Below, in pieces: positions 1 to 64,000 of a stretch of 64,000 bases of DNA. This DNA is from Vicinamibacterales bacterium (GTDB lineage Bacteria > Acidobacteriota > Vicinamibacteria > Vicinamibacterales > JAMQPK01). Within the stretch, counting starts at the first letter, position 1. The number at the start of each line of letters is the position of its first letter. The notes under the pieces are model-generated. The model ran no database searches and was not told where the DNA came from. It saw nothing but the letters and a program-made list of their open reading frames with translations. The position numbers were made by a program, and so were the translations under genes. The stretch is from assembly GCA_963787755.1 (NCBI GenBank), contig CAWBEG010000002.1, positions 351,101 to 415,100 of the forward strand. The letters are read 5' to 3'.

Positions 1-1
1 G

Positions 2-139
2 GTGGTGCCGGGCAGCAGCTTCTTCAACGATCGCACGGCCGGGCGCACGAAAGTGCGATTCGTGTACAGCAAGAAAGACGAGACGCTGCTGGAAGCCGAC
101 AAGCGGCTCGCGAAGCTGCGCGCCAAGGTAGCTCGATAA
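2..139 (+). CDS. 3' end of an aminotransferase-like gene (5' part lies outside the window)
   Basis: The frame is open from the window edge to TAA at 137-139. The translation VVPGSSFFNDRTAGRTKVRFVYSKKDETLLEADKRLAKLRAKVAR resembles the C-terminus of class I/II PLP aminotransferases. Confidence 0.45.
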   Translation: MVPGSSFFNDRTAGRTKVRFVYSKKDETLLEADKRLAKLRAKVAR

Positions 140-224
140 CGAAAAAGGCAGAACGAAGAACGAATAGAGATTCGCTCGGTGCGGTCTGCCTGCTTTATTC
201 GTTTTTCGTTCTTCGTTTTTCGTT
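139..224. repeat. Imperfect inverted repeat built from AACGAA-type words between convergent genes; probable bidirectional terminator hairpin
   Basis: aacgaaaaaggcagaacgaagaacgaata (139-167) faces its near reverse complement tattcgtttttcgttcttcgtttttcgtt (196-224). Confidence 0.6.
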
Positions 225-229
225 AGGTC

Positions 230-1055
230 CTAGTACCGCACCACTCCACCAAAGTAGATTCCCTTCGCCTTGAAGTCTCCGTGATCATCCTCGAAGACGT
301 AGCCGAGGTTCAGGCTGCGGTAGCCGATCTGGGCGCCGACGTAGTCGTTGAAATTCACCGTGCCGTAGAGGTCGAAGTCGAAGTAGTGCGCCTGGTAGCG
401 CTCATCGATGCCTGACGGAATCTTGAAGAGATCGAGCTCGCCCGTGATCGAGATGTTCGGCACCACGTAGACCCGCCCGATCCCGCCGATCGCAGGAATG
501 GGCGCCTGCGCGCGTGCGAACTCGCGTTCCGAGCGACGCGGCCTGGAGGGTCGCCTGGATGTCGGTGGCTTTGGCCTGCAGCACGATCCCGACGAACCCC
601 CGATCGCGGTAGATGAAGTCGTATTCGTAGCCGAGATGCCATGTCTTCCACGAGAGCTCGGTGGTTACCGGCAGATTGACGTCGTACCGGATGCCGTTGA
701 AGACGAACTCGCGATGCACGGTCGAGACGGCGGTGTAGGTCATCGGGAGATAGTTGATGCGGAACTTGTGCTTGCGGCCGGGCCGCAGCACGATGCGCAG
801 CTCGGGGATCTGCTTCTTTTCGATGCCGAGATCGGCGACGGCGTCGATTCTGGTGCCGAGCACGCCGAGCGATTCGCTCGCGATCTCGAACTCGGGCGGC
901 GGATTCCACCAGCCGAACGAGGCTTCGATGTGATACCGCTCGCCGGTCGCAGGGTCTGAAAATGGCGTTGCGGTGAACTGCGCGTCTGCTTTCATCGGCA
1001 TCAGAAGCACGGCGTACATGAGAAACAGGCCGATCACTGGCGTTCGAATCGACAT
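230..1055 (-). CDS. Outer-membrane beta-barrel protein (hypothetical), frame broken in this assembly
   Basis: ATG at 1055 opens a signal peptide MSIRTPVIGLFLMYAVLLMPMKADA. The sequence has an alternating amphipathic strand pattern and ends ...GIYFGGVVRY with a terminal aromatic residue. ORFs 402..1196 and 230..466 join across a frame change near 470-500. Confidence 0.6.
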
Positions 1056-1197
1056 CGTCACGCGTCCTTTGAATGAATAGTGCCCGGCGTAAGCCGGACC
1101 GCCCCGGTGTGAATTGAACGCCGCCGGAAAAACGGCGGCATGCGAGGCCTGCTGGGAGAAGGCACCTAAGAATAGCACGCTATACTGAAATGCCATA

Positions 1198-2958
1198 GTG
1201 ACTCCGGTTCGCCGCCTCCTCCCTTATATCGGCCGCTACCGCCGGGAATACATACTTGGCTTCGCTTCCCTGGTGCTGTGCTCGACGATGTTCGCGGTGT
1301 CGCCGCTGGTGCTGCAGTTCGCCATCGACGATCTGTACGCGGGGGTCACCAGAACGAAGCTGGCGTTCTACGCGCGCGTGCTGCTGCTGATTGCCGGGCT
1401 CGCCGGGTACTTCCGGTACCAGATGCGGCGCATCATCATCAGCGCGTCGCGCGGCTTCGAGTACGACCTCCGCAACGACTTCTTCGCCCACCTCGAGCGC
1501 CTGCCGGTGTCGTTCTTTCAGCAGAACCGGACCGGCGATCTGATGTCGCGCGCGACAAATGACCTCAGCTCCGTCCGCATGATGGTGGGGCCGGCGGTGA
1601 TGTACCTCGCCAATACGCTCATCACCGCGGTGGTCAGCCTGTCGCTGATGTTCTCGCTCGACGTGCGGCTGACGCTCATCGTGCTGCTGCCGCTGCCGAT
1701 CGTATCGATCACCGTGAAGATGTTCGGCACCGCGATCCACAAGACATTCGAAGAAGTGCAGGAAAAGCTCTCCGACATGAGCGCGGTGGTGCAGGAGTCG
1801 CTGACCGGCGTGCGTGTCGTGCGCGCGTATCGTCAGGAGGAGGCCGAGATCGCCCGCTTCCGCGAGGCGAACATCGATTACCTGCGGCACAACAAGCGGC
1901 TGAGCCGGCTGCAGGGGGCATTCTTCCCGACGATGTCGCTGTTTCTCGGCATCAGCGCGCTGCTTGCGTTGTGGCTCGGCAGCCGCGACGTGATGAGCGG
2001 ACGCCTGACCGTCGGCGAGCTCGTCGCGTTCAACGCGTATCTCGCGCAGCTGGCGTGGCCGATGATCGCGTTCGGATGGGTCACGAATCTGCTCGAGCGC
2101 GGCATGGCCTCATGGAAGCGCATGCTCACCGTCATGGAGACGGTGCCTGCGTCGGTGACGAGACGGATGAGACGGGATTGGAAGCAGTCACGGGTATCAC
2201 GCGTGCGAGGGGCGATCGAATTCCGGAACCTGAGCTTCCTCTACGGCAATCGCGAAGTGCTGAGCAACGTCTCGTTCTCGGTAAGGCGGGCGAGACGGTC
2301 GCCATCGTCGGCGCCACGGGATCCGGCAAATCGACGCTGGTCAATTTGCTGCCGCGCCTGCAGAACCCTCCAAGGGGTACCGTGTTCATCGACGGACGTG
2401 ATGTTCGCGACATTCCGCTCAGCGATCTGCGCGGCATCATCGGCTTTGTGCCACAGGAGCCGTTCCTGTTTTCCGATACGCTCGCCGACAACGTCGCGTT
2501 CGGCGTGCCGGGAGTGAAGCAGGACGCCGTCGCGCGCATCGAAGCCGCTGCATCGGTCGCCCAGCTCGACAAGGACGTTCGCGACTTCCCGCACGGCTAC
2601 GAGACGATGGTCGGGGAGCGCGGCATCACGCTGTCGGGCGGGCAGAAGCAGCGCACCGCCATCGCGCGCGCCGTCGTCACCGATCCGCGCATTCTCATTC
2701 TGGATGATGCGCTGTCCGCGGTGGACACGTACACCGAGGAGGAGATCCTGACGCGCCTGCGCGGCGTGATGAAGGAGCGGACGGCCATCATCATTTCGCA
2801 TCGCATTTCGACCGTTCGCGACGCCGATCAGATTGTCGTGCTGGACGCCGGACGCGTGGTCGAGAAGGGCACGCACGACCAGCTGATCCGCCGCGGCGGA
2901 CACTATGCGGAGCTGTACAAGAAGCAGCTGCTGGAGGAGGAGCTCGCGGCCTCGCTGA
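1198..2958 (+). CDS. ABC exporter, fused permease/ATPase half-transporter (MsbA/MdlA-like), frame broken
   Basis: A six-TM type I exporter domain is followed by Walker [10 protein letters not shown], the signature LSGGQKQR and Walker B ILILDDA. The frame changes near 2282 (..VSFSV / [10 protein letters not shown]). The stop is not resolved; TGA at 2956-2958 abuts the next ATG. Confidence 0.85.
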
Positions 2959-4781
2959 ATGTCGTTCCACGAAGAAGAAGTCCTCGGCAAGGCCTACGAT
3001 GCGCGGCTGATGCGCCGCCTGCTGGCGTACCTGCGCCCGCACAAGTGGTACGTCGCCGGTGCGCTCCTGGCGCTCGTCGGCGACGCGGTCGTCCAGCTGG
3101 CGCCGCCGTATCTCGTCAAGATCGCCATCGATCAGTACATCGCGCAGGGGGACGTGCCGGGCTGAACAACATCGCGCTCGTATACCTCGCGGTGCTGGTC
3201 GCGTCGTTCACGCTCGAATACGCGCAGACCTACATGATGCAGATGATCGGCCAGCGCATCATGTTCGACATGCGCATGCAGATTTACACCCACCTGCAGC
3301 GGCTGGATCTGTCGTTCTACGACCGGAACCCCGTCGGGCGGCTGATGACGCGCGTGACGACCGACGTCGACGTCATCAACGATCTGTTCACGTCGGGCGT
3401 CGTCGCCGCGTTCGGCGATCTGTTCATGCTCGTCGGCATCATGGTGACGCTGCTGTGGATGGACTGGCGGCTTGCCTTGATTGCCTTCTCGGTGCTGCCG
3501 CTGATTCTTGTTCTCGCGCAGTGGTTCCGGCGGAACGTGCGCGAGTCGTACCGAAAAGTGCGCCTGAGGATCGCGCGCATCAACGCCTTTCTCAACGAGC
3601 ACATCAACGGCATGGCGACGGTCCAGCTGTTCCGCCGTGAAGAGGTGAACTACGGGCGCTTCGAGCACATCAACCGGGAGCATCGCGACGCCAACGTCGA
3701 GCAGATTTTCTTCTACGCCGTGTTTCTGCCGGCGGTCGAGTTCGTCGCCGCGATCGCGACGGCGCTGATTCTCTGGTACGGCGGCGGCTTCGTGCTGAAC
3801 AACACGCTGACGCTCGGATCGCTCGTGGCGTTCATTCTCTACGCCGGCCGGTTCTTCCGTCCGATCAGCGACATGTCGGAAAAGTTCAACACGCTCCAGG
3901 CCGCCATGGCGTCATCGGAGCGGATTTTTCAGCTGCTCGATACTGAGGTCGCGGTAAAAAATTCCCTGACAGGGCAGAGGCAGCAGAGGGCAAGAGGGCA
4001 CATCGTCTTCGACAACGTGTCGTTTGCGTACAAGGACGACGACTACGTGCTTCGGAACGTCTCGTTCGAAGTGAAGCCAGGCGAGCGGGTAGGCATCGTC
4101 GGTGCCACGGGCGCGGGGAAGTCCACGCTCATCAGCCTGCTGCTGCGGTTTTACGACGTGACGAGCGGGCGCATCCTGATCGACGGCGTCGATATCCGCG
4201 CAATGGATCTCGGCACGCTGCGGAAGATGTTCGGTCTCGTTCTGCAGGACGTGCATCTGTTTTCAGGCACGATTGCCGGCAATATCCGGCTGGGCGACGA
4301 CTCGATCGATGATGCGCGGGTGCGCGACGCGGCGCGAGCGGTCCACGCGCATCGGTTCATCGAATCGCTTCCCGGCGGTTACGACGCGCGGGTCGCGGAG
4401 CGCGGCGCGACGCTGTCGGTCGGGCAGAAACAGCTGCTGTCGTTTGCGCGCGCCCTCGCGTTCGATCCGTCCGTGCTGATTCTGGACGAAGCGACCTCGA
4501 GCGTCGACACGGAGACCGAGCTGCTGATTCGCGACGCACTGCGGGTGCTGATGTCCGGCCGCACCACGCTTGCGATCGCTCATCGTCTTTCGACGATCCA
4601 GGACATGGACAACATCCTCGTGTTCCACAAGGGCAAGCTGCGCGAGGCTGGCAGTCACCAGCGGCTGCTGGCGATGCGCGGGATTTACTACAAGCTGTTT
4701 CAGCTGCAGTACAAAGCGGCTACTCCGGCGGCGGCTCAGGACGGTCGGAGGTCGCGGTCCTCCAGGGTCTCTCAAACGTAG
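2959..4781 (+). CDS. ABC exporter, fused permease/ATPase half-transporter (MdlB-like partner), frame broken
   Basis: ATG at 2959. A TM domain is followed by [17 protein letters not shown] and ILILDEATS. The frame changes near 3160. Confidence 0.85.
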
Positions 4782-5361
4782 GATTCGGCAGCGGCGCGAC
4801 GCTGCCGTCCGGGATGCGTTCGGGGCGCGGCTGGCGCGGCGGCGGCGGCTGCTGCGGTTCGTCGTCCGGTCTCACGTACGGGATCCGGCGATGAAAGAGC
4901 GTTTCCATCAGCGGCGTCGTGTCCTTGGGGTTCCATCCGAGACGAAGCACGACGAGATGCACGTCCTGCCGGCCGAAACGCAGCGCGTCGAAGCAGCTCC
5001 ACATGTACACGTCGAGCTCGTTGCCCTGCACTTCGGGGCCCGTGTCCATGATCGTGTAGACGCCGTCGTACTGGTTGGATTCGAAATCGGCCTGAATGAC
5101 CGATCCCACCGGAAGCATTTCCGCATCCGCGGCGGCGACGCCGCTGCGAGCCGCGACGCCCGACGCGGTCGTGTGCCCTTTGCAGTATGCCGTCGCTTTG
5201 AACTGCAGGCGCGCGCCCGGAATCGGGCGCAGCGTGCCCTTGAGCAGCTCAGCCTGGCGCGAGCCGTAGCGCGAATCCGAGACGGTCGCTTCGTACAGAA
5301 GCACGAAGGCCGCCACCAGCATCATGCTGGGGAAGATACGCCGCCAGAAATATTTCCTCAT
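4720..5361 (-). CDS. 3D-domain (MltA/RlpA-like) cell-wall protein with a Pro-rich tail
   Basis: ATG at 5361 overlaps the thiL stop (ATGA). An N-terminal TM helix is followed by the 3D-domain pattern [16 protein letters not shown]...[13 protein letters not shown]...[19 protein letters not shown]. Confidence 0.6.
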
Positions 5362-6383
5362 GCGAAATGTTCGAACCCCGCCGGCAGCTCTTCGGTGCTG
5401 CCGTTGCGGCTCACGACGCATCGCGCGATCTGTCGTCAGCCGCCCGATGCGGGTGACGGTGAGATCGCCGGCCAGCCGTCTCGCGTTCTTCAGACGCGAG
5501 CGCATCCTGGGCGATACCGCAAACAGGAGTTCGTAATCTTCCCCGCCACCGAGGGCATCGCGCAGTGTCGCGCCCTCCTCGATGGGCAATGCATCAACCT
5601 CGACGATCGCGCCAAGGCCGCTGGCCTCGCCGATTTGCCGTATCCCGTCGGCAAGGCCATCACTGAGATCGATGCACGCGCGTGCCGCGCGATTGCGGCC
5701 GAGCATCAACCCAAAACGCGTCCGAGGCTCGGGCCGCAGATACCGCATCGACGCGCGGGTCGTCGCAGCTTGTCGCGTCCGAAGCGGCGAAGCCGCGGCG
5801 GCGGACAGCATGCGTAACCCGCGGCAGCGCCCCCGAGCGTGCCCGTGACGTAAAGATCATCGCCGGCGCGACCGCCCGCACGTGTGAGGACGCGGCGCCT
5901 GTGAACCGATCCGGTAGCAGTCACGTCGACAATGAGCGGCCCGGGGGAGCGGGCGATGTTGCCGCCGACGATGGAAATGCGGGCTCGCGCGGCCAGGGCG
6001 GTCAGACCGTCGAGGAGCGCATCAACGCTCGCAACGGGCATCGCAGGCGGCAGCACGAGCGACAAAAGGGCGACGCGCGGCGCCGCGCCCATGGCCGCAA
6101 GATCGCTCAGATTGACGGCGAGCGCCTTGTGACCGATATCGGCCGCTCCGACGAACGTCTGGTCGAAGTGTACGCCCTCGACCTGGGAATCGGTAGTCAG
6201 AACCTCGAGCAGGTTTCGCTCGGGTTCGACGACCGCCGCGTCGTCGCCGATGCCGACAATGACGAAGGCCGGAGCAGGTGGGATTCGCTGGCGGATACGC
6301 TCGATGAGCGCATGCTCTCCGACATCGCCCACAGTCTGTGCCAATCCCTGATCCCCGATCCCTAATCCCTGGCGGGAGATCAT
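5358..6383 (-). CDS. thiL: Thiamine-monophosphate kinase, frame broken twice
   Basis: Motifs [40 protein letters not shown] and the C-terminal [10 protein letters not shown] are recovered across three frames, with breaks near 5815 and 5425. The start is ATG at 6383 or, more likely, GTG at 6332. With the GTG start, the GGGATT word element is intergenic. Confidence 0.8.
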
Positions 6384-7954
6384 TTCGCGTACTCGACGGC
6401 GCGCGTTTCCCGGATGACCGTCACCTTGATGTGCCCCGGGTATTCGAGCTCGTTCTCGATGCGCTTGGCGATGTCCTTCGACAACCATACTGCCTCTTCA
6501 TCCGAGATCCGCTCGCTTTCGACCATGATGCGAATCTCGCGCCCGGCCTGCAGCGCGAACGCCTTCGATACGCCCTTGAACGAATCGGCGATCTCCTCGA
6601 GCTTTTCGAGCCGCTTCACGTACGACTCGAGAATGTCGCGGCGCGCGCCGGGCCGGGCCGCCGAGATCGCATCTGCCGCCTGCACGATCATCGCTTCGAG
6701 CGACGGCCAGTCGATGTCCATATGGTGCGCCGCCATCGCCATGACGACCGGCTCGCTCTCGCCGTATTTGCGCAGCAGGTCGATGCCAATCTGCAGATGC
6801 GTTCCCTCGAGCTCGCGGTTGACCGCCTTGCCGCAGTCGTGGAGAAACGCGGCGCGGACAGCGACGTTCGCATCGAGGCCCACTTCCTTCGCCATGATTC
6901 CGGCCAGATAGGCGACCTCCTTGGAGTGATTCAGCACGTTCTGGCCGTAACTGGTTCGGTACTTGAGCCGTCCCATCAGCTTCTGCAGCTCGGGGTGGAG
7001 GTCGTGCATGCCCAGCTCGAACGCCGCCGCTTCGCCGTCCTTCCGGACCGACTCTTCCATCTCCGCCTTCACCTTTTCCACGACTTCTTCGATGCGCGCC
7101 GGATGGATGCGACCGTCGGCGATGAGCCGCTCGATGGCCTGCTTGGCGATCTCGCGCCGATAGGGATCGAATCCCGACAGGATGATCGCGCCCGGCGTGT
7201 CATCGACGATGAGATCGACGCCCGTCGCCTGTTCGAGCGCGCGGATGTTGCGCCCCTCCCGGCCGATGATGCGTCCTTTCAAATCGTCGCTCGGCAAGTC
7301 GACCACCGAGACGGTGGTTTCAGTGGTGTGCTCGGCCGCGCTGCGCTGGATGGCCTCGGTGATGTACTGGCGGGCTTTAGCGCCGGCCTGCTCGCGGGCC
7401 TCGGCGTCGAGGCGCTTTACGAGATTCGCGGCGTCGCGCCGCGCGTCAGCCTCGATGTGTTTGAGCAGGAGGTCTTTGGCCTCCTCCGTCGTCAACCCCG
7501 ACAACCGCTCGAGCTCGTGCTGCTGCGCGGCGACGAGCTGCTCATATTTGACGGCGGCAGCCGACGTGCTCTTCTCGCGATCGGCGATCGTCTGCGACTG
7601 CGCCTGGAGCTCGCGTTCCTTCCGTTCGGCTGAAGCCATCTTGTCGGTAAGGGTCGACTCCTTGCGGCGCAGCTGTTGTTCGGTGTCGGAGAGCTGCTGG
7701 GATTTGTCCCGCGCGACCCGCTCGGCTTCGGTGCGTAGCTCGTGGGCCTTTTCCTTGGCCTCGAGCAGCGCTTCCTTCTTGCGGCTCTCGGCGTCGCGAT
7801 CGGCATCCTTCATGACGCGAATCGCCTGCTCTTCCGCGCGGCCGATGGTCTCGGCGGCGATGCGCTTGCGATTGGCGACCCAGTAGGCGAAGACGATGCC
7901 GGCGACGACCGCGGTGATGACGCCATTGATGAGATAGAACGGATACAGGCCCAT
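6380..7954 (-). CDS. rny: Ribonuclease Y
   Basis: An intact 524-aa ORF with an N-terminal TM helix, a Lys/Glu-rich coiled coil, a KH domain and an HD domain (LHDCGKA...HH). Confidence 0.95.
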
Positions 7955-7965
7955 TCGGGTCCTTA

Positions 7966-8114
7966 ACTGGTTCCGGGTTCCGGTGTCCGGTTCCGGGGAT
8001 TCTGGTTCTCGATTCTCGGTTCGCGGATCGGGCTCCGCGACTGGAACCCGGAACGGTGAACCAGAACTCAGAACCCGGAACGAACCCGGAACGTGGAACG
8101 CGGAACCTGGAGCC
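7966..8114. repeat. ~150-nt imperfect hairpin made of GGTTCCG words (left arm) and CGGAACC words (right arm)
   Basis: The left arm ggttccgggttccggtgtccggttccgggg... (7969-8039) faces ...gaacccggaacgaacccggaacgtggaacgcggaacc (8041-8110). It lies between the candidate 6S RNA and the rny start. Confidence 0.7.
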
Positions 8115-8345
8115 TAGAGGAGAGTATGCGAAAGGCCCCGCTTTGCCGTGTGGGGAGGTCGAATGGACCTGCGTAAGCAGGTGGAACCGCTCGGGAGCCG
8201 CGCTTTAGGCTTCCTCGCACCGAGGCATGCGCACCACGCGGCGTTGCGATTCTCTTAGGTTAAACGTTGGCCCAAACGAGCCTCCGAAACCATCACGCGC
8301 AAAGCAGGGAACTCAGTTTCCGATAGTGATCTTAGTCCCCTCCGG
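8112..8345 (-). ncRNA. ssrS: Candidate 6S RNA (boundaries approximate)
   Basis: It lies directly downstream of the zapA stop, which is the E. coli zapA-ssrS arrangement. Long-range complementary segments give a rod shape: 8336-8343 with 8116-8123 (with G-U pairs), 8298-8309 with 8137-8149, and 8277-8286 with 8154-8161. A local hairpin at 8167-8182 sits on the 3' side of a central unpaired region. No covariance model was run. Confidence 0.4.
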
Positions 8346-8346
8346 C

Positions 8347-8637
8347 CTAGGGGGCAAGCGCCGCGTCGACGAGGCGCTCGAGGGCTTCGGTGCGCTCGGC
8401 GAGGGCGCCGCGGCTCGCTTTCTGAACGTCCTGGCAGCGGAACAATTCGTCCGCGATGTTCAGCGCCGCCAGCACGGCAAGCCGTACCGAGTCGCCCGAG
8501 GGCGTCGATTCGGACGCTGCCCGTATTTTTTCGTCCACGTACGTGGCGAGCACGTTGACGTAGCGCGCGTCGAGCTCGCTGCGGATGGGATAACGCTGTC
8601 CGCGAATCTCCACCGACACGACGTGAGGCTCAGGCAT
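8347..8637 (-). CDS. zapA: Cell division protein ZapA
   Basis: 96 aa, MPEPHVVSVEIRGQRYPIRSELDARYVNVLATYVDEKI...LAVLAALNIADELF. This matches the typical ZapA pattern and lies downstream of pheT, as in Bacillus. Confidence 0.85.
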   Translation of the reverse strand: MPEPHVVSVEIRGQRYPIRSELDARYVNVLATYVDEKIRAASESTPSGDSVRLAVLAALNIADELFRCQDVQKASRGALAERTEALERLVDAALAP

Positions 8638-8645
8638 TGGGGGTC

Positions 8646-8927
8646 CTACAGACTCAGTCCTTCGAGCTGTTCCAGCATGTCGGAGACGCGGCCGCGAATC
8701 GACTCGCGCTCCATTCTCAGCGCGGCGACTTCGGCGAGGCCAGTCTCCGATTCGGCGATTCTGGCTCTCGCCGACTCGAGGTCGCGAGACAGTCTCGCGA
8801 TCTCTTCGGAGGCGCGCGCCTGGTCGGCCTTCAGCCGGCCGATCATCGCGACGAGCATTTTCACTTTCTCTTCCAGACGGTCGATGGGTTCCAGATCGAC
8901 AGAACGGGCGGTTGCAGCACGGGACAT
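8646..8927 (-). CDS. ZapB-like coiled-coil cell division protein
   Basis: A 93-aa all-coiled-coil protein (IDRLEEKVKMLVAMIGRLKADQARASEEIARL...) immediately upstream of zapA. Confidence 0.6.
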   Translation of the reverse strand: MSRAATARSVDLEPIDRLEEKVKMLVAMIGRLKADQARASEEIARLSRDLESARARIAESETGLAEVAALRMERESIRGRVSDMLEQLEGLSL

Positions 8928-8959
8928 TGGGGGACCTCCGAAGTTCAGGATCCGTGACC

Positions 8960-11045
8960 CTATCGTTGTATTGCGTCGTGCGCATTTTTCAGCGCAGTTA
9001 AAATCTCTTTCATCGCCGTCTCCACTTCCGCATCTGTCAGCGTCCGCTCGAGGGAACGGAACGTGAGGCGAAGCGAGAGACTGACGCGCCCTTCGGGCAC
9101 GCCCTTGCCTTGATACCGATCGAACTCGCGCACCGAGACGAGCGTGTCCGGAGCAGCCGCACGGATAGTGCCACGAACTGTTTCCGCGGGCAAGGTCTCG
9201 TCGACCACGATCGAGATATCGCGCGCGCTAGAGGGATAGCGGGGAAGCGGCTTTACGGCCAGGGGCGCCTGCGATTGCGACGCGGTGATGGCATCGAGGT
9301 CGAGCTCGGCCACATATACGTCGTCGCTCGCCGACAATCCCGCCGCTGCGACGATGGCCGGCGTCAGCATGCCGACGCTGCCAATCGCACGCCCCTCGAC
9401 AGAGATCGTGGCCGCACGGCCGCGGACGAGGTAGCGGGGCACCAACGCCCCATCGAAGGCCACCTCGGCCTGCAAAGCGCCCGCGATGGCTTCGACGATC
9501 CCCTTCGCGTCGAAGAAGTCCGTGGGACGGTGTCCGGCGCTCCAGTGCACTGTAACGCCGCTGCCGGTGAGCGCTGCGGCAACGCGGCGTGACTCGCCCG
9601 CTCGCGTCATAGTGGCTCCGAGCTCGAAAAGCCGCACATCGGCGCGTTCGCGGTGGCGATTGTGCGCGACTGACGCCAGCAGGCCGGGCAGCAACGACGG
9701 TCGAAGCACTGAGAATTGCGCAGACGAGCGGATTGCCGATTGGCACAATCGCCCGATCGTCAGCAAACTGGGCGGCTACCGCCGCGTCAATGAAGGAGAA
9801 GGTCAACGCTTCCGAGCAGCCGCTGGCGAGGAGTACTCTCCGCACGAGCCGATCGCGTCCTATCGCCGGGTCCGAGGGTGCAGGAGGGGCGCTGAGCGAC
9901 GGAAAGGTCGACGGCAAACGGTCGTAGCCGTAGTGACGTGCGACATCCTCGATCAGATCGGCTTCCCGCAGGACGTCGACGCGAAATGTCGGCGCACCAA
10001 CGTCCCATCCGGCGTTGTTCCGGCGAATCTGAAACCCCAGCCCCTTGAGGATGCGCTCGACGTCGGGATCGCCGATCTCCAGTCCGAGCACGCGCTGAAT
10101 GCGCTCCCGGCGCAGTTCGATTTGTCTCGGGGTCACTGGGACGGGATATTCGTCGATCGCGCCGCCGCGCGCCGTTCCTGCGCCAATGTCCTCGAGAAGC
10201 GAGATGGCCCGCTCGATGCCTTGCACCGCCGCGTTGACGTCGGCACCCCGTTCGAACCGCGCCGATGCCTCCGTCTTGAGCCCCAGCTTCCTGCTCGTGC
10301 GGCGAACGCTCTTCGGATCGAAAAACGCGCTTTCGAGCACGATGGTTTTAGTTCTGTCGCTCACTTCCGACCCGCCGCCGCCCATCACGCCCGCAACCGC
10401 TTGCGCCTTGTCGCGGTCGGCTATCACCAGCATCTCAGGATCGAGCGCGCGATCGATGCCGTCGAGCGTTGTGATGCGCTCGCCGGGTGCCGCCCGGCGA
10501 ATCCGGATTTCCTTTCCCGCGAGCCTCTCGAGGTCGAACGCATGCATCGGCTGTCCGAGCTCGAGCAGGACGTAGTTTGTGACGTCGACGACGTTGTTGA
10601 TGGGACGCACACCGGCGGCCTGCAGTCGTGACGCCAGCCAGCCGGGCGAGGGCCCGATGGTGACATCCGCGACTGCCGCCGCATAGCGGGGGCACAGATC
10701 TGGCGCTTCCAGCTTTACCGCCACATCTTCAGTTGGCTTGGATGTGAGCGGCTTCGGGACCAGTGGCTTCACCGGCAGTGAGTACGCGGTGCCCACCTCG
10801 CGTGCGAAACCGATGACGCTGAGCGCATCGGGCCGGTTGGCCGTCACCTCGAAATCCAGGACAGCGTTGTCGGAATGGCTCCGGGAGCCTTTTTCGCGCG
10901 AGCCCTCGAAAAAGGCTCCCGGAGCTGTTTCGACCCGCTCGATACTCGAGAGCTCGAACCCCCGCGATGTCAGCATTTCGCCGAGTGCTTCCGCCGATAC
11001 GTTCACGTCCACGAAATCGCGGAGCCAGGAGGCGACGATTTTCAT
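8960..11045 (-). CDS. pheT: Phenylalanine--tRNA ligase beta subunit, frame broken; short form lacking the OB-fold tRNA-binding domain
   Basis: MKIVASWLRDFV..., VTANRPDALS, RPINNVVDVTNYV, the B3/4 and B5 domains and the C-terminal FDRYQGKGV anticodon-binding-like domain are present. ORFs 9228..11045 and 8960..9766 join near 9725-9765. Confidence 0.9.
10878..10925. repeat. Perfect 19-bp inverted repeat (10-nt loop), exactly 48 nt, in frame inside pheT
   Basis: gctccgggagcctttttcg (10878-10896), loop cgcgagccct, then cgaaaaaggctcccggagc (10907-10925). It encodes APGAFFEGSREKGSRS. Confidence 0.85.
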
Positions 11046-11076
11046 TGTTTAGATGCGGCGATTAGCTGCTTAGTAT

Positions 11077-12123
11077 TCAAACGGGAAACTGCTCCAGGAA
11101 ACGGAGGTCGTTCTCATAGAACAGGCGGATGTCGTCGACGCCATATTTCAGAATCGCAATCCGCTCGATGCCCATACCGAACGCGAATCCCGAAATGCGG
11201 TCGGGATCGTACCCGACCGATTCGAACACCGCCGGATGCACCATACCGCTGCCGCCGATCTCGAGCCATCCCGTGCGCTTGCAGATCGGGCAGCCGCTAC
11301 CGTGGCAGAACACGCAGCCGATGAACACCTCCGCACTCGGCTCGGTGTATGGGAAGAAGCTCGGCCGAATCTGCACTTTTGTGTCCGGCTCGAACAGCTC
11401 GTGCGCGAACGCTGTGAGCGTGCCCTTCAGATCGGCCATCGTGATGCCGTCGCCGACGACGAGTCCTTCGACCTGTTGAAACATCGGCGTGTGCGTCAGG
11501 TCGAGGTCGTCGCGGCGGTAGACCTTGCCGGGCACGATGATTCGCACCGGGGGCGGGTGGCTCTCCATGTAGCGGATCTGCATCGGCGAGGTGTGCGTCC
11601 GGAGCAGCGTCGCCGGACGGCCGAGGCCTGCAACCTCGCCCGAGAGATAGAACGTGTCCTGCATGTCGCGCGCAGGATGTTCGGCCGGCATGTTGAGCGC
11701 AGCGAAGTTGTGATAGTCGTCTTCGATTTCCGGTCCTTCGAGCACCTGGTAGCCGAGGCGCGTGAAGATCGCTTCAATCTCTTCGCGAACGATGGTCAGC
11801 GGATGGCGATGCCCAATCTGCGGCGCCCGGCCGGGCAGAGAGATGTCGACGGCGCCCACGGGCGCTTTCGCCGCATCCAGCGCGGCTTTGCGCTCGTTGA
11901 GCAGCTGCTCAATCTCCTGTTTGAGCTCGTTGGCGCCCTTGCCGAGCAACGGCTTGAGGTCGGGTGGCGCCGAAGCCACCGACTTCATCAGCGCGGTGAC
12001 GAGGCCGTTTTTTCTTCCGAGGTATTTGTCGCGGAGCGACTGAAGGTCCGGCGCCGACGAAAGGCGCGCCAAGTCCTCCTGGAACTCGGCGCGCAGTCGG
12101 GTAATGTCGGCGTCGGTCGTCAC
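11077..12123 (-). CDS. pheS: Phenylalanine--tRNA ligase alpha subunit
   Basis: An intact 348-aa ORF with a GTG start. Class II motifs are present (HPARDMQDTFY, FRPSFFPYTEPSAEV, GSGMVHP...GFAFGMGIERI). Confidence 0.95.
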   Translation of the reverse strand: MTTDADITRLRAEFQEDLARLSSAPDLQSLRDKYLGRKNGLVTALMKSVASAPPDLKPLLGKGANELKQEIEQLLNERKAALDAAKAPVGAVDISLPGRAPQIGHRHPLTIVREEIEAIFTRLGYQVLEGPEIEDDYHNFAALNMPAEHPARDMQDTFYLSGEVAGLGRPATLLRTHTSPMQIRYMESHPPPVRIIVPGKVYRRDDLDLTHTPMFQQVEGLVVGDGITMADLKGTLTAFAHELFEPDTKVQIRPSFFPYTEPSAEVFIGCVFCHGSGCPICKRTGWLEIGGSGMVHPAVFESVGYDPDRISGFAFGMGIERIAILKYGVDDIRLFYENDLRFLEQFPV

Positions 12124-12124
12124 A

Positions 12125-12560
12125 TTAGGCGCGGGCTTCGCGGACCTTGACGGTCTTCGCGGGCCGCGCGGCCTTTTCGGCGCGCACCGGCCGCGGCGTG
12201 GCGAGCGGCTTGGCAGCCTTGGCCTGGGCCGCGATCGCGGCGAACGACGCCGGCTCGTTCACGGCGATGTCTGCCAGCACCTTGCGATCGAGCGTGACGC
12301 CCGCAGCCTTGAGGCCCGCCATGAACTGGCCGTAGGTCAGGCCATGCTCGCGAGCGGCGGCGTTGATGCGGACGATCCACAGCGTGCGGAAATCGCGCTT
12401 CTTGCGGCGGCGTCCGACGAACGCATACTTGAGCGCCGTGTCGACCGACTCTTTCGCCGCCCGATACAGCTTGCTCTTGTTCGCGTAATAACCTTTGGCA
12501 CGCGCGAGCAGTTTCTTCCGCTTGGCTCTGCCGTACTGTTCCTCTCTTTACTCTCGGCAT
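12125..12560 (-). CDS. rplT: 50S ribosomal protein L20 with a Lys/Ala/Pro-rich C-terminal extension, frame broken near the 5' end
   Basis: MPRVKRGTV is followed, after a shift near 12530, by ...[28 protein letters not shown]...[22 protein letters not shown]. The tail is [32 protein letters not shown]. Confidence 0.85.
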
Positions 12561-12618
12561 TCGTCCCGCTTCCTGCGCTTCAGCTACCAGCAGCTCTACT
12601 GAACCTACAGCTAACCAG

Positions 12619-12816
12619 CTATTTATACGGCAGCATCCGCGCGAGCTTCGCCGCGTCGGCTTTCGCCACGACCTGCGTGCCGCGCATGTGCCGCTTCCGC
12701 TTCGCCGACTTGCTCGTCAGAATGTGCTGCTTGAAGGCCTTGCTGCGCACGAACTTGCCGCCGGCCGTCTTCTTGAAGCGCTTCGCGGCGCCTCTGTGCG
12801 TTTTGAGTTTTGGCAT
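12619..12816 (-). CDS. rpmI: 50S ribosomal protein L35
   Basis: 65 aa, [34 protein letters not shown]... Confidence 0.95.
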
Positions 12817-12873
12817 CGTTTGCTCTTTGCTCTCTGCTCTTTGCTCTCAGCTGTCAGCTCTCTGCTCTCTGCT

Positions 12874-13467
12874 CTATTCCTCGGCCGCCTTCACAGCTGC
12901 CTGACGCGCCGGTGCGCGCCCACCGCCTCCAGAGGGCTTCTTCGCCAGGATCGTGTGCATCTGGTTGCCTTCCTGGCGCGGCATCGTCTCGGCAATCGCG
13001 ACATCAGCGAGTTCATCGCAGAGTCGCTCGAGAATGCGCCGCCCGATCTCGGGATGCGCCATCTCGCGGCCGCGGAAGAAAATCGTGGCCTTGACCTTGT
13101 CGCCGTCAGCGAGGAAGCGCTCGATGTGCTTCTTCTTGAACTGATAGTCGTGCTCGTCGACCTTGGGCCTGAATTTGATTTCCTTGACGTCGATGACCTT
13201 CTGGTGCTTTTTCGCTTCGCGCGCCCGCTTCTGTTCCTGATACTGATACTTGCCGAAATCCATGATCCGGCAGACGGGCGGCACGGCGGTGGGGGAGATC
13301 TCCACCAGGTCCAGCCCTTTTGCCTTCGCGATGACGAGGGCCTGCGGCGGCGGCATGATGCCCAGCTGCTTCCCATCATCATCGATGACCCGAATTTCCC
13401 TGACGCGGATGCGCTCGTTTACCCGAACTCGGTCGTCACGCCGTGGTCCCGATCGATCGAATGCTAT
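12874..13467 (-). CDS. infC: Translation initiation factor IF-3 with a non-canonical ATA start
   Basis: The conserved N-terminus [23 protein letters not shown] lies upstream of the first ATG. The frame is open back to ATA at 13467-13465, preceded by AGGAGG. IF-3 genes classically use AUU or AUA starts for autoregulation. Confidence 0.9.
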
Positions 13468-13498
13468 AAAACCTCCTGGCGCTGGTAGCGATCAGCTA

Positions 13499-15476
13499 TC
13501 AGCTTTCAGCTATCAGCGTTGGCTGAGAGCCCTTCCTGTTCACTTCCTCGTGCGCAGACGCCACGAATGCGTCCAGCGGCTGCGATCCAAGATCGCCTCC
13601 GGAGCGGCTCCGCACGGACACGGCACCCTCAGCAGCTTCGCGATCGCCTACGACCAGCATGTAGGGAATCTTCTGAAGCTGCGCCTCACGGATCTTATAT
13701 CCAATCTTCTCCTGGCGCTCGTCGACCTGCATCCGGAATCCGGCCTCGGCGAGGCGCTGGCTGACGGCGTGGGCGTACGACTGCATGCCTGTCGGCAATC
13801 GGCAGCACGATGGCCTGCACCGGCGCGAGCCACAACGGAAACGCGCCCGCATAGTGCTCGATGAGGATCGCGATGAACCGCTCGAAGCTGCCGAAGATGG
13901 CCCGATGGATCACGATGGGCAGATGCTCGGCGTTGTCTGCGCCGATGTACTTGAGGCCAAAGCGCGCCGGCATCTGATAATCGAGCTGAATCGTCGCGCA
14001 CTGCCACTTTCGCCCGATCGCGTCGGTGACATCGAAGTCGATCTTCGGACCGTAAAACGCGCCGTCGCCTTCGTTGAGCGTGTAGGGCTGTGCCGCTTTC
14101 TCGAGTGCCGCCTTGAGCTGCGATTCCGCAGAGTCCCACGTCGCGGCCTCGCCGAGAAACTCGGGCGGTCGAGTGGCCAGCTTTGCTTCGAACTGCAGCC
14201 CGAAGTCGCCATAGATGCGCTGCACGAGACCCAGCAGCCGAACGACCTCTTCGGCAATCTGGTCCTGCGCGACAAAACAGTGCGCGTCGTCCTGACTGAG
14301 CTGCCGCACCCGCACGAGACCAGAAAGTGTCCCCGATACTTCGTTGCGATGCAGCGGCGTCTGCTCGTGAAAGCGGAGCGGAAGGTCGCGATAGCTTCGC
14401 ACTTCGCTCGCGAACAGCAGCATGTGTCCGGGGCAGTTCATCGCCTTCAGCGCGAGCTGCTCGGCTTCGGGATTCGCCTTGCCCTGGTCGTCGTGATGCT
14501 CGATCAGAAACATGTTCTGACGGTAATGCGACCAGTGCCCCGACGTTTCCCAGAGCGCCTTATTGAACACGAGCGGCGTCTTCACTTCGACATAGCCCGA
14601 CGGAAACAGGATGCCGCGCATGTAGTTCGCCAGCAGGTTGTACAGCGTCGTCCCCTTGTCGAGCCAGAACGTCGCACCCGGCGCCCACTGATGAAACATG
14701 AACAGGCCAAGGTCGCGGCCGAGCTTCCGGTGATCGCGCTTCTTGGCTTCTTCGATCTGCGTGAGGTACGCCTGCAGCTCTTTGTCGCTGAAGAACGCCG
14801 TGCCATAGACGCGCTGCATCGGCTGATTGCGCGCGTCGCCTTTCCAATACGCGTTCGACGTGTTCAGCAGCTTGAACGCCTTCAGCCTGCCGCTCGTCGG
14901 CACGTGCGGGCCTACACAGAAATCGACGAACAGGTCGCGATCCTTGATCGTGTAGACGGACACGTCCTTCTGGCCCTCGGTTTTTTCTTCGATGAGCTGC
15001 ACCTTCAGTGGCTCGCCCCGCTCGCGGAAGAACCGGATGGCCTCGTCGCGCGGCCACATCTGACGCTCATAGATGAAGTCGCCGCTGGCAATCTCCTTCA
15101 TCTTCTTCTCGATGGCTTCGAGGTCTTCGGGCACGAACGGCTGTGGAACGACGAAATCGTAGAAGAACCCCTCATCAGTTGGGGGGCCGATGCCGCACTG
15201 CACCGAGGGGAACAGCTGCGTCACCGCGGCCGCCAGCAGATGCGCCGTGCTGTGACGATAGACGGTCAAGGCTTCAGGATCCTTGTTCGTGAGAATCCGG
15301 ACCTTCGCGTCCTCCTGCAGCGGATACGTCAGATCGACGACGCGGTCGTTGACCATTCCGGCGTATGCTGCCTGCGCGAGGCGAGGCGATATCGACGCGG
15401 CGATATCGCCGACGGTTGTCGCGCTCGGGACGCTGCGTGTCGACCCGTCGGGGAGGGTGATGGTGAGCTGGGACAA
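13499..15476 (-). CDS. thrS: Threonine--tRNA ligase, frame broken
   Basis: TTG start at 15476. The TGS domain (ITLPDGS), the editing domain and the class II core are present, and the anticodon-binding domain is in ORF 13499..13852. The frame changes near 13795-13850. Confidence 0.9.
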
Positions 15477-15532
15477 ATGGAAGCTGGAATCTAAAATCTA
15501 GAATCTAAAATCTAAAACTACAATCTAAAAAC

Positions 15533-15608
15533 TGGTAGGCGCGGGTGGAATCGAACCACTGACCTCCTGCGTGTCAAGCAGGCGCTCTAACCGCTGAGCT
15601 ACGCGCCT
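15533..15608 (-). tRNA. tRNA-Val (anticodon GAC), CCA encoded
   Basis: Manual cloverleaf: acceptor AGGCGCG/CGCGCCT, D stem GCTC/GAGC, anticodon stem CCTGC/GCAGG with loop TTGACAC, T loop TTCGATT. The T stem has one A-C mismatch at positions 49-65. Confidence 0.85.
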
Positions 15609-15699
15609 ATACGTCAACACATAGGCAACAACAGAACGAAAAATTATAACAGATTGCGCCGCTTGCGCCGCCTACGCCTGCGGCTTCGGCGCGGCAAGC

Positions 15700-15972
15700 C
15701 TACCTGACCGCGCCTTTGAGGGCTTTCCCTGCGGTGAAGCGCACTACGCGGCGCTTGGGAATCTTGATGGCGTCGCCCGTTCGCGGGTTCCTGGCCACCC
15801 GAGCACGCCGCTGGGTCGTCTTAAACGTGCCGAAGCCGACGAACGTGATCGCGTCGCCCTTCTTGAGTGCCTTCTTGATGGTCTCCAGCAGCGAATCGAC
15901 CGCCGCCCCAGCGCTGCTCTTGGTCACACCCGTATCTCGGGCGATTTGTGCGATCAGATCGCGCTTGTTCAT
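15700..15972 (-). CDS. hup: HU family DNA-binding protein
   Basis: 90 aa, MNKRDLIAQIA...FVGFGTFKTTQRRARVARNPRTGDAIKIPKRRVVRFTAGKALK. Confidence 0.9.
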   Translation of the reverse strand: MNKRDLIAQIARDTGVTKSSAGAAVDSLLETIKKALKKGDAITFVGFGTFKTTQRRARVARNPRTGDAIKIPKRRVVRFTAGKALKGAVR

Positions 15973-16001
15973 CAGATCTCCATGGTCCGGCTAAGCCGGA
16001 C

Positions 16002-17190
16002 CTAGGCGGCTTTCTTGGTACTGAGTTTTTCGATGGCGCGCTGCAGAATCGTATCAGCGGGCGCGGGGCCACCGAAATCCCCTTCAGGCTGATCGACAAC
16101 CACGTCGGGCTCGAGGCCCTTCGCCTGGAGCTGCGCGCCGGCAGGCGTGAGATAGCGAGTCGACGTTATCCAGAGCGCGCTGCCGTCCGGCAGCTTCACG
16201 AACTCCTGTACTCCGGTCCGGCCGACTGTTCGCTCGCCGATGAGCTCGGCGCGCTTGTTCCCGGCGAGCGCCGCGGCAAACACCTCCGCCGGACCAGAAG
16301 TGCCGGAGTCGACGAGCAGGCTCACAGGCACTGTGATCGAGCCGTCACCTTTCTCAGCGGCAATCTTCACCTGCCCGTTCGAGCGCGATTCCCGAACGGA
16401 GATGGTGCCCGAGCTGATGAACAACCGGGCCGCGGCGATGCCCTCGGCGAGATCGCCGCCCGCGCTGTTTCGCACGTCGATGATCAACCGGGTCGCTCCG
16501 CCCTTGGTGAGCGACGCGATCTGCGAGCGCACCTGCTCAGCGGTGCGACGGCCGAACGATGCGATGCGCACGTACCCGATACCGTCGCCCTGCTGACGGC
16601 TCTTCACGTCGACCGTCGGCGCCGCCTCGCGCGTGAGCTCGACGATGTGCGGTTCGGCTGTGCTGCCTCCGCGAATGATCGGTGAGCCTCGCCTTCGAGC
16701 CGGCTGAGCCGGCGAGCAGACGCTGTCCCTCGAGCGCCGACATATCGCGCGTGGGTCGCGAATCGAGCAGACGGACGAAGTCGCCTGGACGAATACCGGC
16801 CTTTGCGGCGGGTGAGTCGTCGCGGGTCGCGACGACACGCAGGTAGTACTGGTGTGTCAGCGTAATTCCAACGTCGGCTGAAGCCGCCTGTTCGCCGCTC
16901 TCGAATTGCCGGACCTGCGCCTGCGTCAGATAGGCGCTGTCCGAGTCGAGCCCCTCGGCGAGGCCGCGCATGGCGCCGCGCATGACGCCTTCCATGTTCG
17001 GCTGCTCGACGTAGTTGCTCATGATGAGCGAAACGACATCGTTGAACACCCGCAGGTTCGCGTAGGTTTCGTCGGCACGCGCCATCGCGTGCCCGAGGAG
17101 ACCGCCGATGACGGTGAAGGCGATGACCGGCGCGGAGACGAGAATGGCGATGAAGCGCGTGCGTGAAGTCATGGTGTTTTCTTCAGCCAT
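16002..17190 (-). CDS. ctpA: Carboxy-terminal processing protease (S41), frame broken
   Basis: An N-terminal TM helix and a PDZ domain (GIRPGDFVRLLD) are followed by the S41 core (IIDVRNSAGGDL, LVDSGTSGPAEVFAAAL). ORFs 16537..17190 and 16002..16838 join near 16680. Confidence 0.8.
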
Positions 17191-18347
17191 TCTAGCGGAT
17201 CGACCGCCTTGCCGTCGACGCGCATCTCGAAATACATGCCTGGAATTCCGGCAAGGATGCGACCGGCGGTGCCCACCGCCTGTCCGCGTTCCACTCTCGC
17301 GCCGCCCTCGACCTGCGGCGCGCCCAGCTGTCCGTATAACGAAAATGTCTGCGCGCCGTGATCGACGATAACGAGGTTCCCGTACCCGGTAAAGGGCCCG
17401 GCAAACGCCACGGTACCGTCATGCACCGCGCGGACAGACGATCCTTCCTCGACCGCGAACTGGACGCCTGTCTGTGCCGGTGCGCGCGACACGCTGGCGC
17501 CGCCCTGCCCGAACGGCGTCAGCATTCGTCCGGCGACCGGCCAGTCGAGAACGCCGCGGAACGGGCGAATTGGCAGCGTCGATACATCCGCCGCCGCCCG
17601 CGGAGCGCCCGAATTCATGGCCGCGAGCGTCTGCTGCAATTTCAATTGGGCGGCCTGCAGCTCGCTGGCGAGCTCGGCGGTGAGATCGCGGCGGCGATCG
17701 ATGTCGAGGATGAGCTGCGCGCGCGAGTGCGCGGCGCGCTCTGCAGCGATCCGCGCGGCGGCGGCGGCCTGCCGCAGTTTGGCCATTTCCGCCCGCCGCG
17801 CCTCGAGCGCGCCATACGCCGCGCGCAAGCGGACGAGATTCTGCCGATGCTGCTCGGCGCGATGACGATCAATCGCGGCAACGGCGGCAACCATGCGATA
17901 CGCACGGCCGACCTCCTTGAGATCGGAGACATTGAAGAGCAGGCGTACGTAGCCGGCACTTCCCAGCTTGTACAGCTCGACCATGCGCGCTTCGAGGAGC
18001 GGACGTTCCGACTCGGTTTGTTCCTCGAGCTCCGCAATCTCATTGCCGGTATTGCCCAGCTCGCGGCCGACCTTCTGCGCGTCCGCTTCAATCCGTCTGA
18101 GCTGCTCCGTCCTCAGATCGCGCTCGACTTCGAAACGCCGAAGATCGCCGAGCAACGAGCGCTGCTGCCTCGCGAGCGCATCGGCCTCGCGTTGCAGTGC
18201 GATGAGCCGTTCGTTTGCTCGCCTGGCTTGCGACTCCGTCCGCGCGCGATCGGGCGTCTGCGCGGCGATCGTGGCTGCCGCGCCCACGATGACGAGCGCG
18301 CACGTCCATGGGCCATAGGCCGGGGGCCATCGGCGATGACCTGTCAT
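17169..18347 (-). CDS. EnvC-like murein hydrolase activator, coiled coil plus M23 peptidase domain
   Basis: 392 aa with a long coiled coil and a C-terminal LytM/M23 domain (VHDGTVAFAGPFTGYGNLVIVDHG...YFEMRVDGKAVDP). Confidence 0.8.
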   Translation of the reverse strand: MTGHRRWPPAYGPWTCALVIVGAAATIAAQTPDRARTESQARRANERLIALQREADALARQQRSLLGDLRRFEVERDLRTEQLRRIEADAQKVGRELGNTGNEIAELEEQTESERPLLEARMVELYKLGSAGYVRLLFNVSDLKEVGRAYRMVAAVAAIDRHRAEQHRQNLVRLRAAYGALEARRAEMAKLRQAAAAARIAAERAAHSRAQLILDIDRRRDLTAELASELQAAQLKLQQTLAAMNSGAPRAAADVSTLPIRPFRGVLDWPVAGRMLTPFGQGGASVSRAPAQTGVQFAVEEGSSVRAVHDGTVAFAGPFTGYGNLVIVDHGAQTFSLYGQLGAPQVEGGARVERGQAVGTAGRILAGIPGMYFEMRVDGKAVDPLEWLKKTP

Positions 18348-18530
18348 GGTCGGTGCTTAGTCGCGATTGAAATATCCAAGGTCACCCATGATTGCGGCAT
18401 GTCATTCTATCGGCTCTGACCGACCCTCGACCAGCAACTGGCGGCCATGACCGACCATCGACCTTGGACTATGGCCCGCCTGCGCGCTGCGCGCTTCGGC
18501 GCGGCGGGCCCGCGATGCTACTCTCGTGGA

Positions 18531-19013
18531 GTGCGCGTGGTTGGCATCGACTTCGGAGAGCGGCGCATCGGCGTGGCCGTGAGCGACGCGTCCGGCACAC
18601 TTGCGCGCCCGCTCAAGACCATCGAGCGCGGGATATCCGATGCCGACGCGGTGGAGCGGCTCCACGCGATGATTGCGGACCTCACGGACGAGGACGAAGT
18701 CGGCTCGGTCGTCGTTGGCCTGCCGACGCGGCTCGACGGATCGCCCAATACGCAGACGGAGCGCATCGGCACGATGGTGGCGCTGCTCTCGGCCCGCCTC
18801 GCAGTGCCGGTATTCACGTACGATGAGCGGCTGTCGAGCCGTGAGGCCGAGGAGCGGTTATCGATCCGCGAGAAGGACTGGCGGAAGCGGAAGGCAAAGC
18901 TCGACGCGGCGGCCGCCGCGGTGATCCTGCAGGATTACCTCGATGCCCGACCGCCTGACGCGAGGGCAGAGGGCAGGAGAGCAGAGGGCAGGAAGACGGC
19001 GAAGGGGACACAG
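18531..19013 (+). CDS. ruvX: RuvX/YqgF-like putative pre-16S rRNA nuclease; no stop codon before mltG
   Basis: A GTG start gives VRVVGIDFGERRIGVAVSD...VVVGLPTRLDGS...AAAVILQDYLD. The frame continues through a CAGAGGG word element into mltG, forming a single ORF 18447..20057. Confidence 0.7.
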
Positions 19014-20057
19014 ATGAAGCGCGCATTCCTGTTTCTGCTGGCGCTAACTGTCATCGCCGCTCTTGGCGTGGCCTGGACGCTCTACAAACGAACGAGCGAA
19101 CCGTTCAAGGGATACGACGGAGCCGAGCAGTTCGTCACGATCGAGCCGGGCAGCGGCACGCGGACGATCGGTCAACGCCTCATTGACGCCGGCGTCATCC
19201 GCAACGACGCGACATTTCGTGCCGCGTTGTGGCGAAGCGGGCGCGCGCGCAGCCTGCAGGCCGGGGAATTTCGCTTCGACCGGCCAATGACGCCCATCGA
19301 CGTCATCGACAAGATCGCGCGCGGCGACGTCTACAACCGGCGCATCACGTTTCCGGAGGGGCTCAACATCCGGGAGATGGCGCGCATCTACGAGCAGCAG
19401 GGGTTCGGCAAGGCGGCGGCCTTCGCGGAGGCGGCGCGCGACACGGGCGCGATTCGCGACATCGACTCCGCCGCGACCGATCTCGAAGGTTATCTCTTTC
19501 CGGAAACGTACTCTGTGCCGCGCGATACAACAGCCGCGACACTTGTCGGCCTCATGGTTGCGCGATTCCGGCAGCTGTTCACCGCACAAATGCAGCAGGC
19601 GGCGCAGGCGCTCGAGCTGACGCCGCGCCAGGCCGTGACGCTCGCGTCGCTCGTCGAGAAAGAAACGGCGCAGCCCGCCGAGCGCCCGATCGTTGCCGCG
19701 GTGTATCTGAACCGGCTGAAGATCGGCATGGGCATGCAAGCCGATCCAACGGTGATCTACGCGCTCCAACGCGCCGGGCGCTACGACGGCAATCTCCGCC
19801 GCGAGGATCTGTCCTTCGATTCGCCGTATAACACCTACCGGTACGCGGGGCTGCCTCCCGGGCCGATCGCCTCGCCGGGGCTCGCCTCGCTGCAGGCCGC
19901 GGTTGCACCGGCAGCAGTCGATTATCTGTACTTCGTCAGCCGCAACGACGGGTCGCATGTCTTCGCACGCACGCTCCCCGAGCACAACGAGAACGTCCGG
20001 CAATATCAGGTGCTGTATTTCCGGGAGCAGCGCGCCAAAGAGAAAGCCGGTAGGTAG
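19014..20057 (+). CDS. mltG: Endolytic murein transglycosylase MltG (YceG family)
   Basis: MKRAFLFLLALTVIAALGV TM anchor. YceG motifs are present (ITFPEGLNIREMA, EGYLFPETY, ASLVEKE, DPTVIYAL, YNTYRYAGLPPGPIASPG). Confidence 0.85.
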   Translation: MKRAFLFLLALTVIAALGVAWTLYKRTSEPFKGYDGAEQFVTIEPGSGTRTIGQRLIDAGVIRNDATFRAALWRSGRARSLQAGEFRFDRPMTPIDVIDKIARGDVYNRRITFPEGLNIREMARIYEQQGFGKAAAFAEAARDTGAIRDIDSAATDLEGYLFPETYSVPRDTTAATLVGLMVARFRQLFTAQMQQAAQALELTPRQAVTLASLVEKETAQPAERPIVAAVYLNRLKIGMGMQADPTVIYALQRAGRYDGNLRREDLSFDSPYNTYRYAGLPPGPIASPGLASLQAAVAPAAVDYLYFVSRNDGSHVFARTLPEHNENVRQYQVLYFREQRAKEKAGR

Positions 20058-20078
20058 CTGCTAGCTACCAGCTACCAG

Positions 20079-20366
20079 CTAGTGAAGGCGCGCGTCGGTC
20101 TTACGGGTGCGTTCAGTGCGGAACGGATGACTCGGCGTGTCGCGGCCGGGGCGAACCCAGCCGTCGAGCTTGAGCCAATGCTCGAGCGCGCGGCGGCGCC
20201 TCATGAGTTCGGACGCGTCATCGGATAGCTCGACGTGGATGCGGCCGTCGCTCGACGTCCACACGAGCTCGTAGCCAGAGCCCGAGGCCGCCTGCCGAAT
20301 CTCACACTGAAGCCGTTCGCCGGGCCGCTCGAAGAACCAAATCATTTCGACCGTGCATATCGGCAT
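20079..20366 (-). CDS. Hypothetical small protein
   Basis: A 95-aa ORF with non-shadow composition. No recognisable motif. Confidence 0.4.
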   Translation of the reverse strand: MPICTVEMIWFFERPGERLQCEIRQAASGSGYELVWTSSDGRIHVELSDDASELMRRRRALEHWLKLDGWVRPGRDTPSHPFRTERTRKTDARLH

Positions 20367-20387
20367 GTCCTGAATGTCCTGCAGACC

Positions 20388-21047
20388 TTACAGATATTTT
20401 CCAACGAACCGTTCCGACAGATTCGCGGCGATGATGCCGAAGCCGAGGACCCACACCATCCAGGCGTCAACGGCGATTAGCCCCCACGCGCTGCAGGCGA
20501 GCATGGCAGCTGCCAAAAAGTAAACCGGCGCAGAAATGATCGAATGCGTACGATGCGATCGCACCGCGTTGGCAGTGAAGAAGCATGCCCACATGAGCAG
20601 AACAGCAACCGCCAGCCAGGCGCGCATGATTGGAAACAAGGAGAACGGGACCAGGGCACAGAGGGTAACTGCGATGGTGAGCCAGAACACGGAGGTGCCC
20701 ACGAGGTCCAGCCCGCGTCCGCGCGCCACTGCCCGCCAGGGACGATGCGTTCCATCAGTGCGGATAACCTGCCTGCTTCTAAGGCACTTTTCAGATTTTG
20801 TGTAGCGATGTGGACAGGCTGCTGTAAAAACCGTACCCTGTGCGAACACTGTGCGGAAGAGCGTGAAGGCCGCAAACCGGAGTCCCTCGGCGTGAAATTG
20901 GGTAATCGCGACCTCCAGACGGTCGCACTGCTCCAGCGCGCGTGCGGCGGGAGGCGTTTGGGCCTCATTTTTCAGAGCCGAGCGCACAGCGCTCAGCTTG
21001 TCGAGAACAGCGGCTTTGTTGGCGTCATTTTTGTTAGTGATTGTCAT
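20388..21047 (-). CDS. Hypothetical membrane protein (soluble N-terminal part plus about 4 TM helices)
   Basis: A 219-aa ORF whose C-terminal half has four hydrophobic helices. It is divergent from the TetR gene. Confidence 0.45.
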   Translation of the reverse strand: MTITNKNDANKAAVLDKLSAVRSALKNEAQTPPAARALEQCDRLEVAITQFHAEGLRFAAFTLFRTVFAQGTVFTAACPHRYTKSEKCLRSRQVIRTDGTHRPWRAVARGRGLDLVGTSVFWLTIAVTLCALVPFSLFPIMRAWLAVAVLLMWACFFTANAVRSHRTHSIISAPVYFLAAAMLACSAWGLIAVDAWMVWVLGFGIIAANLSERFVGKYL

Positions 21048-21102
21048 GTCGGAAGCGGCGAAATCCTAGCACGTTGTGTTCGATTCCTGGGCAAGGGGTG
21101 AC

Positions 21103-21795
21103 ATGGGCATCAGAGAACGTCAAAGCCGAGAACGCGATACGGTTCGCCGGAAGATTCTAAACGCGGCGCGGACGCTCTTCCTCAATGAGAGCTACGCCAA
21201 CGTATCGATGCGCAAAATTGCCGAACAGATTGAATATAGCCCGGGAGCCATTTACAGCTACTTCACCAGCAAGGAAGACATCTTCTTCGCGCTGGCCGAG
21301 GAGGGGCTGCAGGTTGTCCGCGCGCATTGCTCGGCCGCCTCGCATGCGAACTCGCCGCTCGACCGTGTTCGCGACGTCTTCTGGCGGTTTTACACCTTCA
21401 GCAAGGAACAGCCCGAGTATTTTTCGTTGATCTTCGTCGACAGCGCGGTCCCACGCATCAGCCGCGATTGGGAACGATTCAGCTCAATGCGCGAGCTTCG
21501 CCATGACATCGAGCACGATATTCAGCTGTGCATCGACGAGGGCGTGTTTCCCGGCGTCGAGGCGCCGGGCGCGGTGTTCAGGCTGCTCTGGACGGCGGCG
21601 TACGGCGTCGCCGTATTCCGTCTGAGCCATCGTCTTGCTCCAGGGGAAGACAGCGACGCGCTCGCGCACGATCTCCTCGATGCGACGATCGCCGGCTTGC
21701 GTCACGGCATCGATCTGCGCTTCTCCGCAGCATCAGATACACGCGAGCCGCTCCAAGAGGGAGAAGCGTTCGCGAATCTGGAAACTGGAACCTGA
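21103..21795 (+). CDS. TetR/AcrR family transcriptional regulator
   Basis: The helix-turn-helix is ILNAARTLFLNESYANVSMRKIAEQIEYSPGAIYSYFTSKEDIF. ATG at 21103 is preceded by AAGGGG (alternative GTG at 21076). Confidence 0.85.
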   Translation: MGIRERQSRERDTVRRKILNAARTLFLNESYANVSMRKIAEQIEYSPGAIYSYFTSKEDIFFALAEEGLQVVRAHCSAASHANSPLDRVRDVFWRFYTFSKEQPEYFSLIFVDSAVPRISRDWERFSSMRELRHDIEHDIQLCIDEGVFPGVEAPGAVFRLLWTAAYGVAVFRLSHRLAPGEDSDALAHDLLDATIAGLRHGIDLRFSAASDTREPLQEGEAFANLETGT

Positions 21796-21813
21796 ATCCA
21801 GCTGCTAGCTCGT

Positions 21814-22110
21814 AGAGGCGCGCTCGGTCACGCCTTTTGCGATTTCCTCCGCAACCTCGGTCTGCAGCAACAGCGCGTCGGTCATCACACGGTCGAACGT
21901 GCGTGCCCACAAGATGCGTTTCTTCCTCTGATTCTATGAGCTGTGCGGTGATGCGCACGCGATCCCCGTCGCGGCGCACATGCCCTTCGACGAGATAGGC
22001 GGCGCTGAGCGCCCGGCCGATTTCGGCTGCGCCTCCCATCCGTGAAGCCATCGGAGGGACCAAACGGCAGCACCGCGAGCCGCGCGCGACGAGACCGAGG
22101 CGCCGTTGAA
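21814..22110 (-). pseudogene. Decayed remnant of a TolB-N-like/regulatory domain gene
   Basis: Motifs typical of that family occur in different frames with the middle missing: (A)VLPFGPSDGFTDG, then IGRALSAAYLVEGHVRRDGDRVRITAQLIESEEETHL, then (W)ARTFDRVMTDALLLQTEVAEEIAKGV. Confidence 0.35.
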
Positions 22111-22166
22111 GCGTGTTCCGCAAGCCTAGGAGCTGGTCGTCTGAATTAAGATAGGCCGGAGTCCCT

Positions 22167-23113
22167 ATGATCCGTCACGATTGGACGACCGAACACGTCG
22201 AAGCCCTGTATCATCTTCCGCTCACCGAGCTGCTTTTTCGCGCCCAGACGGTTCATCGCCAGCATCACGATCCCACTTACGTTCAGCGCTGCACGTTGCT
22301 GAGCATCAAGACCGGCGGCTGTCCCGAAGATTGCGCGGTACTGTTCGCAGAGCGCCCACTATGAAACAGGAGTGGCGCGCACCGGGCTGATGGACCGCGA
22401 AGCCGGTACTAGCGGCCGCGCGCACTGCGAGAGACAACGGATCGACACGCTTCTGCATGGGTGCCGCGTGGCGTGACGTGCCTGACGGCGCCGCGTTCGA
22501 CGCCGTGCTGGATATGGTGCAGGAAGTTGCGGCGCTTGGCATGGAGGTGTGCACGACGCTCGGCATGCTGACGCTCGAGCAGGCGCACCGGCTCAAATCG
22601 GCCGGCCTCACGGCCTACAACCACAATCTCGATACGTCAGCGGAGTTCTATCCCAGGATCATTACCACGCGCACGTATCAGGATCGCCTCGACACGCTTC
22701 AACATGTACAGGATGCGGGTCTCAGCGTCTGCTGCGGCGGCATCATCGGCATCGGCGAGTCGTCGCGCGATCGCTGCGCGATGCTCGCGCAGCTCGGCCG
22801 TCTCGATCCGCATCCCGAGAGCCTGCCGGTGAACGTGCTCGCGCGCGCTCCCGGGACGCCGCTCGCCGATGCGGAGGATCTCGATCCGATCGAGCTGGTC
22901 CGCACGATTGCGTCTGCGCGGCTGGTCGCACCGAAGGCGCGCGTGCGATTGTCGGCAGGGCGGCTCGCGTTGTCTGACGAAGCGCAGGCGTTGTGTTTCG
23001 TCGCGGGCGCCAATTCCATTTTCTCGGGCGAGAAGCTGCTGACTGCGCCAAACCCCGCGGTCGACGACGATCAGCAGCTGATGAACCGGCTGGGCCTCCG
23101 ATTTCAGGCATGA
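22167..23113 (+). CDS. bioB: Biotin synthase, frame broken twice
   Basis: [14 protein letters not shown](Y)C is the radical-SAM motif, followed by MGAAWRDV..., YNHNLDTS and [10 protein letters not shown]. Breaks occur at about 22340 (gcGGta) and about 22405 (gaagCCgg), each a one-base excess in a G/C run. Confidence 0.85.
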
Positions 23114-24276
23114 ATCCACGGCAGGAATTTGAAGATCGTCTTGCAGCCGCGCTCGCCGAGCTGCGAGGCGCGGGCCTGCTGCGACAAATGCGGCTCCCGA
23201 TCGGGATCGATCTTGTCTCGAACGACTACCTCGGGCTTGCCGAACATCCGCATTTAAGAGAGAGAATGCGCGCCAGCGTCGCCGACCTTCCCGCCGGGTC
23301 CGGCGGTTCGCGCCTTCTGCGTGGTCATCATGAAATATTCGAGATCATCGAAGAGCGGCTCGCAGCGTTCACGGGTTCCGAGTCCGCGTTGCTCTTTGGA
23401 TCCGGATACGCAGCCAATATCGGGCTGCTGCAGGCCGTCGTGTCGACAGACGATCTGATCGTGTCCGATGCGCGCAACCATGCGAGTCTCATCGACGGCA
23501 TCCGTCTGACGAAGGCGGCGACCGCGATTTATCCGCACCAGGACTTGAACGCGCTCGAGGCGGTGCTTTCACAACCCCGCAGAGGGCGCGCGCTGGTCAT
23601 CACCGAAAGCGTGTTCAGCATGGATGGCGATCTGACGCCACTGCGCGAGATCTGCGATATCGCCGAGCGCGCGCGTGCCGTCGTCATCGTCGACGAGGCG
23701 CACGCGACGGGGATGTACGGGTCGCGCGGATCGGGACGCGTCGAAGAGCTTGGCCTGCGCGATCGTGTCGTCGCCACGATGCACACAGGAGGGAAGGCGC
23801 TGGGCTCCGGCGGCGCGTGGGTGGCCGGATCGCGCGCGCTGCGCGATGTGATGGTGAATCGTGCGCGCTCGTTCATTTTTTCGACGGCGCCGCTGCCCGT
23901 CCTGGGTGCGGCGCTTGGCGCGGGGCTGCATCTCGTCGAGCGCGAGCCGGAGCGGCGGCGCGAGGCGCACCGGAAGGCGTGCGTATTGAGAGGTGCGCTT
24001 CGTGAAAATGGCGTGCAGGCCGACGGCGAGTCGATGATCGTGCCGATCATCGCGGGCGCGAACGAGGCGGCGACAGCTTTGCAGTCTGGTTTGTCGGCCG
24101 CCGGCTTCGATGTGCGCGCCATCCGACCGCCGTCGGTGCCTGCGGGCACCGCGCGGTTGCGTGTGACCGTCCGCTATCCTGTGGCCGATGCCGATCTGGT
24201 GCGATTCGCGTCCGAGGTCGCGCGACTTACGTATCACGTAAAAATGGGGTCTGACCCTCTTGCCACCAACCCCTGA
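23110..24276 (+). CDS. bioF: 8-amino-7-oxononanoate synthase
   Basis: ATG at 23110 overlaps the bioB stop (ATGA). [23 protein letters not shown] and a [11 protein letters not shown] region containing the PLP lysine are present. Confidence 0.9.
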
Positions 24277-25625
24277 GGATATTCGACGCTGGGATGCGGA
24301 CCATGTCTGGCATCCGTTTACCCAGATGCGCGAATACCTCGCCACCGAGCCGCTGGTTGTCGTGCGCGCGGAGGGCAACTACCTCATAGACGATCGCGGC
24401 AGGCGCCTGCTCGACGGCACATCGGCGCTGTGGTGCAACCTTCTCGGACACCGCGTTCCAGAAATCGACGCTGCGGTTAGCTATCAGCTTGGACGATTTG
24501 CGCACACCACGCTGCTGGGTACGACCCATCCGGCAGTGGCCGAGCTTGCGCGGCGGCTCGTCGAGATCGCCCCGGGCGGGCTGAATCACGTGTTCTTCTC
24601 AGACAACGGCGCCACGGCCGTGGAAGCCGCGCTGAAGATGGCGTTCCAGTACCGGCTGCTCACGCAGGGCAGCGAGGCCGCAAAACACGCGGTCTATCTG
24701 AGCCTCGGCAACGCGTATCACGGCGACACGCTTGGCGCCGCGGCTGTCGGCGGCGTCGAGCTCTTCCACGACATCTTCAAGCCAATCCTGCTTCCGTCGC
24801 TGAAGACACCGTCTCCGGTACTGCTATCGATGTCCGGTTGGAAAGACGCCGTCGGACTGCTCGATCGATTGCGCCGATGAACTGGAGCAGGCGCTGCGCC
24901 GCGCGGAGGGTCGTGTGTGTGCCGTGATTCTCGAGCCTGGCGTCCAGGCCGCTGCTGGGATGCTGACGCTGCCGTCAGGTTTTCTGTCGCGCGCCGCCGA
25001 GGCGTGCCGCGCGCACGGCGCGCTGCTGATTCTCGATGAGGTCGCCACGGGATTCGGCCGCACGGGAACGATGTTCGCGTGTCAACGCGAGGGAGTGACG
25101 CCGGACCTGATGTGTGTCGCGAAAGGGCTGACGGGCGGCTATCTTCCTGTGGCAGCCACTCTGGCCACCGATCGGGTCTACGACGCGTTTCTCGGGCGTT
25201 ACGATGAATACCGCCATTTTTTTCACGGCCACACTTACACGGGCAACGCGCTCGGGTGTGCCGCGGCGCTGGCGACGCTCGGGCTGCTGTCGGATGGTGT
25301 CATCGTCGGCGCGGTCGAGCAGAAGGCGGGAGTGCTGCGAGATGCCCTTGCGCCGCTTGCCGCGCATCGCCACGTCGGCGACATCCGGCAGGCCGGTCTC
25401 ATGTGCGGCATCGAGATCGTCTCCAATCGCGAGACGAAAGCGTCGTTTGCGCCAGGCGAGCGCAATGGATACCACATCTGTCTCGCGCTTCGCGATCGAG
25501 GAATTTTCCTTCGGCCGCTCGGTGATGTGATCGTGCTGATGCCGCCCTTGTCGGTGACCGACGCTGAGCTCCGGCATCTCGCTGCATCAGTCCACGCAGT
25601 CGTCGTGGAGCGATTCGGTGCGTGA
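24260..25625 (+). CDS. bioA: Adenosylmethionine-8-amino-7-oxononanoate aminotransferase, frame broken
   Basis: TTG start. HVWHPFTQM, FFSDNGATAVEAALKMA, LILDEVATGFGRTG, CVAKGLTGGY and HGHTYTGN are present. The frame changes near 24850-24900. Confidence 0.85.
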
Positions 25626-26277
25626 CCTGCTTGTGACCGGAACCGATACCGGCGTCGGCAAGACGATGATTGCCGCTGCGCTCGTGACCGCCTTACGCGC
25701 CCGCGGGCTGCGCGCGTTGGGATTCAAACCTGCGGAAACGGGAGTGGGCGCTGACCACCGGACAGACTCGGACGTGCTGGCGGACGCCTCGGGAGAGCAG
25801 AACGTGCTGGCGCGCCCACTTCTGCAACTCGCTGAGGCGCTCGCGCCGGCAATCGCCGCCGAGCGTGCCGGGGTAACCCTCGATCGCGACGACATCGAAG
25901 CGCGAATCAGACGGTTGCGGAACGACGGCTACACGCTGGTCGTCGAGGGGGCAGGGGGAGTCATGGTGCCGCTGAGTTGGGGCTATACCGTCCTCGACCT
26001 TGCTCAGGCGTGCGACCTCGATGCCGTCGTCGTCGCCCGCGCCGGCCTCGGCACGCTGAATCACGTCGTCATGACAGTAATGATGCTGCGGTCACACCAG
26101 ATACCCATCCGCGGCATTGTCTTGAACGGGCGAAATGCAGAGCCCGACGTGGCGGAAGCGACGAACCCTTACGCTCTGAGCCGGATGCTCCAAGGCGTCC
26201 GCATCCTTGAAATCCCGTATGACGCGTCAGGCGCGCCTATTACGGTCGCAGCAGGGCTCGTCGATGGACTTCTCTAG
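25618..26277 (+). CDS. bioD: Dethiobiotin synthetase
   Basis: The GTG start overlaps the bioA end. LLVTGTDTGVGKT is the P-loop, and VVEGAGG is present. Confidence 0.9.
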   Translation: MRDLLVTGTDTGVGKTMIAAALVTALRARGLRALGFKPAETGVGADHRTDSDVLADASGEQNVLARPLLQLAEALAPAIAAERAGVTLDRDDIEARIRRLRNDGYTLVVEGAGGVMVPLSWGYTVLDLAQACDLDAVVVARAGLGTLNHVVMTVMMLRSHQIPIRGIVLNGRNAEPDVAEATNPYALSRMLQGVRILEIPYDASGAPITVAAGLVDGLL

Positions 26278-26442
26278 TCCCAAAGTGCACCTTTGAGGTT
26301 CAAAACAGCACACACAGGTAATTGCTAGTATTTCGGCGCAAATTCGCGCCTTCTGCCAGATAGACCAGGAATGGGCCATATTGAGTGTTCAGTAATGCTC
26401 TAATGTCATTTCAGTGTCTAAAGAGTCATCTTTACATGTCTT

Positions 26443-26478
26443 GCCTATAACTCATGTTTATACAATGAGTTATAAGGC
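26443..26478. promoter_or_regulatory. Near-perfect inverted repeat in the AT-rich leader of the first subtilase gene (candidate operator)
   Basis: gcctataactcat (26443-26455), a 9-nt spacer, then atgagttataaggc (26465-26478). It lies about 55-90 nt upstream of ATG 26532 and overlaps a TACAAT hexamer. Confidence 0.35.
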
Positions 26479-26531
26479 ATATGTATTCACTATGGTCACG
26501 TTGGCAGCCCGATTGCTCTTCAAGCTGCCGT

Positions 26532-29072
26532 ATGGATACTCGAATCGCTCGTTTGAGACAAATAGTGATGGTTCTTGGGGTGACAGCGTTGGCTGTTCCC
26601 GGCGCTGCATACGCGCAAGCGGCACCCGATGCGAAGCTCGACGAGTCGCTTCGGGAGTCCGTCGAACGTGGGTGCGTCGGAACCCAGCCGGTCATCATCA
26701 GGACTAAACGCGGCTATCGCCAGGCAGTTCGGGATTCGCTGACAGCCCACGGCGATGTCATCAAAGGGGAGTTTCCCTCGCTCGATGCGATCGCGGCCGT
26801 CGTCCACTGCGACGACCTCTCGACGCTTCCGGCGTTCGACTTAGTCTTGTCCGTTTCGCTGAACGGCCCCGTAGCCGTCCAGGGGCTGACCGTGCCGATC
26901 TTGACCAGCACGGCGCAGCCAGCCGTCACGACCGCGCGTGCGACCCTCGTGGCAGCAAAGGCCAGCGCGCTCGAGGCGCAAAAGGCTGTGGGCGAGGCGG
27001 AGAAGGCCGCAGCGCTTGCCAACTCGCAGGTCACCGCGGCGAAGGAGGCGTTGATCGTCGCCAACCGCCTGACGGGCGATGCGAAAATCACGGTGATTGC
27101 GACGGCGCAGGCAAAGCTGGTGCAGGCAGAGGCCGTTCAGGACGCTGCACAGAATACGCTGGAGACGGTGCGCAGGACCGCAACCGGTTTGCAGGCGTCG
27201 GCGCTCAACGCGCAGAAGGCATTCGTCGATGCACAGGAACAGTCTCTGGGAGGAGTATTGTCGATCCGCGAGCGCGAAGGCAAAGCAGCGCGTTCGCTGA
27301 AGAAGAAGTTTTTCGCGACGATGCCCGTCCGGGCATCGCAATTCCACACCGATGCCGAGTTCGATAACGAGACCGTCGACTACACCTCGCTCGAGGCGTA
27401 CACGCAGACCGGTGGCGGCGCCGGCGTTGGCGTGGCCGTTGTCGACTCGGGTATCGAGCCGGGCACCGACTTCGACAGTCGGATTGCGGCGTTCTACGAC
27501 TTCACGCACGGCGACATCCGCGCAGTGACACCCATGGATCCGTACGGCCATGGCTCGCACGTCGCGGGGTTGATCGCGAGTGAGTTCGTTGGCGTCGCAC
27601 CCAACGCGCGGCTGATTGGCCTGCGCGTGCTCAATGAGGAGGGGCAGGGCGACACGGCGAACGTCGTGCGCGCCATCGAGTTCGCGATTGCGAACAAGGA
27701 CCTGCTCGGCATCGACGTCTTGAATCTCTCGCTCGGCCATCCGATTTATGAGCCGGCAGCGAGCGACCCGCTCGTGCAGGCCGTCGAGCACGCGACGCGT
27801 GAGGGCATCGTCGTCGTGGTTTCGGCCGGCAACTTCGGTTTGAACAGGAAGACGGGTGTTGCGGGCTACGGCGGCATCACATCGCCCGGCAACGCTCCAT
27901 CGGCGCTGACGGCAGGCGCCGTGCGCACGTTCAATACCGTGACTCGCGTCGACGACCGCGTTGCGCCCTACAGCTCGCGCGGGCCTTCGTGGTACGACGG
28001 CTTCGCAAAGCCCGACTTCGTCGCGCCCGGCGATAACCTGCTTTCTATCGCAGCCGCCGGCAGCGCACTTCGCCTGGCACAGGAACAGCGCGGTAATACC
28101 GGGAATTACATGCGCCTCTCGGGCACCAGCATGGCGGCTGGCGTCGCGAGCGGCGTCGTGGCGCTCGTGCTGCAAGCCAACGGCGATCTGACACCGAACG
28201 CGGTGAAAGCCGTGCTCGAGTACACCTCGATTCCGGTGCTCGACGACGACGGCAGCCGGTTCGATCCGCTCGCGCAGGGCGCCGGCCAGATTGAAGTGAC
28301 TGGATCGGTGGCGCTGGCGCGCGCCATCAATCCGCAGGCGCCCGTCGGAACGCCTTGGTTGTCAACGACGCTGACACCCTCGACCATCATCGGTAACCAG
28401 TCGTATGCCTGGTCGCAGTCGATCATCTGGGGCGCCCGTCGCGTCGTGGGCGAGCAGCTGATGACCGAGCAGCGTCCCGCATGGGGTCTCAACATCATCT
28501 GGGGCGAGGGCCTCGGTAATGAAGACGACAACATCGTCTGGGGGAATAACTTCGGCGATGACGACAACATCGTCTGGGGCAATTCGTTCGACGATGACGA
28601 CAACATCGTCTGGGGCAACAACCTCGTCTGGGGTGAGTCGCTCGGCGACGACGACAACATCGTGTGGGGTAATAAGTTCGACGACGATGACAACATCGTG
28701 TGGGGCAATAGGTTCGACGACGACGACAACATCGTGTGGGGCAACAACATTGTATGGGGCTCGAGCCTCCTCGGCCTTAGCCTCGACGACGACAACATCG
28801 TCTGGGGCAACAGCGACGATGACAACATCGTGTGGGGGAACCTCGACGACGACAACATCGTGTGGGGCAATCTCTACGACGACAACATTGTGTGGGGCAA
28901 CAGCGACGACGACAACATCGTCTGGGGTAACGACCTGGGTGATGACGACAATATCGTGTGGGGCAACACCTCGCAGCTCGGCAGTGTGTTCAAGTGGAGC
29001 GGCGGGTTTGTCTCAAGTAAAGCGTCGGACGCACGCGCTCGGCGTACCGTCCGCAGGGGAGGGGTGAACTAG
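26532..29072 (+). CDS. Secreted S8 subtilisin-like serine protease with an Ala-rich coiled-coil insert and a C-terminal DDDNIVWGN repeat array
   Basis: The signal peptide is MDTRIARLRQIVMVLGVTALAVPGAAYAQA, followed by an I9-like propeptide. The catalytic motifs are VAVVDSGI (Asp), YGHGSHVAG (His), SAGNFG and SGTSMAAG (Ser). The protein ends in 12 full DDNIVWGN units. Confidence 0.85.
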   Translation: MDTRIARLRQIVMVLGVTALAVPGAAYAQAAPDAKLDESLRESVERGCVGTQPVIIRTKRGYRQAVRDSLTAHGDVIKGEFPSLDAIAAVVHCDDLSTLPAFDLVLSVSLNGPVAVQGLTVPILTSTAQPAVTTARATLVAAKASALEAQKAVGEAEKAAALANSQVTAAKEALIVANRLTGDAKITVIATAQAKLVQAEAVQDAAQNTLETVRRTATGLQASALNAQKAFVDAQEQSLGGVLSIREREGKAARSLKKKFFATMPVRASQFHTDAEFDNETVDYTSLEAYTQTGGGAGVGVAVVDSGIEPGTDFDSRIAAFYDFTHGDIRAVTPMDPYGHGSHVAGLIASEFVGVAPNARLIGLRVLNEEGQGDTANVVRAIEFAIANKDLLGIDVLNLSLGHPIYEPAASDPLVQAVEHATREGIVVVVSAGNFGLNRKTGVAGYGGITSPGNAPSALTAGAVRTFNTVTRVDDRVAPYSSRGPSWYDGFAKPDFVAPGDNLLSIAAAGSALRLAQEQRGNTGNYMRLSGTSMAAGVASGVVALVLQANGDLTPNAVKAVLEYTSIPVLDDDGSRFDPLAQGAGQIEVTGSVALARAINPQAPVGTPWLSTTLTPSTIIGNQSYAWSQSIIWGARRVVGEQLMTEQRPAWGLNIIWGEGLGNEDDNIVWGNNFGDDDNIVWGNSFDDDDNIVWGNNLVWGESLGDDDNIVWGNKFDDDDNIVWGNRFDDDDNIVWGNNIVWGSSLLGLSLDDDNIVWGNSDDDNIVWGNLDDDNIVWGNLYDDNIVWGNSDDDNIVWGNDLGDDDNIVWGNTSQLGSVFKWSGGFVSSKASDARARRTVRRGGVN
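28521..28967 (+). repeat. In-frame tandem coding repeat: 12 full plus 2 short units of (x)1-4 DDDNIVWGN
   Basis: The DNA unit gacgacgacaacatcgt(c/g)tgggg(c/t)aa(c/t) recurs with a 30-36 nt period. The protein reads NEDDNIVWGNNFGDDDNIVWGNSFDDDDNIVWGNNLVWGESLGDDDNIVWGNKFDDDDNIVWGN... Confidence 0.95.
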
Positions 29073-29737
29073 TGGCCACCCACATGCCGTCCACCTCCTC
29101 CTACGCGGAAATGCCCGTGTCCATGGTCAACACGAGCGTCACAGCGGCAGTCAGTTCGGATTGGAAGGCGCAGCTGCCAGTTCTTCAGGCGAAGGGCATC
29201 ACGCTGCGCGAGCTTCGCGTGAGTGATGCGTCCGCTCTGCTCTCACTGCTGACGACCGAAGAAGTGACCCGCTTCATCTCGCCGCCTCCGACGACGGTTG
29301 ATGGCTTCGAGCGGTTCATCCAGTGGGCGCAGCGCGAACGCGAAGCGGGACGATATATCTGCTTCGCGGTCGTGCCCGCCGGCTGCGACACGGCAGTGGG
29401 ACTCTTTCAGATTCGGCAGTTGGATTCGACGTTCGGTACCGCCGAATGGGGCTTTGCGCTCGGCTCGGCATTCTGGGGGTCCGGCCTGTTCGTGTCCGGT
29501 GCGGAGCTCATGATTGATTTCGCGTTCGATGTAGTTGGCGTGCATCGGTTGGAAGCTCGGGCTGCGGTCGAGAACGGCCGAGGCAATGGCGCGCTACGCA
29601 AGATTGGCGCAGTGCAGGAGGGTGTTTTGAGAAAGTCATTCCTTCGTAACGGTCGATTCCTGGATCAAGCCCTGTGGGCGATTCTTCCCGAAGACCGCTA
29701 TCGTCCGAAAGCGGTCTGGGGCTCGAAGGTTAACTAG
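29072..29737 (+). CDS. GNAT N-acetyltransferase, RimJ/RimL (Acetyltransf_3)-like, translationally coupled to the subtilase
   Basis: GTG at 29072 overlaps the protease TAG by 1 nt (TAGTG). LRELRVSDASALLSLL, WGFALGSAFWGSG, VHRLEARAAVENGRGNGALRKIGAVQEGVLRKSF are present. There is no signal peptide. Confidence 0.85.
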   Translation: MATHMPSTSSYAEMPVSMVNTSVTAAVSSDWKAQLPVLQAKGITLRELRVSDASALLSLLTTEEVTRFISPPPTTVDGFERFIQWAQREREAGRYICFAVVPAGCDTAVGLFQIRQLDSTFGTAEWGFALGSAFWGSGLFVSGAELMIDFAFDVVGVHRLEARAAVENGRGNGALRKIGAVQEGVLRKSFLRNGRFLDQALWAILPEDRYRPKAVWGSKVN

Positions 29738-30075
29738 CTATCAGTCGTTTTTCCGGTCGCTCCCCCTCACGCGACAGCAGAGCTCGGACTCGCGCCCAAA
29801 ACGCGGGTCCGACTGTTTCCGTCGACGTGTTCGCCGTTCCAAAGAGACAACTCGTGCGCCGGACGGCACACGCTCCAAGAGCCTCGAAATCCCAGCAAAA
29901 TCGAAAGTTTCTCCATTGATCGCAGATTTTTCGATCGCGGCGTTTTCAAAATTACATAGAAGGCATGCGGCGCTGCCCGAGGTTCTGTTGCCGTTAATCA
30001 CCCTAATATCCACGGCTGCCACAATTTAGCGAATACCAGTCCCAGCCCATAACGACGTGGTCACCGCCTTGCTCT

Positions 30076-31917
30076 ATGGCGGGCATGGATCAGAGATACC
30101 TATCGCACGCCTTGGTGGCAATCGCGATCGCGGTTGCTCCGGGCAAAGCTGTTTGGGGAAAGGAACGCCCGATCCCCAACGGCAAACTCGATAAGCACCT
30201 TCAGGCGGTGGTCACGGATGGCTGCTCTGGAGGATCGAGGCGAGTCATCATCAGCGTCAAGAGTGGTTACCGCAAAGGAATGGGGGACGCGCTCAAGGCC
30301 CATGGCGATAAGGTAAAGGGAGAGTTCAAATCGATTGATGCCGTCGCGGCAGAGGTTCACTGCGATGACCTCGGCGCGCTCGCGAACATGTCGGAGACCA
30401 CGTCGATCTCGATCGATGGGCCGATGGACACTCACGCCGTCGCTCGAGGGAAGAAGACGCCCACGCTTACGCAGGCTCAAGCGGCTGCCGCGCTTCAGGC
30501 TCCGGTTTTCCAGTCGACGCTGTCCTGGCCCCAGCTTCGCGCGGCCAGCTATCTCGGCTCGCCGTACACCTCGACGGATAACTCACTTAGAAACACCGTT
30601 AACGCGCTCCTTGACGCCGGCATAACCGGGGCCGCGGGCGGTATCGGCATTGCGGTTATCGATTCTGGCATTGCTCCGGGGCCCGAATTCGAGAATCGCA
30701 TCACGGCATTCTACGACTTCACCAAAGGCGACATTCAGGCGGTCGCTCCTCTCGACTCGTACGGACATGGCACACACGTCGCCGGACTCATTACCGGCAC
30801 CAACGTCGGTGTGGCGCCCGGGGCACGCGTTATCGGATTACGAGTGCTGGACGCCAATGGTAAGGGGACAACGAGCGACGTGCTTCGCGCCCTCGAATTC
30901 GCGGTCGAGAACAAGGCGGCTCTGAATCTGCACATCATCAACCTGTCTCTCGGCCATCCGATTTATGAGTCCGCCGGCACCGATCCGTTGGTGCAGGCTG
31001 TCGAAAACGCGGTGCGACACGGTTTGATTGTCAGCGTGTCGGCCGGCAACTTCGGCATCAACAAGAAGACTGGCGAGCCAGGTTACGCAGGCATTGCGTC
31101 ACCTGGGAATGCGCCTTCGGCGATCACGAGCGGCTCGACCAACATGTTCGACACGATCAGGCGAGTCGACGATCGCGTTTCAGCGTTCAGCTCGCGCGGG
31201 CCGACGTGGTACGACGGTTTCCTGAAGCCGGATGTCGTTGCTCCTGGCCAGAACGTCCTCTCCGTCGCAGCGGTTGGGAGCCGCCTGCGGATGATGCAGG
31301 AGCTCCGCGGCAATACGGGCGAGTACATGCGCCTGAGCGGAACGAGCATGGCGGCGGCTGTTACAAGCGGTGTCATCGCGCTCACGATCGACATCAACCC
31401 GAAGCTGACGGCGAACGCTCTCAGGGCCGTTCTTCAATATTCCGCCATCCCAGTGCTGAGCAGCACCGGTGCAACAGCCGACGCGCTGACACAGGGCGCC
31501 GGCCAGATCAACGGGGGCGGCGCGATCGCGCTTGCGTGGGTGATTACCGCCGATGCGCCGATGGGTTCGAAGTGGCTGACAGCCGGCCATCAGACGATCA
31601 CACCGACGACGGACATCGGTGACAGCAAATACACCTGGTCGCAGTCGATCCTTTGGGGTGCACGGAGGCTGTCGGGCGCGAATCTGATGACCGAGCAGCG
31701 GCCCGCGTGGGGCGCGGGGATTGTGTGGGGCGAGGGCCTTGGCAGCGAAGACGACAACATCGTGTGGGGCAACAGCTTCGCTGACGACGACAACATCGTC
31801 TGGGGAAATGCCCTCGACACCGATGACAACATCGTCTGGGGTAACAACGACGATGACAATATCGTCTGGGGCAACAGTCTTCTCACGACGTCGTCAGGAA
31901 AGGGTGGCAAACAATAA
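30076..31917 (+). CDS. Secreted S8 subtilisin-like serine protease, paralog of 26532..29072, with 4 DDNIVWGN units
   Basis: It has the same propeptide (KGEFKSIDAVAAEVHCDDL), IAVIDSGI, YGHGTHVAG, SAGNFG and SGTSMAAA. The C-terminus reads GSEDDNIVWGNSFADDDNIVWGNALDTDDNIVWGNNDDDNIVWGN. It lacks the coiled-coil insert. Confidence 0.85.
   Translation: MAGMDQRYLSHALVAIAIAVAPGKAVWGKERPIPNGKLDKHLQAVVTDGCSGGSRRVIISVKSGYRKGMGDALKAHGDKVKGEFKSIDAVAAEVHCDDLGALANMSETTSISIDGPMDTHAVARGKKTPTLTQAQAAAALQAPVFQSTLSWPQLRAASYLGSPYTSTDNSLRNTVNALLDAGITGAAGGIGIAVIDSGIAPGPEFENRITAFYDFTKGDIQAVAPLDSYGHGTHVAGLITGTNVGVAPGARVIGLRVLDANGKGTTSDVLRALEFAVENKAALNLHIINLSLGHPIYESAGTDPLVQAVENAVRHGLIVSVSAGNFGINKKTGEPGYAGIASPGNAPSAITSGSTNMFDTIRRVDDRVSAFSSRGPTWYDGFLKPDVVAPGQNVLSVAAVGSRLRMMQELRGNTGEYMRLSGTSMAAAVTSGVIALTIDINPKLTANALRAVLQYSAIPVLSSTGATADALTQGAGQINGGGAIALAWVITADAPMGSKWLTAGHQTITPTTDIGDSKYTWSQSILWGARRLSGANLMTEQRPAWGAGIVWGEGLGSEDDNIVWGNSFADDDNIVWGNALDTDDNIVWGNNDDDNIVWGNSLLTTSSGKGGKQ
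31747..31875 (+). repeat. In-frame tandem coding repeat, 4 DDNIVWGN units
   Basis: The same 24-nt core as 28521-28967. Confidence 0.9.
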
Positions 31918-32562
31918 TGGCCACCCAAATGGTCGAGACGTTTTCATCGCCGATCACCCGAACGACGACAGTTGTTGACGCACATTGGCGGAAAGCGCTG
32001 CCGGTTCTGCACGGCAAAGGTTTCACGCTTCGTGAACTGCGCGTTACCGACGCCACCACGCTACTCTCACTGCTGACGACTGAGGAAGTGACGCGGTTCA
32101 TCTCGCCGCCCCCGACGACAGTCGCCGGTTTCGAGCGGTTCATCCAGTGGGCCCAACGCGAGCGTGAGGCAGGACGCTATGTCTGCTTCGCGGTCGTGCC
32201 CGCCGGCTGCGACACGGCAGTGGGACTCTTTCAGATTCGGCAGATGGATTCGACGTTCGGGTACCGCCGAATGGGGTTTTGCGCTTGGCTCGGCATTCTG
32301 GGGGTCCGGCCTGTTCGTGTCCGGTGCAGAGCTCATGATTGATTTCGCGTTCGATGTAGTTGGCGTGCATCGGTTGGAAGCTCGGGCTGCGGTCGAGAAC
32401 GGCCGAGGCAATGGCGCGCTACGCAAGATTGGCGCAGTGCAGGAGGGTGTTTTGAGAAAGTCATTCCTTCGTAATGGTCGATTCCTGGATCAGGCGCTGT
32501 GGGCGATTCTTCCCGAAGACCGCTATCGTCCGAAAGCCGTCTGGGGCTCGAAGGTCAACTAG
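31917..32562 (+). CDS. GNAT N-acetyltransferase, paralog of 29072..29737, one frame break
   Basis: ATG at 31917 overlaps the protease TAA by 1 nt (TAATG). The break is at GGG 32259-32261, where the paralog has GG. The 3' ~400 nt are nearly identical to 29340-29737. Confidence 0.75.
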
Positions 32563-32574
32563 GAGTCACCAGGT

Positions 32575-32802
32575 TTGACGCTGCGCGAGCTACGGGCCGG
32601 CGACGCGGGCTCGCTCATCTCGCTTCTCACGACGGAAGAAATGGCATGTTTCATTTTGCCTCTCCCGACGACGTTGGAAGGCGAGGAAGGCATCTTGAGA
32701 CAGTCATTTCCTGGGAGCGGGCGGCATCATCAATCGCTCTGGTCGATTCTTCGGGAAGACTGGTATCGGTCGAAGGCCGTTTGGGGATCGAAGGCGAGCT
32801 AG
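32575..32802 (+). pseudogene. Internally deleted third GNAT copy
   Basis: LTLRELRAGDAGSLISLLTTEEMACFILPLPTT is joined directly to EGILRQSF...WSILREDWYRSKAVWGSKAS. The N-terminus and the catalytic core are missing. Confidence 0.6.
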
Positions 32803-32819
32803 CAGATAATCGTGGGCGC

Positions 32820-33986
32820 GTGTCGCGTCCGCTGCTCGTTATCTTCCTCACGGTCTTCGTCAATCTCGTCGGCTTCGGCATCATCATTCCGCTACTGCCG
32901 TTCTACGCGGAGACATTTGGTGCGTCTCCGGTTGTCATCGGCCTGCTGTTCGCGGCTTTCTCTCTTGCCCAGCTCGTCGCCGCACCCGTCCTCGGCGCGC
33001 TCTCGGATCGATTCGGCAGGCGCCCGGTGCTGATTTTCAGCCTCCTTGGGACGGTCATCAGCTTCGCCATGCTCGCGGTCGCGCACAGCCTCGCGATGCT
33101 TTTTGCGGCGCGTGTGATCGACGGGTTATCGGGCGGCAACATCACGATCGCTCGGGCGTATATCGCGGATGTTACCGAGCCGCACGAGCGAGCGAAGGCA
33201 TTCGGCTTTCTCGGGGCCGCCTTCGGCCTGGGCTTCATTGTCGGACCAGGGCTCGCCGGGCTGTTCGCTCATATCAGCTACACCGCACCCATCTGGGCCG
33301 CCGCTGCGGTGACGGCCGCCGCCGCGGCAATGGCCTGGCTGTGGCTTCCCGAGACCGTCCATCGCGGCAGCGCGGTCTCCGTGTCGCCACTCCGCGCGCT
33401 GCCGGAAGTGCTCAGCCGCGCGCATCTGCGTCCCCTGTTGATCGCCGATTTCGTGTACTGGTGTTCGTTTGCCGTGTGCACCACGACATTCGCGCTCTTC
33501 GCATCGCGGCGCTTCGGATTCGACGTCGTTCGCACCGGATACGTGCTCGCGGCATTCGGACTGCTCGGCGTCATCGTGCAGGCTGGCATCGTGGGCCTCG
33601 TGGCGCGCAAGATCGGCGCCCGCCGAACGCTGCTGACCGGACTCGTCATTGCCGCGGCGGGATGGGCGCTCGTCGCGGCTTCGAGCACGGTGCCGATGTT
33701 TTTGCTTTCACTGATTCCGGCGGGCATCGGCGTCGGATTGTGCAATGCGACCATCGTGACGCTCGTGAGCCACAGCGGATCGAAGGACGAGCAGGGCACC
33801 GTGCAGGGCGCTGCCGGAGCACTCGAGAGCCTCGGCCGCGCGATCGGACCGATGTGGGGACACGGCGCACTGCAGCGTTTTGGTGAGGGCAGCGCATACG
33901 CCACTGCCGCGGTTGCGTTTTTCGCCACCACGTTTCTCGTGTTCAGCTACCACGCTCCACCCGAAAGCCCGAACGATCTGCCATAG
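32820..33986 (+). CDS. MFS transporter (DHA1/tetracycline-efflux-like)
   Basis: GTG at 32820. About 12 TM helices are present. GALSDRFGRRPVL is the MFS motif A, and ARVIDGLSGGN is present. Confidence 0.85.
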   Translation: MSRPLLVIFLTVFVNLVGFGIIIPLLPFYAETFGASPVVIGLLFAAFSLAQLVAAPVLGALSDRFGRRPVLIFSLLGTVISFAMLAVAHSLAMLFAARVIDGLSGGNITIARAYIADVTEPHERAKAFGFLGAAFGLGFIVGPGLAGLFAHISYTAPIWAAAAVTAAAAAMAWLWLPETVHRGSAVSVSPLRALPEVLSRAHLRPLLIADFVYWCSFAVCTTTFALFASRRFGFDVVRTGYVLAAFGLLGVIVQAGIVGLVARKIGARRTLLTGLVIAAAGWALVAASSTVPMFLLSLIPAGIGVGLCNATIVTLVSHSGSKDEQGTVQGAAGALESLGRAIGPMWGHGALQRFGEGSAYATAAVAFFATTFLVFSYHAPPESPNDLP

Positions 33987-34007
33987 GATGGCCGCCATGC
34001 GCTGACG

Positions 34008-34190
34008 TTGCCTCGCGGCATTCCTGCTGTGCCTGCTGTCGATCGCTGGTGCGCCGTACGGGCCGCTGCCGACGCGCAGACTGGCGCGACGATCACGATT
34101 CTCCATATCAACGACGTGTACGAGATAGGTGCGATCGACGGTGGCCGCTACGGCGGTCTCAGCCGCGTGGCGACAGTGCTGCAGAGATAA
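34008..34190 (+). pseudogene. N-terminal ~60 codons of a 5'-nucleotidase/metallophosphoesterase, truncated
   Basis: ...AADAQTGATITILHINDVYEIGAIDGGRYGGLSRVATVLQR is followed by a stop and unrelated sequence. The signal-peptide part is in another frame. Confidence 0.5.
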
Positions 34191-34205
34191 ACACGCGTCG
34201 CTGCC

Positions 34206-34487
34206 TTATTTCGCGTCCTTTGGCCGTCTGCCGGACACAAGACGCGCGATCTGCGACTGCTCCTGACGGGGAAGGTCGCGCAGATAACATTCCACGGATT
34301 CCACGATGAGCCGCCACTGTGGCTGCTTGCGTACCTTGCTCAGCGCCACGAGTTTGTCTCGCGATGCCTTGGGAAGGCGAAAACTGACCTGCGGATAATC
34401 CTTCACACGCTCTCCGCGATCGCCCGCCGGAGGACGCCCGACTTTCCCAGCCCTGGGTTGACGCTTCAATGGAGTAGACATGCGCAT
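34206..34487 (-). CDS. Small ribbon-helix-helix-like DNA-binding protein
   Basis: 93 aa. An Arg/Pro-rich N-terminus is followed by the strand-helix-helix pattern QVSFRLPKASRDKLVALSK...WRLIVESVECYLRDL. Confidence 0.4.
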   Translation of the reverse strand: MRMSTPLKRQPRAGKVGRPPAGDRGERVKDYPQVSFRLPKASRDKLVALSKVRKQPQWRLIVESVECYLRDLPRQEQSQIARLVSGRRPKDAK

Positions 34488-34531
34488 TTATGGTTTGTGC
34501 TAGCAACAACTTCCGATAAAATGGAAATCAG

Positions 34532-34822
34532 ATGGCCACGCGCGCCACACGCCGCACAGTCGCTCGGCCACGCGCCAAGCGCGGCCGTCCGCGGACCCAC
34601 CGGGAAGCATGGACGAAGGTCTCGGTCGTCATGTTCGAGCGGCAAGTGGTCGAAATCGATCACCTGACCGCCGCGATTCGCGCCAAGACCGGCGCAAACC
34701 TGACGCGCGCCGAAATCATCCGCGCACTATTGGACGCGTTAAACGAAAGCCGCCTCGATGTGACCACCGTCGTTTCAGGCGCTCAGCTGAAGCGGTTGCT
34801 CTCGCAGAAGCTGTCGGCCTGA
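34532..34822 (+). CDS. Ribbon-helix-helix (CopG/Arc/ParG-like) DNA-binding protein
   Basis: 96 aa. RGRPRTH is followed by KVSVVMFERQVVEIDHLTAAIRAKTGANLTRAEIIRALLDAL. It is divergent from 34206..34487, with only 44 nt between the start codons. Confidence 0.5.
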   Translation: MATRATRRTVARPRAKRGRPRTHREAWTKVSVVMFERQVVEIDHLTAAIRAKTGANLTRAEIIRALLDALNESRLDVTTVVSGAQLKRLLSQKLSA

Positions 34823-34902
34823 CGCTGCGGCAATTCGGTATATAAGTATCTCATAATTCGCGCAGCGGTATACTACGCCTCCACCCTTTCCTGGAGGTCG
34901 AT

Positions 34903-35795
34903 GTGTCCAACACTCGCCTGCGTACGGCGTGTCTCGTCACACTCGCAGCGGCGGCGATGCTCGTGCGCACGCACTCCCTTGGCGCGCAGTTGTTCCCGCC
35001 GGCCGATGCCGGCATGACCATGGGGCACGTGCTGCTGAATGTGAGCGACGTCGCCGCCCATCGCGAGTTCTGGACCAAACAGTTCGACGCGAAGCCGGTG
35101 ACTGTCGGCAAGCTCGAGGGGGTCACCATCCCAGGCGCCGTCATTCTGTTTCGCCTTCAGGCGCGCACCGGGCCGAGCGAAGGCACGACGATCAATCACA
35201 TGGGTCTGAAGCTGAACAAGCTGGCGGACTTCACGGCACGGTTCGACAAGGCGGGCTTGAAATACGATCCGCCGCGCATCGGGCGCGAGACAACGCCGCA
35301 GACCTACGTGACAGGACCGGACACGTTCCGCATGGAGCTTGTCGAAGATCCACGCATCCCCGCACCGGTGGTCAGCCATCATCTGCATTACTGGCTCGAG
35401 CAGCCGCTCGAGGTGAAGAAGTTCTACGTGCAGAAGCTGTTGCATCAAGCCGACCATGCGCGGGCCGTATGAATCGGCAGACGTGCCGGGCATGAATCTC
35501 ACACTCGCGCCGCTGGGCAGTCAGAAGGTTCCCGGCGTGCCGATGAAGGGTCGGCTGATGGACAGCATCGGGTTCGATGTGCCGAATCTCAAGATCGTAT
35601 GTCGACAAGATCGCGGCAAACGGCGTGAGATTCGATGTGCCATATGGGCGCAATGCCGAGCTCGGGTTGATGTCGGCGACATTGACCGATCCGTGGGGCG
35701 TGACGATTCAACTGACGGAAGGACTGAATAAGGTCGCGGGCGTGACGCCGTACAGCTATATCGACGGCTATGTCGTCGTGCGGCCGATTGAGTGA
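34903..35795 (+). CDS. Secreted VOC (glyoxalase/bleomycin-resistance/dioxygenase) family protein with two tandem domains, frame broken twice
   Basis: A signal peptide is followed by MGHVLLNVSDV...INHMGLKL and a second domain DSIGFDVPNL...DPWGVTIQLTE. Three ORFs join near 35460 and 35590. Confidence 0.6.
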
Positions 35796-36359
35796 TGCCA
35801 AGGCTTCCTTTCTGGGTCCGCGCGTTCGTGCTGCCGGTGGGCGCATGTGCGCTGGCGACGCTCATTACGTGGAAGCTGTGGCCGTTCATCCAGCCGTCGG
35901 CGTCGCCGTTGTATTTTCTGGCGGTCATGATTTCCGCGCTCTATGGCGGCGTCGTAGCGGGGCTGGTCGCCACCGTCCTGTCGGCGTGCGACGACCGCGT
36001 ACTTGTTCATGACGCCGCAGTTTTCCATGGCGATCGATCATAGCGACGTCTTCCGGCTGGTCGTCTTCGCCGCCGCGTCGCTGCTGACCAGCTGGATCGC
36101 GTTTCAGCGAAACCGCATCGACGAGGAACAGCACCGGCTCATGGCGGAGCTGCAGACGGCGAACACGCGCATCAGAACGCTGAGCGACATGTTGCCGATC
36201 TGCCCGGACTGCAGGCGCGTGAGGGTGGGGGGAAGCACACCGGAATGGAAAACCGTCGAGATGTATCTGGCCGAGACGCCGGAGCTCCAGTTGAGCCACG
36301 CGCTCTGTCCCGAATGTTCAGTGCGCCACTTTCCGGAATTTCACGCGCCGACTAGTTGA
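35792..36359 (+). CDS. DUF4118-type membrane domain, coiled coil and C-terminal Cys-pair motif protein; frame broken
   Basis: Three to four TM helices resemble the KdpD sensor TM domain (LYFLAVMISALYGG.., VFRLVVFAAASLLTSW). A coiled coil follows, then LPICPDCRRVRVGGSTPEWKTVEMYL...LSHALCPEC. The break is near 35990. Confidence 0.55.
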
Positions 36360-36676
36360 GTCGGATGCTTTTTCTTGATCGCTTCGATTTTCGGTTTGGG
36401 CAGCGGCGCAACCTTCGCGTCCGACCCTCTCCAGATGCTGTTTGGCAGCACCATGAAAATGGCGACGATACCTGCACACGTAGCCTTACCCGGCCTGATG
36501 GGAAACCGCATCAGCGCTCCTTGTCCGTTCGGTTGAGTAGGGTTGGCGGCCGCGAGGGAGAACTGGCCGCGAAACTGCCGGAGAGTATAACACCGGAGCG
36601 GGATTTCTTGACTAGGAATCAGTCAGGCGCTACAGTCCTCCCAGTTCCCGCCAACACCAATATCAAGGAGGACGGC

Positions 36677-37042
36677 ATGCGCTTCTGCCTATTCGTCGCG
36701 CTGGCCCTGCTCGCCGGCGGCTGCTCCGAACAGGGAGCCGCACAGGACGCGAACGCGCCGGTGAAAATCCTGACCACGCAAATGTACGTCACCCTCCGCA
36801 ACGATTCCGGAGCGCCACTGAACGAGGTTTCGGTCGCCATCATTCCGATTGGCCGCCAAACCGTCTACAACAAGTTCATCGGGCGCCTGGAAAACTCCGA
36901 GTCGCGCAATGTGATGCTCGGAGAATTCCTCGGGCGCGACGGAACGCCGTTCAGCCTTCGCGTTGTCAAACCGCGATCGGTGGAAGTGAAGGGCAAAGAT
37001 GTGAAAGGAAAGGACTACAGCACCGAAGTCGCCTGGCGGTAG
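36677..37042 (+). CDS. Lipoprotein, hypothetical
   Basis: ATG is preceded by AAGGAGGA. The lipobox is LALLAGGC. Confidence 0.55.
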   Translation: MRFCLFVALALLAGGCSEQGAAQDANAPVKILTTQMYVTLRNDSGAPLNEVSVAIIPIGRQTVYNKFIGRLENSESRNVMLGEFLGRDGTPFSLRVVKPRSVEVKGKDVKGKDYSTEVAWR

Positions 37043-37105
37043 CCGCCTTCGCGCTGCGCCCTGTTTTTGGGGCTTTGCCCTGGGGTGGTATGATCTCCAC
37101 CCCTG

Positions 37106-37513
37106 ATGCAAGCCAGCACACTCCGCACGGGTCGATGGATTGTGGGCGGCGTGGTGTTCCTCGCCGCTGCGACGGTGCTTTTCGAGGCGGCCGGCCAGTC
37201 ATCGCCGCGCCCGGCCGCCGTTCGCCCCAACGCCTATCGCGCGGTGGCGATCGACGACCGCGATGTCCGGACTGCGCTCAACTTTGCGATGGGCGATCAG
37301 AGAAAGAAGAACCGCAGCGACAGCGCCGTCACCCTGCTCAGCGTCCTCTCCGCCGAACGCCAGGCTTCGAAGGGAGACAACTTCAGGTTGTGCCTCTCTC
37401 TCGATCGCCGCGGCCGCACCGACACCGCCCGCACCGTCGTCCACCGCAACCAGAAGCAGCAATGGTCGGTTGCGTTGTGGGCGTGGGGTGCGTGCGGGAA
37501 AACTAACGAATAA
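37106..37513 (+). CDS. Secreted hypothetical protein (possibly cystatin/monellin-like fold)
   Basis: It has an N-terminal TM/signal helix. The length and pattern (..ALNFA.., ..VLSAERQASKGDNFRLCLSL..) are loosely cystatin-like. The functional assignment is weak. Confidence 0.4.
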   Translation: MQASTLRTGRWIVGGVVFLAAATVLFEAAGQSSPRPAAVRPNAYRAVAIDDRDVRTALNFAMGDQRKKNRSDSAVTLLSVLSAERQASKGDNFRLCLSLDRRGRTDTARTVVHRNQKQQWSVALWAWGACGKTNE

Positions 37514-37534
37514 GAAAACGAAAAAGGAATATCG

Positions 37535-37560
37535 CGAGAGCAGCGTCTCTACTGCTCTCG
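37535..37560 (-). terminator. Hairpin terminator downstream of glnK (T-rich on the minus strand)
   Basis: cgagagcag / ctgctctcg form a 9-bp stem with an 8-nt loop. On the minus strand it is followed by cgatattcctttttcgttttctt. Confidence 0.5.
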
Positions 37561-37583
37561 TTCTCGCCTGTCTTCGATCGGAT

Positions 37584-37916
37584 TTACGCGAACTCCCTTT
37601 CCCCGGTTCGGATGTTATATGCCAGCTCCACCGGGCAGATGAACACGCGGCCGTCACCGATCTCGCCCGTGCGGGCTGCCTCGCGAATCGCCTGAAGCGC
37701 GGGCTCCACGAGCTCGTCCGGCACCACGGTTTCGACCTGCATCTTCGGCAGCAGCGTCACTTCGTACTCTCGGCCCCGATAGACGGCCGTGTGTCCTTTC
37801 TGGCGGCCGTGGCCCCGGACTTCGGTGACGGTCATGCCGGCGATCTGAATTTTTGCGAACGCTTCCTTCAGATCGTCGACCTTGTTCGGGCGAATGATGG
37901 CTTTGATGAGTTTCAT
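37584..37916 (-). CDS. glnK: P-II nitrogen regulatory protein
   Basis: 110 aa, [20 protein letters not shown]...TVTEVRGHGRQKGHTAVYRGREY (T-loop)...TGEIGDGRVF. It overlaps the amtB stop. Confidence 0.95.
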   Translation of the reverse strand: MKLIKAIIRPNKVDDLKEAFAKIQIAGMTVTEVRGHGRQKGHTAVYRGREYEVTLLPKMQVETVVPDELVEPALQAIREAARTGEIGDGRVFICPVELAYNIRTGEREFA

Positions 37917-39188
37917 GCGAGCTCCGATCGCAGTGCCGGGGCCGGCTTCTTCATCCCGGCGGGGGAGAGCATCTGGCTGCTGGCCTCGCCGTGCACGTAG
38001 GCCTCTTCGCCGTGGTTGCTGATGTCGAGACCGACCGCTTCCTCATCGGCCGAGGCGCGCAGCGGAATCACGAGCCCGATGAGCTTCAGCAGGATGAAGC
38101 TGACGACGCCGCTGTAGACGATCGTCGCCGCAACCGCCGTCGCCTGAATGCCGATCTGCGCGGGGTTGCCGAACAGCGCGCCGTCGGCGAGTCCGTTCAG
38201 CGCTTTCTGCGCAAACACACCGGTCAGCAGCGCGCCGACCGTGCCGCCGACGCCGTGCGCGGCCACCACGTCGAGCGAGTCGTCGAGCGACGTCTTCGCG
38301 CGCCACACCAGGCCGAAGTAGCTCGGTATCGCCGCGATCGCGCCAAGCGCGATGGCGCTCATCGGGCCGACGAATCCGGCCGCCGGCGTAATGGCGACGA
38401 GGCCGACGACGATCGCCGTTGCGGCGCCGACCGCGGTCGGTCTGCCCTGGCGCGCATAGTCGAGGATCGTCCAGACGGCGAGCGTGCCCATCGGCGCCAG
38501 GAACGTCGTGACGAACGCGAGGGCCGGCGATGGGGCTTGCCGCGAGCGCGCTGCCCGCATTGAAGCCGAACCAGCCGAACCAGAGCAGTCCTGCACCGAG
38601 CAGCGTGAACGGCACGTTGTGCGGCAGCAGCGACGAGCTTGGATAATCGCGGCGCTTGCCGACGACGATCGCCGCGACGAGCGCGGCAACGCCGGCGTTC
38701 ACGTGGACGACCGTGCCGCCTGCGAAATCGAGCGCGCCCATGTCGGCGAGCCAGCCGCCGCCCCACACCCAGTGCGCCACCGGCGTGTAGACGAAGAGCG
38801 CCCACAGGACGATGAAAATGAGATACGCCGAGAAGCGCATCCGCTCGACGATCGCGCCGGAGATGAGCGCGGCCGTGATGATGCAGAACGTGCCCTGATA
38901 GGCCATGAACAGGTAATGCGGGATGGTGCCCTGCGCCTCGAGCCCGACGCCTCGCAGGAACAGCCGCGAGAGATCGCCGATGTAGTTATTCCCGGCCGAA
39001 AACGCCAGCGAATACCCGACGACCGCCCAGAGGACGCCGACGAATCCGAGCGAGATAAAGCTCATCATCATCGTGTTCAGGGCGTTCTTCGATCGCACGA
39101 GGCCGCCGTAGAAAAATGCGAGCGCCGGCGTCATCAACAGGACCAATGCGGTCGAGACCAGCATCCACGCAGTGTCTGCTTGATTCAT
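37913..39188 (-). CDS. amtB: Ammonium transporter, frame broken
   Basis: ATG at 39188 gives [54 protein letters not shown] and [16 protein letters not shown] are present. ORFs join near 38530-38560. Confidence 0.9.
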
Positions 39189-39237
39189 CACACACCTTTG
39201 AGAAAGAAGGAGTGAACAGGAACGTTGATGATGGCGA

Positions 39238-39257
39238 TGCAATCAAGATTGGCGCCA
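39238..39257 (-). promoter_or_regulatory. Weak sigma54-type -24/-12 element upstream of amtB
   Basis: The minus strand reads TGGCGCcaatcTTGATtgca, against the consensus TGGCAC-N5-TTGCW. It lies about 50 nt upstream of the ATG. Confidence 0.25.
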
Positions 39258-39586
39258 ATCGCCAGCGCGGTGCGCGCGCCGACTGAACGAACGTTTTGCC
39301 GAGGAAAAGCGCGTGATTGTGCCTGAATTCCGCGGGGTTTGGTGGGTGACCTTAATCACACGCGAATGTTGTTCGGGCGATGAAATTCAAACAAGTTTGT
39401 TGGATCTGCGAAGGCCCCGATCCTGCCCCGACGACCTCGATCAGCTGAAACGTCGGCAAATCTTACAAGCGTTGTCCGTTTCTCAGAAACCTCGACAAGG
39501 ATGTATCTCGCGGGCGCGAGCGCATGACCTGAGAACAGTTCTCAGGTTTCTGGACTTCCGAACTCGCGTGCTACCGTCGCCGGTCG

Positions 39587-40686
39587 ATGGCCGTCGTCGT
39601 CGCGATCGTCGCGCTTCTCGTGCTCAACGTTTCTCTCGATGCGCAGTCGGTCGATCGGTCCGCGCTCAACGGGCAGCAGTTGTATGAGGCCGCGTGCGCT
39701 GCGTGTCATGGAAGCGACGGCCGCGGCCAGCCCATCGCCGTTCGCGGCTTCGAGATCGAGCTGCCGGATTTCACCGACTGCAGCCTTACCACTCCCGAAG
39801 CCGATCTCGATTGGCTGTCCGTGGTGCACCAGGGCGGCCCGGCGCGCGCGTTCGATCGCATGATGCCCGCGTTCGGCGACGAGCTGACCGAGGCGACAGA
39901 TCGGCCTGGTCGTCGATCATGTCCGCACGTTCTGCGCTGAGCCCGGATGGCCGCGCGGCGATCTGAATCTGCCGAGACCGTTCGTCACCGAGAAGGCGTT
40001 TCCCGAGAACGAAGCGGTCCTCACCACGACGTTTGTTCCAAGCCACGAGCGTTCGTTCAGCAATCAGTTTCTGTACGAGCATCGCGTCGGCCGGCGCGGC
40101 CAATACGAAGTGTTCGTGCCGTTCGACGTGCGCCAGTCGGCAGTCGGGCTCATGGCAGGCGGGTGTGGGGACATCGGCGCTGCGTACAAGCACGTGCTGT
40201 ACGACAGCCTGTCGCGCGGGTCGATCCTGTCCGCGGGCGGGGAGTTCACGCTCCCGACCGGCAGCGAGTCGAAAGGTCTCGGCAAAGGGGTTGCGATGAT
40301 CGAGGCATTCGGCACCTTCAGCCAGGCGCTTCCGCGCGACGGATTTCTGCACGCACACACCGGCGTCGAAGTGCCGGCCGACGCAGAGACGGGCGGCAAA
40401 GGAGACATTCTGGCGGTTCGCGTCGGGAAGAGCTTCATGGAGCAGCGCTGGGGCCGCGCATGGTCGCCGATGGTCGAGATCCTCGGCGCGCGCGAGCTCG
40501 AAGACGGCAGCGAAGCAGAGTGGGACGTGCTGCCGCAGGTGCAGGTGAGCCTCAGCAACGCGTCAGCACGTGCTGATGAATATCGGCGTGCGCACGCCGC
40601 TCTCGCAGCGGCGCGAGCGGCGCACGAGCGTGCTCGTGTATCTGCTGTGGGACTGGTTCGACGGAGGGTTCTTCTCGGGATGGTGA
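39587..40686 (+). CDS. Monoheme cytochrome c domain fused to a putative outer-membrane beta-barrel (MetA/phenol-degradation-type transporter-like) domain, frame broken twice
   Basis: A signal peptide and CAACH with a downstream MMPAF are followed by about 260 aa of amphipathic strands ending ...LLWDWFDGGFFSGW (terminal aromatic). Breaks are near 39895 and 40555. The stop overlaps the next ATG (TGATG). Confidence 0.5.
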
Positions 40687-42295
40687 TGCGTACTCTGTTT
40701 GTCCTGTCGTGCGTGGCGTTCGGCGTGTCGGCGATGTACGCGCAGCGGAATCCGCACACGGAGATCTTCGCCACGTCGGATCAGTGCATGGCGTGTCATA
40801 ACGGTTTGCGCACGCCTTCGGGCGAAGATGTCTCGATCGGTGCGGCGCTGGCGCGCGTCGATGATGGCCAATTCGTCGCGCGATCCGTACTGGCAGGCGG
40901 CGGTGCGGAGAGAAGTGCTCGATCACCCGGCCGCGGCCGACGCGATTCAGGATGAATGCGCGACCTGCCATATGCCGATGTCGCGCACCGAGGCGCGGCT
41001 CAATGGTGCACGAAGGCGCAGGTGTTCGATCACCTGCCCGTCACAGACGAAAGCGATCGCTCCGATCGGCTTGCGCACGACGGCGTCGCCTGTTCGCTGT
41101 GCCATCAGATTACCGATCGGAATCTCGGCACGCCGGCGAGCTTCACCGGGGGGTATGCCGTCTCGCCCCGGTACACCGGCGCCGCGCCCGATGTTCGGAC
41201 CTTTCAAGATCGAACGCGGCATGACGACGATCATGCGAGTCGGCGACCGGCTTCGAGCCGACCGAGGCGGTGCACATTCGCCAGTCGGAGCTGTGCGCGA
41301 CGTGCCACACCCTGGTCACGAAAGCGCGGGGGCCCAAAGGAGAAATCATCGGCGAACTTCCGGAGCAGATGCCGTTTCAGGAATGGAAGCACAGCGCCTA
41401 CGCAGGCGAGCAGCGCAGCTGCCAGTCCTGCCATATGCCCGGCGTCGAGGAGGACACGCCGATCGCGTCCGTGCTCGGCGCGCCGCGCAAAGGATTCGCG
41501 CGCCACACCTTCATCGGCGGGAATGTCTTCATGCAGCGTATGCTCAACCGGTATCGCGGCGACCTGGGTGTCGTCGCGACGAAGGTCGAGATGGAGGCGT
41601 CGATCGGCGCGACGGTCGCCAATCTCCAGAAATCGACGGCCGAACTGGCGATCGATCGAGCCGAACGATCTGGCGGCCGGCTCATCGCAGACGTCCGCGT
41701 GCAGAACCTGACTGGCCACAAGCTGCCCACGGGATATCCATCGCGGCGCGCATGGCTGCACTTCACCGTGACCGATCGCAACGGGCGCACGGTATTCGAA
41801 TCGGGAGCTATCGCGTCGAACGGCGCGATAGCCGGCAACGACAACGACGCCGATGCGGCAGGCGTCGAGCCTCATCACACCGAGATCCACACCGCGGATC
41901 AGGTGCAGATCTACGAGTCGGTGATGAGCGACTCGAACGGCCGACCGACTACAGGTCTTCTGACGGCGGTGCGATACCTCAAGGACAATCGTCTGGTGCC
42001 GAGAGGCTTTGACAAGGTGACTGCCGATCCACAGATCGCCGTCGTCGGAGCGGCGGGCGAGGATGCGGACTTTGTTAGCGGTGGCGATCGTGTTCGCTAC
42101 GCGATTGGGATCAACGAGACGGATGGCCCCTTCCAGATCGACGTCGAGCTGCGGTTTCAGGTGATCGGCTTCAGGTGGGCGGAGAATCTCCGCGCGTACA
42201 AAGCAAAGGAAACCAGTCGATTCGTCGGCTACTACGAATCGATGGCTTCCTCCTCTTCAGAAGTGCTTGCTGCGAGTCACGAAGTCGTCAAATAG
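40686..42295 (+). CDS. Periplasmic multiheme cytochrome c (at least five CxxCH), frame broken at least four times
   Basis: The signal peptide is MRTLFVLSCVAFGVSAMYA. Heme motifs are CMACH, CATCH, CSLCH, CATCH and CQSCH. The C-terminal part reads NLTGHKLPTGYPSRRAWLHFTV... Breaks are near 40850, 41005, 41170 and 41240. Confidence 0.7.
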
Positions 42296-43318
42296 GCCTG
42301 GGCGCTCAGGGACTTCGAGCGGCGCCGGCGGTTTTGCCGTCGCTGGAGCAGCCGGCTTTGCAGTCGACGGCGCAGATGGCTTTGCCGTCGACCCGGGTTT
42401 GTCCTGCGGGGGTACGGGTTTCACAGGAGGCGCCGCGGGCACCGACGGAGCGGCTTTGTTGTCGACCGAGCGCCGCGTGATGACTCCGGAATCCACAGTC
42501 TTGCTCTGGTCGCTGATGGTCTGGAAGTGCATCTGATCGCCGTCGATCTCGAAGATCATGAAATGGAAGCCCGTATCGAAGGCCTTCTCCGTAAACTCAC
42601 CACCGACGTCACCTTTGCGAATCTTGCCGGCGCCGCCGGAGATGAAATAGTGGATGCCTTTCTGCGGCTTCAGCCGTTCGTAGAAGTGCTCGTGCCCTGC
42701 GAGCACCACGTCGACGCCGTATTTCAGGAAGAGCGGCTCGAGCTGATCGCGTAGTGCGGTATCTGAACCGTGCGCGCCACCAGACGAGTAAATCGGGTGG
42801 TGGAAGTACATGATCTTCCAGTCCGAGCCGCTCGCCGCCAACTCTTTCTCCAGCCACTGCAGCTGCGTGCGATCCATGTAATTGCTGTCGAGCGCGAACA
42901 ACCGGATGCCGGGCTTGGGCCTGAAGGTGTAGAACCGCTCGCCGTTCATGTTGAACAGCTTGTACATGCGCTGATTCGGACTGTCGTGATTGCCCAGCGC
43001 AGCGTAGAACTTGATGTTCTTGTCGAGCACTGGCTTATAGGGAATCTCGAACTTTTTCTGAAAATCGCGCGTGCTTTCGCCGCCGTACATGTTGTCGCCC
43101 ATCATCAGCACGAACTCGTACGGAAAACGCTGATACAGGTCGGTGAACACTTTGGCGAGCCGATACTGATTCGAATCGCCCGTTCCGCTGTCGCCGATGA
43201 CCGCAAATTTAAGCGTGTCCTTCGGCTTGTTTGGAACGGTGAGATCCTGCGCGGCCACACCGGCAACAAGGACTGCGGTCAGCGCGAGAACGGCGGAAAG
43301 TGATGGATGTGTCCGCAT
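42257..43318 (-). CDS. Secreted calcineurin-like metallophosphoesterase (purple acid phosphatase-like) with a Pro/Ala/Lys-rich tail
   Basis: GDSGTG, GDNMY, GNHD, HHP and GHEHFYER are present. The tail reads STAKPSAPSTAKPAAPATAKPPAP. The 3' end overlaps the convergent cytochrome gene by 39 nt. Confidence 0.85.
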   Translation of the reverse strand: MRTHPSLSAVLALTAVLVAGVAAQDLTVPNKPKDTLKFAVIGDSGTGDSNQYRLAKVFTDLYQRFPYEFVLMMGDNMYGGESTRDFQKKFEIPYKPVLDKNIKFYAALGNHDSPNQRMYKLFNMNGERFYTFRPKPGIRLFALDSNYMDRTQLQWLEKELAASGSDWKIMYFHHPIYSSGGAHGSDTALRDQLEPLFLKYGVDVVLAGHEHFYERLKPQKGIHYFISGGAGKIRKGDVGGEFTEKAFDTGFHFMIFEIDGDQMHFQTISDQSKTVDSGVITRRSVDNKAAPSVPAAPPVKPVPPQDKPGSTAKPSAPSTAKPAAPATAKPPAPLEVPERPGLFDDFVTRSKHF

Positions 43319-43329
43319 GAGATCCTCAG

Positions 43330-43971
43330 TTACGGCATTGCGTTCAACATGAAGTCGATGATGAGGTTCGCCTTGGCATCGAACAGAATGAGGTGTTTGC
43401 CGGCGAACCGGTACTGAATGTCTTCGGGCAATTGCGGCAGAGCCGCGAGCACGTCTGGCGGCACGGTGGACAGCGGCACGTCTTTCGGGTACTCCGCGTT
43501 CACCTTGAACGGAACATCTTTCGCCTCGGGGGCATCGTCTTTGATGATCGCCTTGTTGTCGGCGGCGTCAGACCCCTTTGTCAGGGGCGGCCGCAGCAGC
43601 CGTCGGAACATCGCCTGCGTTGCCGGCGTGAACACGTCGCCGCGCTTTGCAGTGGCGCGGGCGGTGCGCACATGGTGCGCAATCGATTTTTCCGCAGTCG
43701 TAATTTCTGCCGGCTGAGATTTCTTTTCCAGATCCGGCGACGCGTTCTCTGCCTTGTCACGCAGCTTCACGTAATCGTCGACCCGCTTCTTGAAGTCCGC
43801 CATCAGCCCCGCGTCGGGGTTCGTGTTGTTCCCCTTTGGCATTTGCTGGGCCTGGGCAGGTTGCGCCGGTGTACCCGGGGACTTCAATGGCGATGCCGCC
43901 TGCTGCGCAGAAGACGAGCACGCCCCGAGCAAACAGACCGTGACCGCATAGGGGTACAGCGATTTCGTCAT
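43330..43971 (-). CDS. Lipoprotein of unknown function (paralog of 51474..52128)
   Basis: The lipobox is CLLGAC. The C-terminal LPEDIQYRFAGKHLILFDAKANLIIDF is shared with the second copy. Confidence 0.5.
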   Translation of the reverse strand: MTKSLYPYAVTVCLLGACSSSAQQAASPLKSPGTPAQPAQAQQMPKGNNTNPDAGLMADFKKRVDDYVKLRDKAENASPDLEKKSQPAEITTAEKSIAHHVRTARATAKRGDVFTPATQAMFRRLLRPPLTKGSDAADNKAIIKDDAPEAKDVPFKVNAEYPKDVPLSTVPPDVLAALPQLPEDIQYRFAGKHLILFDAKANLIIDFMLNAMP

Positions 43972-44040
43972 AACTCCGATACAAGCAGTTTTCGTACCGG
44001 TGACAGTTGGGGAGTGCGCGTTTGCAGCTGTAGCGATTCG

Positions 44041-44599
44041 TTACAGAAAGGATCGCGTGAAGAGGTCTTCGATCGCCTTCTTCGCCGGCTCCTGCAGCTG
44101 CCGCGTGCCTGTGCCGGTGAAGTGCGGGTGCATGATGCGCGGCCCATCCTTGCTGTCTGGCGCCTGCCAATCTTCGCCGGTCCACCAGAACCAGCCCTTG
44201 CGCTCCTGATCGAACACGTGAAGTTTCTTGTTACATAGCTTGGCGAACTCCGCACCCCATCCCGTGCCGCCCCGGACAGTCTTGTCCTCGAGGATTGTTC
44301 CGATGACCCAAATCTCCTGACCGCTATTGACCTGGTACCACATCGTCTGCAGCACTTTTCGTATGGTGGGGGCGTCGGAGTAGCGGCGCTGCATCAGACC
44401 GGCTGACGTACTCGAGGCTGATGTCGCCGTTCTGCAGCTCTTCGTGGTTGAGCACACGCACGCCGCGGTGGCGGACGATCTTGTGGCCGTCGAATGTGAA
44501 GTTTACTTCCTCGACGCCGTGGCGCTCGGCGCAGGCGCCGAACTCGGCTTCGGCGCCCGGGGCGCCCCCGCTGAACAGGATGCAGTCGGTTGCCTTCAT
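44041..44599 (-). CDS. Hypothetical Rossmann-like protein with a SLOG/DprA-type glycine motif, frame broken
   Basis: MKATDCILFSGGAPGAEAEFG...VRGGTGWGAEFAK...FTGTGTRQL. ORFs 44324..44599 and 44041..44457 join near 44400. Confidence 0.45.
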
Positions 44600-44631
44600 G
44601 CGGGGATCATAGCATCGCGTAGAATCTAGGC

Positions 44632-44862
44632 ATGCTCAAGGGCAGCCGCCAGGCCATCCTCAAGCGCATCCAACCTATCAGCATTCACGGCCAGGCGTCA
44701 TGGGAGATTGTGTTCACGCACGTCGACGATTCGACCGAGCAGCTGAACGCGGCGCGTGTCGGCAACGAGGCGATTTCCGCGCAATCGCTCGAGCCTGGCG
44801 ATCGCATCGACGTCGAGTACCTGTTCAACCAGGTCGTGAAGGTCACGCGCCTTCCTTCGTAA
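44632..44862 (+). CDS. Hypothetical small protein
   Basis: A 76-aa ORF divergent from 44041..44599 with a 32-nt gap. No motif is recognised. Confidence 0.35.
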   Translation: MLKGSRQAILKRIQPISIHGQASWEIVFTHVDDSTEQLNAARVGNEAISAQSLEPGDRIDVEYLFNQVVKVTRLPS

Positions 44863-44866
44863 CGCG

Positions 44867-46072
44867 TCAGTCCCGCCATAACCACCGCAGCGCATCCGGC
44901 AGAATCGCGCGCATGTGGCCGTTGCTGTGGAAGCCCTGCCCCTGCTCGAACTTGTAATCGTATCCGGCAAAGGCCAGCGATCGTGCGAGCGTCTGGTTCG
45001 CGAGCCACCAGCTGCCGTGCTGGTTGTCCAGATCGTTGGCGCCGTCCTGCATGAAGACGCGGATCGGTTTCCGCGGCGCTTTCCGAATCATCGCCGCGTA
45101 GTTGTGCCCTCCTTCGCGGAGCGTCTTGCCCGACTGGATGTTCGTGAAGCTGCCGATCCCGGAGAGAACTTTGCTGAACTCACTGGGCCGTTCCCACGCG
45201 ACGGTGAACGCGGCAATCGCGCCGCTGCTCTGGCCGGCAATCGCGCGGCCCGCGGCATCGCGACGCAGTCTGACGGTCTTTTCGACTTCGGGGAGGATCT
45301 CCTCGAGCAGAAAGCGCGCGTACTGATCGGAGAGCGTGTCGTATTCGAAACTGCGATTGTCGCGGGGTGTTTTGATGCCGCCGGGCTCGATGAAGATCCC
45401 GACGGTGATGGGAATGTTTCCCTTCGCGATCAGGTTGTCGAACACCGGGACGACGTATTGCCGCGCCCCGGCGCCATCCTGAAACACCATAACCGCCGCC
45501 GGGTTCGCCGCGTTGTACTGAGCAGGCACGTAGACCCACCAGTCGCGCGTGGTGGCCGGGAAGATCCTGCTGCTCCACGACGGCATCTGCGTGAGAGTGC
45601 CTTTCGGCACGCCGGCGCGCTCGCGCGCGTCCGGATGTGTTTCGTACACCTCCAGTTGCCCGCCGCCGAATCGCGCGCCGCCCGCTTCGTAGTGCCACGT
45701 AAACGCGGCGCCGTGGGTGAGATGCGCAACGCCGGCATACAGGCCGCCCGTTCCAACTTTGGTGAGTGCCAGATTGAACATCCCGTGATCCGCGACGGCT
45801 CGCGGCGCCGGGCTGGTTGCCGGCAGGTTTGGCGCCTCGATCGCGAAGGCGACGCTCAGTTCGTCCGCGCGGGCAGGCGCGCCTCTCAGGAGTACGTCGC
45901 GGCCGCCGAAGTAGGCGCGGATGCGATCGGCGAGACGCTCGGCCTCGGGACCGGCGGGGTTGTCGGCGAGCGCGGCCGACAGCGATTTGGGATCGAGTGC
46001 GGGCCCTTCCTGGGCGAGCACAGGCGACCCGCACAGCACGGTTGCGGCGACCAGAACGGCGGCGAATTTCAT
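44867..46072 (-). CDS. Secreted esterase (enterochelin-esterase-like, putative esterase family)
   Basis: A signal peptide is present, with WWVYVPAQY...VMVFQDG..., the nucleophile-elbow context IAGQSSGAIAAF, and the C-terminal GFHSNGH. Confidence 0.75.
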   Translation of the reverse strand: MKFAAVLVAATVLCGSPVLAQEGPALDPKSLSAALADNPAGPEAERLADRIRAYFGGRDVLLRGAPARADELSVAFAIEAPNLPATSPAPRAVADHGMFNLALTKVGTGGLYAGVAHLTHGAAFTWHYEAGGARFGGGQLEVYETHPDARERAGVPKGTLTQMPSWSSRIFPATTRDWWVYVPAQYNAANPAAVMVFQDGAGARQYVVPVFDNLIAKGNIPITVGIFIEPGGIKTPRDNRSFEYDTLSDQYARFLLEEILPEVEKTVRLRRDAAGRAIAGQSSGAIAAFTVAWERPSEFSKVLSGIGSFTNIQSGKTLREGGHNYAAMIRKAPRKPIRVFMQDGANDLDNQHGSWWLANQTLARSLAFAGYDYKFEQGQGFHSNGHMRAILPDALRWLWRD

Positions 46073-46188
46073 GATTCAGCTCCTCCCGCTTCGCGCTTCG
46101 CTCGCCTTCGCTGGGCTTCGGCGCGGACGCTATGGCGGGCAAGGTGCAAATGTTATATTCATTCTTCGCGAAATCGATACGGCGCGAC

Positions 46189-48756
46189 ATGTTGTTGAGG
46201 GGTCTCATGACCGTGTACCGGCACGTCCTTGTCGGCGCGTTTCTGACGGTCGTGGCTGCCGGCCCGGCCCGCGCGCAACAGGTCACCAACGAATTCTTCG
46301 AGGCGAAGATCCGCCCGGTGCTCGCGGCCAAGTGCTATGCGTGCCACAACAGCAAGATGAAAGAGCCGAAGGGCTACCTCATGCTCGACAGCCGTGAAGG
46401 CGTCATGAAGGGGGGCACGCTCGGCCCCGCGCTGGTGTCCGGAAAACCCGCCGACAGCAAACTGATTCACGCGATGAAGTACGTGGATCCTCATCTGCAG
46501 ATGCCGCCGAGCGGCAAGCTCGCCGATGAGGTGATTGCCGATTTCGAGATGTGGATTGCGGGTGGTGCACCGGATCCGCGCGTCGATACCGCCGCCACGG
46601 CCACGGCGAAACGCCGCGTCGTCGATGAAGCGGAGCTCGCGAAGGGGCGGCAGTGGTGGGCGTTCCAGGCAGTGAAGGCGCTCCCTCAGCCGGTGTCTGC
46701 GCATGCCTCGACGGCGCGCACGAAGCTCGATCATTTCGTGTATGCGAAGCTGGCCGAGAAGGAGCTGACGCCGTCGCCACAGGCCGACGATCGGACGCTC
46801 GTTCGCCGCGCGTACATCGATTTGATCGGTCTCAAGCCGACCTACGAGCAGGTTGAGGCGTACGTCAACGACGCCTCGCCGGACAAATACGAGAAGCTTC
46901 TCGACTCACTTCTGGCAATGCCGCAGTACGGCGAGCGCTGGGGGCGTCACTGGCTCGACGTCGTCAGGTACGGCGAAGACAATCCCGGCAACATCACGAA
47001 CCCGCCCTATCCGCACGCGTGGCGGTACCGCGACTGGGTCATCGAGGCGATCAATAAGGATGTGCCCTACGACCGCTTCGTCAAGCTGCAGCTGGCGGCC
47101 GACCTCATGCCCGGCACGTCGCGCCCGGACATGCGGGCGCTCGGCCCCATCGCACTCGGCCCGCAGGATCACAAAGACGTGCGGCTTTCGATCGACGTCA
47201 TCGGCACGCTTCAATTGAATGACTGGGACGAGCGCCTCGATACCATGACGCGCGGGCTTCTCGGGACTGTCGGTGTCGTGCGCGCGCTGCCACGACCACA
47301 AGTTCGATCCGATCCGGCAGTTGGACTACGCGAGGTTGACCAGCGTATTCGCCTCGACGTCGCGTGCACTGCGTCCGTTCTTCGAGATCGATCCGAAGAC
47401 CGAAACGCGATTCATGTGGGTGTACCAGCGGATGTTCGACCTGCACTACACGGCGAACCTGCTGGAAGGCGATCCGGGATCGAAGCCCGAGCAGGCCGAG
47501 CGGCAGGTGAAGACGTTCCGCCAGGAACTCAAGGAGTTGCAGGCCGAGATCGACGCGATGTCGAAGGAGTACCCGCAGATCGCGGAGTACATCAAGACCG
47601 TCCCCTATCCGGGCGAGCGACCAGCCGACCAGCGCAACCCCGACGGCACGCTCAAGAAACGCGAGCCGGTGCCCGATGAGAAGCGCGCGCGCCCGGTCGA
47701 TCAGATTCCGAATCCCGAACGCGTGCAGAACCAGGGCGACGGCGGCGGACCGCGCAAGCGGATCGATCCCACGGCGCCGTTCCTGAATTCGATTTACGAC
47801 GCAGGCGTGTGGTGGAACACGTCGGAGCCCGATCTCACGTTCTTCGATGTCACGCCGGGCAAGCCGCGCGATCTGCCGCTGTATCGCGGCGGAAATCTCG
47901 GGACACCGACTGATCTCGCGCCGCGCGGGTTCCCGCTCGTGCTCGCCAAAGACAGCGGCAACTTCCACAACGGATCCGGGCGGCTCGAACTTGGCGAGAA
48001 AATCTTCACGGATGCCGCACCGCTGAGCGCGCGCGTGATGGTGAATCGCGTGTGGGGCTGGCATTTCGACAAGCATCTCGTCGGCACGCCCAGCGATTTC
48101 GGCATCCAGGGCCTGCAGCCGACGCATCCTGAATTACTGGAAGATTTGTCTGCGCGGTTCATCGCGAGCGGGTGGTCGCTCAAGTGGCTGCACAAGGAGA
48201 TCATGCTGTCGGCCACCTATCGGCAGTCGAGCAAGCCGCGCACGCGTGAGATGGACGTGGATCCCACGAACCAGTTGATGTGGCGCATGAATCCGCGGCG
48301 TATGGACATCGAGTCGTACCGCGACTCGCTGCTGCAGGCGTCGGGAAGGCTGGATCTCACGATGTACGGGCCGTCCCAACCCGACGTCGACGCCGGCGTT
48401 CGGCGCACGATGTATGCGTCGATCAGCCGCGGCCGCAGCAACGACGTGATGAAGCTCTACGACGTGCCGGCGCCGCTTGCCCATATTCCAATGCGGCAGC
48501 CGACGCTCAACCCGCTGCAGGCGCTTGTTCGTCATGAACAGCAGTTTCGTGCAGGAACAGGCGAAGGCGCTTGCCGAGCAAGTGGCCGCAGAACCGACTG
48601 CCGAAGCAAGGATTCAGTCGTTGTATCGAAAAGTCTTCTCGAGAAACGCGACGCCGGATGAAATGGCGCTCGGCGTGAAATATCTTGCCGCCGCCAGACG
48701 CCGCACGGTACGCGCAGGCCCTGCTCTCGACCAACGAGGTGATCTTTTGGCCATAG
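46189..48756 (+). CDS. PSCyt1/DUF1549/DUF1553 protein (Planctomycete-type cytochrome c domain protein), frame broken three times
   Basis: CYACHN is the heme motif, [18 protein letters not shown]...[16 protein letters not shown] matches DUF1549, and [12 protein letters not shown] matches DUF1553. The C-terminus is [15 protein letters not shown]. Breaks are near 47270, 48530 and 48700. Confidence 0.8.
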
Positions 48757-50108
48757 AAAAATTCTCGCGGCGTGAGGCGCTGAAGTGCATGTGCGGCGGC
48801 ATCGGCATGCTCGGCCTCGCCGATCTCCTTGCCGATGACGCGCTCGCGGCCGGCACGCACATCGTCGGCCCGCACTTCGCGCCCGAAGCGAAGCACGTGA
48901 TCCTGCTGTTCATGACCGGCGGGCCGTCGCAGGTTGACCTGTGGGATCCCAAACCCGCCCTCATGAAATACGCCGGTCAGCGGCCCGCAACAGCCGATCT
49001 CCGCACGGAGCGGACGACGGCCGGGCTGATGCCCACGAAATTCTCGTTCGCGAAGCACGGGAAAGCCGGCATCGAGATGAGCGAGCTGCTGCCGAACCTT
49101 GCGACGGTCGCCGATGAGCTCTGCGTCATCCGCTCGATGTTCACAACGAACCCGAATCACGAGCAGGCGCGCAGCATGTTTCATCAGGGCAGCATGATCC
49201 TGTCGCGCCCGTCGATGGGATCGTGGATCTCGTACGGCCTCGGAACCGAGAACAAGAACCTGCCGGCTTTCATGGTGCTCGCGCCGGACGGCGGCGGCTT
49301 CACCACGTCGGGATTCCTGCCCGCCGAATTCCAGGGCAGTTCCTTCAACACGTTCGAGATGGCGCCCGACAAGATGATCCGGTTCCTGCGCAACACCGAC
49401 CTGAACGCCGATGCGCAGCGCGCGCAACTCGATCTTGCGCAGGCACTCAACCAGAAGCACCAGGAAGGCTTCGGGCAGGACGCGTTTCTCGAAGGGCGCA
49501 TCGCATCGATGGAGTCCGCGTTCAAGATGCAGTTCGCCGCGATGGACACGCTCGACGTCATGAAGGAGCCCGAGTCGGTTCGGGAAGAGTACGGCGCGAC
49601 ACCCTACGCGCAGGGCTGTCTGATGGCGCGCCGCCTGGTCGAGAGCGGCGTTCGCTTCGTCGTCGTGCACTACGGGCCCGGACAGCCGTGGGACGACCAC
49701 AAGGAAATCGACAAGAACCTCCGCGAGCGATGCCCGAACATGGACAAGGCGTCGGCGGCGCTCATCCGCGATCTCAGGCGCCGCGGGCTGCTCGACGAAA
49801 CGCTGGTCGTATGGGGTGGGGAGTTCGGCCGCACGCCGGTGTCAGAGAGCGGCGACGGGCGCGATCACAACCCGTACGGCTTCTCGATGTTCATGGCCGG
49901 CGGTGGCGTGAAGGGTGGCATGACGTACGGCGCATCCGACGACTTCGGATTCCGCGCGGTGGAGAACCGCGTGTCGATTCACGACTTGCACGCAACGATC
50001 CTTCATCAGCTCGGCATCGACCACGAGAAGCTGACGTATCGCTATGCGGGCAGGGACTTCCGGCTGACCGACGTCTTCGGGAACGTCGTGAAGGACGTCT
50101 TGGTGTAA
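48747..50108 (+). CDS. DUF1501 sulfatase-fold protein with a Tat signal
   Basis: A TTG start gives (M)[43 protein letters not shown] and GEFGRTP...GRDHN are present. It is the usual partner of DUF1549/1553 genes. Confidence 0.85.
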   Translation: MAIEKFSRREALKCMCGGIGMLGLADLLADDALAAGTHIVGPHFAPEAKHVILLFMTGGPSQVDLWDPKPALMKYAGQRPATADLRTERTTAGLMPTKFSFAKHGKAGIEMSELLPNLATVADELCVIRSMFTTNPNHEQARSMFHQGSMILSRPSMGSWISYGLGTENKNLPAFMVLAPDGGGFTTSGFLPAEFQGSSFNTFEMAPDKMIRFLRNTDLNADAQRAQLDLAQALNQKHQEGFGQDAFLEGRIASMESAFKMQFAAMDTLDVMKEPESVREEYGATPYAQGCLMARRLVESGVRFVVVHYGPGQPWDDHKEIDKNLRERCPNMDKASAALIRDLRRRGLLDETLVVWGGEFGRTPVSESGDGRDHNPYGFSMFMAGGGVKGGMTYGASDDFGFRAVENRVSIHDLHATILHQLGIDHEKLTYRYAGRDFRLTDVFGNVVKDVLV

Positions 50109-50112
50109 CGGT

Positions 50113-50179
50113 CAGAGCCGAGAGCCGAGAGCCGAGAGCCGAGAGCAGAGGGCAGAGAGTGCCATCTGCTCTCTGCCCT
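50113..50179. repeat. Four tandem GAGAGCC heptamers followed by an 11-bp-stem hairpin; shared terminator of convergent genes
   Basis: cagagccgagagccgagagccgagagccgagag is followed by agggcagagag (50149-50159), a 9-nt loop and ctctctgccct (50169-50179). Confidence 0.65.
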
Positions 50180-50191
50180 GACAGGCGCTGT

Positions 50192-50749
50192 TTACTTGGC
50201 GGGAGGCGTGGCTGAGTAGCCGGCGCCTTCGCCGCCCTTGGTCATTGGGTTCCCTTTTTCGTCTTCCTCTACCTGCACCGTCGTCACAGGTCCATATCCC
50301 TGGATCTGGACGATGGTTTCACCGCCGTCCTGATTGCCATCGTAATGGATGAAGTACGCCGGGTGAAACATCACGCTGCCGGCCGGCATCGGCTTCATTT
50401 CCTTCGCGCGGAAGACCTTGCCGGTACCGCCATACCACGTACCCTTGATGACGGTGACCCAGCGATCCATGGTGTGATAGTGCGGGCGGCTCGTCGTGTT
50501 GTTGCGGAAGACATTCCGTGTGATGTAGAAACCGGTCGAGTTCGCCGAGCCGAACACGGGGCCGCCATTCGCCGCGACCTCGGCGTCCGGCAGCATGATG
50601 AGATTTCCCGCATGCAGCAGCGGTGGTCGCGGCGGCTGCGCAGGCTTCTGAGTTTGAGGGGCGGGTGCCTGTCCATTGCCGACCGAGAGACCGGCGAGCA
50701 TGAACGCAGCAAAGGCGCACGCGGACACCGAAAGACGGGAAAGCCTCAT
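50192..50749 (-). CDS. Secreted cupin-domain protein
   Basis: A signal peptide is followed by RPHYHTMDRWVTVIKGTWYGG...AGSVMFHPAYFIHYDG. Confidence 0.55.
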   Translation of the reverse strand: MRLSRLSVSACAFAAFMLAGLSVGNGQAPAPQTQKPAQPPRPPLLHAGNLIMLPDAEVAANGGPVFGSANSTGFYITRNVFRNNTTSRPHYHTMDRWVTVIKGTWYGGTGKVFRAKEMKPMPAGSVMFHPAYFIHYDGNQDGGETIVQIQGYGPVTTVQVEEDEKGNPMTKGGEGAGYSATPPAK

Positions 50750-50783
50750 AGATCTCCTCCTGTGGAAGGAGAGAGTAGCGCCG

Positions 50784-51410
50784 CTACAGCATCGGGCGCA
50801 AGTGGGGCCAGATAGTGTCGGCGATAACCTTGTGCCCCGCGGCGTTCGGATGAAGGGTGTCGTCGAGGTCTACGTCGTCGTTCCCGACAATTCCCAGCAG
50901 GAAGAAAGGCACGAGCGGCACCTTATGACGATCGGCCAGCCGCGTGAAGATCCGATGGAACTCGATGGTGTAATTGAGCCCTCCAAGAGGCGGCGCCTCC
51001 ATCTGACACAGCAGCACATGGATGCCGCGCGTCTGCGCACGCTCGACGAGCGTCGAGATGTTGCGTTCGACCGTTGCGACCGGGACCCGGCGCAATCCAT
51101 CGTTACCGCCGATCGCGAGAATGACGATCCGCGTATCGGGAACCAGGGACCCGTCGAAGCGATGCAGAGCTTCGGAGGATGTGTCTCCAGTCAGGCCGGC
51201 GTTGATCACGTGGTAATCGCGCCCCTCGGCTGCGATTCGTTGCTGAAGCAGGGCAGGGTAGGCCTGTTCGGGACGAAGACCGGGACCCGAGGTCAGGCTG
51301 TCGCCGAACGCCACGATGACGGGTGTCCCGTGACCGGGAGATGACGGGCTCTCTCCATTGCATCCGATTGCTGCACCGGCGATGAGCAACGTGACGGCAA
51401 GCGACCGCAT
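50784..51410 (-). CDS. SGNH/GDSL hydrolase (TesA-like arylesterase/lysophospholipase), lipoprotein-like signal
   Basis: ATG at 51410. VAFGDSLTSG (block I), NAGLTGDT, AIGGNDG and DTLHPNAAGH (block V) are present. Confidence 0.8.
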   Translation of the reverse strand: MRSLAVTLLIAGAAIGCNGESPSSPGHGTPVIVAFGDSLTSGPGLRPEQAYPALLQQRIAAEGRDYHVINAGLTGDTSSEALHRFDGSLVPDTRIVILAIGGNDGLRRVPVATVERNISTLVERAQTRGIHVLLCQMEAPPLGGLNYTIEFHRIFTRLADRHKVPLVPFFLLGIVGNDDVDLDDTLHPNAAGHKVIADTIWPHLRPML

Positions 51411-51473
51411 ACTAAGATATTCGCAAGGCCGATGCCTGTCGGGCTTGGTACACATGATGCACGGAAAGTTGTG

Positions 51474-52128
51474 ATGCCATTGAGATGGTGGGCTATAGCG
51501 TTGCTCCTCGCAGTTCCTTTCGCAGCTGGCGCTCAGACACCAGCGAACCCCGACCCGACGCAACCTGATTTCACGATGATCGTTGAGGGGACCTTCGACC
51601 CAGAGACCCTCGCCGAATTCAATCGCAGGGTCCAGGACTACGCCGCCTTACGCAGCCGCCTCGAGGCGGGATTGCCACCCCTCGTGGTGACGACCAACCC
51701 TGACGACATCGAGACGTTCGAACAGAAGCTTGCTGAGCGGATTCGTCACGACGCGCGGGTCGCGGCGCGGGCAGCTGTTTGTGCCTGCGATGGAAGGGCA
51801 GCTGAAACGCATGATGGCGGCTCGCGCCGATGCGGTCACCGTCTCGGCAATCATGGACGACAATCCGGGCGAATTCGACGTCGACGTGAACGACACGTAC
51901 AAGAAGAAATACGCGCTGGCGACGATGCCCCCGAAACTTCTCTTGCTCCTGCCAGACCTGGCGCCAGATCTCCAGTATCGCTTCGTTGGACGTCACTTGA
52001 TTCTCTATGACGGCCGCGCGAACATCATCGTCGATGAAATTCCATACGCGCTGCAGTGCCGCGATTGCGTGCCCGCGCCGGAAGAAGACCACGAAGACGA
52101 CGATCCCGAACACCCAGCCGCCCGCTAA
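51474..52128 (+). CDS. Secreted protein of unknown function (paralog of 43330..43971), frame broken
   Basis: The signal peptide is MPLRWWAIALLLAVPFAAGA. FNRRVQDYAALRSRLE and LAPDLQYRFVGRHLILYDGRANIIVDE parallel the other copy. The break is near 51750. Confidence 0.5.
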
Positions 52129-52217
52129 ATTAGCCGTCCGCTCGTGGTATGCTCTCGCCTTCCGATTCATCAGGTAGTGTCCGGCTTTAGCCGGACCTGT
52201 CGAGCGAAGGAGTTGCC

Positions 52218-53105
52218 ATGGAGCGAAAGCAGGCGTCCGACTTTCCGCAGGAGCTTCTCGACCTTTTCCATCTGTACGTGCACGGCGACATCGATCGGCG
52301 CGCGTTCTTCGACCGCTCGGCGAAGTTCGCGGTCGGCGGGCTCACGGTGGCGGGCTTGTTTGAAGCGCTGCGGCCAAATTACGCATGGGCGCAGCAGGTC
52401 GCGAAGGATGACGCACGAATCCGAACCGAGTACGCGACAGTTCCGTCACCGGAAGGCAACGGTTCGATCAAAGGCTACCTGGCGCGGCCGGCGGCCGCAG
52501 GGAAGTATCCGGCCGTACTCGTCGTGCACGAGAACCGCGGCCTCAATCCCTACGTCGAAGATGTGGCGCGGCGCCTCGCGACCTCCGATTTCATCGCATT
52601 CGCGCCTGACGGCCTGACGTCGGTTGGCGGCTATCCCGGCGACGATGAGCGCGGCGGCCAGCTGTTCGGCAAGGTCGATCGCGAGAAGATGACGGTCGAT
52701 TTCATCGCGGCGATCAACTGGCTGAAGGCGCGCCCGGAGAGCACGGGCCGGCTCGGTGTCGTTGGATTCTGTTTCGGCGGCGGGATCTCGAACACGCTCG
52801 CTGTGCGGATGCCCGATCTCGGCGCGGCGGTTCCGTTCTACGGCGGCGCGCCGGCGGCGGAAGACGTCCCGAAGATCAAAGCGGCAGTGCTGGTCCACCA
52901 TGGCGAGCTCGACACGCGCCTCGTTCAAGCATGGCCCGCGTACGAGGCCGCGCTGAAGGCGAACAACATCCGTCACGAAGGGTACGTGTACCCGAAGGCA
53001 AACCACGGCTTCCACAACGACACGACGCCCCGCTACGACGAGGCGGCAGCGAAGCTCGCGTGGCAGCGTACGCTCGGGTGGTTCAATAAGCACTTACGTT
53101 CCTAA
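52218..53105 (+). CDS. Dienelactone hydrolase family protein with a Tat-type signal
   Basis: [18 protein letters not shown] is the twin-arginine region. [21 protein letters not shown] and KANHGFHND are present. Confidence 0.85.
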
Positions 53106-53163
53106 GTGGTCGATGCTAGGTGGTAGCTCGTAGCTAGCAGGGACGAAACTGTGAACGCAGAAA

Positions 53164-53196
53164 GGGCCGCCGGGCAATCGGCGGCCCTTTTTCTTT
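53164..53196 (+). terminator. Rho-independent terminator after the dienelactone hydrolase gene
   Basis: gggccgccg, a 6-nt loop ggcaat and cggcggccc are followed by tttttcttt. Confidence 0.7.
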
Positions 53197-53315
53197 ACAG
53201 ATTTGCGCGACCAACGGGATGTCAGACAAATGCTGGCAACGTTGCACTCAAACATGAATGGCGCGCGTGCCGAAAGCGCCAAAGCCGAACGTTGAGGTGT
53301 ACACTCGCTTCAGCT

Positions 53316-54050
53316 ATGAGCATGGGCTTCGGTGCGGCTTCGGAGCCTGACCTCTCGGCCCTTTACGATCGCCACTTCACGGTGGTTCCCGCGGACACTC
53401 CTGAATTACTGGACGCCGCACACGCGCTGCGATACCAGGTGTACTGCGTTGAGCATCAGTTTGAGGATCCCGCTCTTCAGCAAGGTGAGAGGGAACGCGA
53501 TCGGTACGATGAGCATTCCGTTCAGTCCGTACTCATCGCCAGGTCGACTGGGAAGGTGGTCGGCTGCGTGCGTCTTATCATTCCGCAGGGCGACGCCTCT
53601 TCGATGCCCCTGTGGGATCTTCTAGGCGATAAGGACCGCGCGCGTCTCGACGCGTTCGGCAGGCATCGAACTGCGGAGATCTCGCGCTACGCAATCGCAA
53701 AGGCGTATCGCCGGCGCGAGGGTGAAAGCCTGTACCCTGACGTGGCAGAGCCCTTGGCAAATGAACTGCGCCGGCTTGTGCCCCATATGAGCATCGGGCT
53801 CTTGCGCGGTGTCGGCCTGTTAGCGTCGCGGAATGGTATGGAGACCGTGTGCGCGGCAATGGCGCCTGCGCTCATGCGCTTGCTCGAGCGGTTCGGACTT
53901 GTCTTTGAAAAGCTGGGGCCACCGCTCGACCTTCACGGCATCCGGCAGCCTTGCTTAGGCGAATGCGAGCAACTGCTGGCCGGAATGGCTGAGCGCAACG
54001 AAGAGTATCACCGGCTGGTAGCGCAGGCGTACCACGCGCGGCACCCGTAG
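53316..54050 (+). CDS. PEP-CTERM/exosortase-system-associated acyltransferase family (N-acyl amino acid synthase-like)
   Basis: The N-terminus FTVVPADTPELLDAAHALRYQVYCVEHQFEDP...ERDRYDEHSVQSVLI...GCVRLI is the pattern I recognise for that family. Recognition is from memory; no search was run. Confidence 0.65.
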   Translation: MSMGFGAASEPDLSALYDRHFTVVPADTPELLDAAHALRYQVYCVEHQFEDPALQQGERERDRYDEHSVQSVLIARSTGKVVGCVRLIIPQGDASSMPLWDLLGDKDRARLDAFGRHRTAEISRYAIAKAYRRREGESLYPDVAEPLANELRRLVPHMSIGLLRGVGLLASRNGMETVCAAMAPALMRLLERFGLVFEKLGPPLDLHGIRQPCLGECEQLLAGMAERNEEYHRLVAQAYHARHP

Positions 54051-54057
54051 CCGGCGC

Positions 54058-54459
54058 GTGGGTGTTCCTCTCCACCTCGACAGACTTACTTCAGAAGAAG
54101 GATCCCGACTTCGGGCGATCCGCCTGCGCGCATTGCTGGAAGCGCCAGATGCATTTGGCAGCACATTCGAAGAGACTGCAGCGCGGCCGATGGAATCATG
54201 GTTGACCCAACTCAAGGAGATGCCGACATTTGTTGGAGTCAACAGCGGTGTAGATGTCGGTATGGTGCGATGCGCGCGGGACGAAACGCAGGCCGAGACG
54301 GCATGGGTGTTGTCGATGTGGGTCGCACCTGATGCACGACGGACCGGTGTCGGCGCGGCTCTGGTCGACGCTGCAATTGCGTGGGCACGATCGAGCGGCA
54401 TACGGCGACTGCTTCTGGATGTCGCGGACAGCAATGCATCCGCCATCGCGCGCGTGTGA
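54058..54459 (+). CDS. GNAT acetyltransferase, probably C-terminally truncated
   Basis: MWVAPDARRTGVGAALVDAAIAWARSSGIRRLLLDVADSNASAI is the acetyl-CoA-binding motif A region. The stop falls where the last strands would normally follow. Confidence 0.6.
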   Translation: MGVPLHLDRLTSEEGSRLRAIRLRALLEAPDAFGSTFEETAARPMESWLTQLKEMPTFVGVNSGVDVGMVRCARDETQAETAWVLSMWVAPDARRTGVGAALVDAAIAWARSSGIRRLLLDVADSNASAIARV

Positions 54460-55207
54460 TCTCGTATTGGCGGCCCGATCCTGGGTCCGACGCTCGGCCC
54501 TGTCAAACCTTAGTCGCCTTCGGCGCCGGCAATCTTCATCTCAACGTGACCGGTTGATTTTTCTCACGAATGCCGTGAGCATCTCCGAATACCTGACGGT
54601 CAGTTCAATGCCATAGCACTGCACTTCACGGATCAAGTCGGAGGCGTGCGAGATGGGATACTCACGCACCCTTGGAATCGGTGTGGGAGGCTGGAGCAGC
54701 GGCACTTGCCAGTTAGGACATCAGTGATCAAGGATTCAGGCGCGCGGTCTCAACCGGCATTATTGAAGGTCGCGAAATTCTGATCCGCCAGACGGATTCG
54801 ATCTGCGAAAGATCCAAAAGGGAGTTCGACGCTCCGCGAGAGACGGTGCGCGGCACTACATCTGTATTGTATCGGCAAACGAAACGAATCTGGGTTATCG
54901 TAGGAAGACACAACGGCGACTTCGACCCTCTCCTTAACGCGATGGCGCGTCGTCATACTTCGCTAGACGGATGGATCGATCAAACACCGTGCGTGCATTG
55001 CAAGCGCGACGGGCTCGTTCGGTTAGAAGTGATCGTGAAGGGACTCAACACGTCACTCACGTTCTATTGCGGGCATTCGAACAAACGTGGCAAGAGTCTG
55101 ACAAACGGCTATCGCAGACTACCAGCAACGAGCGCCCGATCGTGCCGGCACGATGCGCGGACGCCCACGATGATGCGCCGCTCTCTCGAGGGATTTGTTA
55201 AGGAATT

Positions 55208-55283
55208 TGGAGCCGGCGACCGGACTTGAACGGGTGACCTGCTGATTACGAATCAGCTGCTCTACCAACTGAGCTACGCCGGC
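55208..55283 (-). tRNA. tRNA-Thr (anticodon CGU), CCA encoded
   Basis: Manual cloverleaf: acceptor GCCGGCG/CGCCGGC, D stem GCTC/GAGC, anticodon stem GCTGA/TCAGC with loop TTCGTAA, T loop TTCAAGT. The T stem has one C-C mismatch. Confidence 0.85.
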
Positions 55284-55323
55284 CTTGGCGGGACCTCAAT
55301 CTTACCACCGCTTGCCCGCGCGC

Positions 55324-55412
55324 GACTCTTTCGACTCGTGGACTCTGGACTGTGGACTCTCGACTCTGGACTGCCGACTCTTCGACTCTCGACTCCGTGA
55401 CTCCTCGACTCC
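55324..55412. repeat. ~90-nt degenerate tandem array of GACTC(T/G) words next to the tRNA-Thr 5' side
   Basis: gactctttcgactcgtggactctggactgtggactctcgactctggactgccgactcttcgactctcgactccgtgactcctcgactc. Confidence 0.8.
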
Positions 55413-55421
55413 CGTATTCGC

Positions 55422-55658
55422 TCACCCCTGCGCAGACTGCTGCTGCCGCCGCTCGCCGTCCTCCCGGCGTCTCTCGCGACGGCGATCAGGGCGCGACCGC
55501 ATCTCGAGGCGGGCGCACCCTTCGACAATCAGAAGGCTGGCGATCTCTCGCGAGACGTCGTACGTTTCCCCGACTCTCCATGCGGTGAAGTGCATTCCTG
55601 GAATCGTGGAGAACGGTCGTTTGATGATGGTAACCCGCATGAAAATCGTGAGGGCCAT
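55422..55658 (-). CDS. Hypothetical small protein with an Arg/Glu-rich tail
   Basis: A 78-aa ORF, (M)RVTIIKRPFSTIPGMHFTAWRVGETYDVSREIASLLIVEGCARLE followed by RPDRRRERRREDGERR. Confidence 0.4.
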   Translation of the reverse strand: MALTIFMRVTIIKRPFSTIPGMHFTAWRVGETYDVSREIASLLIVEGCARLEMRSRPDRRRERRREDGERRQQQSAQG

Positions 55659-55955
55659 CGGTGCGCACAGCGGCGCGCACCGACAACCGCGTAATTAGAT
55701 ACTATCGTCGTCATCATGACGTTGCCAATCCGATTTTCGTGCGAACCGTAATTTGTGGGAGCAATAATTGCCATAGCTGCCTTTCGGAGCGTCTCGGATC
55801 TAGTCACACACCGTTCAATGTAGCGATCAGGTACTTAGTCTCGACGAGCTCTTTGACGTGCGCCACCACTTCGTCGATGTTCTGATAGGCCGACTGAATG
55901 ACGTCGAGCCGACATTCGGTTTCCGCGATCGGGTATAAGGAAAGTGGAGGCATAC

Positions 55956-56258
55956 ATGGTGCTGATCAGAGAGATTTTTTTCTGCAAGCCTGGACAGGTG
56001 CGGCCGATGGTCGAGAAGTTCAAGTCGATGAATGCGCTTACCGAGAAACTGGGGTTGGGCAAGAGCAAGATCATGACGGACCTCAGCGCGGAGCGCTACT
56101 GGATGGTCGTCTCGGAGTGGGAAGCAAGAAGCCTTGGCGACTTTGAAGAGATGATGAAGGGCAGCGCGATGCAGGGCAAAGAATTCGAAGACATCATGAA
56201 GGACTATCACAACCTCGTGGAGTCCGGCAGGCGCGAAATCTACACGGTCGAAGGTTAA
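55956..56258 (+). CDS. Hypothetical small alpha+beta protein
   Basis: ATG at 55956 is preceded by GGAGG at 5-nt spacing. MVLIREIFFCKPGQVRPMVEKFK...YWMVVSEWEARSLGDFEEMM...RREIYTVEG. Confidence 0.5.
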   Translation: MVLIREIFFCKPGQVRPMVEKFKSMNALTEKLGLGKSKIMTDLSAERYWMVVSEWEARSLGDFEEMMKGSAMQGKEFEDIMKDYHNLVESGRREIYTVEG

Positions 56259-56265
56259 AGGAGAT

Positions 56266-57889
56266 TCAGCGCCCGCTCCGGCGGCGAGCACGCTGGTACT
56301 GATCGAAGGAGAATACGGAAATCAGCGGAACATCAAGATCGCGCGGCACTGCCTCTCCACTTCGTCGCCGGCCGGCATACTTGACGTATGCCGGCCTCTC
56401 GCGATCCATCAGACGGCGATCGGTGCGCGTAAACATCGCCGGCCGGTTCTGAAGCACGTACCACTTGAACCGGCGTGTCTCTGCGTCCACAGTGTGTGCG
56501 CGTAACTTCCCCCTGTCGCGCAAGTGGCCCAGGTTGAACACGGGAGAGAAGGCGATGGCTTCGTCGGCGCCGGTACGCTCATCGAGCCACTTGAGCACGT
56601 CGTTGTCGAGCGCATCCCACCAATACGCCGGTTCCATGCCCTTGTCGGCCGCACCTCGAAGACCGCCCGCGATGAGACTGTAGTGCGACAGCGTTTGGGG
56701 ATAGTAGCGAGCGAGGTTGACGGCGCTCGCCAGAAGAGCGCCTGAAAGCGCCAGGCGCAGAGCTATTCTCCACGAGACGGCGCGGACCGTGCCGATGAGA
56801 TCGAAAACCCGTTGGGCGCCAATGCCTGCGAACACGCACCAGAATCCAAATGCCGGCAGAAACAGCCGGATGCCATCGTGTGGCGGTGCGCCAGGCAGCG
56901 CGCGTACGACCATCAGAGGTGATCCAATGAAGCATCAGCGTCACTGAGAACGCCGTCGGCCTGGCGAGGCAATGCCAGAGGCCCACAATTCCGAGCGCCA
57001 ATGTCGGCAGCGGCGTGGCGAAGGCGAGCCACACGAGCGTGTTGTACCAAGGGAGGGGATTCGTAACGCTATAAGAGCGCCCCAGGAACTGAGTCGAGAT
57101 ATTCAATGCATTGGCGCGATTGAGACTGCGGTGGAAGTGGTCTCTGAGCCCGTCCAGCGGCTCGTACCAAATGGGCGGATTGAGAATATAGAAGGTCAGA
57201 AGTGCGACAGGAAGGATGACGAGCAGCCGGCGGATGGCAGCGGTATTTCTGTGAACGACTTGCGACATGACAGTCGGTAACCAGGCCAGCCATCCCGTGA
57301 ATTTCGTGGCCGTCGTGAATCCCAGCACAACGCCCAGTCCAATGGTTACGCCCCAGCCGCGTGCAGGCGCCGATTGAATCACCCACAGCAAGAGCCACCA
57401 CGCGGTGAGTTGTCCATCCTGCGTCGCGAAATGCGCCTCGGAAAACAATCGCGGAAATGTCAGCAGTGCGACGGGCGCCACGATCGCTGCAGCCGTCCCA
57501 TAGGTATTTCTCAGACGCACCGCGACACCTGCGCAGGCAATGCTGAACAAGGTGATCGGCCCCAATCGTGCGGCTGTCAGCGGATCGAGAAATCCCGAAA
57601 AAAGCCACTGACCAAGCGCAATCGGTAAGGCGAAACCGGCGGGATGCCCTTCAGCGTAATGGATGAAGAGCCAGTATGTCTGGATCTCTTCCTTCGAAAG
57701 AGCGTTCGGTATGACCCGGAACCACTCGACGATGTTTTTCGCTCGGACGAAGTACTCGGCTTCGTCCCATACCATCGGGATGCCTGGAGCGGTAGCGGCC
57801 AGAATAGTCCAGCAGCACACGAACGCCGCGGCCGCTATCTGAACGTTTCGGTCACTGATCGCTCGGCGCGCAAGCACGATACTCAGCAC
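56266..57889 (-). CDS. Membrane glycosyltransferase, family 39 / PMT_2 (ArnT-like), frame broken
   Basis: Multiple TM helices are present, with VWDEAEY in the first loop (DE motif). ORFs 56579..57889 and 56266..56913 join near 56915. Confidence 0.65.
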
Positions 57890-57898
57890 ACAGCTGCG

Positions 57899-58694
57899 TT
57901 ACCGTAGCGCTTGCGCGATGGCCGCTTCCGCGAGCGGCGCCATCACCTTGTAGCCTGCGGCGTTGGGATGGAGATCGTCCTCGCTGAATTCCGACTTCAA
58001 CATGCCGGTGCTGTCGATCATCGCGGAGTAGTAATCGAGGTACACATGCTTGTTCGCGGCGGCGTACGACTTCATCCAGTCGTTGACCGCTTTGATGCGG
58101 TCGACCGGGCGGCGTGCTGTCTGCGCGATGGCGTTCGGCGCCACGTGGTAGGCGCTGACGGGCGTGACGCTCGCGAGCACAACCCGGATGTTGTTCGCTT
58201 TCGCGAGCTCGGCCATCGATGCCAGGTTGTTCTGAATCTCTTCGTTGGTCATCGGGCCCGTGTTGCCCGCGATATCGTTCGTGCCCGCGAGAATGACGAC
58301 CACCCGCGGCTTCAGTGCGACGACGTCGGGCCGGAACCTGATGAGCATCTGCGGCGTCGTCTGGGCGCTGATGCCGCGATCGACGTAGCTCTTGCCCGGA
58401 AAGAACCCGCCGAATCTGCGGCTGCTGCCAGAAATCGGTAATCGAATCCCCCATGAAGACCGCGTCCGCGCGCGTCACGGTTTTGTTCGCGTCGCGATAA
58501 CGCGCAAGGTTCGCCCAGTCTCGAAGACGCGAGTCCTGATTGGTCACGGCTGTCAGCGCTGCCGCGACATCGGCGCATTGAAGCAGGGAAGCGGGCAGCG
58601 CCTGTCCGGCGCCGCCAAGGCCTTGCTGCGCTGAAAGCGCCCCCGATTGAACGAGCAGTGCGACGGCGACGATCGAGACAAGGAACGGTTTCAT
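57899..58694 (-). CDS. Secreted SGNH/GDSL hydrolase, frame broken
   Basis: ATG at 58694 opens the signal peptide MKPFLVSIVAVALLV. FMGDSITDFW, ILAGTNDI and DDLHPNAAGY are present. The break is near 58410. Confidence 0.75.
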
Positions 58695-58758
58695 GCGACC
58701 TCCATGCGTTGATGACGAAAACGGCACGTTTGATGCTTGAGCGTGACCGGAGAGTGAC

Positions 58759-58902
58759 ATGAGCTTACTGCTGATACTGATTATTCTGCTTGTCGTGTTG
58801 GGTGGTGGAGGATTTTACGCAGGTGGGCCGAGGTTTGGCGGCGGCGCCGTTGGGCTTATCCTGATCATCATCATCATCCTGGCGCTCACCGGGCGGTTGT
58901 AG
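58759..58902 (+). CDS. Small two-TM membrane protein (DUF3309-like), below the ORF-track size cut-off
   Basis: ATG at 58759 gives MSLLLILIILLVVLGGGGFYAGGPRFGGGAVGLILIIIIILALTGRL, ending at TAG 58900-58902. This is the typical DUF3309 layout, recalled from memory. Confidence 0.5.
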   Translation: MSLLLILIILLVVLGGGGFYAGGPRFGGGAVGLILIIIIILALTGRL

Positions 58903-58931
58903 CGTTTTACGGCGCTTTCGCGGCGCCGCGG

Positions 58932-60733
58932 CTATCGAATCTGCCGCATGACGTGCTCGAGCACGCGATTGACGCGCTCGTCGAGGCTGACCTGCTCGCC
59001 GAGCGTCACTTCTGGATGCTCCGGCGGCTCGTATTGCGAGCTCGAGTCGTTCGCGGTGCTCAGATACGTTTCGATGAACGGGATGCTGGGGCCGTCGTCG
59101 ATATCCATGGCCCGCCGCGCGCGCTCGCGCTCGGCCCGAGTGGGCGACGTGAAGCTGACGATGCACACTGAGCCGGCTTCGGCGAACAGCTTCGCGACTT
59201 CAGCCACGCGCCGCATGTTTTCTTCTCGATCGGATCCCGATACGCCGAGATCCGAGCTCAAGCCGGGACGGATGTTGTCGCCGTCGAGCACGAACACCTG
59301 AATGTGCCGCTCGAACAGGTGGCGCTCGAGCGACTTCGCAAATGTGGTCTTGCCGCTGCCAGGCACTCCCGTCAGCCACACAACCGCGCCGCGATGACCA
59401 TGCCGCAGGTGCCGCTCGCCGCGCGCGACCTGCGAAACGTCAGCATTGACGCCGGCGTCCGCGACGACGTTCGCCGCGGCGAAGCGTTCGGGAATGTCGA
59501 CCACGATGCCGCCGCCGGCCACGTCGAATCCGTCGACGAGCACGAGGCGGCCCAGCGTCGGCACCCGCTCGAACAGATCGATCGCGACCGGGCGCCGCGT
59601 GTGGATGATGACTTTGGCGGCGTCGTTCGTGCGCACCGAATCGGCGCCGGGAATGGTCTGCACCGTCGATGCATCGACCACTTCTTCCAGCGTCTTGATC
59701 TCGCACTCGACTTCCTGGGTCACGAGCTTCAGCTTGTAACGCTTGCCGGCCGCCAGCGGCGTTCGACCGAGCCAGAAGATTCTCGCCGTGAACTCCGTCG
59801 CGAGGCTGGGCGCATCGTCCGCGTGCACGGCGACCGATCCGCGCTCCACGAACAATTGATCCGAGAGCGTCACGCCGGCGGGATCGCCGGCGCGTCAGCG
59901 ACTCGACGTGCGGCGAGTTCCAGCGTCTCGATGGATCGCACGACGCTCGTGCGGCCGGAGGGCAGGAACAGCAGCTGATCGCCGGTGCGCAGCGTCCCGG
60001 CTTCGATTCGCCCTGCAAGAATGCGGCGATGATCGAAGCGATACACATCCTGAATGGGAAAGCGAAGCGGCTGGTTCTTGATCTCGGCCGCATCAGGGAT
60101 CGAATCGAGCGCTTCGAGGACAGCCGGCCCGCTGAACCACTTCAGGTTCTCTCCGCGCGCGGCGATGTTGTCGCCCTGCCGTGCCGAAACCGGGATGAAA
60201 ATCTGCGCCTCGACGCCGATGCTCGCCAGAAATTCCCGGTACTCGGTCGAAACCGCGTCGAACACCTTTTGCGAGTAGTCGACGAGATCCATTTTGTTCA
60301 CGACGATGACGACCTGGCGCACGCCGATCAGCCGCAGCAGATACCCGTGGCGGCGGGTCTGTTCCTGCACGCCTTCGGACGCGTCGATGATGATGAGCGC
60401 CGCATCGGCCCGCGCGGCGCCGGTCACCATGTTCTTGACGAACTCCTTGTGGCCGGGCGCGTCGATGATGACGTATTCGCGCTTCTGGGTGCGGAACCAG
60501 ATCTGGCTCGTGTCGATCGTGATGTTCTGGTCGCGCTCGGCCTGCAGCGCGTCCATGAGGTTGGCGAACTCGAACGGCACACCGCGGCGCTGCGCGATCG
60601 CGACGAGCTGCTCGTATTTGCCCTCGGGCAGCGAGCCGGTGTCGTAGAACAGCCGGCCGATGAGCGTTGATTTGCCGTGGTCGACGTGCCCCACGACGAC
60701 GAGGCTGAGCTGGTTCCGCGCGTAGGCCATCAC
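58932..60733 (-). CDS. cysNC: Bifunctional sulfate adenylyltransferase subunit 1 / adenylylsulfate kinase, frame broken
   Basis: The GTPase domain has [19 protein letters not shown] and NKMD. The APS kinase domain has the P-loop [11 protein letters not shown] and LDGDNIR. One or two breaks lie near 59875-59900. Confidence 0.85.
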
Positions 60734-61550
60734 ATGTAGCCGTCGCGCCTGAGCTTCTCAAACGCGTCTTCGCTCTCCTGATCCTGCGCGCGCCCCGCGC
60801 GCTCGGGCACGTTCGTCCCTTTCAGCTCCTCGACGATCTCGGCGACGGTCTTCGCCGTCGACTTGAATCGAGCCAGTGCAGGGCGCGCAGCCGAGCGACC
60901 GATACCGATGTCCCGTTCCGTCGTCGAAGTACAGCGGGATGACCGGAATGTTCTCACGCTGGATGTACTCCCACACGTTGAGCTCGGTCCAGTGCAGAAG
61001 CGGATGAATGCGGATGTGCGTGCCGGGCGCGAAGTCGGTCTTGAACTGATTCCAGAATTCAGGCGGCTGATCCGACGCGTTCCACTCCATGTTGGCGTTG
61101 CGCGGCGAGAAGTACCGCTCCTTCGCGCGCGTGGGATCTTCGTCGCGCCTCACGCCGACGATGATGCCGGTGTAGCCGTAATGCTCGATCACCTGCTGCA
61201 GGCCGTCTTTCTTGAGCATGCCGCAGCATTCGACGCGCGTGGCGCGTCCGTTGGGATAGGTGTTGCCGGCTTCGAGCACCGGCCTTGTTCATGCCGACGA
61301 CGAGCTGCAGGTTCCACTCGCGCACCAGGCGGTCGCGGTACTCGATCATCGACGGAATCTTGTAGCTCGTGTCGATGTGGACGAGCGGAAACGGCACGTG
61401 GCCAAAAAATGCCTTCCGCGCGAGCCACAACAGGGCCGTCGAATCTTTGCCAATGCTCCAGAGCATCGCCATGTTGTCGAACTTGGCGAATGCTTCGCGC
61501 ATGATGAAAATCGATTCGCTCTCGAGAGCGTCCAGGTGATCGTGCTGCAT
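60730..61550 (-). CDS. cysD: Sulfate adenylyltransferase subunit 2, frame broken twice
   Basis: [34 protein letters not shown] and [11 protein letters not shown] are present, and the C-terminus is EKLRRDGYM. Breaks are near 61280 and 60890. The stop overlaps the cysN GTG. Confidence 0.85.
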
Positions 61551-61662
61551 GTGTATGGATAAAACGCGTGTGCCGAACCTTCCTATTGTATCGAGTTGTT
61601 GAAGATCCTGCCAGCGTGCGCTAACATTTCAAGTTTACGGATTCGGCGAAATTCCCCACAGT

Positions 61663-64000
61663 ATGCCTGAAACTCCTGTCGCGAGGGCCGCTACCGAGAT
61701 CGTCGTCCGCGGCGCGCGCACGCACAATTTGAAGAACGTCGATCTGGCGCTGCCGCTGGGCCAGCTGATCATCGTCACCGGCGTCAGCGGCTCGGGCAAG
61801 TCGTCGCTCGCGTTCGATACGATTTACGCCGAGGGGCAGCGCCGATACGTCAGCTCGCTGTCGGCCTACGCGCGGCAGTTTCTCGAGCGGATGGAGAAGC
61901 CCGACGTCGATCGCATCGAAGGGATCTGTCCCGCCATCGCGATTCGCCAGAAGAACAGCATCAGAAACCCTCGATCGACGGTCGGCACGACCACCGAGAT
62001 CCACGATTACCTGCGGCTGCTGTTTGCCAGAGTCGGGCGCACGTTCTGCCGGCAGTGCGGCCAGGAGGTCGTGCGCGACACGGCCGAGATCGTCGCGCGG
62101 CACCTTGGCGGCTTGCCCGAAGGCACCCGGCTGCTCATCGGCTTCGACATGCCGGTCATGGATCCTGGCGGTGTCCATGAGGGTACTGACGCTGAACCTG
62201 ACGAAGAGGATTCAGAACTGCAGGGATTAGGGATTTGGCCGCCTCCGCCGAAGGCTTCGGCGCACCGAGTCCCGCTTCGCTGACGTTTACGCTCAACGAG
62301 CTTCGCAGGAAGGGATTTCATCGTCTGTACGTGAACGGGCGCACGGTCACGCTGGACGACGTCGCGCCGGCAGAGCTGCGCGATCAGTCGACGCTGAAGG
62401 TCATCGTCGATCGCGTAAAGCTCGAAGGCGACATGCGAGGCCGGCTCACCGATTCGATCGAGATGGCGTACCGCGAAGCGGGCGGAACGGCATTCGCGAT
62501 TGAAGATCCGGGGGCTGTCCGCGAAGCGAACAGCGCAAGGTGGATGCGAAGACGCACATCTTCAGCGAGCGGTTCGAGTGTCAGAACTGCAACCTCACCT
62601 ACGAAGCGCCGCAGCCGCGGCTGTTTTCGTTCAACAACCCGTTCGGCGCGTGCCCGACGTGCCATGGGTTCGGCAACATCATCGAGCTCGATCTCGATCT
62701 GGTCGTTCCCGATCCCGCCAAGTCGATCCAGCAGGGCGCCATCGAGCCGTGGACGAAGACGCATTATCGCGCGCAGCTGGCCGAGCTGAAGCGGGCGGCG
62801 AAGCCGGCGGGCGTGTCGATGGACATCCCGTGGAGAGATCTGAACGACGACGAGAAGCGCTTCATCGTCGAAGGGGACGGGAAAGGGTACGACGGCATCC
62901 GCGGGTTCTTCCGCTGGCTCGAGCGCAAGAAATACAAGGTTCACGTCCGAGTGTTCCTCAGCCGGTATCGGGGTTATCTGACGTGTCCCGACTGCGGCGG
63001 CGCGCGCCTGCGCCGCGAGGCGCGCGACGTCAAGGTCGGCGGCCGCACGATCGATCGGGTGTCGTCCGACACTGTCCGCGAGGCGCAGCAATTCCTCGAC
63101 GCCCTGCAGCTCACCGAAAAAGAAACGGCCATCGGCGACAAGGTGCTGAAGGAGATTCACAAGCGGCTGAAGTTCCTCAGCGACGTGGGATTGGACTATC
63201 TGACGCTCGACCGCCTGTCATCGACGCTGTCGGGCGGCGAGTCGCAGCGCATCAATCTCGCGACGTCGCTGGGATCGTCGCTGGTCGATACGCTGTACGT
63301 GCTCGACGAGCCGTCGATCGGCCTGCACTCGCGCGACAATCTGCGGCTCATCAACATCCTTCGGCAGCTTCGCGATCAGGGCAACACGGTGCTCGTCGTC
63401 GAGCACGACGAAGACATGATTCGCGTCGGCGACACCATCATCGACCTCGGACTCGGAGCGGGCGAGCAGGGGGGGCGCGTGGTATTTTCCGGATCGCTCG
63501 AGAACCTGCTGCACGATCAGCGATCGCTGACGGCGAAGTACCTGCGCGGCGACCTGGCGATTCCAGTGCCGTCGACGCGGCGCCGCGGCAGCGGGCAGAA
63601 GCTCCGGCTGCTCGGAGCGACCGAGCACAACCTGAAGAACGTCGACATCGAGATTCCGCTGAACACGCTCACATGCATCACGGGTGTCAGCGGGTCTGGC
63701 AAGTCGACGCTCGTCCACGACGTGCTGTATGCCGCCGTGAAGCGGGCGAAGGGCGGATCGGAAAAACGCGTCGGCGCCTTCCGCAAGCTCGAAGGCACCG
63801 AGTTCGTCACCGACGTCGTGCTCGTCGACCAGACGCCGATCGGGCGCACGCCGCGGTCGAATCCAGTGACGTACCTGAAGGCGTTCGATCCGATCCGCGA
63901 GATTTTCGCCGCGACGAAGGATGCAAAATCGCGCGGGCTCACCGCGAGCCATTTCTCGTTCAACGTCCCCGGAGGCCGCTGTGAAGCCTGCCAGGGCGAA
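61663..64000 (+). CDS. uvrA: Excinuclease ABC subunit A (3' end outside the window), frame broken twice
   Basis: [67 protein letters not shown], a second GVSGSGKST and CEACQG are present. Breaks are near 62230 and 62515 (a G5 run). Confidence 0.9.

Follow-up and report, generated by a model that had tools for sequence, protein, structure and literature searches.

Gene spacers in the window, by which we mean the whole 64,000-nt stretch of DNA from a soil acidobacterium (Vicinamibacterales) that was analysed, carry heptanucleotide tandem arrays whose unit is exactly 7 nt rather than 6–8 nt, and about a quarter of the spacers are filled by such 7-base repeats. The arrays are probably slippage-driven heptanucleotide microsatellites, with inverted arms that would be matched by templated copying, and not a sequence-defined family of elements.

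Period and distribution of the arrays

A self-match census of the window yielded 12 arrays at lag 7, compared to 0.2 in dinucleotide shuffles; lag 14 gave 7 arrays and the remaining lags from 4 to 15 at most 2 each. The first-pass annotation had described stuttering words of 6–8 nt. The arrays are indeed real and far beyond chance, but the unit is strictly 7 nt, with 8–9 nt in its place only occasionally. In a per-site test, 13 of the 16 sites listed in that annotation were significantly periodic at lag 7 (p <= 0.014), and three were not (37501-37527, 12581-12620 and 37535-37560). Its statement that nearly every short spacer is an array was too strong, as only 12 of the 50 window spacers of at least 20 nt carry a lag-7 array; the region from 22 to 50 kb is nearly array-free. 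All arrays in the window are non-coding or overlap gene ends, and they are indeed interspersed non-coding repeats after stop codons and between cistrons. The recurrence of words at unlinked sites was borne out, and both exact shared cores were found again: the 15-mer GAGAGCAGAGGGCAG at 18977 and at 50141, and the 14-mer CAGGGATTAGGGAT at 62221 and, in reverse-complement form, at 6358. A 15-mer common to two sites corresponds to two repeat units and hence holds little information. The individual sites are listed in Table 1.

Table 1. Heptamer arrays and associated features in the window
Position	Strand	Feature	Evidence	Context and folding
138-164, 198-224, 6343-6370, 7969-7997, 8043-8111, 12821-12875, 13487-13517, 15488-15530, 18962-18991, 20063-20081, 50114-50159, 55331-55412		period-7 arrays	TRF	
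139..224	+	inverted heptamer pair: AACGAAG x ~4 (139-164), loop, TTCGTTT x ~4 (195-224)	TRF; lag-7 p <= 0.001 in both arms	87-nt hairpin, U-rich 3' arm on + strand; RNA fold -45.3 kcal/mol, z = -5.5 (+ strand) vs -31 kcal/mol (- strand)
6343..6370	-	direct array, 4 units AGGGATT AGGGATC GGGGATC AGGGATT (- strand reading)	TRF; lag-7 p = 0.0005	fills 47-nt spacer from rny stop codon to next gene (AIRS-domain); four G3-4 tracts, a putative G-quadruplex-type motif
7966..8114	-	inverted pair, GGTTCCG-type then CGGAACC-type, 149-nt hairpin	TRF	directly downstream of 6S RNA, ~12 nt upstream of annotated rny start (7954); fold -79.7 kcal/mol, z = -6.3
8131..8313	-	6S RNA gene (ssrS)	Rfam RF00013, 87.3 bits, E = 7e-16	
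12581..12620	-	decayed TAGCTGG array	lag-7 p = 0.54, no longer significantly periodic in window	rpmI-rplT spacer
12817..12875	-	direct array (AGAGCAG/AGAGCTG/AGAGCAA) x 8	TRF score 75	whole infC-rpmI spacer, from infC stop codon to 4 nt before rpmI ATG
13487..13517	-	direct array GCTGATA x 4.4	TRF	overlaps true thrS 3' end (...TLIAES, then stop; three-frame translation); ends 8 nt ahead of infC Shine-Dalgarno AGGAGG
15487..15531	-	A+T-rich direct array, TAGATTT-type on - strand, x ~6	TRF score 65-72	between tRNA-Val 3' end (15533) and thrS start (15476)
18962..18995	+	direct array (GAGGGCA/GAGAGCA) x 4	TRF	ruvX-mltG junction; translated in frame within continuous ruvX-mltG ORF (translation, coding scores)
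20054..20083	.	array CAGCTAC x 3-4	TRF; lag-7 match 0.82, p = 0	covers 21-nt spacer and both stop codons of convergent mltG and ORF 20079-20345; self-complementary via AGCT cores; fold -20.2 kcal/mol, z = -1.6
21774..21815	+	two short weak heptamer runs: GAATCTG GAAACTG GAACCTG, then CCAGCTG CTAGCTC GTAG	21774-21794, lag-7 match in census; 21798-21815, lag-7 match 0.73, p = 0.001	at and just after stop codon of gene 21103-21795
37501..37527		not significantly periodic	lag-7 p = 0.10	adjoins 37535-37560
37535..37560	+	plain 10-bp stem-loop, CGAGAGCAGC...GCTGCTCTCG-type	fold -20 kcal/mol, z = -2.1	between convergent genes; AGAGCAG word present, yet no tandem repeat (lag-7 p = 0.70)
50112..50179	+	direct array AGAGCCG x 4, then AGAGCAG AGGGCAG	TRF 6.6 copies, 92% matches	begins 4 nt past DUF1501 gene stop codon, between convergent genes; last units pair with CTGCTCTCTGCCCT in a short hairpin; fold -32.1 kcal/mol, z = -2.2
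53115..53140	+	short array GGTAGCT CGTAGCT AGCAG, ~3 units	lag-7 match 0.74, p = 0	just past dienelactone hydrolase gene stop codon
55324..55412	-	long degenerate direct array, ~12 units, GAGTCNN on - strand	TRF period 7 and 21; lag-7 p = 0	between small-ORF stop codon (55422) and tRNA-Thr (55283); no hairpin, fold z = -0.4
62217..62238	+	GGGATTN, 2-3 units	lag-7 match 0.60, p = 0.004	within 3' end of ORF 61663-62283; 14-mer common with 6358-6371, opposite strand

We also analysed a wider sample of 1.47 Mb, made up of the window and 91 related loci, all centred on one operon and not a random genome sample; its positional statistics rest on crude gene calls made for this analysis. Among TRF arrays of at least 3 copies, 140 had period 7, 22 period 8, 18 period 9, and at most 9 any other period, so that period 7 is dominant in this sample too. 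The 140 period-7 arrays represent 92 different canonical words; 118 of them are non-coding and the remainder lie mostly at gene ends. By spacer type, arrays occurred in 4 of 102 divergent, 94 of 676 tandem and 11 of 69 convergent spacers, i.e. they are under-represented between divergent genes. For direct-only arrays, the median distance from the array end to the next start codon is 19 nt, and in several cases the array adjoins the Shine-Dalgarno region or takes its place. Direct arrays had no strand bias relative to transcription (28 purine-rich, 20 pyrimidine-rich). The infC-rpmI and rny-AIRS spacers are examples in which the Shine-Dalgarno region is abutted or replaced. Array density was 1.0–2.2 per 10 kb at a ThrS identity of at least 72%, compared to 0.04 per 10 kb at 66–71%, and the arrays are ~30-fold rarer in more distant Vicinamibacterales.

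Inverted partners and folding

In the 1.47-Mb sample, an inverted partner array was present for 81 of the 140 arrays (58%), compared to 3 of 140 in the control, so that many arrays can form hairpins, as had been suggested from the window. The other 42% are partnerless and non-folding. Within the window itself the suggestion held strongly only at 139-224 and 7966-8114 and weakly at 50141-50179 and 37535-37560, whereas the long direct arrays folded no better than shuffles. Hairpins averaged -0.53 kcal/mol/nt, and shuffling the unit order in one arm did not weaken the pairing.

Turnover between strains

When orthologous spacers were compared in relatives, copy number, word and presence or absence all varied. 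The infC-rpmI array of L082 (96.6% nucleotide identity) is 5 units shorter than that of the window, a 35-nt deletion; the same spacer holds 4 units in L081, inverted arrays in L086, L087 and L089, and a REP-like hairpin in other strains. All strains have an AGAGCA(A/G) core beside the rpmI ATG, and this core is the sequence that has been amplified in the window. The rpmI-rplT spacer contains clean TAGCTGG / CCAGCTA inverted arrays in L048, L085 and L088, the word GGTTGGT in L086 and L087, and GTTCACC in L084 and L089. Differences of whole units (35 nt = 5 x 7) occur between strains whose L35 protein is identical, and even among such strains this spacer has TAGCTGG/CCAGCTA, GGTTGGT/ACCAACC or GTTTACC/GGTAAAC, with the arms complementary throughout. 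L048, L082, L084 and L085 share the thrS-infC array (13487-13517), which L081, L083 and L002 lack. Upstream of thrS, related words occur in L002, L028 and L086 and ACTTTTA in L048 and L084, and the window array (15487-15531) differs in length from that of L082 by 13 nt. The ruvX-mltG junction carries heptamer arrays in L048, L002, L030 and L037 too, with other words.

Some arrays remained steady in position, word and even unit number over ~10% nucleotide divergence. Among them are the hairpin that follows 6S RNA, the GGGATYN array with its 4 units and the array ahead of thrS. In L090 (~90% nucleotide identity), the array at 6343-6370 retains its 4 units, and the hairpin at 7966-8114 keeps its position and word, with substitutions. 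REP-like hairpins (a GTAG foot and a GC stem) were found in the same spacers of sister strains.

A proposed slippage model for the arrays

We propose that the arrays arise from local spacer sequence. In this model strand slippage then adds or removes whole units, a step shown by the 35-nt (5-unit) difference between strains at 96.6% identity. Mutated units spread within an array and thereby cause fast word drift, which is shown by strains with identical L35 in which one spacer has had its word replaced. More than half of the arrays are accompanied by an inverted array of their own word, and the pair makes a 60–200-nt imperfect hairpin with many pairing registers. The arms may owe their continued likeness to intra-strand (quasi-palindrome) template switching, to selection on pairing, or to the two together. 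Arrays would survive only where a frame-breaking 7-nt unit and a strong hairpin are tolerated, i.e. past stop codons, between cistrons, beside tRNA and 6S RNA genes and occasionally in C-terminal tails, and would be counter-selected inside genes and in divergent promoter spacers. A lineage-specific property of replication or repair may supply the 7-nt ruler, because the trait sets in at a clade boundary inside the Vicinamibacterales; according to a published idea about slippage, ~7 nt is the length of DNA that the polymerase grips at its active site (PMC4692102; PMC4679880). Any effect on expression is probably generic and structural, for instance a barrier at the mRNA 3' end or an uncoupling of cistrons, akin to REP hairpins, and a word-specific effect is unlikely.

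Slippage alone explains neither the 7-nt unit nor the abrupt clade onset. In addition, the stability of arrays over ~10% divergence hints at constraint on at least a subset, the complementarity of arms through word change could come from selection for pairing and not from a mutation mechanism, and pure local birth does not predict that words are shared more within genomes than between them (10.2% versus 3.7%).

Alternative explanations

The inverted arrays could instead be selected REP-like stem-loops that terminate transcription, shield the upstream transcript against 3' exonucleases or insulate cistrons, in which case repeats would simply be an easy evolutionary way to obtain a long stem; we regard this as possible but rather unlikely. 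The arrays are located in transcribed spacers and are under-represented between divergent genes, their arms stay complementary through word change in near-identical strains, and sister strains have true REP-like hairpins in these spacers, as though one could stand in for the other; yet partnerless, non-folding arrays make up 42%, and unit order has no register specificity. The hairpin after 6S RNA is kept at ~90% nucleotide identity, and 139-224 folds 14 kcal/mol better on the + strand and has a U-rich end arm. Across 50 hairpins between co-directional genes, however, stem energy was lower on the sense strand in 25 cases and higher in 24, G-U pairs numbered 135 versus 134, and only a few arrays have a U tract. 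The terminator function proposed in the first-pass annotation is therefore unsupported: most arrays are within conserved operons (thrS-infC-rpmI-rplT; rny and its downstream gene), where termination would harm, only 2 of the 27 terminator-like sites in the 1–20-kb part of the window touch an array, and the stems have no sense-strand advantage. That the arrays are binding platforms with a 7-nt register for a protein or the ribosome is improbable. S1, Csp or CsrA-type proteins would be candidates on direct arrays upstream of starts, as proposed for TAACTGA repeats, and a G-quadruplex could be the relevant structure of GGGATYN arrays. The proximity of direct-only arrays to start codons and Shine-Dalgarno regions is consistent with a platform, as is the A+T-rich array ahead of thrS, whose position is kept in several genomes, but 140 arrays with 92 words and no strand bias cannot be explained as a class by a single binder, and word swaps between strains with identical flanking proteins oppose word-specific recognition. 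In the window as in L090, the GGGATYN array contains exactly four G tracts, the number favoured in Xanthomonas and Nostoc (PMC4692102); as the majority of words here are not rich in G, the G-quadruplex idea cannot hold for the class, and G-rich arrays are only a small minority.

It is also improbable that pre-formed arrays are mobile or copied in the manner of MITEs or REPINs, spread by a REP-associated transposase or by gene conversion. Words and exact 14–15-mers are common to unlinked window loci, and word sharing at no more than one mismatch is about three times higher within a genome than between genomes (10.2% versus 3.7%); the 15-mer, at two repeat units, nevertheless tells little, and AGAGCAG, AGAGCTG and ACAGCTG intergrade inside one array. 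The clade also contains REP-like elements that have a GTAG foot, and GTAG is mildly enriched in the words (14 observed versus 7.4 expected, z = 2.5, without correction for common ancestry), but the arrays are seeded from local RBS-proximal sequence and have no conserved ends. The REP/MITE-like family assumed earlier thus did not hold up, as the arrays lack a common consensus (92 words in 140 arrays), terminal inverted repeats and target duplications, and change in place by whole 7-nt units. Single-base indel errors do occur in the window, e.g. an extra G at 13778 that breaks thrS, and several more 1-nt indels separate it from L082, which would be in line with an assembly or polishing artefact. 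The chance of such an artefact is negligible, and independent assemblies effectively refute it: orthologous arrays are present in dozens of them from many studies, including megahit and SPAdes Illumina assemblies (JGI and others) and long-read MAGs.

Comparison with known repeats

The best reading is that the arrays are of the same kind as Xanthomonas GGGAATC, Nostoc GGGGAYT and the Calothrix STRR repeats. They are a known kind of repeat (Xanthomonas, cyanobacteria, Beggiatoaceae) in a new lineage; our literature search for Acidobacteria found no report of such repeats. If the X. campestris genome is ~5 Mb in size, its 186 reported GGGAATC repeats are far sparser than the arrays here, which reach ~1–2 per 10 kb over all words. 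Those 186 repeats include 70 convergent inverted pairs (PMC4692102). Although the first-pass annotation could not match the arrays to a described class, heptanucleotide long simple-sequence repeats are known, as are inverted pairs in Xanthomonas (PMC4692102; PMC4679880). The Xanthomonas GGGAATC and Nostoc GGGGA(C/T)T repeats (Rehm et al. 2015, PMC4692102) resemble ours in their 7-nt unit, strong non-coding bias, many convergent inverted pairs able to form stem-loops, under-representation between divergent genes, lack of functional class bias, and a position that is kept while length and sequence vary among close relatives. The array at 6343-6370 (GGGATYN x 4) even belongs to the same word class. 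In contrast to these systems, the window genome has many unrelated words (AACGAAG, GCTGATA, AGAGCAG, TAGATTT, GGTTCCG, GAGTCNN, GGGATYN), and the host lineage is Acidobacteriota.

TAACTGA repeats of marine Beggiatoaceae, cyanobacteria and Bacteroidetes (MacGregor 2015, PMC4679880) are likewise intergenic direct heptamer repeats, often a few nucleotides from start codons, including those in ribosomal-protein operons. They differ in having one dominant word in a fixed orientation to the gene, which suggests a specific binder, and only 1 of 170 repeat sets in the Cand. Maribeggiatoa genome is indirect (inverted), whereas the window clade has diverse words, no orientation bias and mostly inverted pairs. 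REP and BIME elements are similarly intergenic, hairpin-forming and placed after stop codons or between cistrons, and genuine REP-like GTAG-foot hairpins occupy heptamer-array spacers in sister strains. REPs, however, have a genome-wide consensus palindrome with a GTAG/CTAC foot recognised by the RAYT transposase, while the heptamer arrays are tandem repeats without a consensus, and whole units are gained or lost in place. The long simple-sequence repeats of 5–11 nt surveyed by Mrazek, Guo & Shah (2007), as described in PMC4679880 and PMC4692102, include the Calothrix STRR heptamers and share several features with our arrays: heptanucleotides are the most abundant, phylogenetic distribution is sporadic, units that are not a multiple of three are excluded from genes, and slippage was proposed as their origin, with ~7 nt as the polymerase-contact length. 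In those descriptions the Vicinamibacterales are not reported as included, and to the survey as described there our analysis adds a sharp clade boundary within an order and turnover at the level of strains.

A repeat unit of seven nucleotides

The stuttering words described in the first-pass annotation are present in the spacers, but their unit is 7 nt and not 6-8 nt. In a self-match census of the window (G+C 60-66%) we found 12 arrays at lag 7, where shuffles that preserve dinucleotides gave 0.2; lag 14 had 7, and each of the other lags from 4 to 15 had at most 2. Tandem Repeats Finder (TRF) assigned a period of exactly 7 to nearly all of the listed stutters. Therefore, the words of 6-8 nt are heptamers in which one or two positions vary. 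Thirteen of the 16 listed sites were significantly periodic at lag 7; the exceptions were 37501-37527 (p = 0.10), 12581-12620, which is a decayed array, and 37535-37560, a plain hairpin. Both sequence cores said to be common to unlinked sites were confirmed by exact match. Arrays occupied only 12 of 50 spacers, far from the "nearly every short spacer" of the first reading.

We pooled the window with 91 related loci (numbered with the prefix L; 1.47 Mb in total) and counted the TRF arrays with at least three copies. Period 7 was represented by 140 arrays, period 8 by 22 and period 9 by 18, with at most 9 at any other period. The ruler is thus soft, with a peak at 7 and a tail to 8-9, while units of 5, 6, 10 and 11 nt were essentially absent from the relatives. 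In this sequence, 87% of which is coding, 118 of the 140 period-7 arrays were non-coding, and the other 22 lay mostly at 3' ends or at starts mis-placed by the gene caller used. Arrays were found in 4 of 102 divergent spacers versus 105 of 745 other spacers (94 of 676 tandem, 11 of 69 convergent). The word itself is not conserved: 92 canonical words occurred among the 140 arrays, which rejects a vocabulary common to all genomes, and sharing of words within a genome was modestly raised.

The array trait is confined to one clade. ThrS relatives place the window in Vicinamibacterales, Acidobacteriota, with a best match of 91% amino-acid identity. Loci with a ThrS identity of at least 72% had 1.0-2.2 arrays per 10 kb, those at 66-71% only 0.04 per 10 kb. 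The array-rich clade had no excess of non-coding DNA overall. Absence from independent assemblies would, according to the first-pass annotation, have pointed to an artefact; the arrays recurred in Illumina assemblies (megahit, SPAdes, JGI) and also in those from long reads, indicating that they are not produced by assembly.

Placement in the window

The window arrays are grouped at 0-21 kb, in the region of the housekeeping operons, and at 50-55 kb (see the table). The 28 kb from 22000 to 50000 are almost without heptamer arrays despite spacers of similar length. thrS in fact ends (...TLIAES, then a stop codon) inside a GCTGATA array, and 8 nt separate the end of this array from the infC AGGAGG.

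Location and content of arrays and neighbouring features
Feature	Locus	Position (nt)	Strand	Content
Three arrays	window		-	inside the thrS-infC-rpmI-rplT-pheS operon
One array	window			fills the spacer from the rny stop codon to the next start codon
6S RNA gene between zapA and rny	window	8131-8313	-	followed by a 149-nt inverted-array hairpin
Array	window			from 1 nt after tRNA-Val to 11 nt before the thrS start
Array	window			between a small ORF and tRNA-Thr
Array	window			over the stop codons of two convergent genes
Array at the ruvX-mltG junction	window	18962-18995		no stop codon, frame kept
ruvX-mltG ORF	window	18447-20057	+	single uninterrupted ORF
thrS frameshift	window	13700-13800	-	extra G at 13778 relative to L082
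infC start	window	~13440-13470	-	apparent ATA, 4 nt after AGGAGG-TTTT
Subtilase gene	window	26481-29072		in-frame tandem repeats of 30, 36 and 18 nt at 28524-28931 (+)
DUF1501 gene	window	48477-50108	+	
Candidate G-quadruplex	window	6343-6370		GGG-ATTA-GGG-ATC-GGGG-ATCA-GGG
infC-rpmI spacer	window			(AGAGCAG) x 8
infC-rpmI spacer	L082			3 units (96.6% nucleotide identity to the window)
infC-rpmI spacer	L081			4 units
infC-rpmI spacer	L086, L087, L089			inverted GCTGTCA/TGAGAGC arrays
infC-rpmI spacer	other strains			REP-like hairpin GTAG-N-GTCCGGC-TTCA-GCCGGAC
rpmI-rplT spacer	window (decayed), L048, L085, L088			TAGCTGG
rpmI-rplT spacer	L086, L087			GGTTGGT/ACCAACC
rpmI-rplT spacer	L084, L089			GTTCACC/GGTAAAC
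rpmI-rplT spacer	L081, L083			REP-like hairpins
pheS-pheT spacer	L082	~5754-5901		117-nt insertion
pheS-pheT spacer	window	11046-11076		without the insertion
Non-coding arrays of 8- or 9-nt units	L003	2492-2590		similar look to the heptamer arrays, inverted pairs included (this and the next four)
	L021	3858-4005		
	L044	9890-9998		
	L081	7807-7890		
	L015	5726-5934		
REP-like copies (those in relatives are examples)	window	52173-52197		
	L002	12574-12601		
	L083	3953-3980		
	L024	19291-19356		
	L022	6889-6983		

The joined ORF combines ruvX (yqgF-type resolvase) and mltG (YceG). The ruvX of L048 reads through the array too and ends at a TGA overlapping the start of mltG. Either the array has brought about a genuine fusion or C-terminal tail, or the joined ORF results from an assembly indel. 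In thrS, the ThrS-matching frame after the shift runs to ...NRKGSQPTLIAES, then a stop codon. More single-base indels within genes separate the window from L082 (e.g. at 16679, 15673, 14683, 12532 and 9724); single-base indels of this sort look like residual long-read assembly errors, not pseudogenes. thrS is fragmented in L081 and L083 as well.

The apparent non-canonical infC start is kept as ATA or ATC over the Vicinamibacterales loci. IF3 genes have an unusual start codon that serves autoregulation (AUU in E. coli), and by analogy the ATA/ATC would fit such a start. The 6S RNA gene has 99% identity to the copy in L090, while the flanking genes have ~90%. The subtilase repeats (consensus DDDNIVWGN...) encode a protein repeat within the C-terminal part of the Peptidase_S8 product and have no relation to the heptamer arrays. 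The longest ORF reading of the DUF1501 gene weakly matches PSD1 (DUF1553) at its N-terminus. Pairing of DUF1501 with PSD1 is typical of Planctomycetes, Verrucomicrobia and Acidobacteria, and the match may be the end of an upstream gene that was not resolved, or another frameshift.

Turnover among strains

In nine contigs assembled from independent metagenomes, L35 (the rpmI product) is identical to that of the window, yet the spacers are drastically different. Strain-level comparison covers window positions ~200-16,900, because exact-protein look-ups with P-II and the cupin protein recovered no more of the closest strain's contig. Comparing orthologous spacers, as had been proposed, we observed that copy number varies by whole units and that words are replaced, while some arrays are more stable. 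Between the window and L082, the infC-rpmI spacer differs by a 35-nt indel (5 x 7), and a second array by 13 nt at a place where the alignment is ambiguous. In the rpmI-rplT spacer the arms are complementary in every case, whichever word is used. An AGAGCA(A/G) core beside the rpmI ATG is common to all strains and is the part that has been amplified, which argues for birth of the array from local sequence. More distant genomes carry other heptamer words again in the same spacers (e.g. GTTCGGG, GGATGAC, AAATGCG, CAGTTNN). Among the more stable arrays, the hairpin after 6S RNA and a 4-unit GGGATYN array are kept at ~90% nucleotide identity, and several genomes have the array upstream of thrS at the same place. 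The pheS-pheT region of L002, L028, L081 and L083 holds GACGATC heptamer arrays, which gene callers have taken into pheT.

Hairpins and repeat class

An inverted partner within 160 nt was present for 81 of the 140 arrays compared to 3 of 140 in the control. The paired arrays form hairpins of ~60-200 nt (-0.53 kcal/mol/nt, loops of 0-92 nt). The hairpin folding attributed to many window arrays was strong at 139-224 (z = -5.5) and 7966-8114 (z = -6.3) only, and long direct arrays, e.g. 55324-55412, folded no better than shuffles. Permuting the units of one arm left the folds as strong (median z = -0.4), so the arms match by word and not by unit order. The permutation test thus rejected register-specific pairing, and no unit-by-unit compensatory matching of the arms was seen in it.

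The view of the arrays as a REP/MITE-like family had to be abandoned. A palindrome consensus such as REP/BIME elements share is absent (92 words in 140 arrays), as is their GTAG/CTAC hairpin foot. GTAG, the RAYT cleavage motif, occurred in 14 words versus 7.4 expected (z = 2.5), a weak enrichment that ignores phylogeny and is confounded by orthologous arrays, and a tie between arrays and REPs through this motif was rejected. Terminal inverted repeats, a target-site duplication and a conserved interior, which mark MITEs, were not found either: the array ends are unconserved and the strain changes are in-place changes of whole units. In the window, Rfam matches at gathering thresholds were 6S RNA and two tRNAs only, with none to the arrays, which excludes known RNA families; 7-nt units without spacers exclude CRISPR. 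By its sequence, a single array would qualify as a G-quadruplex (at least four G3 tracts, loops of 1-7 nt), the other arrays being without G tracts.

A separate REP-like family was also present, built from GTAG, 1-2 nt, a GC-rich 7-8-bp stem of the GTCCGGC or GGCGGAC type and a TTCA, TTTA or CTTCAG loop. Its copies are sometimes tandem, and the same spacers hold heptamer arrays in sister strains. A GTAG/CTAC foot was found on 43 of 192 non-coding GC-rich hairpins.

Origin of the arrays

The arrays fit heptanucleotide microsatellites. They would be born from local spacer sequence; that they grow and shrink by slippage is shown by the whole-unit changes between strains, and that homogenisation makes the word drift fast is shown by the replaced words. 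Quasi-palindrome template switching, selection for pairing or the two together may keep the inverted arms matched, and arrays persist only at places that tolerate both a frame-breaking unit and a hairpin. Because the clade boundary is abrupt, a lineage-specific property of replication or repair probably lies behind the ruler. The one published idea is that the polymerase holds a segment of ~7 nt (Mrazek 2007, cited by both PMC4692102 and PMC4679880).

Could the hairpins act on RNA instead? The first-pass annotation had likened them to terminators or insulators. Intrinsic (Rho-independent) terminators close a transcription unit with a short GC-rich stem-loop and a U tract behind it, a form that few arrays resemble: the majority are internal to operons, and of 27 terminator-like sites at 1-20 kb only 2 touch an array, one of them antisense to the operon. 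Among 50 hairpins between co-directional genes, the sense fold was better than the antisense fold in 25 and worse in 24, and G-U pairs numbered 135 versus 134. These flat values show no trace of selection on RNA rather than DNA and, together with the two sites, dismiss terminators as a general explanation; 139-224 is the sole plausible candidate. Relative to transcription, 28 direct arrays were purine-rich and 20 pyrimidine-rich, which gives no purine or SD-like bias of strand. For the inverted subset, a generic REP-like structural effect on mRNA would agree with the alternation of REP-like and heptamer hairpins in the same spacers and with arms that remain complementary through word changes; given the equal folding of both strands, we consider it unlikely. 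Less likely again is binding of a word-specific protein, which the dozens of unrelated words rule out as a general cause; spread as a mobile element, for which the ends give no sign, is less likely than such binding, and an assembly artefact is the least likely of the three.

More speculatively, a family-level clade of Vicinamibacterales might have acquired a 7-nt (sometimes 8-9-nt) ruler that duplicates arbitrary segments, also in inverted orientation, for example through a change in its replicative or repair polymerase or in flap processing, or through an enzyme dedicated to the task. The cell would then use the resulting self-renewing, "register-free" hairpins, whatever their sequence, to insulate cistrons from one another and as insulators behind stable RNAs. 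We regard this as a long shot. If it were true, comparing genomes of the sister clades on either side of the sharp on/off boundary would reveal the determinant, and with it the reason why heptamers are the dominant long microsatellites of bacteria.

Heptanucleotide microsatellites, as we read the arrays, make this clade a useful comparative system for the question "why seven". The data are favourable: a very high density (~1-2 arrays per 10 kb), hundreds of metagenome-assembled relatives, an abrupt transition from present to nearly absent inside one order, and turnover visible among strains with identical ribosomal proteins. Comparative genomics can address both what sets the ruler and whether selection acts on the hairpins. 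In practice, the arrays upset gene calling (over-extended start codons, C-terminal tails read from arrays, the apparent ruvX-mltG fusion), and they offer hypervariable strain-typing markers for abundant soil Acidobacteria.

Comparison with known heptamer repeats

The arrays are a real feature of a known kind in another lineage and do not make up a new element class. Reports of heptanucleotide microsatellites in scattered bacteria go back to 1990; to our knowledge, the 7-nt ruler has not been accounted for and no function is established. The first-pass annotation could match no described class, but heptanucleotide long simple-sequence repeats do fit: the arrays have head-to-tail 7-nt copies beyond chance and beyond other unit lengths, lie in non-coding DNA or at gene ends, and change by whole units among close relatives, the signature of slippage. 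We treat them as the same kind of repeat as cyanobacterial STRR, a likeness in kind by which we claim no common sequence family. As reported in PMC4679880 from Mrazek 2007, the heptamer excess was quantified in 2007 and heptamers are the commonest class of 5-11-nt repeats in repeat-rich bacteria; in Beggiatoaceae, TAACTGA repeats lie directly upstream of start codons (PMC4679880). Our literature search found no report of heptamer repeats in Acidobacteria or Vicinamibacterales. The closest described cases are the GGGAATC repeats of Xanthomonas and the GGGGAYT repeats of Nostoc, which have a 7-nt unit, a non-coding bias, under-representation between divergent genes, a position that is conserved while the length varies between sister species, and no known function (PMC4692102). 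X. campestris has 70 inverted pairs among 186 repeats (PMC4692102), and the depletion between divergent genes and the frequent inverted pairs reported for Xanthomonas were both found here. What distinguishes the Vicinamibacterales arrays from the known heptamers is their lineage, the number of unrelated words per genome and their density.

Follow-up and report, generated by a model that had tools for sequence, protein, structure and literature searches.

The Rickettsia palindromic elements (RPEs) described so far run from RPE-1 to RPE-10 (Ogata et al. 2000, 2002, summarised in PMC10969869 and PMC3733652). Intragenic REPs (Di Nocera et al. 2013, PMC3733652) are found in coding regions as singletons or dimers, sometimes two per ORF, and REP dimers encode 20-30 residues inside genes, including those of tRNA synthetases. 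REPINs combine conserved REPs with variable spacers (PMC3337134), and decay after loss of the RAYT (10.1101/2021.07.10.451892). The SPRITE of Streptococcus pneumoniae, a terminator-like mobile hairpin, is listed in PMC10969869.

This report addresses a perfect 48-nt palindrome lying in frame in pheT, the gene of the phenylalanine--tRNA ligase beta subunit, within a 64-kb stretch of DNA referred to as the window. Counting the decayed outer arms, the palindrome measures about 57-66 nt; it is probably one copy of a short palindromic, non-coding repeat of the REP, REPIN or Rickettsia palindromic element type. Related loci compared at pheT carry L-numbers, and the features of the window are collected in Table 1.

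Table 1. Coordinates of the features in the window
Feature	Position	Strand	Details
pheT (phenylalanine--tRNA ligase beta subunit)	8960-11045	minus	about 695 aa, without B2; ORFs 9228-11045 and 8960-9766
pheS	11077-12123	minus	directly upstream of pheT, same operon
Perfect 48-nt palindrome in pheT	10878-10925		arms 10878-10896 and 10907-10925, loop 10897-10906; encodes PheT residues 41-56 on the minus strand
Extended imperfect inverted repeat	10869-10934		28-nt arms, 89% complementary
Sub-palindrome GGCTCC-G-GGAGCC in first arm	10877-10889		followed by TTTTTCG
Second sub-palindrome GGCTCC-C-GGAGC(T)	10914-10926		preceded by CGAAAAA
Predicted beta-strand of domain B1, residues 31-37 (FELSSIE), before the insert	10935-10955	minus	AlphaFold2
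Predicted beta-strand of domain B1, residues 61-66 (AVLDFE), after the insert	10848-10865	minus	AlphaFold2
AAAAATGGGGTCTGACCC at a gene junction	24240-24262	plus	relic of a GGGGTCWGACCCC ('type B') unit

Structure of the palindrome

The arms, the first of which reads GCTCCGGGAGCCTTTTTCG, are complementary at 19/19 positions around a 10-nt loop, and together they form the longest hairpin of the window. Shuffling the window gives an expectation of 0.03 matches to the 19-mer arm at up to 3 mismatches, and the real matches are only the two arms themselves. Folded as RNA, the palindrome reaches -51.3 kcal/mol (z = -6.9), and 0 of 200 shuffles fold as well. It supplies 16 codons in frame, APGAFFEGSREKGSRS, between SSIERVET and HSDNAVLDFEVTANRPDAL, and in this, as in the perfection of the arms, the initial annotation was accurate.

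The palindrome is nested in an extended inverted repeat, with outer 9 nt of GTCGGAATG and TGTTTCGAC on the respective arms. These resemble, in decayed form, the intact outer arms of L081 (ATYGAAAAGGCTCC), and the extended span is about the size of the 57-60 nt missing in the closest relative, L199. The arm of the window element, termed type A, reads GGCTCCSGGAGCC followed by TTTTTCG. Each arm holds a small palindrome of its own, represented in L081 by a 10-bp-stem palindrome, AAAAGGCTCC G GGAGCCTTTT, and therefore the element reads as two inverted units around a 10-nt spacer. No stop codon interrupts any of its reading frames in either orientation, and the length that it adds to the empty site is divisible by three; therefore an essential gene such as pheT can tolerate it.

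The ends of the window arms, as read from the sequence, bear no GTAG, CTAC, CGTC or GACG tag. The arms could count as the terminal inverted repeats of a MITE; alignment with the empty site of L199 gives no clear target-site duplication, the junction being blurred by (GAC)n variation and sequencing errors. An intrinsic terminator was considered and rejected, as the sense strand has no terminator-like site: the long stem is followed there by CAUUCCGAC, with no U-tract, and terminator scoring picks out only a 5-bp mini-stem with T5 on the antisense strand.

Insertion site and the B2 domain

The pheS-pheT spacer is 31 nt in the window, while L199 and L084 have an additional hairpin there. Pfam recognises the B1, B3_4, B5, CLM and FDX-ACB domains in the window PheT, and no tRNA_bind domain (PF01588). 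In the alignment to the protein of Thermus thermophilus, residues 1-43 correspond to Thermus 1-43 and residues 57-289 to Thermus 150-385, leaving a gap that spans the B2 position; in the controls from Desulfobacteraceae and Clostridium, B2 is present at residues 45-147. The absence of the B2 tRNA-binding domain that the initial annotation reported is borne out on both counts, and the palindrome stands precisely where the B2 OB-fold is inserted in canonical bacterial PheT. The AlphaFold2 model of the protein has a mean pLDDT of 92.4, falling to about 57-60 at residues 41-60, which have no secondary structure. The insert is thus modelled as a disordered surface loop of 16-19 residues, in which Gly, Ser, Lys and Glu abound, forming the tip of a B1 beta-hairpin; an RPE-type insert would be compatible with the fold at such a surface-exposed site.

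The coincidence of position had suggested that the palindrome is linked to the loss of B2, by implication as a scar or by-product that brought about or marked the removal of about 100 codons, and it does sit exactly at the B2 insertion place of Thermus and other bacteria. However, B2 is missing in every Acidobacteriota PheT examined, across several classes. The six other proteins, from Vicinamibacterales, gp6, gp11, Acidoferrum and Pyrinomonadaceae, are B2-less at 679-724 aa, and PF01588 is found in 0 of the 120 nearest homologues; the B2-less architecture is therefore old and common to all Acidobacteriota lineages checked. Most of these proteins have a plain linker of 4-5 residues with no palindrome, and the palindrome itself varies between close relatives, being missing from L199, the nearest. 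A deletion scar, contradicted by the absence of B2 from every lineage checked and by a young palindrome, is scarcely credible. Because the B2 of other bacteria sits in the same loop, the shared position probably reflects a permissive site, and is best explained by two insertions, of B2 and of the palindrome, into the same permissive B1 beta-hairpin tip.

Occupancy of the site among relatives

The closest relative, L199, is 93.6% identical to the window over 20 kb in nucleotide sequence and is missing 57 nt exactly at the palindrome; further indels between the two genomes are hairpins as well. In the subclade whose PheT identity is 70-90%, the same codon position is taken up by palindromes of at least five unrelated types, and types A to E track sub-clades in a rough NJ tree. 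Type A is found in one relative only, L081, at the same pheT site. Inserts of type C consist of a 7-nt tandem repeat in inverted arrays, and two lineages have an additional insert, of the GSDP type, at a second site in PheT. Deeper orthologues have a linker of 4-5 residues. Orthologues thus show different palindromes, a short linker or nothing, with no ancestral 16 residues in common, and the alignment that the initial annotation had suggested as a check speaks for its reading of an inserted element. From these comparisons the pheT site is an insertion hot spot for palindromes, and the window palindrome, which is not an ancestral linker, appears young and lineage-specific, a recent gain or loss. 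In L083, L085 and L200, 42 of 42 arm positions are identical and only the centre base differs, while the flanking pheT DNA is 79-85% identical; such arm identity despite diverged flanks points to maintenance at the DNA level. L082, which is 92% identical to L085, has a decayed copy at the site.

A strong hairpin at one codon position in most subclade members, despite complete sequence turnover, is also what would be seen if a cis-acting hairpin 120 nt into pheT tuned translation, mRNA stability or PheS:PheT stoichiometry, its structure being conserved while its sequence drifts by compensatory change. The arms of L083, L085 and L200 are indeed far better conserved than the flanking synonymous sites, and large hairpins stand just upstream of pheT in other Vicinamibacteria (L008, L117, L101, L199 and L084). 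Yet the hairpin is missing or negligible in L199, L091, L086, L202, L201 and all deeper orthologues, and the stems are perfect Watson-Crick DNA palindromes, as opposed to RNA-style stems with G-U pairs. The same arms recur in an unrelated ABC-transporter gene and an intergenic spacer, the sense strand offers nothing like a terminator, and an Rfam search with the element returns no family, only generic hairpin matches far below threshold. The short-linker orthologues fold about as their protein sequence alone would give (mean z = -0.66 under synonymous resampling), so the local fold follows mostly from protein sequence, and a conserved RNA element deduced from local structure in these orthologues was dropped. 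We regard a cis-acting hairpin that serves pheT itself as quite unlikely.

The quality of the assemblies bears on these comparisons. The window, which probably comes from a long-read assembly left uncorrected, has frameshifts in pheT (splitting the ORF at about 9722-9730), rplT and thrS. Several close relatives likewise derive from error-prone long-read assemblies, and those from ERZ2503xxxx show similar breaks. In L199, P0132 and P0135 the predicted ORFs are interrupted precisely at the pheT palindrome site, which leaves some doubt about the 'empty' state of L199. That the palindrome is itself an artefact of error-prone assembly is nevertheless highly improbable, since it is perfect and keeps the reading frame, and the same type occupies the same site in a JGI contig (L081). 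This explanation was rejected on the independent JGI and NCBI assemblies with same-site palindromes, where other types are identical in three (L087, L088 and L165) and are also seen in L200.

Copies at other loci

Two relatives hold a second copy of their pheT element within 10 kb, with near-identical arms and unrelated loops. In L084 (type D) it lies at 19145-19214 of that locus, with a perfect 31-bp stem, and falls in frame within the linker of an ABC transporter resembling MsbA (…EPLEMKSGSFFAEGGEKGSRFHFQGAIEFRN…). In L167 (type E) the 23-bp-stem element recurs at 19716-19774, abutting a stop codon. These are the only two non-pheT copies in about 235-300 kb of subclade loci. Types A, D and E have in common the loop-proximal motif CGGGA[G/T][C/T]CTTTTTC(G), by which they appear to form one superfamily. 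The type B relic at a gene junction of the window shows that such units are dispersed in the window's genome too.

No second copy of the window's 19-mer arm was found in the window (up to 3 mismatches), in about 1 Mb of related loci, in IMG/VR or in PLSDB, the last of which gave no blastn match to the element either. The IMG/VR scan, with the 19-mer arm and the pattern CCTTTTTCG-N(4-18)-CGAAAAAGG, returned one single-arm chance match and 30 unrelated hairpins, and is uninformative. A peptide-profile search found no other proteins with the element; it had no power, as it missed P0006, which has a 24-residue exact match. A protein-guided contig scan with conserved peptide patterns gave at least 600 matches, from Clostridia, with no close relative among the matches listed.

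A solitary type A element would suit a palindrome grown in place, through template switching or hairpin-primed repair at the apex of a quasi-palindrome, independently in each lineage. Even without the insert, the surrounding coding sequence forms a quasi-palindrome (GFEV…DFEV; ATCGAG…CTCGAC for IE…LD), and templated correction of a quasi-palindrome yields perfect arms. Furthermore, the palindromes are nested within older complementary flanks, and the type C arrays look like slippage with strand switching. Local growth, however, would not yield one sequence at different loci. The arms of types D and E recur almost unchanged at unrelated loci, type A matches these types at 13-14 of 15 loop-proximal bases, and the arms of type B are identical in three species, recurring between genes and at a second pheT site. 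We therefore judge local growth to be unlikely, though somewhat less so than a cis-acting role.

Proposed mechanism and significance

Under the preferred reading of a REP-, REPIN- or RPE-type copy, the element would be transcribed and translated and would contribute nothing to the function of PheRS. The arms may be held identical by a trans-acting or copy-driven process, comparable to that of REPINs and RAYT transposases, and copies would decay or be deleted once this process stops. The coincidence with the B2 position would then express a permissive loop.

Random insertion of selfish DNA alone does not explain the frequent hits or the retention at one codon position. A tentative and on balance doubtful extension is that the B1 hairpin tip acts as a structure-targeted landing pad, where REP-like palindromes insert at or overwrite the hairpin apex. 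At least five families would each be kept at a genome 'master sequence' by an undescribed trans-acting system of the Vicinamibacterales lacking the GTAG/CGTC hallmarks, and the hairpin may have been co-opted for the tuning of pheT expression.

In-frame 'selfish' palindromes are best known from Rickettsia and a few proteobacteria, and the present case extends them to abundant, free-living soil Acidobacteriota. The site represents a natural experiment, in which related species show one orthologous codon position either empty or with a perfect, a decayed or a replaced palindrome, and this series can be used to study the target choice, maintenance and loss of REP-like elements. At its B1 hairpin tip, PheRS-beta can accommodate insertions of 0 to more than 100 residues, a tolerance that is useful for protein engineering and bears on the acquisition of B2 itself. 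Annotators should take such inserts neither as errors nor as scars of domain loss.

Comparison with known systems

SPRITE-type elements are GC-rich hairpins with A and T tract flanks, which are intergenic and act as terminators. The elements at the pheT site resemble them as GC-rich hairpins with A and T tracts, most clearly in the L087 type (CAAAAAATGGGGTCAGACCCCTTTTTTG), but the window element lies inside an ORF and its long stem has no U-tract after it on the sense strand.

The REP unit, an imperfect palindrome of 20-40 nt, has its counterpart in GGCTCC-S-GGAGCC with A/T-tract flanks and in the 10-bp stem of L081. Like a REPIN doublet, the window element places two inverted units around a 10-nt spacer in one hairpin, with a stem of 19 bp perfect or 28 bp imperfect. 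In REPINs and their RAYT (Bertels and Rainey 2011, PMC3116915, PMC3337134), arms are conserved within and between species, spacers vary and copies decay in some lineages, and the same pattern is seen here. Matching arms with differing loops in the copy pairs of L084 and L167 reproduce the published arrangement (PMC3337134), which is also visible in L083, L085 and L200, the window type being compared in L081 only; the decayed copy in L082 parallels REPIN decay after RAYT loss (10.1101/2021.07.10.451892). By definition, however, REPINs lie overwhelmingly outside genes, occur in tens to hundreds of copies per genome and accompany a cognate RAYT, which they flank, whereas the copies here are largely intragenic, with a spacer of only 1-14 nt. 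No RAYT-like gene was found in 1.04 Mb (tblastn, best E = 0.7), a weak search with an approximate E. coli YafM query over a small fraction of any genome. The GTAG- and CGTC-tagged intragenic REPs (PMC3733652) carry a tag at the stem end, while the pheT-site elements carry neither.

With RPEs the likeness is one of behaviour: a palindromic repeat stands in frame in a housekeeping gene, here as codons 41-56, with the frame kept, the host ORF and flanking domains intact and the peptide placed in a surface loop. The families are lineage-specific and, for types D and E, dispersed. The RPE-like reading of the initial annotation is largely supported by the in-frame position and by the second copies of sister types in L084 (D) and L167 (E); the 64 kb of the window hold no second element with the arm of type A. 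RPEs are about 100-150 bp and form defined Rickettsia sequence families with a conserved peptide, whereas the pheT element spans 48-66 nt of unrelated sequence; its host, placed in the Vicinamibacterales (Acidobacteriota) by its homologues, is a free-living, GC-rich soil Acidobacterium, and one site bears many families. The element thus acts in the manner of an RPE without belonging to the RPE families. The available text of PMC3733652 gives no case in which different families have repeatedly settled at one orthologous codon position. The element is hence of a known kind, that of intragenic REP/RPE-like repeats, and what is striking here is the insertion hot spot.

The palindrome in pheT

The initial annotation described a perfect palindrome lying in frame in pheT, and this description was right in every particular. 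The palindrome encodes residues 41-56 of PheT (APGAFFEGSREKGSRS). The element is the longest hairpin of the 64-kb window. A search with its 19-mer arm, allowing up to 3 mismatches, matched only the two arms in the window, with 0.03 matches in window shuffles. Folded as RNA, the palindrome reaches -51.3 kcal/mol (z = -6.9), and on direct reading all three frames are open in both orientations. The window also contains a 6S RNA and two tRNA genes at the Rfam gathering threshold.

An AlphaFold2 model of PheT, based on 59 aligned sequences (mean pLDDT 92.4, pTM 0.90), leaves residues 41-60 without secondary structure at a pLDDT of about 57-60, joining B1 strands 31-37 and 61-66. Because of this low pLDDT and the position between strands, the insert is modelled as a disordered loop projecting from a B1 beta-hairpin tip. 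In Thermus, the same hairpin tip bears the B2 domain of about 105 residues. The insert is probably functionally neutral.

Features of the window and of related loci (L-numbers) and palindrome types at the pheT site
Locus	Position	Feature	Sequence or context
Window	11045 down to 8960 (-)	pheT	palindrome in coding strand
Window	10878-10925	perfect palindrome	GCTCCGGGAGCCTTTTTCG + 10-nt loop + CGAAAAAGGCTCCCGGAGC
Window	10869-10934	imperfect complementarity	28-nt arms
Window, L081		type A (19 bp perfect; 23 bp, one mismatch)	GGCTCCSGGAGCC + TTTTTCG
L083, L085, L200		type B (19-bp perfect stem; 21 bp with one mismatch)	GGGGTCWGACCCC
L082		type B, decayed	GGGGTCWGACCCC
L087 = L088 = L165		type B, single unit with A6/T6 flanks	GGGGTCWGACCCC
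L089, L092, L166, L086		type C	inverted arrays of CCATCGT heptamer
L084		type D	GGGATCC + TTTTTCG
L167 (outgroup)		type E (23 bp perfect)	GGGGACGGGAGTC + TTTTTC
L084	19145-19214	copy of pheT element, 31-bp perfect stem	MsbA-like ABC transporter, TMD-NBD linker, in frame
Window	2118-2229	orthologous transporter linker
L167	19716-19774	copy of 23-bp arms	overlaps HTH gene stop codon
L084	14716-14734	type B single unit	GGAGGGGTCAGACCCCTCC, directly after rny stop codon
L201	14454-14543	type B REPIN-like inverted doublet	GGGGTCAGACCCTATTTTTTCGTTTTTCGTA, 27 nt + reverse complement, directly after rny stop codon
Window	24240-24262	type B unit	AAAAATGGGGTCTGACCC, gene junction
Window; L082	145-224; 21096-21132	inverted repeats	CGAAAAACGAA / TTCGTTTTTCG motif
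L199	4767-4814	hairpin, 8-nt direct repeat flanking	S41 peptidase-HU spacer
L199	9781-9810	hairpin	GCGCGGGGGgtggggCCCCCGCGC, pheS-pheT spacer
L084	9933-9960	hairpin
L084	12365-12445; 438-474	long intergenic hairpins
L082	12398-12429	long intergenic hairpin
L201	8232-8307	long intergenic hairpin
L202	7894-7939; 8169-8211	long intergenic hairpins
L008; L117; L101	9785-9862; 669-746; 1001-1058	hairpins, 21-32 bp stems	up to about 250 nt upstream of pheT
Window	9722-9730	pheT split or out of frame
Window	~12530	rplT split or out of frame	ORF 12120-12560
Window	~13850	thrS broken	ORFs 13695-15476 and 13499-13852
Window	8131-8313 (-)	6S RNA, 87 bits	downstream of zapA
Window	15536-15608 (-); 55211-55283 (-)	tRNA genes

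The missing B2 domain

The absence of the tRNA-binding OB-fold domain at this site was also borne out. Pfam assigns B1, B3_4, B5, CLM and FDX-ACB to the window PheT and gives no match to tRNA_bind (B2, PF01588), while residues 1-43 and 57-289 align with residues 1-43 and 150-385 of Thermus thermophilus PheT. Since the Thermus alignment breaks there, the palindrome lies exactly at the canonical B2 insertion point. The proposed tie between palindrome and domain loss, however, did not stand. The nearest homologues are from Vicinamibacterales and Acidobacteriota, and PF01588 occurs in 0 of the 120 best. Full-length PheT (679-724 aa) lacks B2 in all six Acidobacteriota lineages checked, namely two Vicinamibacterales-type MAGs, gp6, gp11, Acidoferrum and Pyrinomonadaceae (B2-less loci L001, L002, L005, L007, L008 and L048); control PheT of Desulfobacteraceae and Clostridium carries it at residues 45-147. 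Most B2-less orthologues have a plain linker of 4-5 residues (…SIEPLDGGDAVIDFE…) and no palindrome. These lineages contradict a B2-deletion scar, and sequence comparison indicates that the B2 loss is old and unrelated to the palindrome. A limited literature search found no description of a B2-less PheT architecture.

Palindromes of different types at one site

The subclade compared has PheT 70-90% identical to that of the window (motif GFELS…). Nearly all of its lineages bear a palindrome at the same codon position, of differing sequence. The orthologues show no single shared 16-residue linker, but differing palindromes here and the short linker elsewhere. The types track sub-clades in a rough NJ tree of the 480 nt downstream, and peptide-level matches add further variants (P0003, P0122, P0130, P0131, P0136, P0138). 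The loop-proximal motif CGGGA[G/T][C/T]CTTTTTC(G) is common to types A, D and E, which therefore form one superfamily. Inverted repeats elsewhere in the window and in L082 recall the TTTTTCG atop the pheT stem.

Sister copies are dispersed. The pheT element of L084 recurs 9 kb away in a transporter linker that is hypervariable and non-palindromic in its orthologues (window, L082, L166), and the arms of L167 also recur; the two copies in each genome agree in their arms but have unrelated loops. The type B unit of the window matches the left half of the L087/L088/L165 palindrome. The PheT fragments P0130 and P0131 show, in protein sequence, an in-frame, palindrome-coded type B insert LGSDPGTVRGSDPLA at a second site, between AYSLPLR and DVTVKLEAPDLCPRY, so these proteins contain two inserts. 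Searches of the window (up to 3 mismatches), about 1 Mb of related loci, IMG/VR and PLSDB yielded no second copy of type A; purely local palindrome growth is therefore possible for type A alone, but cannot account for types B, D and E.

A regulatory hairpin specific to pheT is a weakened explanation, as several lineages lack it (no significant hairpin at the site in L091, L086, L202 and L201), the same arms recur at unrelated loci, no Rfam family matched and the sense strand has no terminator signature. In short-linker orthologues the basal fold is mostly set by the protein sequence (synonymous-codon resampling, mean z = -0.66), and therefore offers no evidence for a selected RNA structure.

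Very long, species-specific intergenic hairpins, with stems up to 37 bp, occupy the zapB-zapA and infC/rpmI/rplT spacers; they consist of short tandem repeats (GAATCT-, GCTGGTAGC- and CAGCTGTCAG-like units) arranged in inverted arrays. More distant Vicinamibacteria (L008, L117, L101) have hairpins upstream of pheT.

Gain, loss and assembly quality

The closest relative, L199, shares 93.6% identity with the window across 20 kb and 96% in pheT, where it reads …ATCGAGCGCGTTCGACGACGACGCTGTCCTGGAT… (IERV-DDDAVLDFEV), 57 nt fewer than in the window. Because L081, a JGI contig, shares type A, loss in L199 is more parsimonious than a recent gain in the window lineage, which is possible. The empty site of L199 is provisional, given its local frameshifts, which are typical of these assemblies; ORF calls of PheT matches 93-97% identical to the window protein (P0008 of L199, P0132, P0135) break or restart around the palindrome site. 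Other sizeable indels between window and L199 include hairpins; those of L199 and one of L084 are absent in the window.

Three essential genes of the window (pheT, rplT, thrS) are split or out of frame, which looks like uncorrected long-read assembly and not pseudogenes; ENA relatives (ERZ2503xxxx) are fragmented in the same way. Independent assemblies contradict the palindrome being an assembly artefact.

Maintenance and comparison with known repeats

The type B arms of L083, L085 and L200 are identical at 42 of 42 bases, only the unpaired centre base varying (C, A, T), within flanking pheT DNA that is 79-85% identical; L082, 92% identical to L085, holds a decayed copy. The element may be a non-autonomous repeat that some trans-acting function copies or homogenises. 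Its open frames, length in multiples of three and permissive loop would let it persist in pheT, and it would decay or be deleted, perhaps by hairpin-stimulated slippage, once maintenance stops. The site is set in older complementary flanks, ATCGAG…CTCGAC (IE…LD) and GFEV/DFEV. Its preference could reflect insertion at hairpin apices, or one old insertion overwritten repeatedly by the current repeat of each genome.

REP doublets (REPINs) with their RAYT transposases have conserved arms, free spacers, a 'master' sequence shared across species and decay in single lineages (PMC3337134; 10.1101/2021.07.10.451892). The palindromes of the related loci show this combination, and the window element matches REPINs in architecture. 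Intragenic REP dimers reportedly encode 20-30 residues within genes, including tRNA synthetase genes (PMC3733652; PMC10969869). The element works like these dimers and like the Rickettsia palindromic elements (RPEs). The initial reading is partly supported: the RPE-like nature holds for an in-frame palindrome with sister types dispersed in their own genomes (L084, L167), whereas a connection with the loss of B2 does not. The element is no member of the RPE families, from which size, sequence and host all differ, and it has neither the GTAG nor the CGTC tag known from described REP superfamilies. The phylum and the untagged short-spacer doublet are new aspects; the chief one is that different families have repeatedly occupied one orthologous codon position.

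Follow-up and report, generated by a model that had tools for sequence, protein, structure and literature searches.

An S8 (subtilisin-family) protease with a C-terminal array of DDNIVWGN repeats and a cytoplasmic GNAT acetyltransferase are encoded by a two-gene unit, which occurs in tandem in a soil acidobacterium of the Vicinamibacterales. Sequence comparison shows the pair to be conserved whether it is approached through the protease or through the GNAT, in three unrelated genomic neighbourhoods. We tentatively propose that the GNAT acts catalytically and in trans, as a cytoplasmic partner of the safeguard type for the array-bearing secreted protease, a reading to which we give a probability of roughly 0.35.

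Tandem protease-GNAT modules in the window

In the window (the whole 64,000-nucleotide stretch of DNA that was analysed), PROT1, GNAT1, PROT2, GNAT2, a GNAT3 remnant and a gene for a TetA-like MFS transporter follow one another on the plus strand from 26532 to 33986. The sequence-only reading had described this region as an accessory block with AT-richer spacers between the bio operon and a truncated nucleotidase, and both flanks were found where it had placed them: the bio operon is located 5' of PROT1 and a nucleotidase remnant of 47 codons at 34056-34196. The spacers are indeed poorer in GC, with values of 0.52 at 26000-26499 and 0.56 at 29500-29999 vs 0.63-0.66 elsewhere. A scan for promoters and terminators gave nothing exceeding the shuffled expectation. 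PADLOC assigned no membership of a defence system, leaving the GNAT unmatched and reporting only generic subtilase similarity for the protease.

PROT1 (26532..29072, plus strand) encodes an S8 protease, 846 aa long if translated from the ATG at 26532, which is likely its start; the open reading frame (ORF) opens at 26481 and comprises 863 aa. A putative Sec signal peptide, MDTRIARLRQIVMVLGVTALAVPGAAYA|QA, was read by eye at 26532..26621 on this strand. The S8 catalytic domain as delimited by Pfam (27417..28244, plus strand; residues 313-588 of the 863-aa ORF) scored 165 bits against Peptidase_S8 (PF00082; cut-off 21.8) over profile positions 1-274 of 288 and carries the catalytic motifs VVDSG, HGSHV and GTSMA at 27438, 27549 and 28122, respectively. 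PROT2, the second S8 protease (30076..31917, plus strand, 613 aa), scored 157 bits against PF00082 (cut-off 21.8), with its S8 domain at 30640-31476 on the same strand. Both proteases qualify as Peptidase_S8, with the DSG, HG(S/T)H and GTSMA motifs in order. In an AlphaFold2 (AF2) model of PROT1, built for residues 301-863 of the 863-aa ORF with 74 homologues, the S8 core was confident, and its best structural matches were Vpr (8jmw), Tk-SP (3afg), and subtilisin BPN'. The intact Asp/His/Ser motifs claimed earlier were thus located in a core that matches subtilisins, but the I9 propeptide claimed with them was not recovered, as sequence profiles gave no Pfam family, I9 (PF05922) included, in the N-terminal region of PROT1 or PROT2 even at E<=10.

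These enzymes resemble Bacillus Vpr, Thermococcus Tk-SP, and proteases of the aqualysin type in their intact S8 triad, N-terminal pro-region, signal peptide (putative here), and C-terminal extension. They differ from them in that this extension is a 6-16-residue DNIVWG array that has no assignment by family, PDB, or AF2 fold, in the missing I9 match, and in having an obligate GNAT partner downstream. Membership of two other groups failed: the IteS model of IetAS/IteS gave 50 bits vs a cut-off of 900, with the IetA ATPase partner absent, and the T7SS mycosin model gave 116 bits vs 279, with the ESX partner genes absent.

GNAT1 (29072..29737, plus strand) is intact, encodes 221 aa with no signal peptide, and belongs to Acetyltransf_3 (PF13302; 79 bits, cut-off 25.4). 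Its GTG start and the TAG stop of PROT1 overlap by one nucleotide (TAGTG, 29070-29074), and a GGGGAGGGG Shine-Dalgarno sequence lies ahead of it within the final PROT1 codons. The ATG of GNAT2 (31917..32562, plus strand) likewise shares one nucleotide with the TAA stop of PROT2 (TAATG, 31915-31919), so that the exact one-nucleotide overlap reported for both copies holds. GNAT2 is interrupted: with one G too many at 32256-32265, it reads as two ORFs, 31917-32342 and 32164-32562. Over its 3' 300 nt it shares 97% identity with GNAT1. The 1-nt insertion may be an assembly indel, given that the same assembly has bioA and bioB frameshifted as well. The module had been said to occur twice, and this is correct as to the position of both proteases and both GNATs, but not as to an unbroken second GNAT, at least as assembled. 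The internally deleted third GNAT was also found: the GNAT3 remnant (32563..32802, plus strand) has no start codon and lost its catalytic core in frame (…TTLEG|EEGILR…), while it retains the C-terminal …KAVWGSKAS tail. No contig record was found to encode exactly the GNAT1 sequence. The last gene (32820..33986, plus strand; probable GTG start at 32820) encodes a 12-TM transporter of the DHA1 type (Pfam MFS_1, 256 bits), which fell short of the Tet(A)/(B)/(C) group (NCBIfam tet_MFS_A_B_C_D, 233 bits vs 475).

The repeat array and conservation of the pair

The PROT1 array (28410..28973, plus strand) consists of 12 canonical DDNIVWGN units and 3 variant units after the degenerate leaders SQSIIWG and LNIIWG, with a unit spacing of 6, 10, 12 or 16 residues, and the PROT2 array (31636-31875, plus strand) consists of 4 canonical units. 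In the 187 residues of the PROT1 array there are 38 Asp (20%), 17 Trp (9%), 1 Lys, and 4 Arg, and the canonical units carry no side-chain amine. The canonical units vary at synonymous sites only (18 synonymous and 0 non-synonymous differences among the pairwise codons of PROT2), and comparison at the codon level indicates purifying selection on the array units. Because these units differ synonymously only and the arrangement as a whole is found again in dozens of other genomes, the arrangement seen here is not due to chance.

The NIVWG repeat had been considered no named domain, and we concur: the array had no match in Pfam (E<=10), NCBIfam, or PDB sequences, and profiles run on the residues after the S8 domain matched no described domain family. 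The sole PDB match, to a WD-repeat protein, had an E value of 0.01 and was rejected as spurious. The papers searched made no mention of "NIVWG" in this sense, and nothing relevant was found in the literature on subtilases, GNATs, or Vicinamibacter. The RTX nonapeptide model (PF00353) did not match the array even at E<=10. Structure prediction, which had been suggested for this part, was confident for the S8 domain and for the first degenerate unit of PROT1, modelled as a beta-hairpin, but gave no fold for the canonical array, where the AF2 model has a pLDDT of 34-49 past the first unit.

An exhaustive search with the array gave 566 clusters at 50% identity, and 31 of the 32 long matches were Peptidase_S8, so far as sequence goes restricting the array to S8 proteases. 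Across the family, an array holds 4 to 20 near-identical (D)DNIVWG(N/T) units. It is internal in several clades, where long Pro/Thr-rich tails come after; the variable C-terminal tails beyond the array have no conserved Lys. One member of the family also bears RTX repeats.

We defined the module as an S8 protease bearing a C-terminal xVWG array, together with a GNAT of this subfamily that overlaps it or lies <=5 nt downstream, and both modules of the window fall under this definition. A genome scan through the array with two peptide patterns recovered 36 loci with 1-4 tandem modules each, mostly from Vicinamibacterales by record titles, soil metagenomes being the source of most homologues; the module appears confined to Acidobacteriota, with its centre in Vicinamibacterales, the taxonomic breadth of the scan being a lower bound. 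Enough downstream sequence is available at 34 loci, and at 31 of these a GNAT1 homologue (61-87% identity) immediately follows the protease; the array-bearing loci L021, L034, and L036 have no GNAT. When metagenome contigs were collected through the GNAT, a protease adjoined it in 63 of 64 testable contigs: the array lies <=700 nt upstream in 58, a family protease lies immediately downstream of the GNAT in 4, and a Pro/Thr-rich tail like those of the family proteases P0075 and P0254 lies upstream in 1. All told, about a hundred genomes and metagenome contigs, independent of one another, retain the pairing. Paralogous proteases with ILVWG repeats have no GNAT of their own.

The modules stand in three genomic contexts (bio operon…MFS; SBP_bac_5 and permeases; ruvB…queA…tilS), and the protease and the GNAT are the sole genes common to them. 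The MFS gene follows the module in 16 of the 36 genome loci, in the near clade only and with the bio operon syntenic, while the distant modules, in the two other contexts, lack it. The MFS gene is a near-clade neighbour and not a core component; the sequence-only reading was right that it is present on the same strand, but not in making it part of the system, since it occurs at only these loci.

Of 46 protease-GNAT pairs, at least 27 have the protease stop and GNAT start overlapping by 1 nt (TAATG or TAGTG) and 3 have them overlapping by 4 nt, and about 7 show a 2-nt gap (TAATCATG). A GGAGG-like Shine-Dalgarno sequence lies inside the last protease codons across pairs. We rejected the fusion of protease and GNAT by programmed frameshifting, as the stop-codon contexts have no obvious slippery sequence; the sole fused public protein, P0073, looks like a frameshifted gene call. 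The coupling had been called both non-standard and conserved, which the genome and metagenome counts bear out, and the search of public sequences that had been suggested identified the GNAT as the conserved neighbour of the array, usually with the 1-nt overlap. Three findings had been named beforehand as counting against the sequence-only reading (a described repeat domain, an adjacency restricted to this locus, and a generic ribosomal-protein acetyltransferase), and none of them was made.

Conservation is higher in the GNAT than in the S8 domain, for which distant loci show 42-50% identity. The GNAT motifs E125-W-G-F, W135-G-x-G, and N168-G-R-G…K177-x-G are invariant in 10 diverse members, and the subfamily has an N-terminal extension of 30-40 residues of its own. 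A C-terminal motif, K[AS][VI]WGxx[VA][HN], was found in 108 of 134 GNATs and is missing in about 20% of the family. Its xVWG resembles the protease unit, and on this resemblance the tail is a possible direct link to the protease array. Tail type and unit type co-vary at the clade level only, and the correlation may reflect nothing but phylogeny. In an AF2 model of GNAT1, residues 163-221 have a pLDDT <50, the placement of the KAVWG tail included. A fold search returned only generic relatives (RimJ, RimL, SpeG, MccE, PacT), and the nearest solved relatives are TTHA1799, YdaF, PA3270, RimJ, SpeG, and MccE. The description of the GNAT as RimJ/RimL-type stands at the level of the PF13302 family, but we rejected RimJ or RimL orthology, because GNAT1 scored far below the NCBIfam equivalog cut-offs (RimL, 21.5 bits vs 184; RimJ, 19.3 vs 190; SpeG, 25.3 vs 218). 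GNAT remnants adjoin intact proteases in L004 and L016, as GNAT3 does in the window, which is in keeping with redundant GNAT copies that work in trans.

Candidate roles of the GNAT

According to the safeguard proposal, the first gene would encode a Sec-exported subtilase with acidic C-terminal units, and the second a cytoplasmic Acetyltransf_3 GNAT, whose translation would re-initiate at the stop codon of the protease. The array would be unfolded in the cytoplasm, and outside the cell would serve the enzyme as an appendage for binding, anchoring, or metal-dependent folding. The target of the GNAT would be the single feature that its partner proteases all have in common, either the array-bearing precursor or W-G-delimited peptides from it; cleavage of the array at W|G is pure inference. 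Because the canonical units carry no side-chain amine, the most plausible chemistry would be N-alpha-acetylation of array fragments formed in or entering the cytoplasm. The GNAT would then be a self-protection enzyme, made whenever the protease is made, with a logic similar to that of staphopain/staphostatin and a chemistry similar to that of RimJ, RimL, and MccE. The conservation of the pair from either gene in three contexts, the tight translational coupling, and the invariant GNAT motifs speak for this proposal. Against it, the cytoplasmic safety of secreted proteases is normally achieved via the propeptide and not via a second gene, and both the ILVWG paralogues and three array-bearing loci lack a GNAT.

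In the staphopain-staphostatin and SpeB-Spi systems, a secreted protease is co-transcribed with a cytoplasmic safeguard, which is a non-enzymatic inhibitor of cysteine proteases. The order of genes, a secreted protease and then a small cytoplasmic protein made together with it from one operon, is the same here, and the GNAT-fold protein might therefore be considered a cognate inhibitor that binds the protease as staphostatin does, its xVWG tail filling the cleft of prematurely folded cytoplasmic protease and acetyl transfer being secondary or lost. The tight translational coupling downstream of the protease, the similarity of the conserved K[AS]VWG tail to the protease unit, and the established precedent of these two systems are all in line with such an inhibitor. 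We nevertheless find it doubtful, because the GNAT family motifs are invariant, about one-fifth of the GNATs do without the tail motif, and GNAT copies (GNAT3 and those of L004 and L016) decay beside intact proteases. This decay argues for catalytic action in trans rather than for a stoichiometric inhibitor, and the partner, with its conserved family motifs, appears to differ from staphostatin and Spi in both respects.

A resemblance to RTX toxins with HlyC/ApxC had also been suggested. Both systems combine acidic repeats in a secreted protein, expected to fold only outside the cell, with an acyl-transferase gene for a cytoplasmic enzyme in the operon, and here the GNAT would acetylate or acylate a side chain of the precursor before Sec export, in the manner of HlyC-type enzymes, with the Asp-rich array folding with Ca2+ into a beta-roll-like solenoid outside. 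Synthesis of the GNAT beside the emerging C-terminal array, the acidic array being left unfolded by AF2 as ligand-dependent folding would predict, the RTX repeats of one family member, and the beta-hairpin modelled for the first degenerate unit are consistent with it. Direct support for this claim did not emerge, and we consider it unlikely: acceptor amines are missing from the canonical units and a conserved Lys from the C-terminal tails, with a single Lys and four Arg in the whole PROT1 array, PF00353 remains unmatched, the 6-16-residue spacing is unlike that of a regular solenoid, and the partner is Acetyltransf_3 and not of the toxin-activating acyltransferase family, so that membership of the RTX/toxin-activating acyltransferase group failed. 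The gene order is moreover reversed, and the putative Sec signal stands in place of the C-terminal signal of type I export.

It is also conceivable, but unlikely, that the array is a multi-copy precursor fused to its own protease and cut into DDNIVW-type peptides as the product, with the GNAT for tailoring or immunity and transporters handling the peptide. Many near-identical short units in one polypeptide and the involvement of an S8 protease recall cyanobactin PatE with PatA/PatG, and the joining of an enzyme to its own substrate peptide recalls the enzyme-core fusions of borosins. The extreme conservation of each unit with free copy number (4-20) and variable spacers fits this idea, as do the joint conservation of unit and GNAT, the adjacent SBP_bac_5 gene and permeases in one clade and the MFS gene in another, and the reported occurrence of GNATs within ribosomal peptide pathways (PMC8784127). 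On the other hand, there is no conserved cleavage signal besides the unit, the array is internal in the clades with long Pro/Thr-rich tails, neither transporter is conserved family-wide, and the conserved part is the unit itself, spacers of 0-4 residues being too short as cores. Cyanobactin-type membership failed (TIGR03895, the PatA/PatG model, 34 bits vs 421), with no other conserved maturation genes nearby. A cytoplasmic GNAT could not reach extracellular peptides unless they were re-imported, and tailoring faces a topology problem because only cleavage outside the cytoplasm would expose a free alpha-amine. The exporter role once proposed for the MFS transporter fails; self-protection is compatible with the data. 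We think it improbable that the protease is a carrier of its own peptide (up to ~20 copies), cut at W|G into an acidic, Trp-terminated peptide that the GNAT tailors or neutralises in the producer; if it is, the released peptide would act as a signal, metal binder, or antimicrobial.

Alpha-amine acetylation, as by RimJ/RimL-type enzymes and MccE of the same Pfam family PF13302, would suit cleaved array peptides. Microcin C-type immunity failed as an assignment, since MccE similarity is at the family level only (E 1.4e-5) and mcc genes or mcc-like conserved neighbours are absent; the 30-40-residue N-terminal extension and the C-terminal KAVWG tail, together with scores far under the RimJ, RimL, and SpeG equivalog cut-offs, further set the GNAT apart. 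PacT of PacTA (PA3270/PA3269; PMC9561280) is among the closest solved structures, with 27-28% identity in structural alignment, but GNAT-Xre/RHH type II toxin-antitoxin membership also failed: no Xre or small antitoxin gene is conserved, the sole conserved neighbour being a protease of 600-900 aa, and PADLOC did not match the GNAT. There may also be no direct biochemical link at all, the GNAT being a general detoxifying or metabolic acetyltransferase that forms a resistance couple with the MFS transporter and shares an operon with a nutritional exoprotease. The breadth of the family with its many small-molecule substrates, SpeG, MccE, and YdaF among the nearest structures, and the MFS gene directly downstream in the near clade speak for this. 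It is hard to reconcile with the array protease next to 63 of 64 GNATs of the subfamily, the three unrelated contexts, the conserved stop/start overlap, and the distant clades without MFS, and we regard it as quite improbable.

Significance for the Vicinamibacterales

Vicinamibacterales are known almost only from metagenome-assembled genomes. The 566 clusters represent a large, previously undescribed family of secreted proteases with a new short repeat, which is explained neither by domain libraries nor by solved structures nor by AlphaFold2, and we found no precedent for the coupling of such a protease to an acetyltransferase. The array with the GNAT downstream is a practical annotation marker, and the array often leads to frameshifted gene calls in metagenome-assembled genomes from long reads. 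If the safeguard proposal is true, the pair would be a new route by which a cell protects itself against its own exported protease; if the GNAT acts on the precursor before export, it would be a new pre-export modification; and if the protease carries peptides, the module would represent a new class of multi-copy ribosomal peptide system, present in a highly abundant order of soil bacteria.

Organization of the module block

The block lies directly 3' of bioD (stop at 26277), with all of its genes on the + strand. The S8 protease gene PROT1 (26532-29072) is followed by the acetyltransferase gene GNAT1 (29072-29737; Acetyltransf_3), a 338-nt spacer, the second S8 protease gene PROT2 (30076-31917), GNAT2 (31917-32562), the GNAT3 remnant (32563-32802), and a TetA-like MFS gene (32820-33986). 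The spacers are AT-richer (GC 0.52-0.56 vs 0.63-0.66 elsewhere). The stop/start overlaps between each protease and its GNAT, TAGTG at 29070-29074 and TAATG at 31915-31919, are exactly as claimed in the sequence-only reading.

Pfam Peptidase_S8 covers almost its entire profile in both PROT1 (165 bits) and PROT2 (157 bits), and both carry the DSG, HG(S/T)H, and GTSMA motifs as well as a putative N-terminal signal peptide, which looks plausible by eye. The I9 propeptide assigned to them earlier is no more than putative, as Pfam Inhibitor_I9 was detected at neither N-terminus with the threshold relaxed to E<=10. PROT1 alone has an Ala-rich, coiled-coil-like insert of ~150 residues (…AQKAVGEAEKAAALANSQVTAAKEAL…; about 26900-27350) that separates the pro-region from the S8 domain. 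The putative signal peptide of PROT2 ends in GKAVWGK (30148-30162), which contains the KAVWG string also seen in the C-terminal tail of the GNATs.

GNAT2, as assembled, is cut into two ORFs by an extra G at 32256-32265. Compared with the 88%-identical orthologues in the related locus L001, the frame also changes inside bioA (24260-25622; frame 2 to 3 at about 24817) and bioB (22167-23110; frame 3 to 1 to 2 at about 22330 and 22405), which suggests indel errors in the same assembly and places the GNAT2 frameshift in doubt; GNAT2 is either a real pseudogene or the product of an assembly indel. GNAT3, with an in-frame deletion of the catalytic core and no start codon, is certainly dead. The ORF 32499-33986 joins GNAT3-derived sequence to the MFS gene, whose start is most likely the GTG at 32820 (MSRPLLVIFL…). 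Beyond it, only residues 23-69 (47 codons, 34056-34196) are left of a 496-aa 5'-nucleotidase/metallophosphoesterase-like protein; since the full-length gene follows the MFS gene in L001 (12488-13978), a deletion occurred downstream of the MFS gene in the window genome. The best nucleotide match to the window was a Vicinamibacterales genome (L012, 83% identity).

The repeat array of the proteases

The PROT1 array contains 12 canonical DDNIVWGN units, three variants (LNIIWGE, NNLVWGE, and NNIVWGS), and degenerate leading units, spaced 6, 10, 12, or 16 residues apart, and the PROT2 array contains four canonical units. The PROT1 array (187 residues) has 38 Asp, 29 Asn, 24 Gly, and 17 Trp, with 1 Lys and 4 Arg. 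Canonical units differ from one another only synonymously (18 synonymous vs 0 non-synonymous in pairwise codon comparisons of PROT2), indicating that their sameness is kept by selection on the peptide and not merely by recent duplication. No match to the array was found in Pfam, NCBIfam, or PDB sequences, consistent with the earlier view of it as an unnamed repeat, and a full-text literature search for "NIVWG" returned no relevant paper, its sole match being an unrelated mathematics paper. AlphaFold2 (74 homologues) reached pLDDT around 90 for the S8 domain and for a sheet of four strands in which the first degenerate unit takes part (SIIWG forming a strand and a turn), and gave no confident fold for the canonical units, all at pLDDT 34-49.

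An exhaustive phmmer search with the array against 1.84 billion representatives returned 566 clusters at E<=1e-3. Because 31 of the 32 long matches were Peptidase_S8 proteins, the other being an unrelated eukaryotic repeat protein, the array is an appendage of S8 proteases only. Long Pro/Thr-rich tails lie C-terminal to the array in some clades. The array also gives long spurious ORFs in other frames (28106-28870 on the - strand and 28519-29067 on the + strand; PHTMLSSS…, TTTSSG…). Many public homologue gene calls (P0005-P0116) are frameshift chimeras (e.g., "RRQHRLG" is DDNIVWG one base off), and one (P0073) fuses the array to GNAT.

Linkage of protease and GNAT genes

Protease and GNAT are obligately linked and translationally coupled. 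Scanning genomes with the array as seed gave 36 loci, almost all in metagenome-assembled genomes of Vicinamibacterales or other Acidobacteriota, with a few labels evidently mis-binned. Three contigs titled Bifidobacteriaceae and Hydrogenedentales (L003, L010, and L016) are probably such cases, judging from the 87-94% identity of their genes to the window. Of the 34 loci whose sequence extends far enough downstream, 31 have a GNAT1 homologue (61-87% identity) directly after the array protease (L021, L034, and L036 do not), and loci contain one to four tandem modules (four in L022). In at least 27 of 46 protease-GNAT pairs, stop and start have one nucleotide in common; the overlap is 4 nt in three pairs, and in about seven the two codons are separated by 2 nt (TAATCATG). 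The last protease codons contain a GGAGG-like Shine-Dalgarno sequence (GGGGAGGGG in PROT1). The …GG[LFI] C-termini frequent among the proteases (L022-L033; window 29049-29069) are not a sorting signal; the GNAT Shine-Dalgarno, in frame in these codons, accounts for the ending.

In the opposite direction, scanning metagenomes for GNAT motifs gave 80 loci. Upstream sequence of at least 250 nt was available for 64 GNAT genes, and 58 of these had at least three xxWG motifs within 700 nt upstream. Four of the other six have a family protease immediately downstream, and one has an upstream Pro/Thr-rich tail, as in some family proteases. The adjacency thus holds from both sides, which supports the sequence-only reading of an undescribed, conserved arrangement. 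GNAT is better conserved (61-93% identity) than the S8 domain (42-50% in distant loci).

Clustering of all ORFs of the genome loci found no further gene common to all. The modules occur in three neighbourhoods: bioBFAD-[module]n-MFS in the near clade, the relatives including the window; SBP_bac_5 plus two ABC permeases-[module]n; and ruvB…[module]n-queA…tilS. The MFS gene is found 3' of the module only in the near clade (16 of 36 loci), where the bio operon is syntenic too, so we treat it as a neighbour and not as a component. The sequence-only reading stands, with corrections, in its observation and its conserved arrangement, and the MFS exporter falls outside the core. Divergent paralogous S8 proteases lacking a GNAT of their own lie upstream of the SBP_bac_5 and two ABC permease genes, with protease-GNAT modules following (L024 2450-4150 on the - strand, L027 0-1478, L029 1-1144, and L030 2529-3776). 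The complete L024 copy has a variant repeat, (D/E)ILVWG(N/D); the others are truncated or frameshifted, with no array visible.

Possible role of GNAT

GNAT1 matches Acetyltransf_3 at 79 bits, and GNAT scores are far under the RimJ, RimL, and SpeG equivalog cut-offs; likeness to the nearest solved relatives (TTHA1799, YdaF, PA3270 (PacT), RimJ, SpeG, and MccE) is family-level only. A known defence or toxin-antitoxin role was rejected after neighbourhood and defence-system checks, including comparison with PacTA (PMC9561280). The N-terminal extension (30-40 residues) is variable and disordered. The invariant motifs E125-W-G-F, W135-G-x-G, and N168-G-R-G…K177-x-G suggest, from knowledge of the family, an active enzyme. 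The C-terminal tail …K[AS][VI]WGxx[VA][HN] (window 29696-29734, 32521-32559, and 32761-32799), found in 108 of 134 copies across loci L001-L116, holds an xVWG motif resembling the repeat unit, and at clade level only, NIVWGN units occur with AVWG tails and NIVWGT units with SVWG, VIWG, or TVWG. This motif could be a pseudo-substrate, a binding mimic, or a coincidence; that GNAT is a binding-type inhibitor of the protease is unlikely. Decayed GNAT copies beside intact proteases (window GNAT3, L004, and L016) argue that one GNAT may serve several proteases in trans.

A direct functional link of some kind between protease and GNAT is very probable, and its absence, with the pair conserved from both sides, is quite improbable. 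Because the DNIVWG unit and GNAT are the two most conserved module elements, GNAT probably acts on the precursor that bears the array or on peptides that originate from this precursor. Modification of the protease before export, in the manner of RTX toxins, is a doubtful form of this, and it is similarly doubtful that the array is a multi-copy released peptide product; both had been offered in the sequence-only reading. The enzyme family of GNAT classically acetylates alpha-amino groups, and since the canonical units have no amine, N-alpha-acetylation is the most economical chemistry. We tentatively favor, at a probability of about 0.35, the explanation that GNAT would N-alpha-acetylate fragments present in the cytoplasm, as a safeguard made whenever the protease is made, and that the array outside the cell would be an acidic appendage whose folding may depend on metal. 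The subtilase and GNAT are of known kinds; the repeat and the protease-GNAT coupling are new.

Follow-up and report, generated by a model that had tools for sequence, protein, structure and literature searches.

Two neighbouring protease genes in a 64-kb stretch of Vicinamibacterales DNA (hereafter the window) end in arrays of a short tandem repeat, with 12 full units in one gene and four in the other, and the DNA of the units is nearly identical. Has this DNA recently been copied from unit to unit, or does the likeness simply reflect selection on the protein that it encodes? An earlier note on the window took the first position, describing the repeat as homogenised at the DNA level and its number as the outcome of recent expansion/contraction or concerted evolution. 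We favour the second: the repeat tail appears to be an old protein domain that has been conserved position by position, not freshly homogenised DNA. The relevant features are as follows, in window coordinates.

26481..29072, + strand: paralog 1, a secreted pro-subtilase (S8) with a long repeat tail; 863-aa ORF, PF00082 at aa 313-588 (E=3e-48)
28410..28505, + strand: pre-repeat segment WSQSIIWG...RPAWGLNIIWG with two degenerate 'IIWG' motifs; W and G invariant in 99 homologs, modelled as short beta strands
28521..28967, + strand: array 1; 12 full (x)DDDNIVWGN units, 10-13 codons long except for one of 16, and two 6-codon units
28617..28634, + strand: short D-less unit NNLVWG at the end of block A; orthologs and other paralog types have a short unit at the same position
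28743..28760, + strand: short D-less unit NNIVWG at the end of block B, followed by the 16-codon 'hinge' unit SSLLGLSLDDDNIVWG
28968..29072, + strand: paralog-1-type basic C-terminal tail NTSQLGSVFKWSGGFVSSKASDARARRTVRRGGVN, kept in type-1 and type-1b proteins
29072..29737, + strand: GNAT acetyltransferase 1 (PF13302, E=7e-22); 1-nt overlap between its start and the protease stop (TAGTG)
30076..31917, + strand: paralog 2, an S8 peptidase with a contracted repeat tail; 613-aa ORF, PF00082 at aa 189-467
31747..31875, + strand: array 2; four DDNIVWGN units of 13, 12, 12 and 10 codons
31917..32562, + strand: GNAT acetyltransferase 2, interrupted by a single extra base near 32261-32262

Both arrays lie in frame at the C-terminal end of tandem S8 peptidase ORFs, each of which is followed by a GNAT gene. 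Family membership is clear for both proteases: PF00082 scores of 164.9 and 156.7 bits compare with a cutoff of 21.8, and the catalytic Asp/His/Ser motifs (VDSG/IDSG, HGSHV/HGTHVAG, GTSMA) are intact. AlphaFold2 models the catalytic domain with pLDDT >90, and the best Foldseek matches are pro-subtilases, the closest PDB entry to the paralog 1 model being pro-Tk-SP (3afg, E=6e-24) in a full-length search that is informative for the protease part only. By eye, the N-terminus of both proteases resembles a Sec signal peptide. The database start of paralog 1 is the Met at 26568, giving an 834-aa protein identical to P0001; paralog 2 is identical to P0110, and its nearest full-length relatives have 637-710 aa. 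Each exact protein was found on one contig only. The non-repeat parts are under purifying selection (dN/dS 0.18 for paralog 1 and 0.19 for paralog 2, the latter against L001), and relaxed selection or pseudogenisation of paralog 2, whose value is like that of paralog 1, was ruled out.

The arrays themselves are real. A degenerate pattern, GAYGAYAAYATHGTNTGGGGNAAY, has 16 matches in the window (12 at 28524-28967 and four at 31750-31875), when none would be expected from 100 shuffles. Tandem Repeats Finder reports periods of 36, 30 and 18 nt in the arrays and a higher-order period of 126 nt (87% identity). Start-to-start distances in array 1 run 36, 36, 18, 36, 36, 36, 18, 48, 30, 30, 30, 30 and 36 nt, and all unit lengths are multiples of 3 nt. 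The spacing of 10-12 codons given previously thus describes the full units, alongside which stand the two 6-codon D-less units (also as previously noted) and one unit of 16 codons. Compared with relatives, array 2 has no short units, no hinge and no NLDDD/NLYDD units. Upstream of array 1, the degenerate motifs SIIWG (28410-28433 region) and NIIWG (28491-28505) sit in a confidently folded beta-strand segment, which fits the suggestion that the repeat grew from an older structural nucleus.

The core of the unit is well conserved, but the description 'almost invariant' is too strong. Mean pairwise identity over a 27-nt core is 88%, with free variation at the third positions of Val, Gly, the second Asn and one Asp. 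Val is encoded by GTC in eight units and GTG in eight, the trailing Asn by AAC in ten and AAT in six, and Gly codons are split 10/3/2/1. Exact repeats in the array reach at most 27 nt.

Could the lengths 12 and/or 4 be artefacts, i.e., products of repeat collapse or expansion during assembly? Two single-base frameshifts occur in otherwise conserved genes of the window (bioA near 24817 and GNAT2 near 32261), so the assembly contains errors, and this is what speaks for an artefact. However, with exact repeats of at most 27 nt and linker or synonymous sites that set every unit apart, reads or k-mers of at least 100 nt resolve the array, and both protease ORFs are intact and in frame. Independent assemblies of at least nine genomes, which come from different projects and include Mb-scale contigs, show the same 15-unit layout, while the varied paralog-2 lengths recur in several independent assemblies with orderly unit boundaries. 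We therefore consider an artefact extremely improbable.

Most of the nucleotide identity of the core follows from the conserved peptide and codon usage. When the same peptides were simulated with the codon usage of the window or the gene, the expected core identity was 0.84, compared with 0.88 observed. Synonymous uniformity shows a modest but significant excess (0.65 observed, 0.52 expected from codon usage, P about 3e-4). GAC-AAC-ATC is nearly fixed: of 186 units, 185 encode Asp(-1) by GAC, a codon with a share of 74% in the catalytic domains of these genes. Codon selection at constrained sites is a candidate cause to which we would attribute this.

The more direct test of concerted evolution compares synonymous identity among nine orthologs that have the same 15-unit layout (we also ran a three-genome version). 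Concerted evolution makes units more alike within a genome than between genomes and erases positional orthology. Among the nine orthologs, different units of one gene share a synonymous identity of 0.787 and different units from different genomes 0.789; the highest value, 0.831, belongs to the same (orthologous) unit compared between genomes. Linkers and synonymous markers are kept by position. The absence of concerted evolution and the positional orthology of the units are thus direct observations, and DNA-level homogenisation, as proposed in the earlier note, is not supported. Nor is there a sign of conversion between the arrays of the two paralogs, for which identity is 0.796 within the same genome and 0.800 between different genomes. 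Blocks A and B are no more alike within a genome than between genomes, and a recent duplication of block A into block B was rejected for want of such an excess.

A different pattern is seen 400 nt downstream. The 3' 375 nt of GNAT2 (32186-32562) are 96-98% identical to 29362-29737 within the window, whereas the GNAT 3' parts are 89-96% identical to their own orthologs and the 5' parts of the two copies only 44-79% identical to each other. The GNAT 3' halves are thus a case of genuine conversion, a positive control at the same locus, and the protease arrays have no such pattern.

That conversion operates at this locus is one reason to take seriously the view that recent or ongoing conversion or unequal crossing-over homogenises units within and between arrays, with the 12 units as a recent expansion. 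Others are the core synonymous identity somewhat above the codon-usage expectation, the order of Val codons in units 1-6 (GTC, GTC, GTC, then GTG, GTG, GTG), the 126-nt higher-order repeat, and a unit consensus that is lineage-specific at deep divergence (DNIVWGT, GDNVVWGT, DNIVWGE, NIVWAT, DTIIWGQ). The last of these does imply array-wide turnover or conversion over long time scales. However, homogenisation since the sampled genomes diverged (dS up to 0.44) is contradicted by the three comparisons above (units, paralogs and blocks), and the 12+2 layout and its linkers are common to paralog types whose synonymous sites are saturated. We regard it as very unlikely. Near-identical unit DNA would instead come mainly from purifying selection on the peptide together with local codon preference, with no ongoing gene conversion.

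The same layout gives the age of the array. Its spacing pattern, [13,12,12,6,12,12,12,6,16,10,10,10,10,12] codons, recurs in orthologs down to about 55% identity and in other paralog types, and position-specific linkers (NLYDDNIVWG, the S/NGL(I/V)GMSLDDDNIVWG hinge and the two short units) are common to paralog types 1, 1b and 2. Synonymous sites in the paralogs' catalytic domains are saturated (0.47). Unit-specific synonymous markers are also inherited by position, e.g., the first unit has GGG and GAA, and the last unit AAT, in the window genome (W), L001 and L002. The 12+2 architecture with its linkers is therefore older than the paralog split, so a recent expansion to 12 units finds no support, and the difference between 12 and 4 reflects a contraction of paralog 2.

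Repeat number is nevertheless variable over evolutionary time, as the earlier note had suggested. Paralog 1 has 12+2 units in nine genomes; full units in paralog 2 number 4 in the window, 7 in L001, 5-6 in L079, 10 in P0081 and 11 in L078, and counts across the family range from 0 to 14. Paralog-2 arrays differ only by whole in-frame units; both the in-register indels and the purifying selection are observed here. Between W and L001, at dS 0.15, paralog 2 has undergone at least three independent indel events. Unit 1 of L001_b ends in a rare GGA, a codon by which unit 2 is recognised in three other lineages; unit 1 is thus a chimera that a one-unit deletion left behind. Copy-number change seems to have proceeded mostly by loss, and the four-unit array 2 would have arisen in this way. 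Of the two changes that the earlier note envisaged, contraction thus stands, in paralog 2, and recent expansion does not.

Such turnover invites a further reading: that the locus, paralog 2 especially, is of the contingency type, with frequent slippage and within-population length heterogeneity tuning the protease's reach or binding. Unit number does differ in every close paralog-2 relative, the W and L001 indels fall within a divergence of dS 0.15, and the gene is still under purifying selection. Contingency loci are characterised by extended tracts of identical units or by unit lengths that cause frameshifts; here the units are imperfect, no exact repeat exceeds 27 nt, and changes come in whole codons, so there is no on/off switching. 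Moreover, paralog 1 offers more units and hence more substrate, yet it is stable in nine genomes, which argues that selection rather than a high mutation rate is the main determinant. We think a contingency locus unlikely.

The explanation that we consider probable is an old, position-specific repeat domain whose DNA likeness stems from peptide selection and codon usage, and which loses whole units by slippage or recombination. The array would be a C-terminal tandem-repeat domain carried by Sec-secreted S8 peptidases that form a clade specific to Vicinamibacterales. Purifying selection on the peptide, combined with a local preference for GAC, AAC, ATC, GGC and GTC/GTG, would produce near-identical nucleotides, and extra codon preference at the most constrained residues would make a small further contribution. 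The resulting identical cores of 14-27 nt could then serve as a substrate for occasional in-register slippage or unequal recombination, by which whole units are lost or gained; slippage is our inferred mechanism for these changes. Selection would hold paralog 1 at 12+2 units, while a varying number would be tolerated in paralog 2, where one or two deletions may have cost the window genome about 8 units (about 78 codons).

What the tail does is less certain. The invariant N-I-V-W-G stretch of each unit is probably a short beta strand and turn that follows an acidic DDD loop. We infer that the tail is folded, perhaps with the help of cations or a ligand, and that it serves the secreted protease as a spacer or binding module. 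Alternatively, it could be a disordered acidic linker with short motifs, or a C-terminal pro-segment removed at maturation, instead of a folded solenoid-like domain. AlphaFold2, run without ions, gives the array a pLDDT of about 30 both in a full-length run (99 sequences) and in a run with the C-terminal 279 aa (37 same-architecture sequences), its Asp content is very high, and it matches no structural family. Against disorder, the units keep an invariant Trp, Ile-Val and a second hydrophobic residue (F or L) per 10-12 residues across deep divergence, an uncommon trait among disordered linkers. Paralog 1 keeps its unit number and spacing, and model confidence stays high to about residue 640 of P0001, the first degenerate IIWG being a beta strand packed on the protease. 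A disordered or removable tail is accordingly a possibility that we take seriously but hold to be the less probable one. Not every array of the wider family has the acidic loop, and some have Gly/Arg-rich linkers; arrays of this kind weaken the case for a cation-binding role.

Several known systems resemble the array in part. RTX repeats (PF00353) are GGxGxDxUx nonapeptides that form C-terminal beta-rolls in serralysins and other secreted proteases and are unfolded without Ca2+. The likeness lies in short Asp-rich tandem units, variable in number, with a hydrophobic strand-like stretch, placed after the catalytic domain of a secreted protease. However, PF00353 is unmatched at E<=10 by the tail or by an 80-aa pure-repeat stretch, and GGxGxDxUx is absent on reading. 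The period is 10-12 residues (plus 6 and 16) rather than 9, Trp-Gly is invariant and the GGxG turn absent, Asp is not universal in the wider NIVWG family, and the proteins have a Sec-like signal peptide (by eye) instead of a C-terminal T1SS signal. The SD 'R region' of staphylococcal ClfA/Sdr proteins is likewise an acidic low-complexity repeat with degenerate, non-identical DNA, lengths that vary from strain to strain by in-frame gain and loss of units, and a presumed role as spacer or stalk. SD repeats, however, are disordered, glycosylated dipeptide units followed by an LPXTG anchor, whereas the NIVWG unit has 10-12 residues, an invariant hydrophobic core and a position-specific layout. LPXTG is absent from both window tails, NTSQLGSVFKWSGG...RARRTVRRGGVN and NSLLTTSSGKGGKQ, which sets them apart from the SD repeats.

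Other subtilases also have an extra domain after a pro-subtilase S8 catalytic domain (the Tk-SP beta-jelly-roll, P/PPC), but these are single globular domains with known folds, to which the tandem NIVWG array has no detectable similarity. Short repeats with conserved Trp/Gly recall the choline-binding/cell-wall-binding repeats and Asp-box hairpins, which are stacked, ligand-binding hairpins. By eye, xDDDNIVW partially matches the Asp-box SxDxGxTW (D at position 3, W at position 8), a lead only; Pfam gives no match to CW_binding or BNR / Asp-box (PF02012), and NIVWG units are half as long as choline-binding repeats.

Database searches agree that the repeat domain is undescribed. The evolutionary mechanism itself is an ordinary one; it is the repeat family on which it acts that had not been described. 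When both proteins and the separate tail were scanned with Pfam and NCBIfam down to E<=10, the repeat had no match, a PDB sequence search returned only chance WD-repeat matches (E about 0.01), and a full-text literature search for 'NIVWG' found no biological paper. Among 1.84 billion proteins the family has about 590 cluster representatives, and it occurs almost only on Vicinamibacterales S8 peptidases. S8 was found in 66 of 98 repeat representatives of at least 230 aa; the only other recurring domain among the 98 is GNAT (two members, by read-through into the downstream gene). Ice_binding, RTX and DUF4795 matches are isolated to single proteins, and the DUF4795 match (P0163), which is without the WG motif, was set aside as probably compositional. 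Of 109 repeat-bearing ORFs, 89 have a GNAT gene downstream.

Near-identity among DNA repeats should not be taken for concerted evolution unless orthologs have been compared, because a strict motif of 8-9 residues combined with codon bias already gives about 84% identity; the GNAT genes next door provide the contrast. For Vicinamibacterales, a soil acidobacterial order, the result defines an undescribed repeat domain, and a unit number that is fixed in one paralog while repeated loss is tolerated in its neighbour points to distinct functional demands on the tail. More speculatively, the NIVWG array might represent a new fold class, a Trp-ladder, cation- or ligand-induced beta solenoid beyond the reach of AlphaFold2, serving as a length-adjustable protease tether or binding module in Vicinamibacterales, with slippage tuning its number in paralog 2 and the coupled GNAT functionally tied to it. 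We doubt that this whole picture is right, but if it were, such a solenoid would be of interest for structural biology and for extracellular proteolysis in soil.

The observation in the earlier note, i.e., repeat arrays with 12 and 4 units inside two protease paralogs, is confirmed, while its interpretation is only partly supported. A degenerate DNA pattern for DDNIVWGN has 16 matches in the window, 12 at 28524–28967 and 4 at 31750–31875, with 0 expected in a shuffled control (100 shuffles). Each array forms the C-terminal part of an S8 peptidase ORF (PF00082) with intact catalytic motifs, and each full unit is one (x)DDDNIVWGN repeat:

26481–29072: S8 peptidase ORF, paralog 1 (type 1; E=3e-48)
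28521–28967: array 1, in frame: three units (13, 12, 12 codons), then the 6-codon NNLVWG; three 12-codon units, then the 6-codon NNIVWG; one 16-codon unit, SSLLGLSLDDDNIVWG; four units of 10 codons, then a last one of 12 codons
30076–31917: S8 peptidase ORF, paralog 2 (type 2; E=1e-46)
31747–31875: array 2, 4 units of 13, 12, 12 and 10 codons

Tandem Repeats Finder gives 36-, 30- and 18-nt periods, plus a higher-order one of 126 nt. Two degenerate motifs lie 5' of each array: WSQSI(I/L)WG, plus NIIWG (paralog 1) or GIVWG (paralog 2). An antisense ORF (28106–28870, minus strand, 254 aa, PHTMLSSS-like repeats, high GC3) is not a gene but a side effect of the repeat on the opposite strand, which is free of stops.

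Judged by the sequence, collapse of the array during assembly is unlikely: its longest exact repeat is 27 nt, and independent assemblies, Mb-scale contigs among them, have recovered the layout many times. Base-level assembly errors, however, are possible, given single-base frameshifts in bioA and in the second GNAT gene (GNAT2). Each has one extra base: TTCGGGTACC vs TTCGG(T/G)-ACC in GNAT2 (32256–32265), which is split into ORFs 31917–32342 and 32164–32562, and CTCCGGTAC vs CTCC-GTAC of the related locus L001 in bioA (24813–24820), split into ORFs 24260–24880 and 24915–25625. Either the two genes are true pseudogenes or the assembly has indel errors here. In three long-contig MAGs (L006, L008, L010), the second protease's array is frameshifted into TTTSSGA/RRQHRLG-type out-of-frame translations, reflecting either genuine decay or indel errors of long reads within the repeat.

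The earlier note described the repeat as homogenised at the DNA level, and took the pattern to imply recent expansion or contraction, or concerted evolution. We fetched orthologous DNA and compared nine type-1 genes with an identical 15-unit layout, using synonymous third-position identity over the DDNIVWG core.

Synonymous third-position identity over the DDNIVWG core
Different units, same gene: 0.787
Different units, different genomes: 0.789
Same unit, different genomes: 0.831
Tandem paralogs (first vs second protease), same genome: 0.796
Tandem paralogs, different genomes: 0.800

Units within a gene are thus about as similar as units from different genomes, and orthologous units are more similar than either, which counts against homogenisation. 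Rare codons follow unit position (e.g., the last unit keeps AAT, the first GGG and GAA), and blocks A and B, the two copies of the 126-nt super-repeat, each closed by a short NN(L/I)VWG unit, show no excess identity within a genome. Between the two paralogs in the window, synonymous sites are saturated in the catalytic domain (0.47) and close to this in the arrays (0.58). A positive control comes from the GNAT genes of the same locus. Their 3' 375 nt (29362–29737 vs 32186–32562) are 96–98% identical within the window vs 89–96% to the L001 orthologs, and the 5' parts of the two genes are only 44–79% identical. Gene conversion between the two cassettes has clearly produced this tract, which ends at the stop codon; the process therefore operates at the locus, yet the protease arrays are untouched.

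Nor does DNA identity, for the most part, exceed what the protein requires. When codons were resampled for the observed peptides, with usage taken from window genes or from the proteases' own non-repeat parts, the predicted mean pairwise identity of the 27-nt core was 0.84, vs 0.88 observed. Third positions vary as expected (Val 8 GTC/8 GTG; Gly 10/3/2/1; trailing Asn 10 AAC/6 AAT; Asp(−2) 12 GAC/4 GAT). Core synonymous identity shows a small excess (0.65 vs 0.52 expected, P about 3e-4) because the GAC-AAC-ATC codons are nearly fixed, e.g., Asp(−1) is GAC in 185/186 units from 18 genes vs 74% in those genes' catalytic domains. Across the window arrays and L001–L012, the three D-N-I codons occur in 185/186, 178/186 and 172/186 units; the matching preferred codons reach only 69–74% in the catalytic domains, and the adjoining Val and Gly codons are free to vary. 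This preference is common to all genomes and both paralogs, and is therefore a site-specific codon constraint, not homogenisation; its probable cause would be selection favouring preferred codons where residues are most constrained. The units resemble each other in DNA as a consequence of protein constraint and codon preference.

Repeat number, by contrast with homogenisation, is indeed a variable trait. The modal count of full units is 12 in type-1 tails (range 7–14) and 10 in type-2 tails (range 4–11), where paralog 2 of the window is at the minimum. Its closest relatives have 10 units (protein P0081, 88% identical), 11 (L078), 7 (L001, dS 0.15) and 5–6 (L079), and the length differences are always whole units, in frame. 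The P0081 stretch from NDIVWG to NLYDDNIVWG, 78 codons, is missing from the window and was lost in one or two events. An internal L001 unit has the same rare GAT/AAT codons as the window's last unit, which would fit two deletions between 17–24-nt identical cores. The units lost in L001 are different ones. The last codon of its first unit is the rare GGA, a marker of unit 2 in the window, L078 and L079; this first unit is therefore chimeric, as an in-register crossover inside the core would be expected to make it. Contraction produced the 4-unit array, and unit number changes through occasional in-register indels. Decay of paralog 2 is ruled out, as its non-repeat part is under the same purifying selection as that of paralog 1 (dN/dS 0.19 and 0.18), so its length change is tolerated variation in a working gene. 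Paralog 1 has kept its 12+2 units in nine genomes despite offering more slippage substrate, so selection on unit number differs between the paralogs.

A recent expansion, one of the options in the earlier note, is contradicted by the age of the layout. Dozens of homologs, with identity as low as about 55%, show the spacing series [24,13,12,12,6,12,12,12,6,16,10,10,10,10,12] with minor alterations. The three paralog types (type-1, type-1b and type-2) have two short units, a hinge (consensus (S/N)GL(I/V)GMSLDDDNIVWG) and an NLDDD-NLDDD-NLYDD run at common positions, so the 12+2 layout predates the paralog split. Growth from an older motif is compatible with the conserved pre-repeat IIWG segment.

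A GNAT gene (PF13302) lies directly 3' of each protease, its start sharing 1 nt with the protease stop (TAGTG, 29070–29074; TAATG, 31915–31919). In the fetched loci (L001–L079), a GNAT homolog starts −60 to +300 nt from the protease stop in 89/109 repeat-bearing protease ORFs; the two genes are a conserved module. On related contigs, a pair or single cassette sits between biotin genes and an MFS transporter, and named relatives are nearly all Vicinamibacterales/Acidobacteriota MAGs. Cassette number and type between bioD and the MFS gene vary: L079 has one cassette (type 2 only), while the window and L001–L009 have two, the second protease being type 2 in the window and L001 and type-1b (tail ...LG.I.KW.GG...RARR) in L002, L003, L005, L007 and L009.

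Of 1.84 billion cluster representatives, an exhaustive profile-free search matched only 588. S8 occurs in 66/98 of the listed matches of at least 230 aa, and no other partner recurs among these 98 except by read-through into GNAT. Distant members have lineage-specific unit consensuses (DNIVWGT, GDNVVWGT, DNIVWGE, NIVWAT, DTIIWGQ), some with Gly/Arg- or Cys-containing linkers in place of DDD. Whole arrays therefore do turn over in the long term, via unit birth and death or conversion, and to this extent the concerted-evolution claim stands.

The N-terminus of P0001 (the database version of paralog 1, start at 26568) reads, by eye, like a Sec signal peptide. AlphaFold2 models the propeptide and catalytic parts confidently, with closest resemblance to the subtilase pro-Tk-SP. 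In paralog 1, a helical hairpin of ~130 residues (~26916–27299; P0001 residues 117–244), absent from paralog 2, is predicted between the propeptide-like and catalytic domains, with pLDDT about 85–97 over most of its length. The pre-repeat segment is modelled as short beta strands with good confidence, and pLDDT falls to about 30 across the array in both runs. The repeat has no match in Pfam, NCBIfam or PDB sequences, and we found no literature on it; its likeness to RTX, Asp-box and choline-binding repeats is one of analogy, as profile tests fail. A structured module, perhaps one that folds only when cations or a ligand are present, is favoured by the invariant Trp, Ile-Val and second hydrophobic residue of each unit, together with the conserved unit number of paralog 1. 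The repeat domain is undescribed but ordinary in mechanism; a tentative working model is that it may serve a secreted protease as a beta-rich, solenoid-like spacer or binding module.
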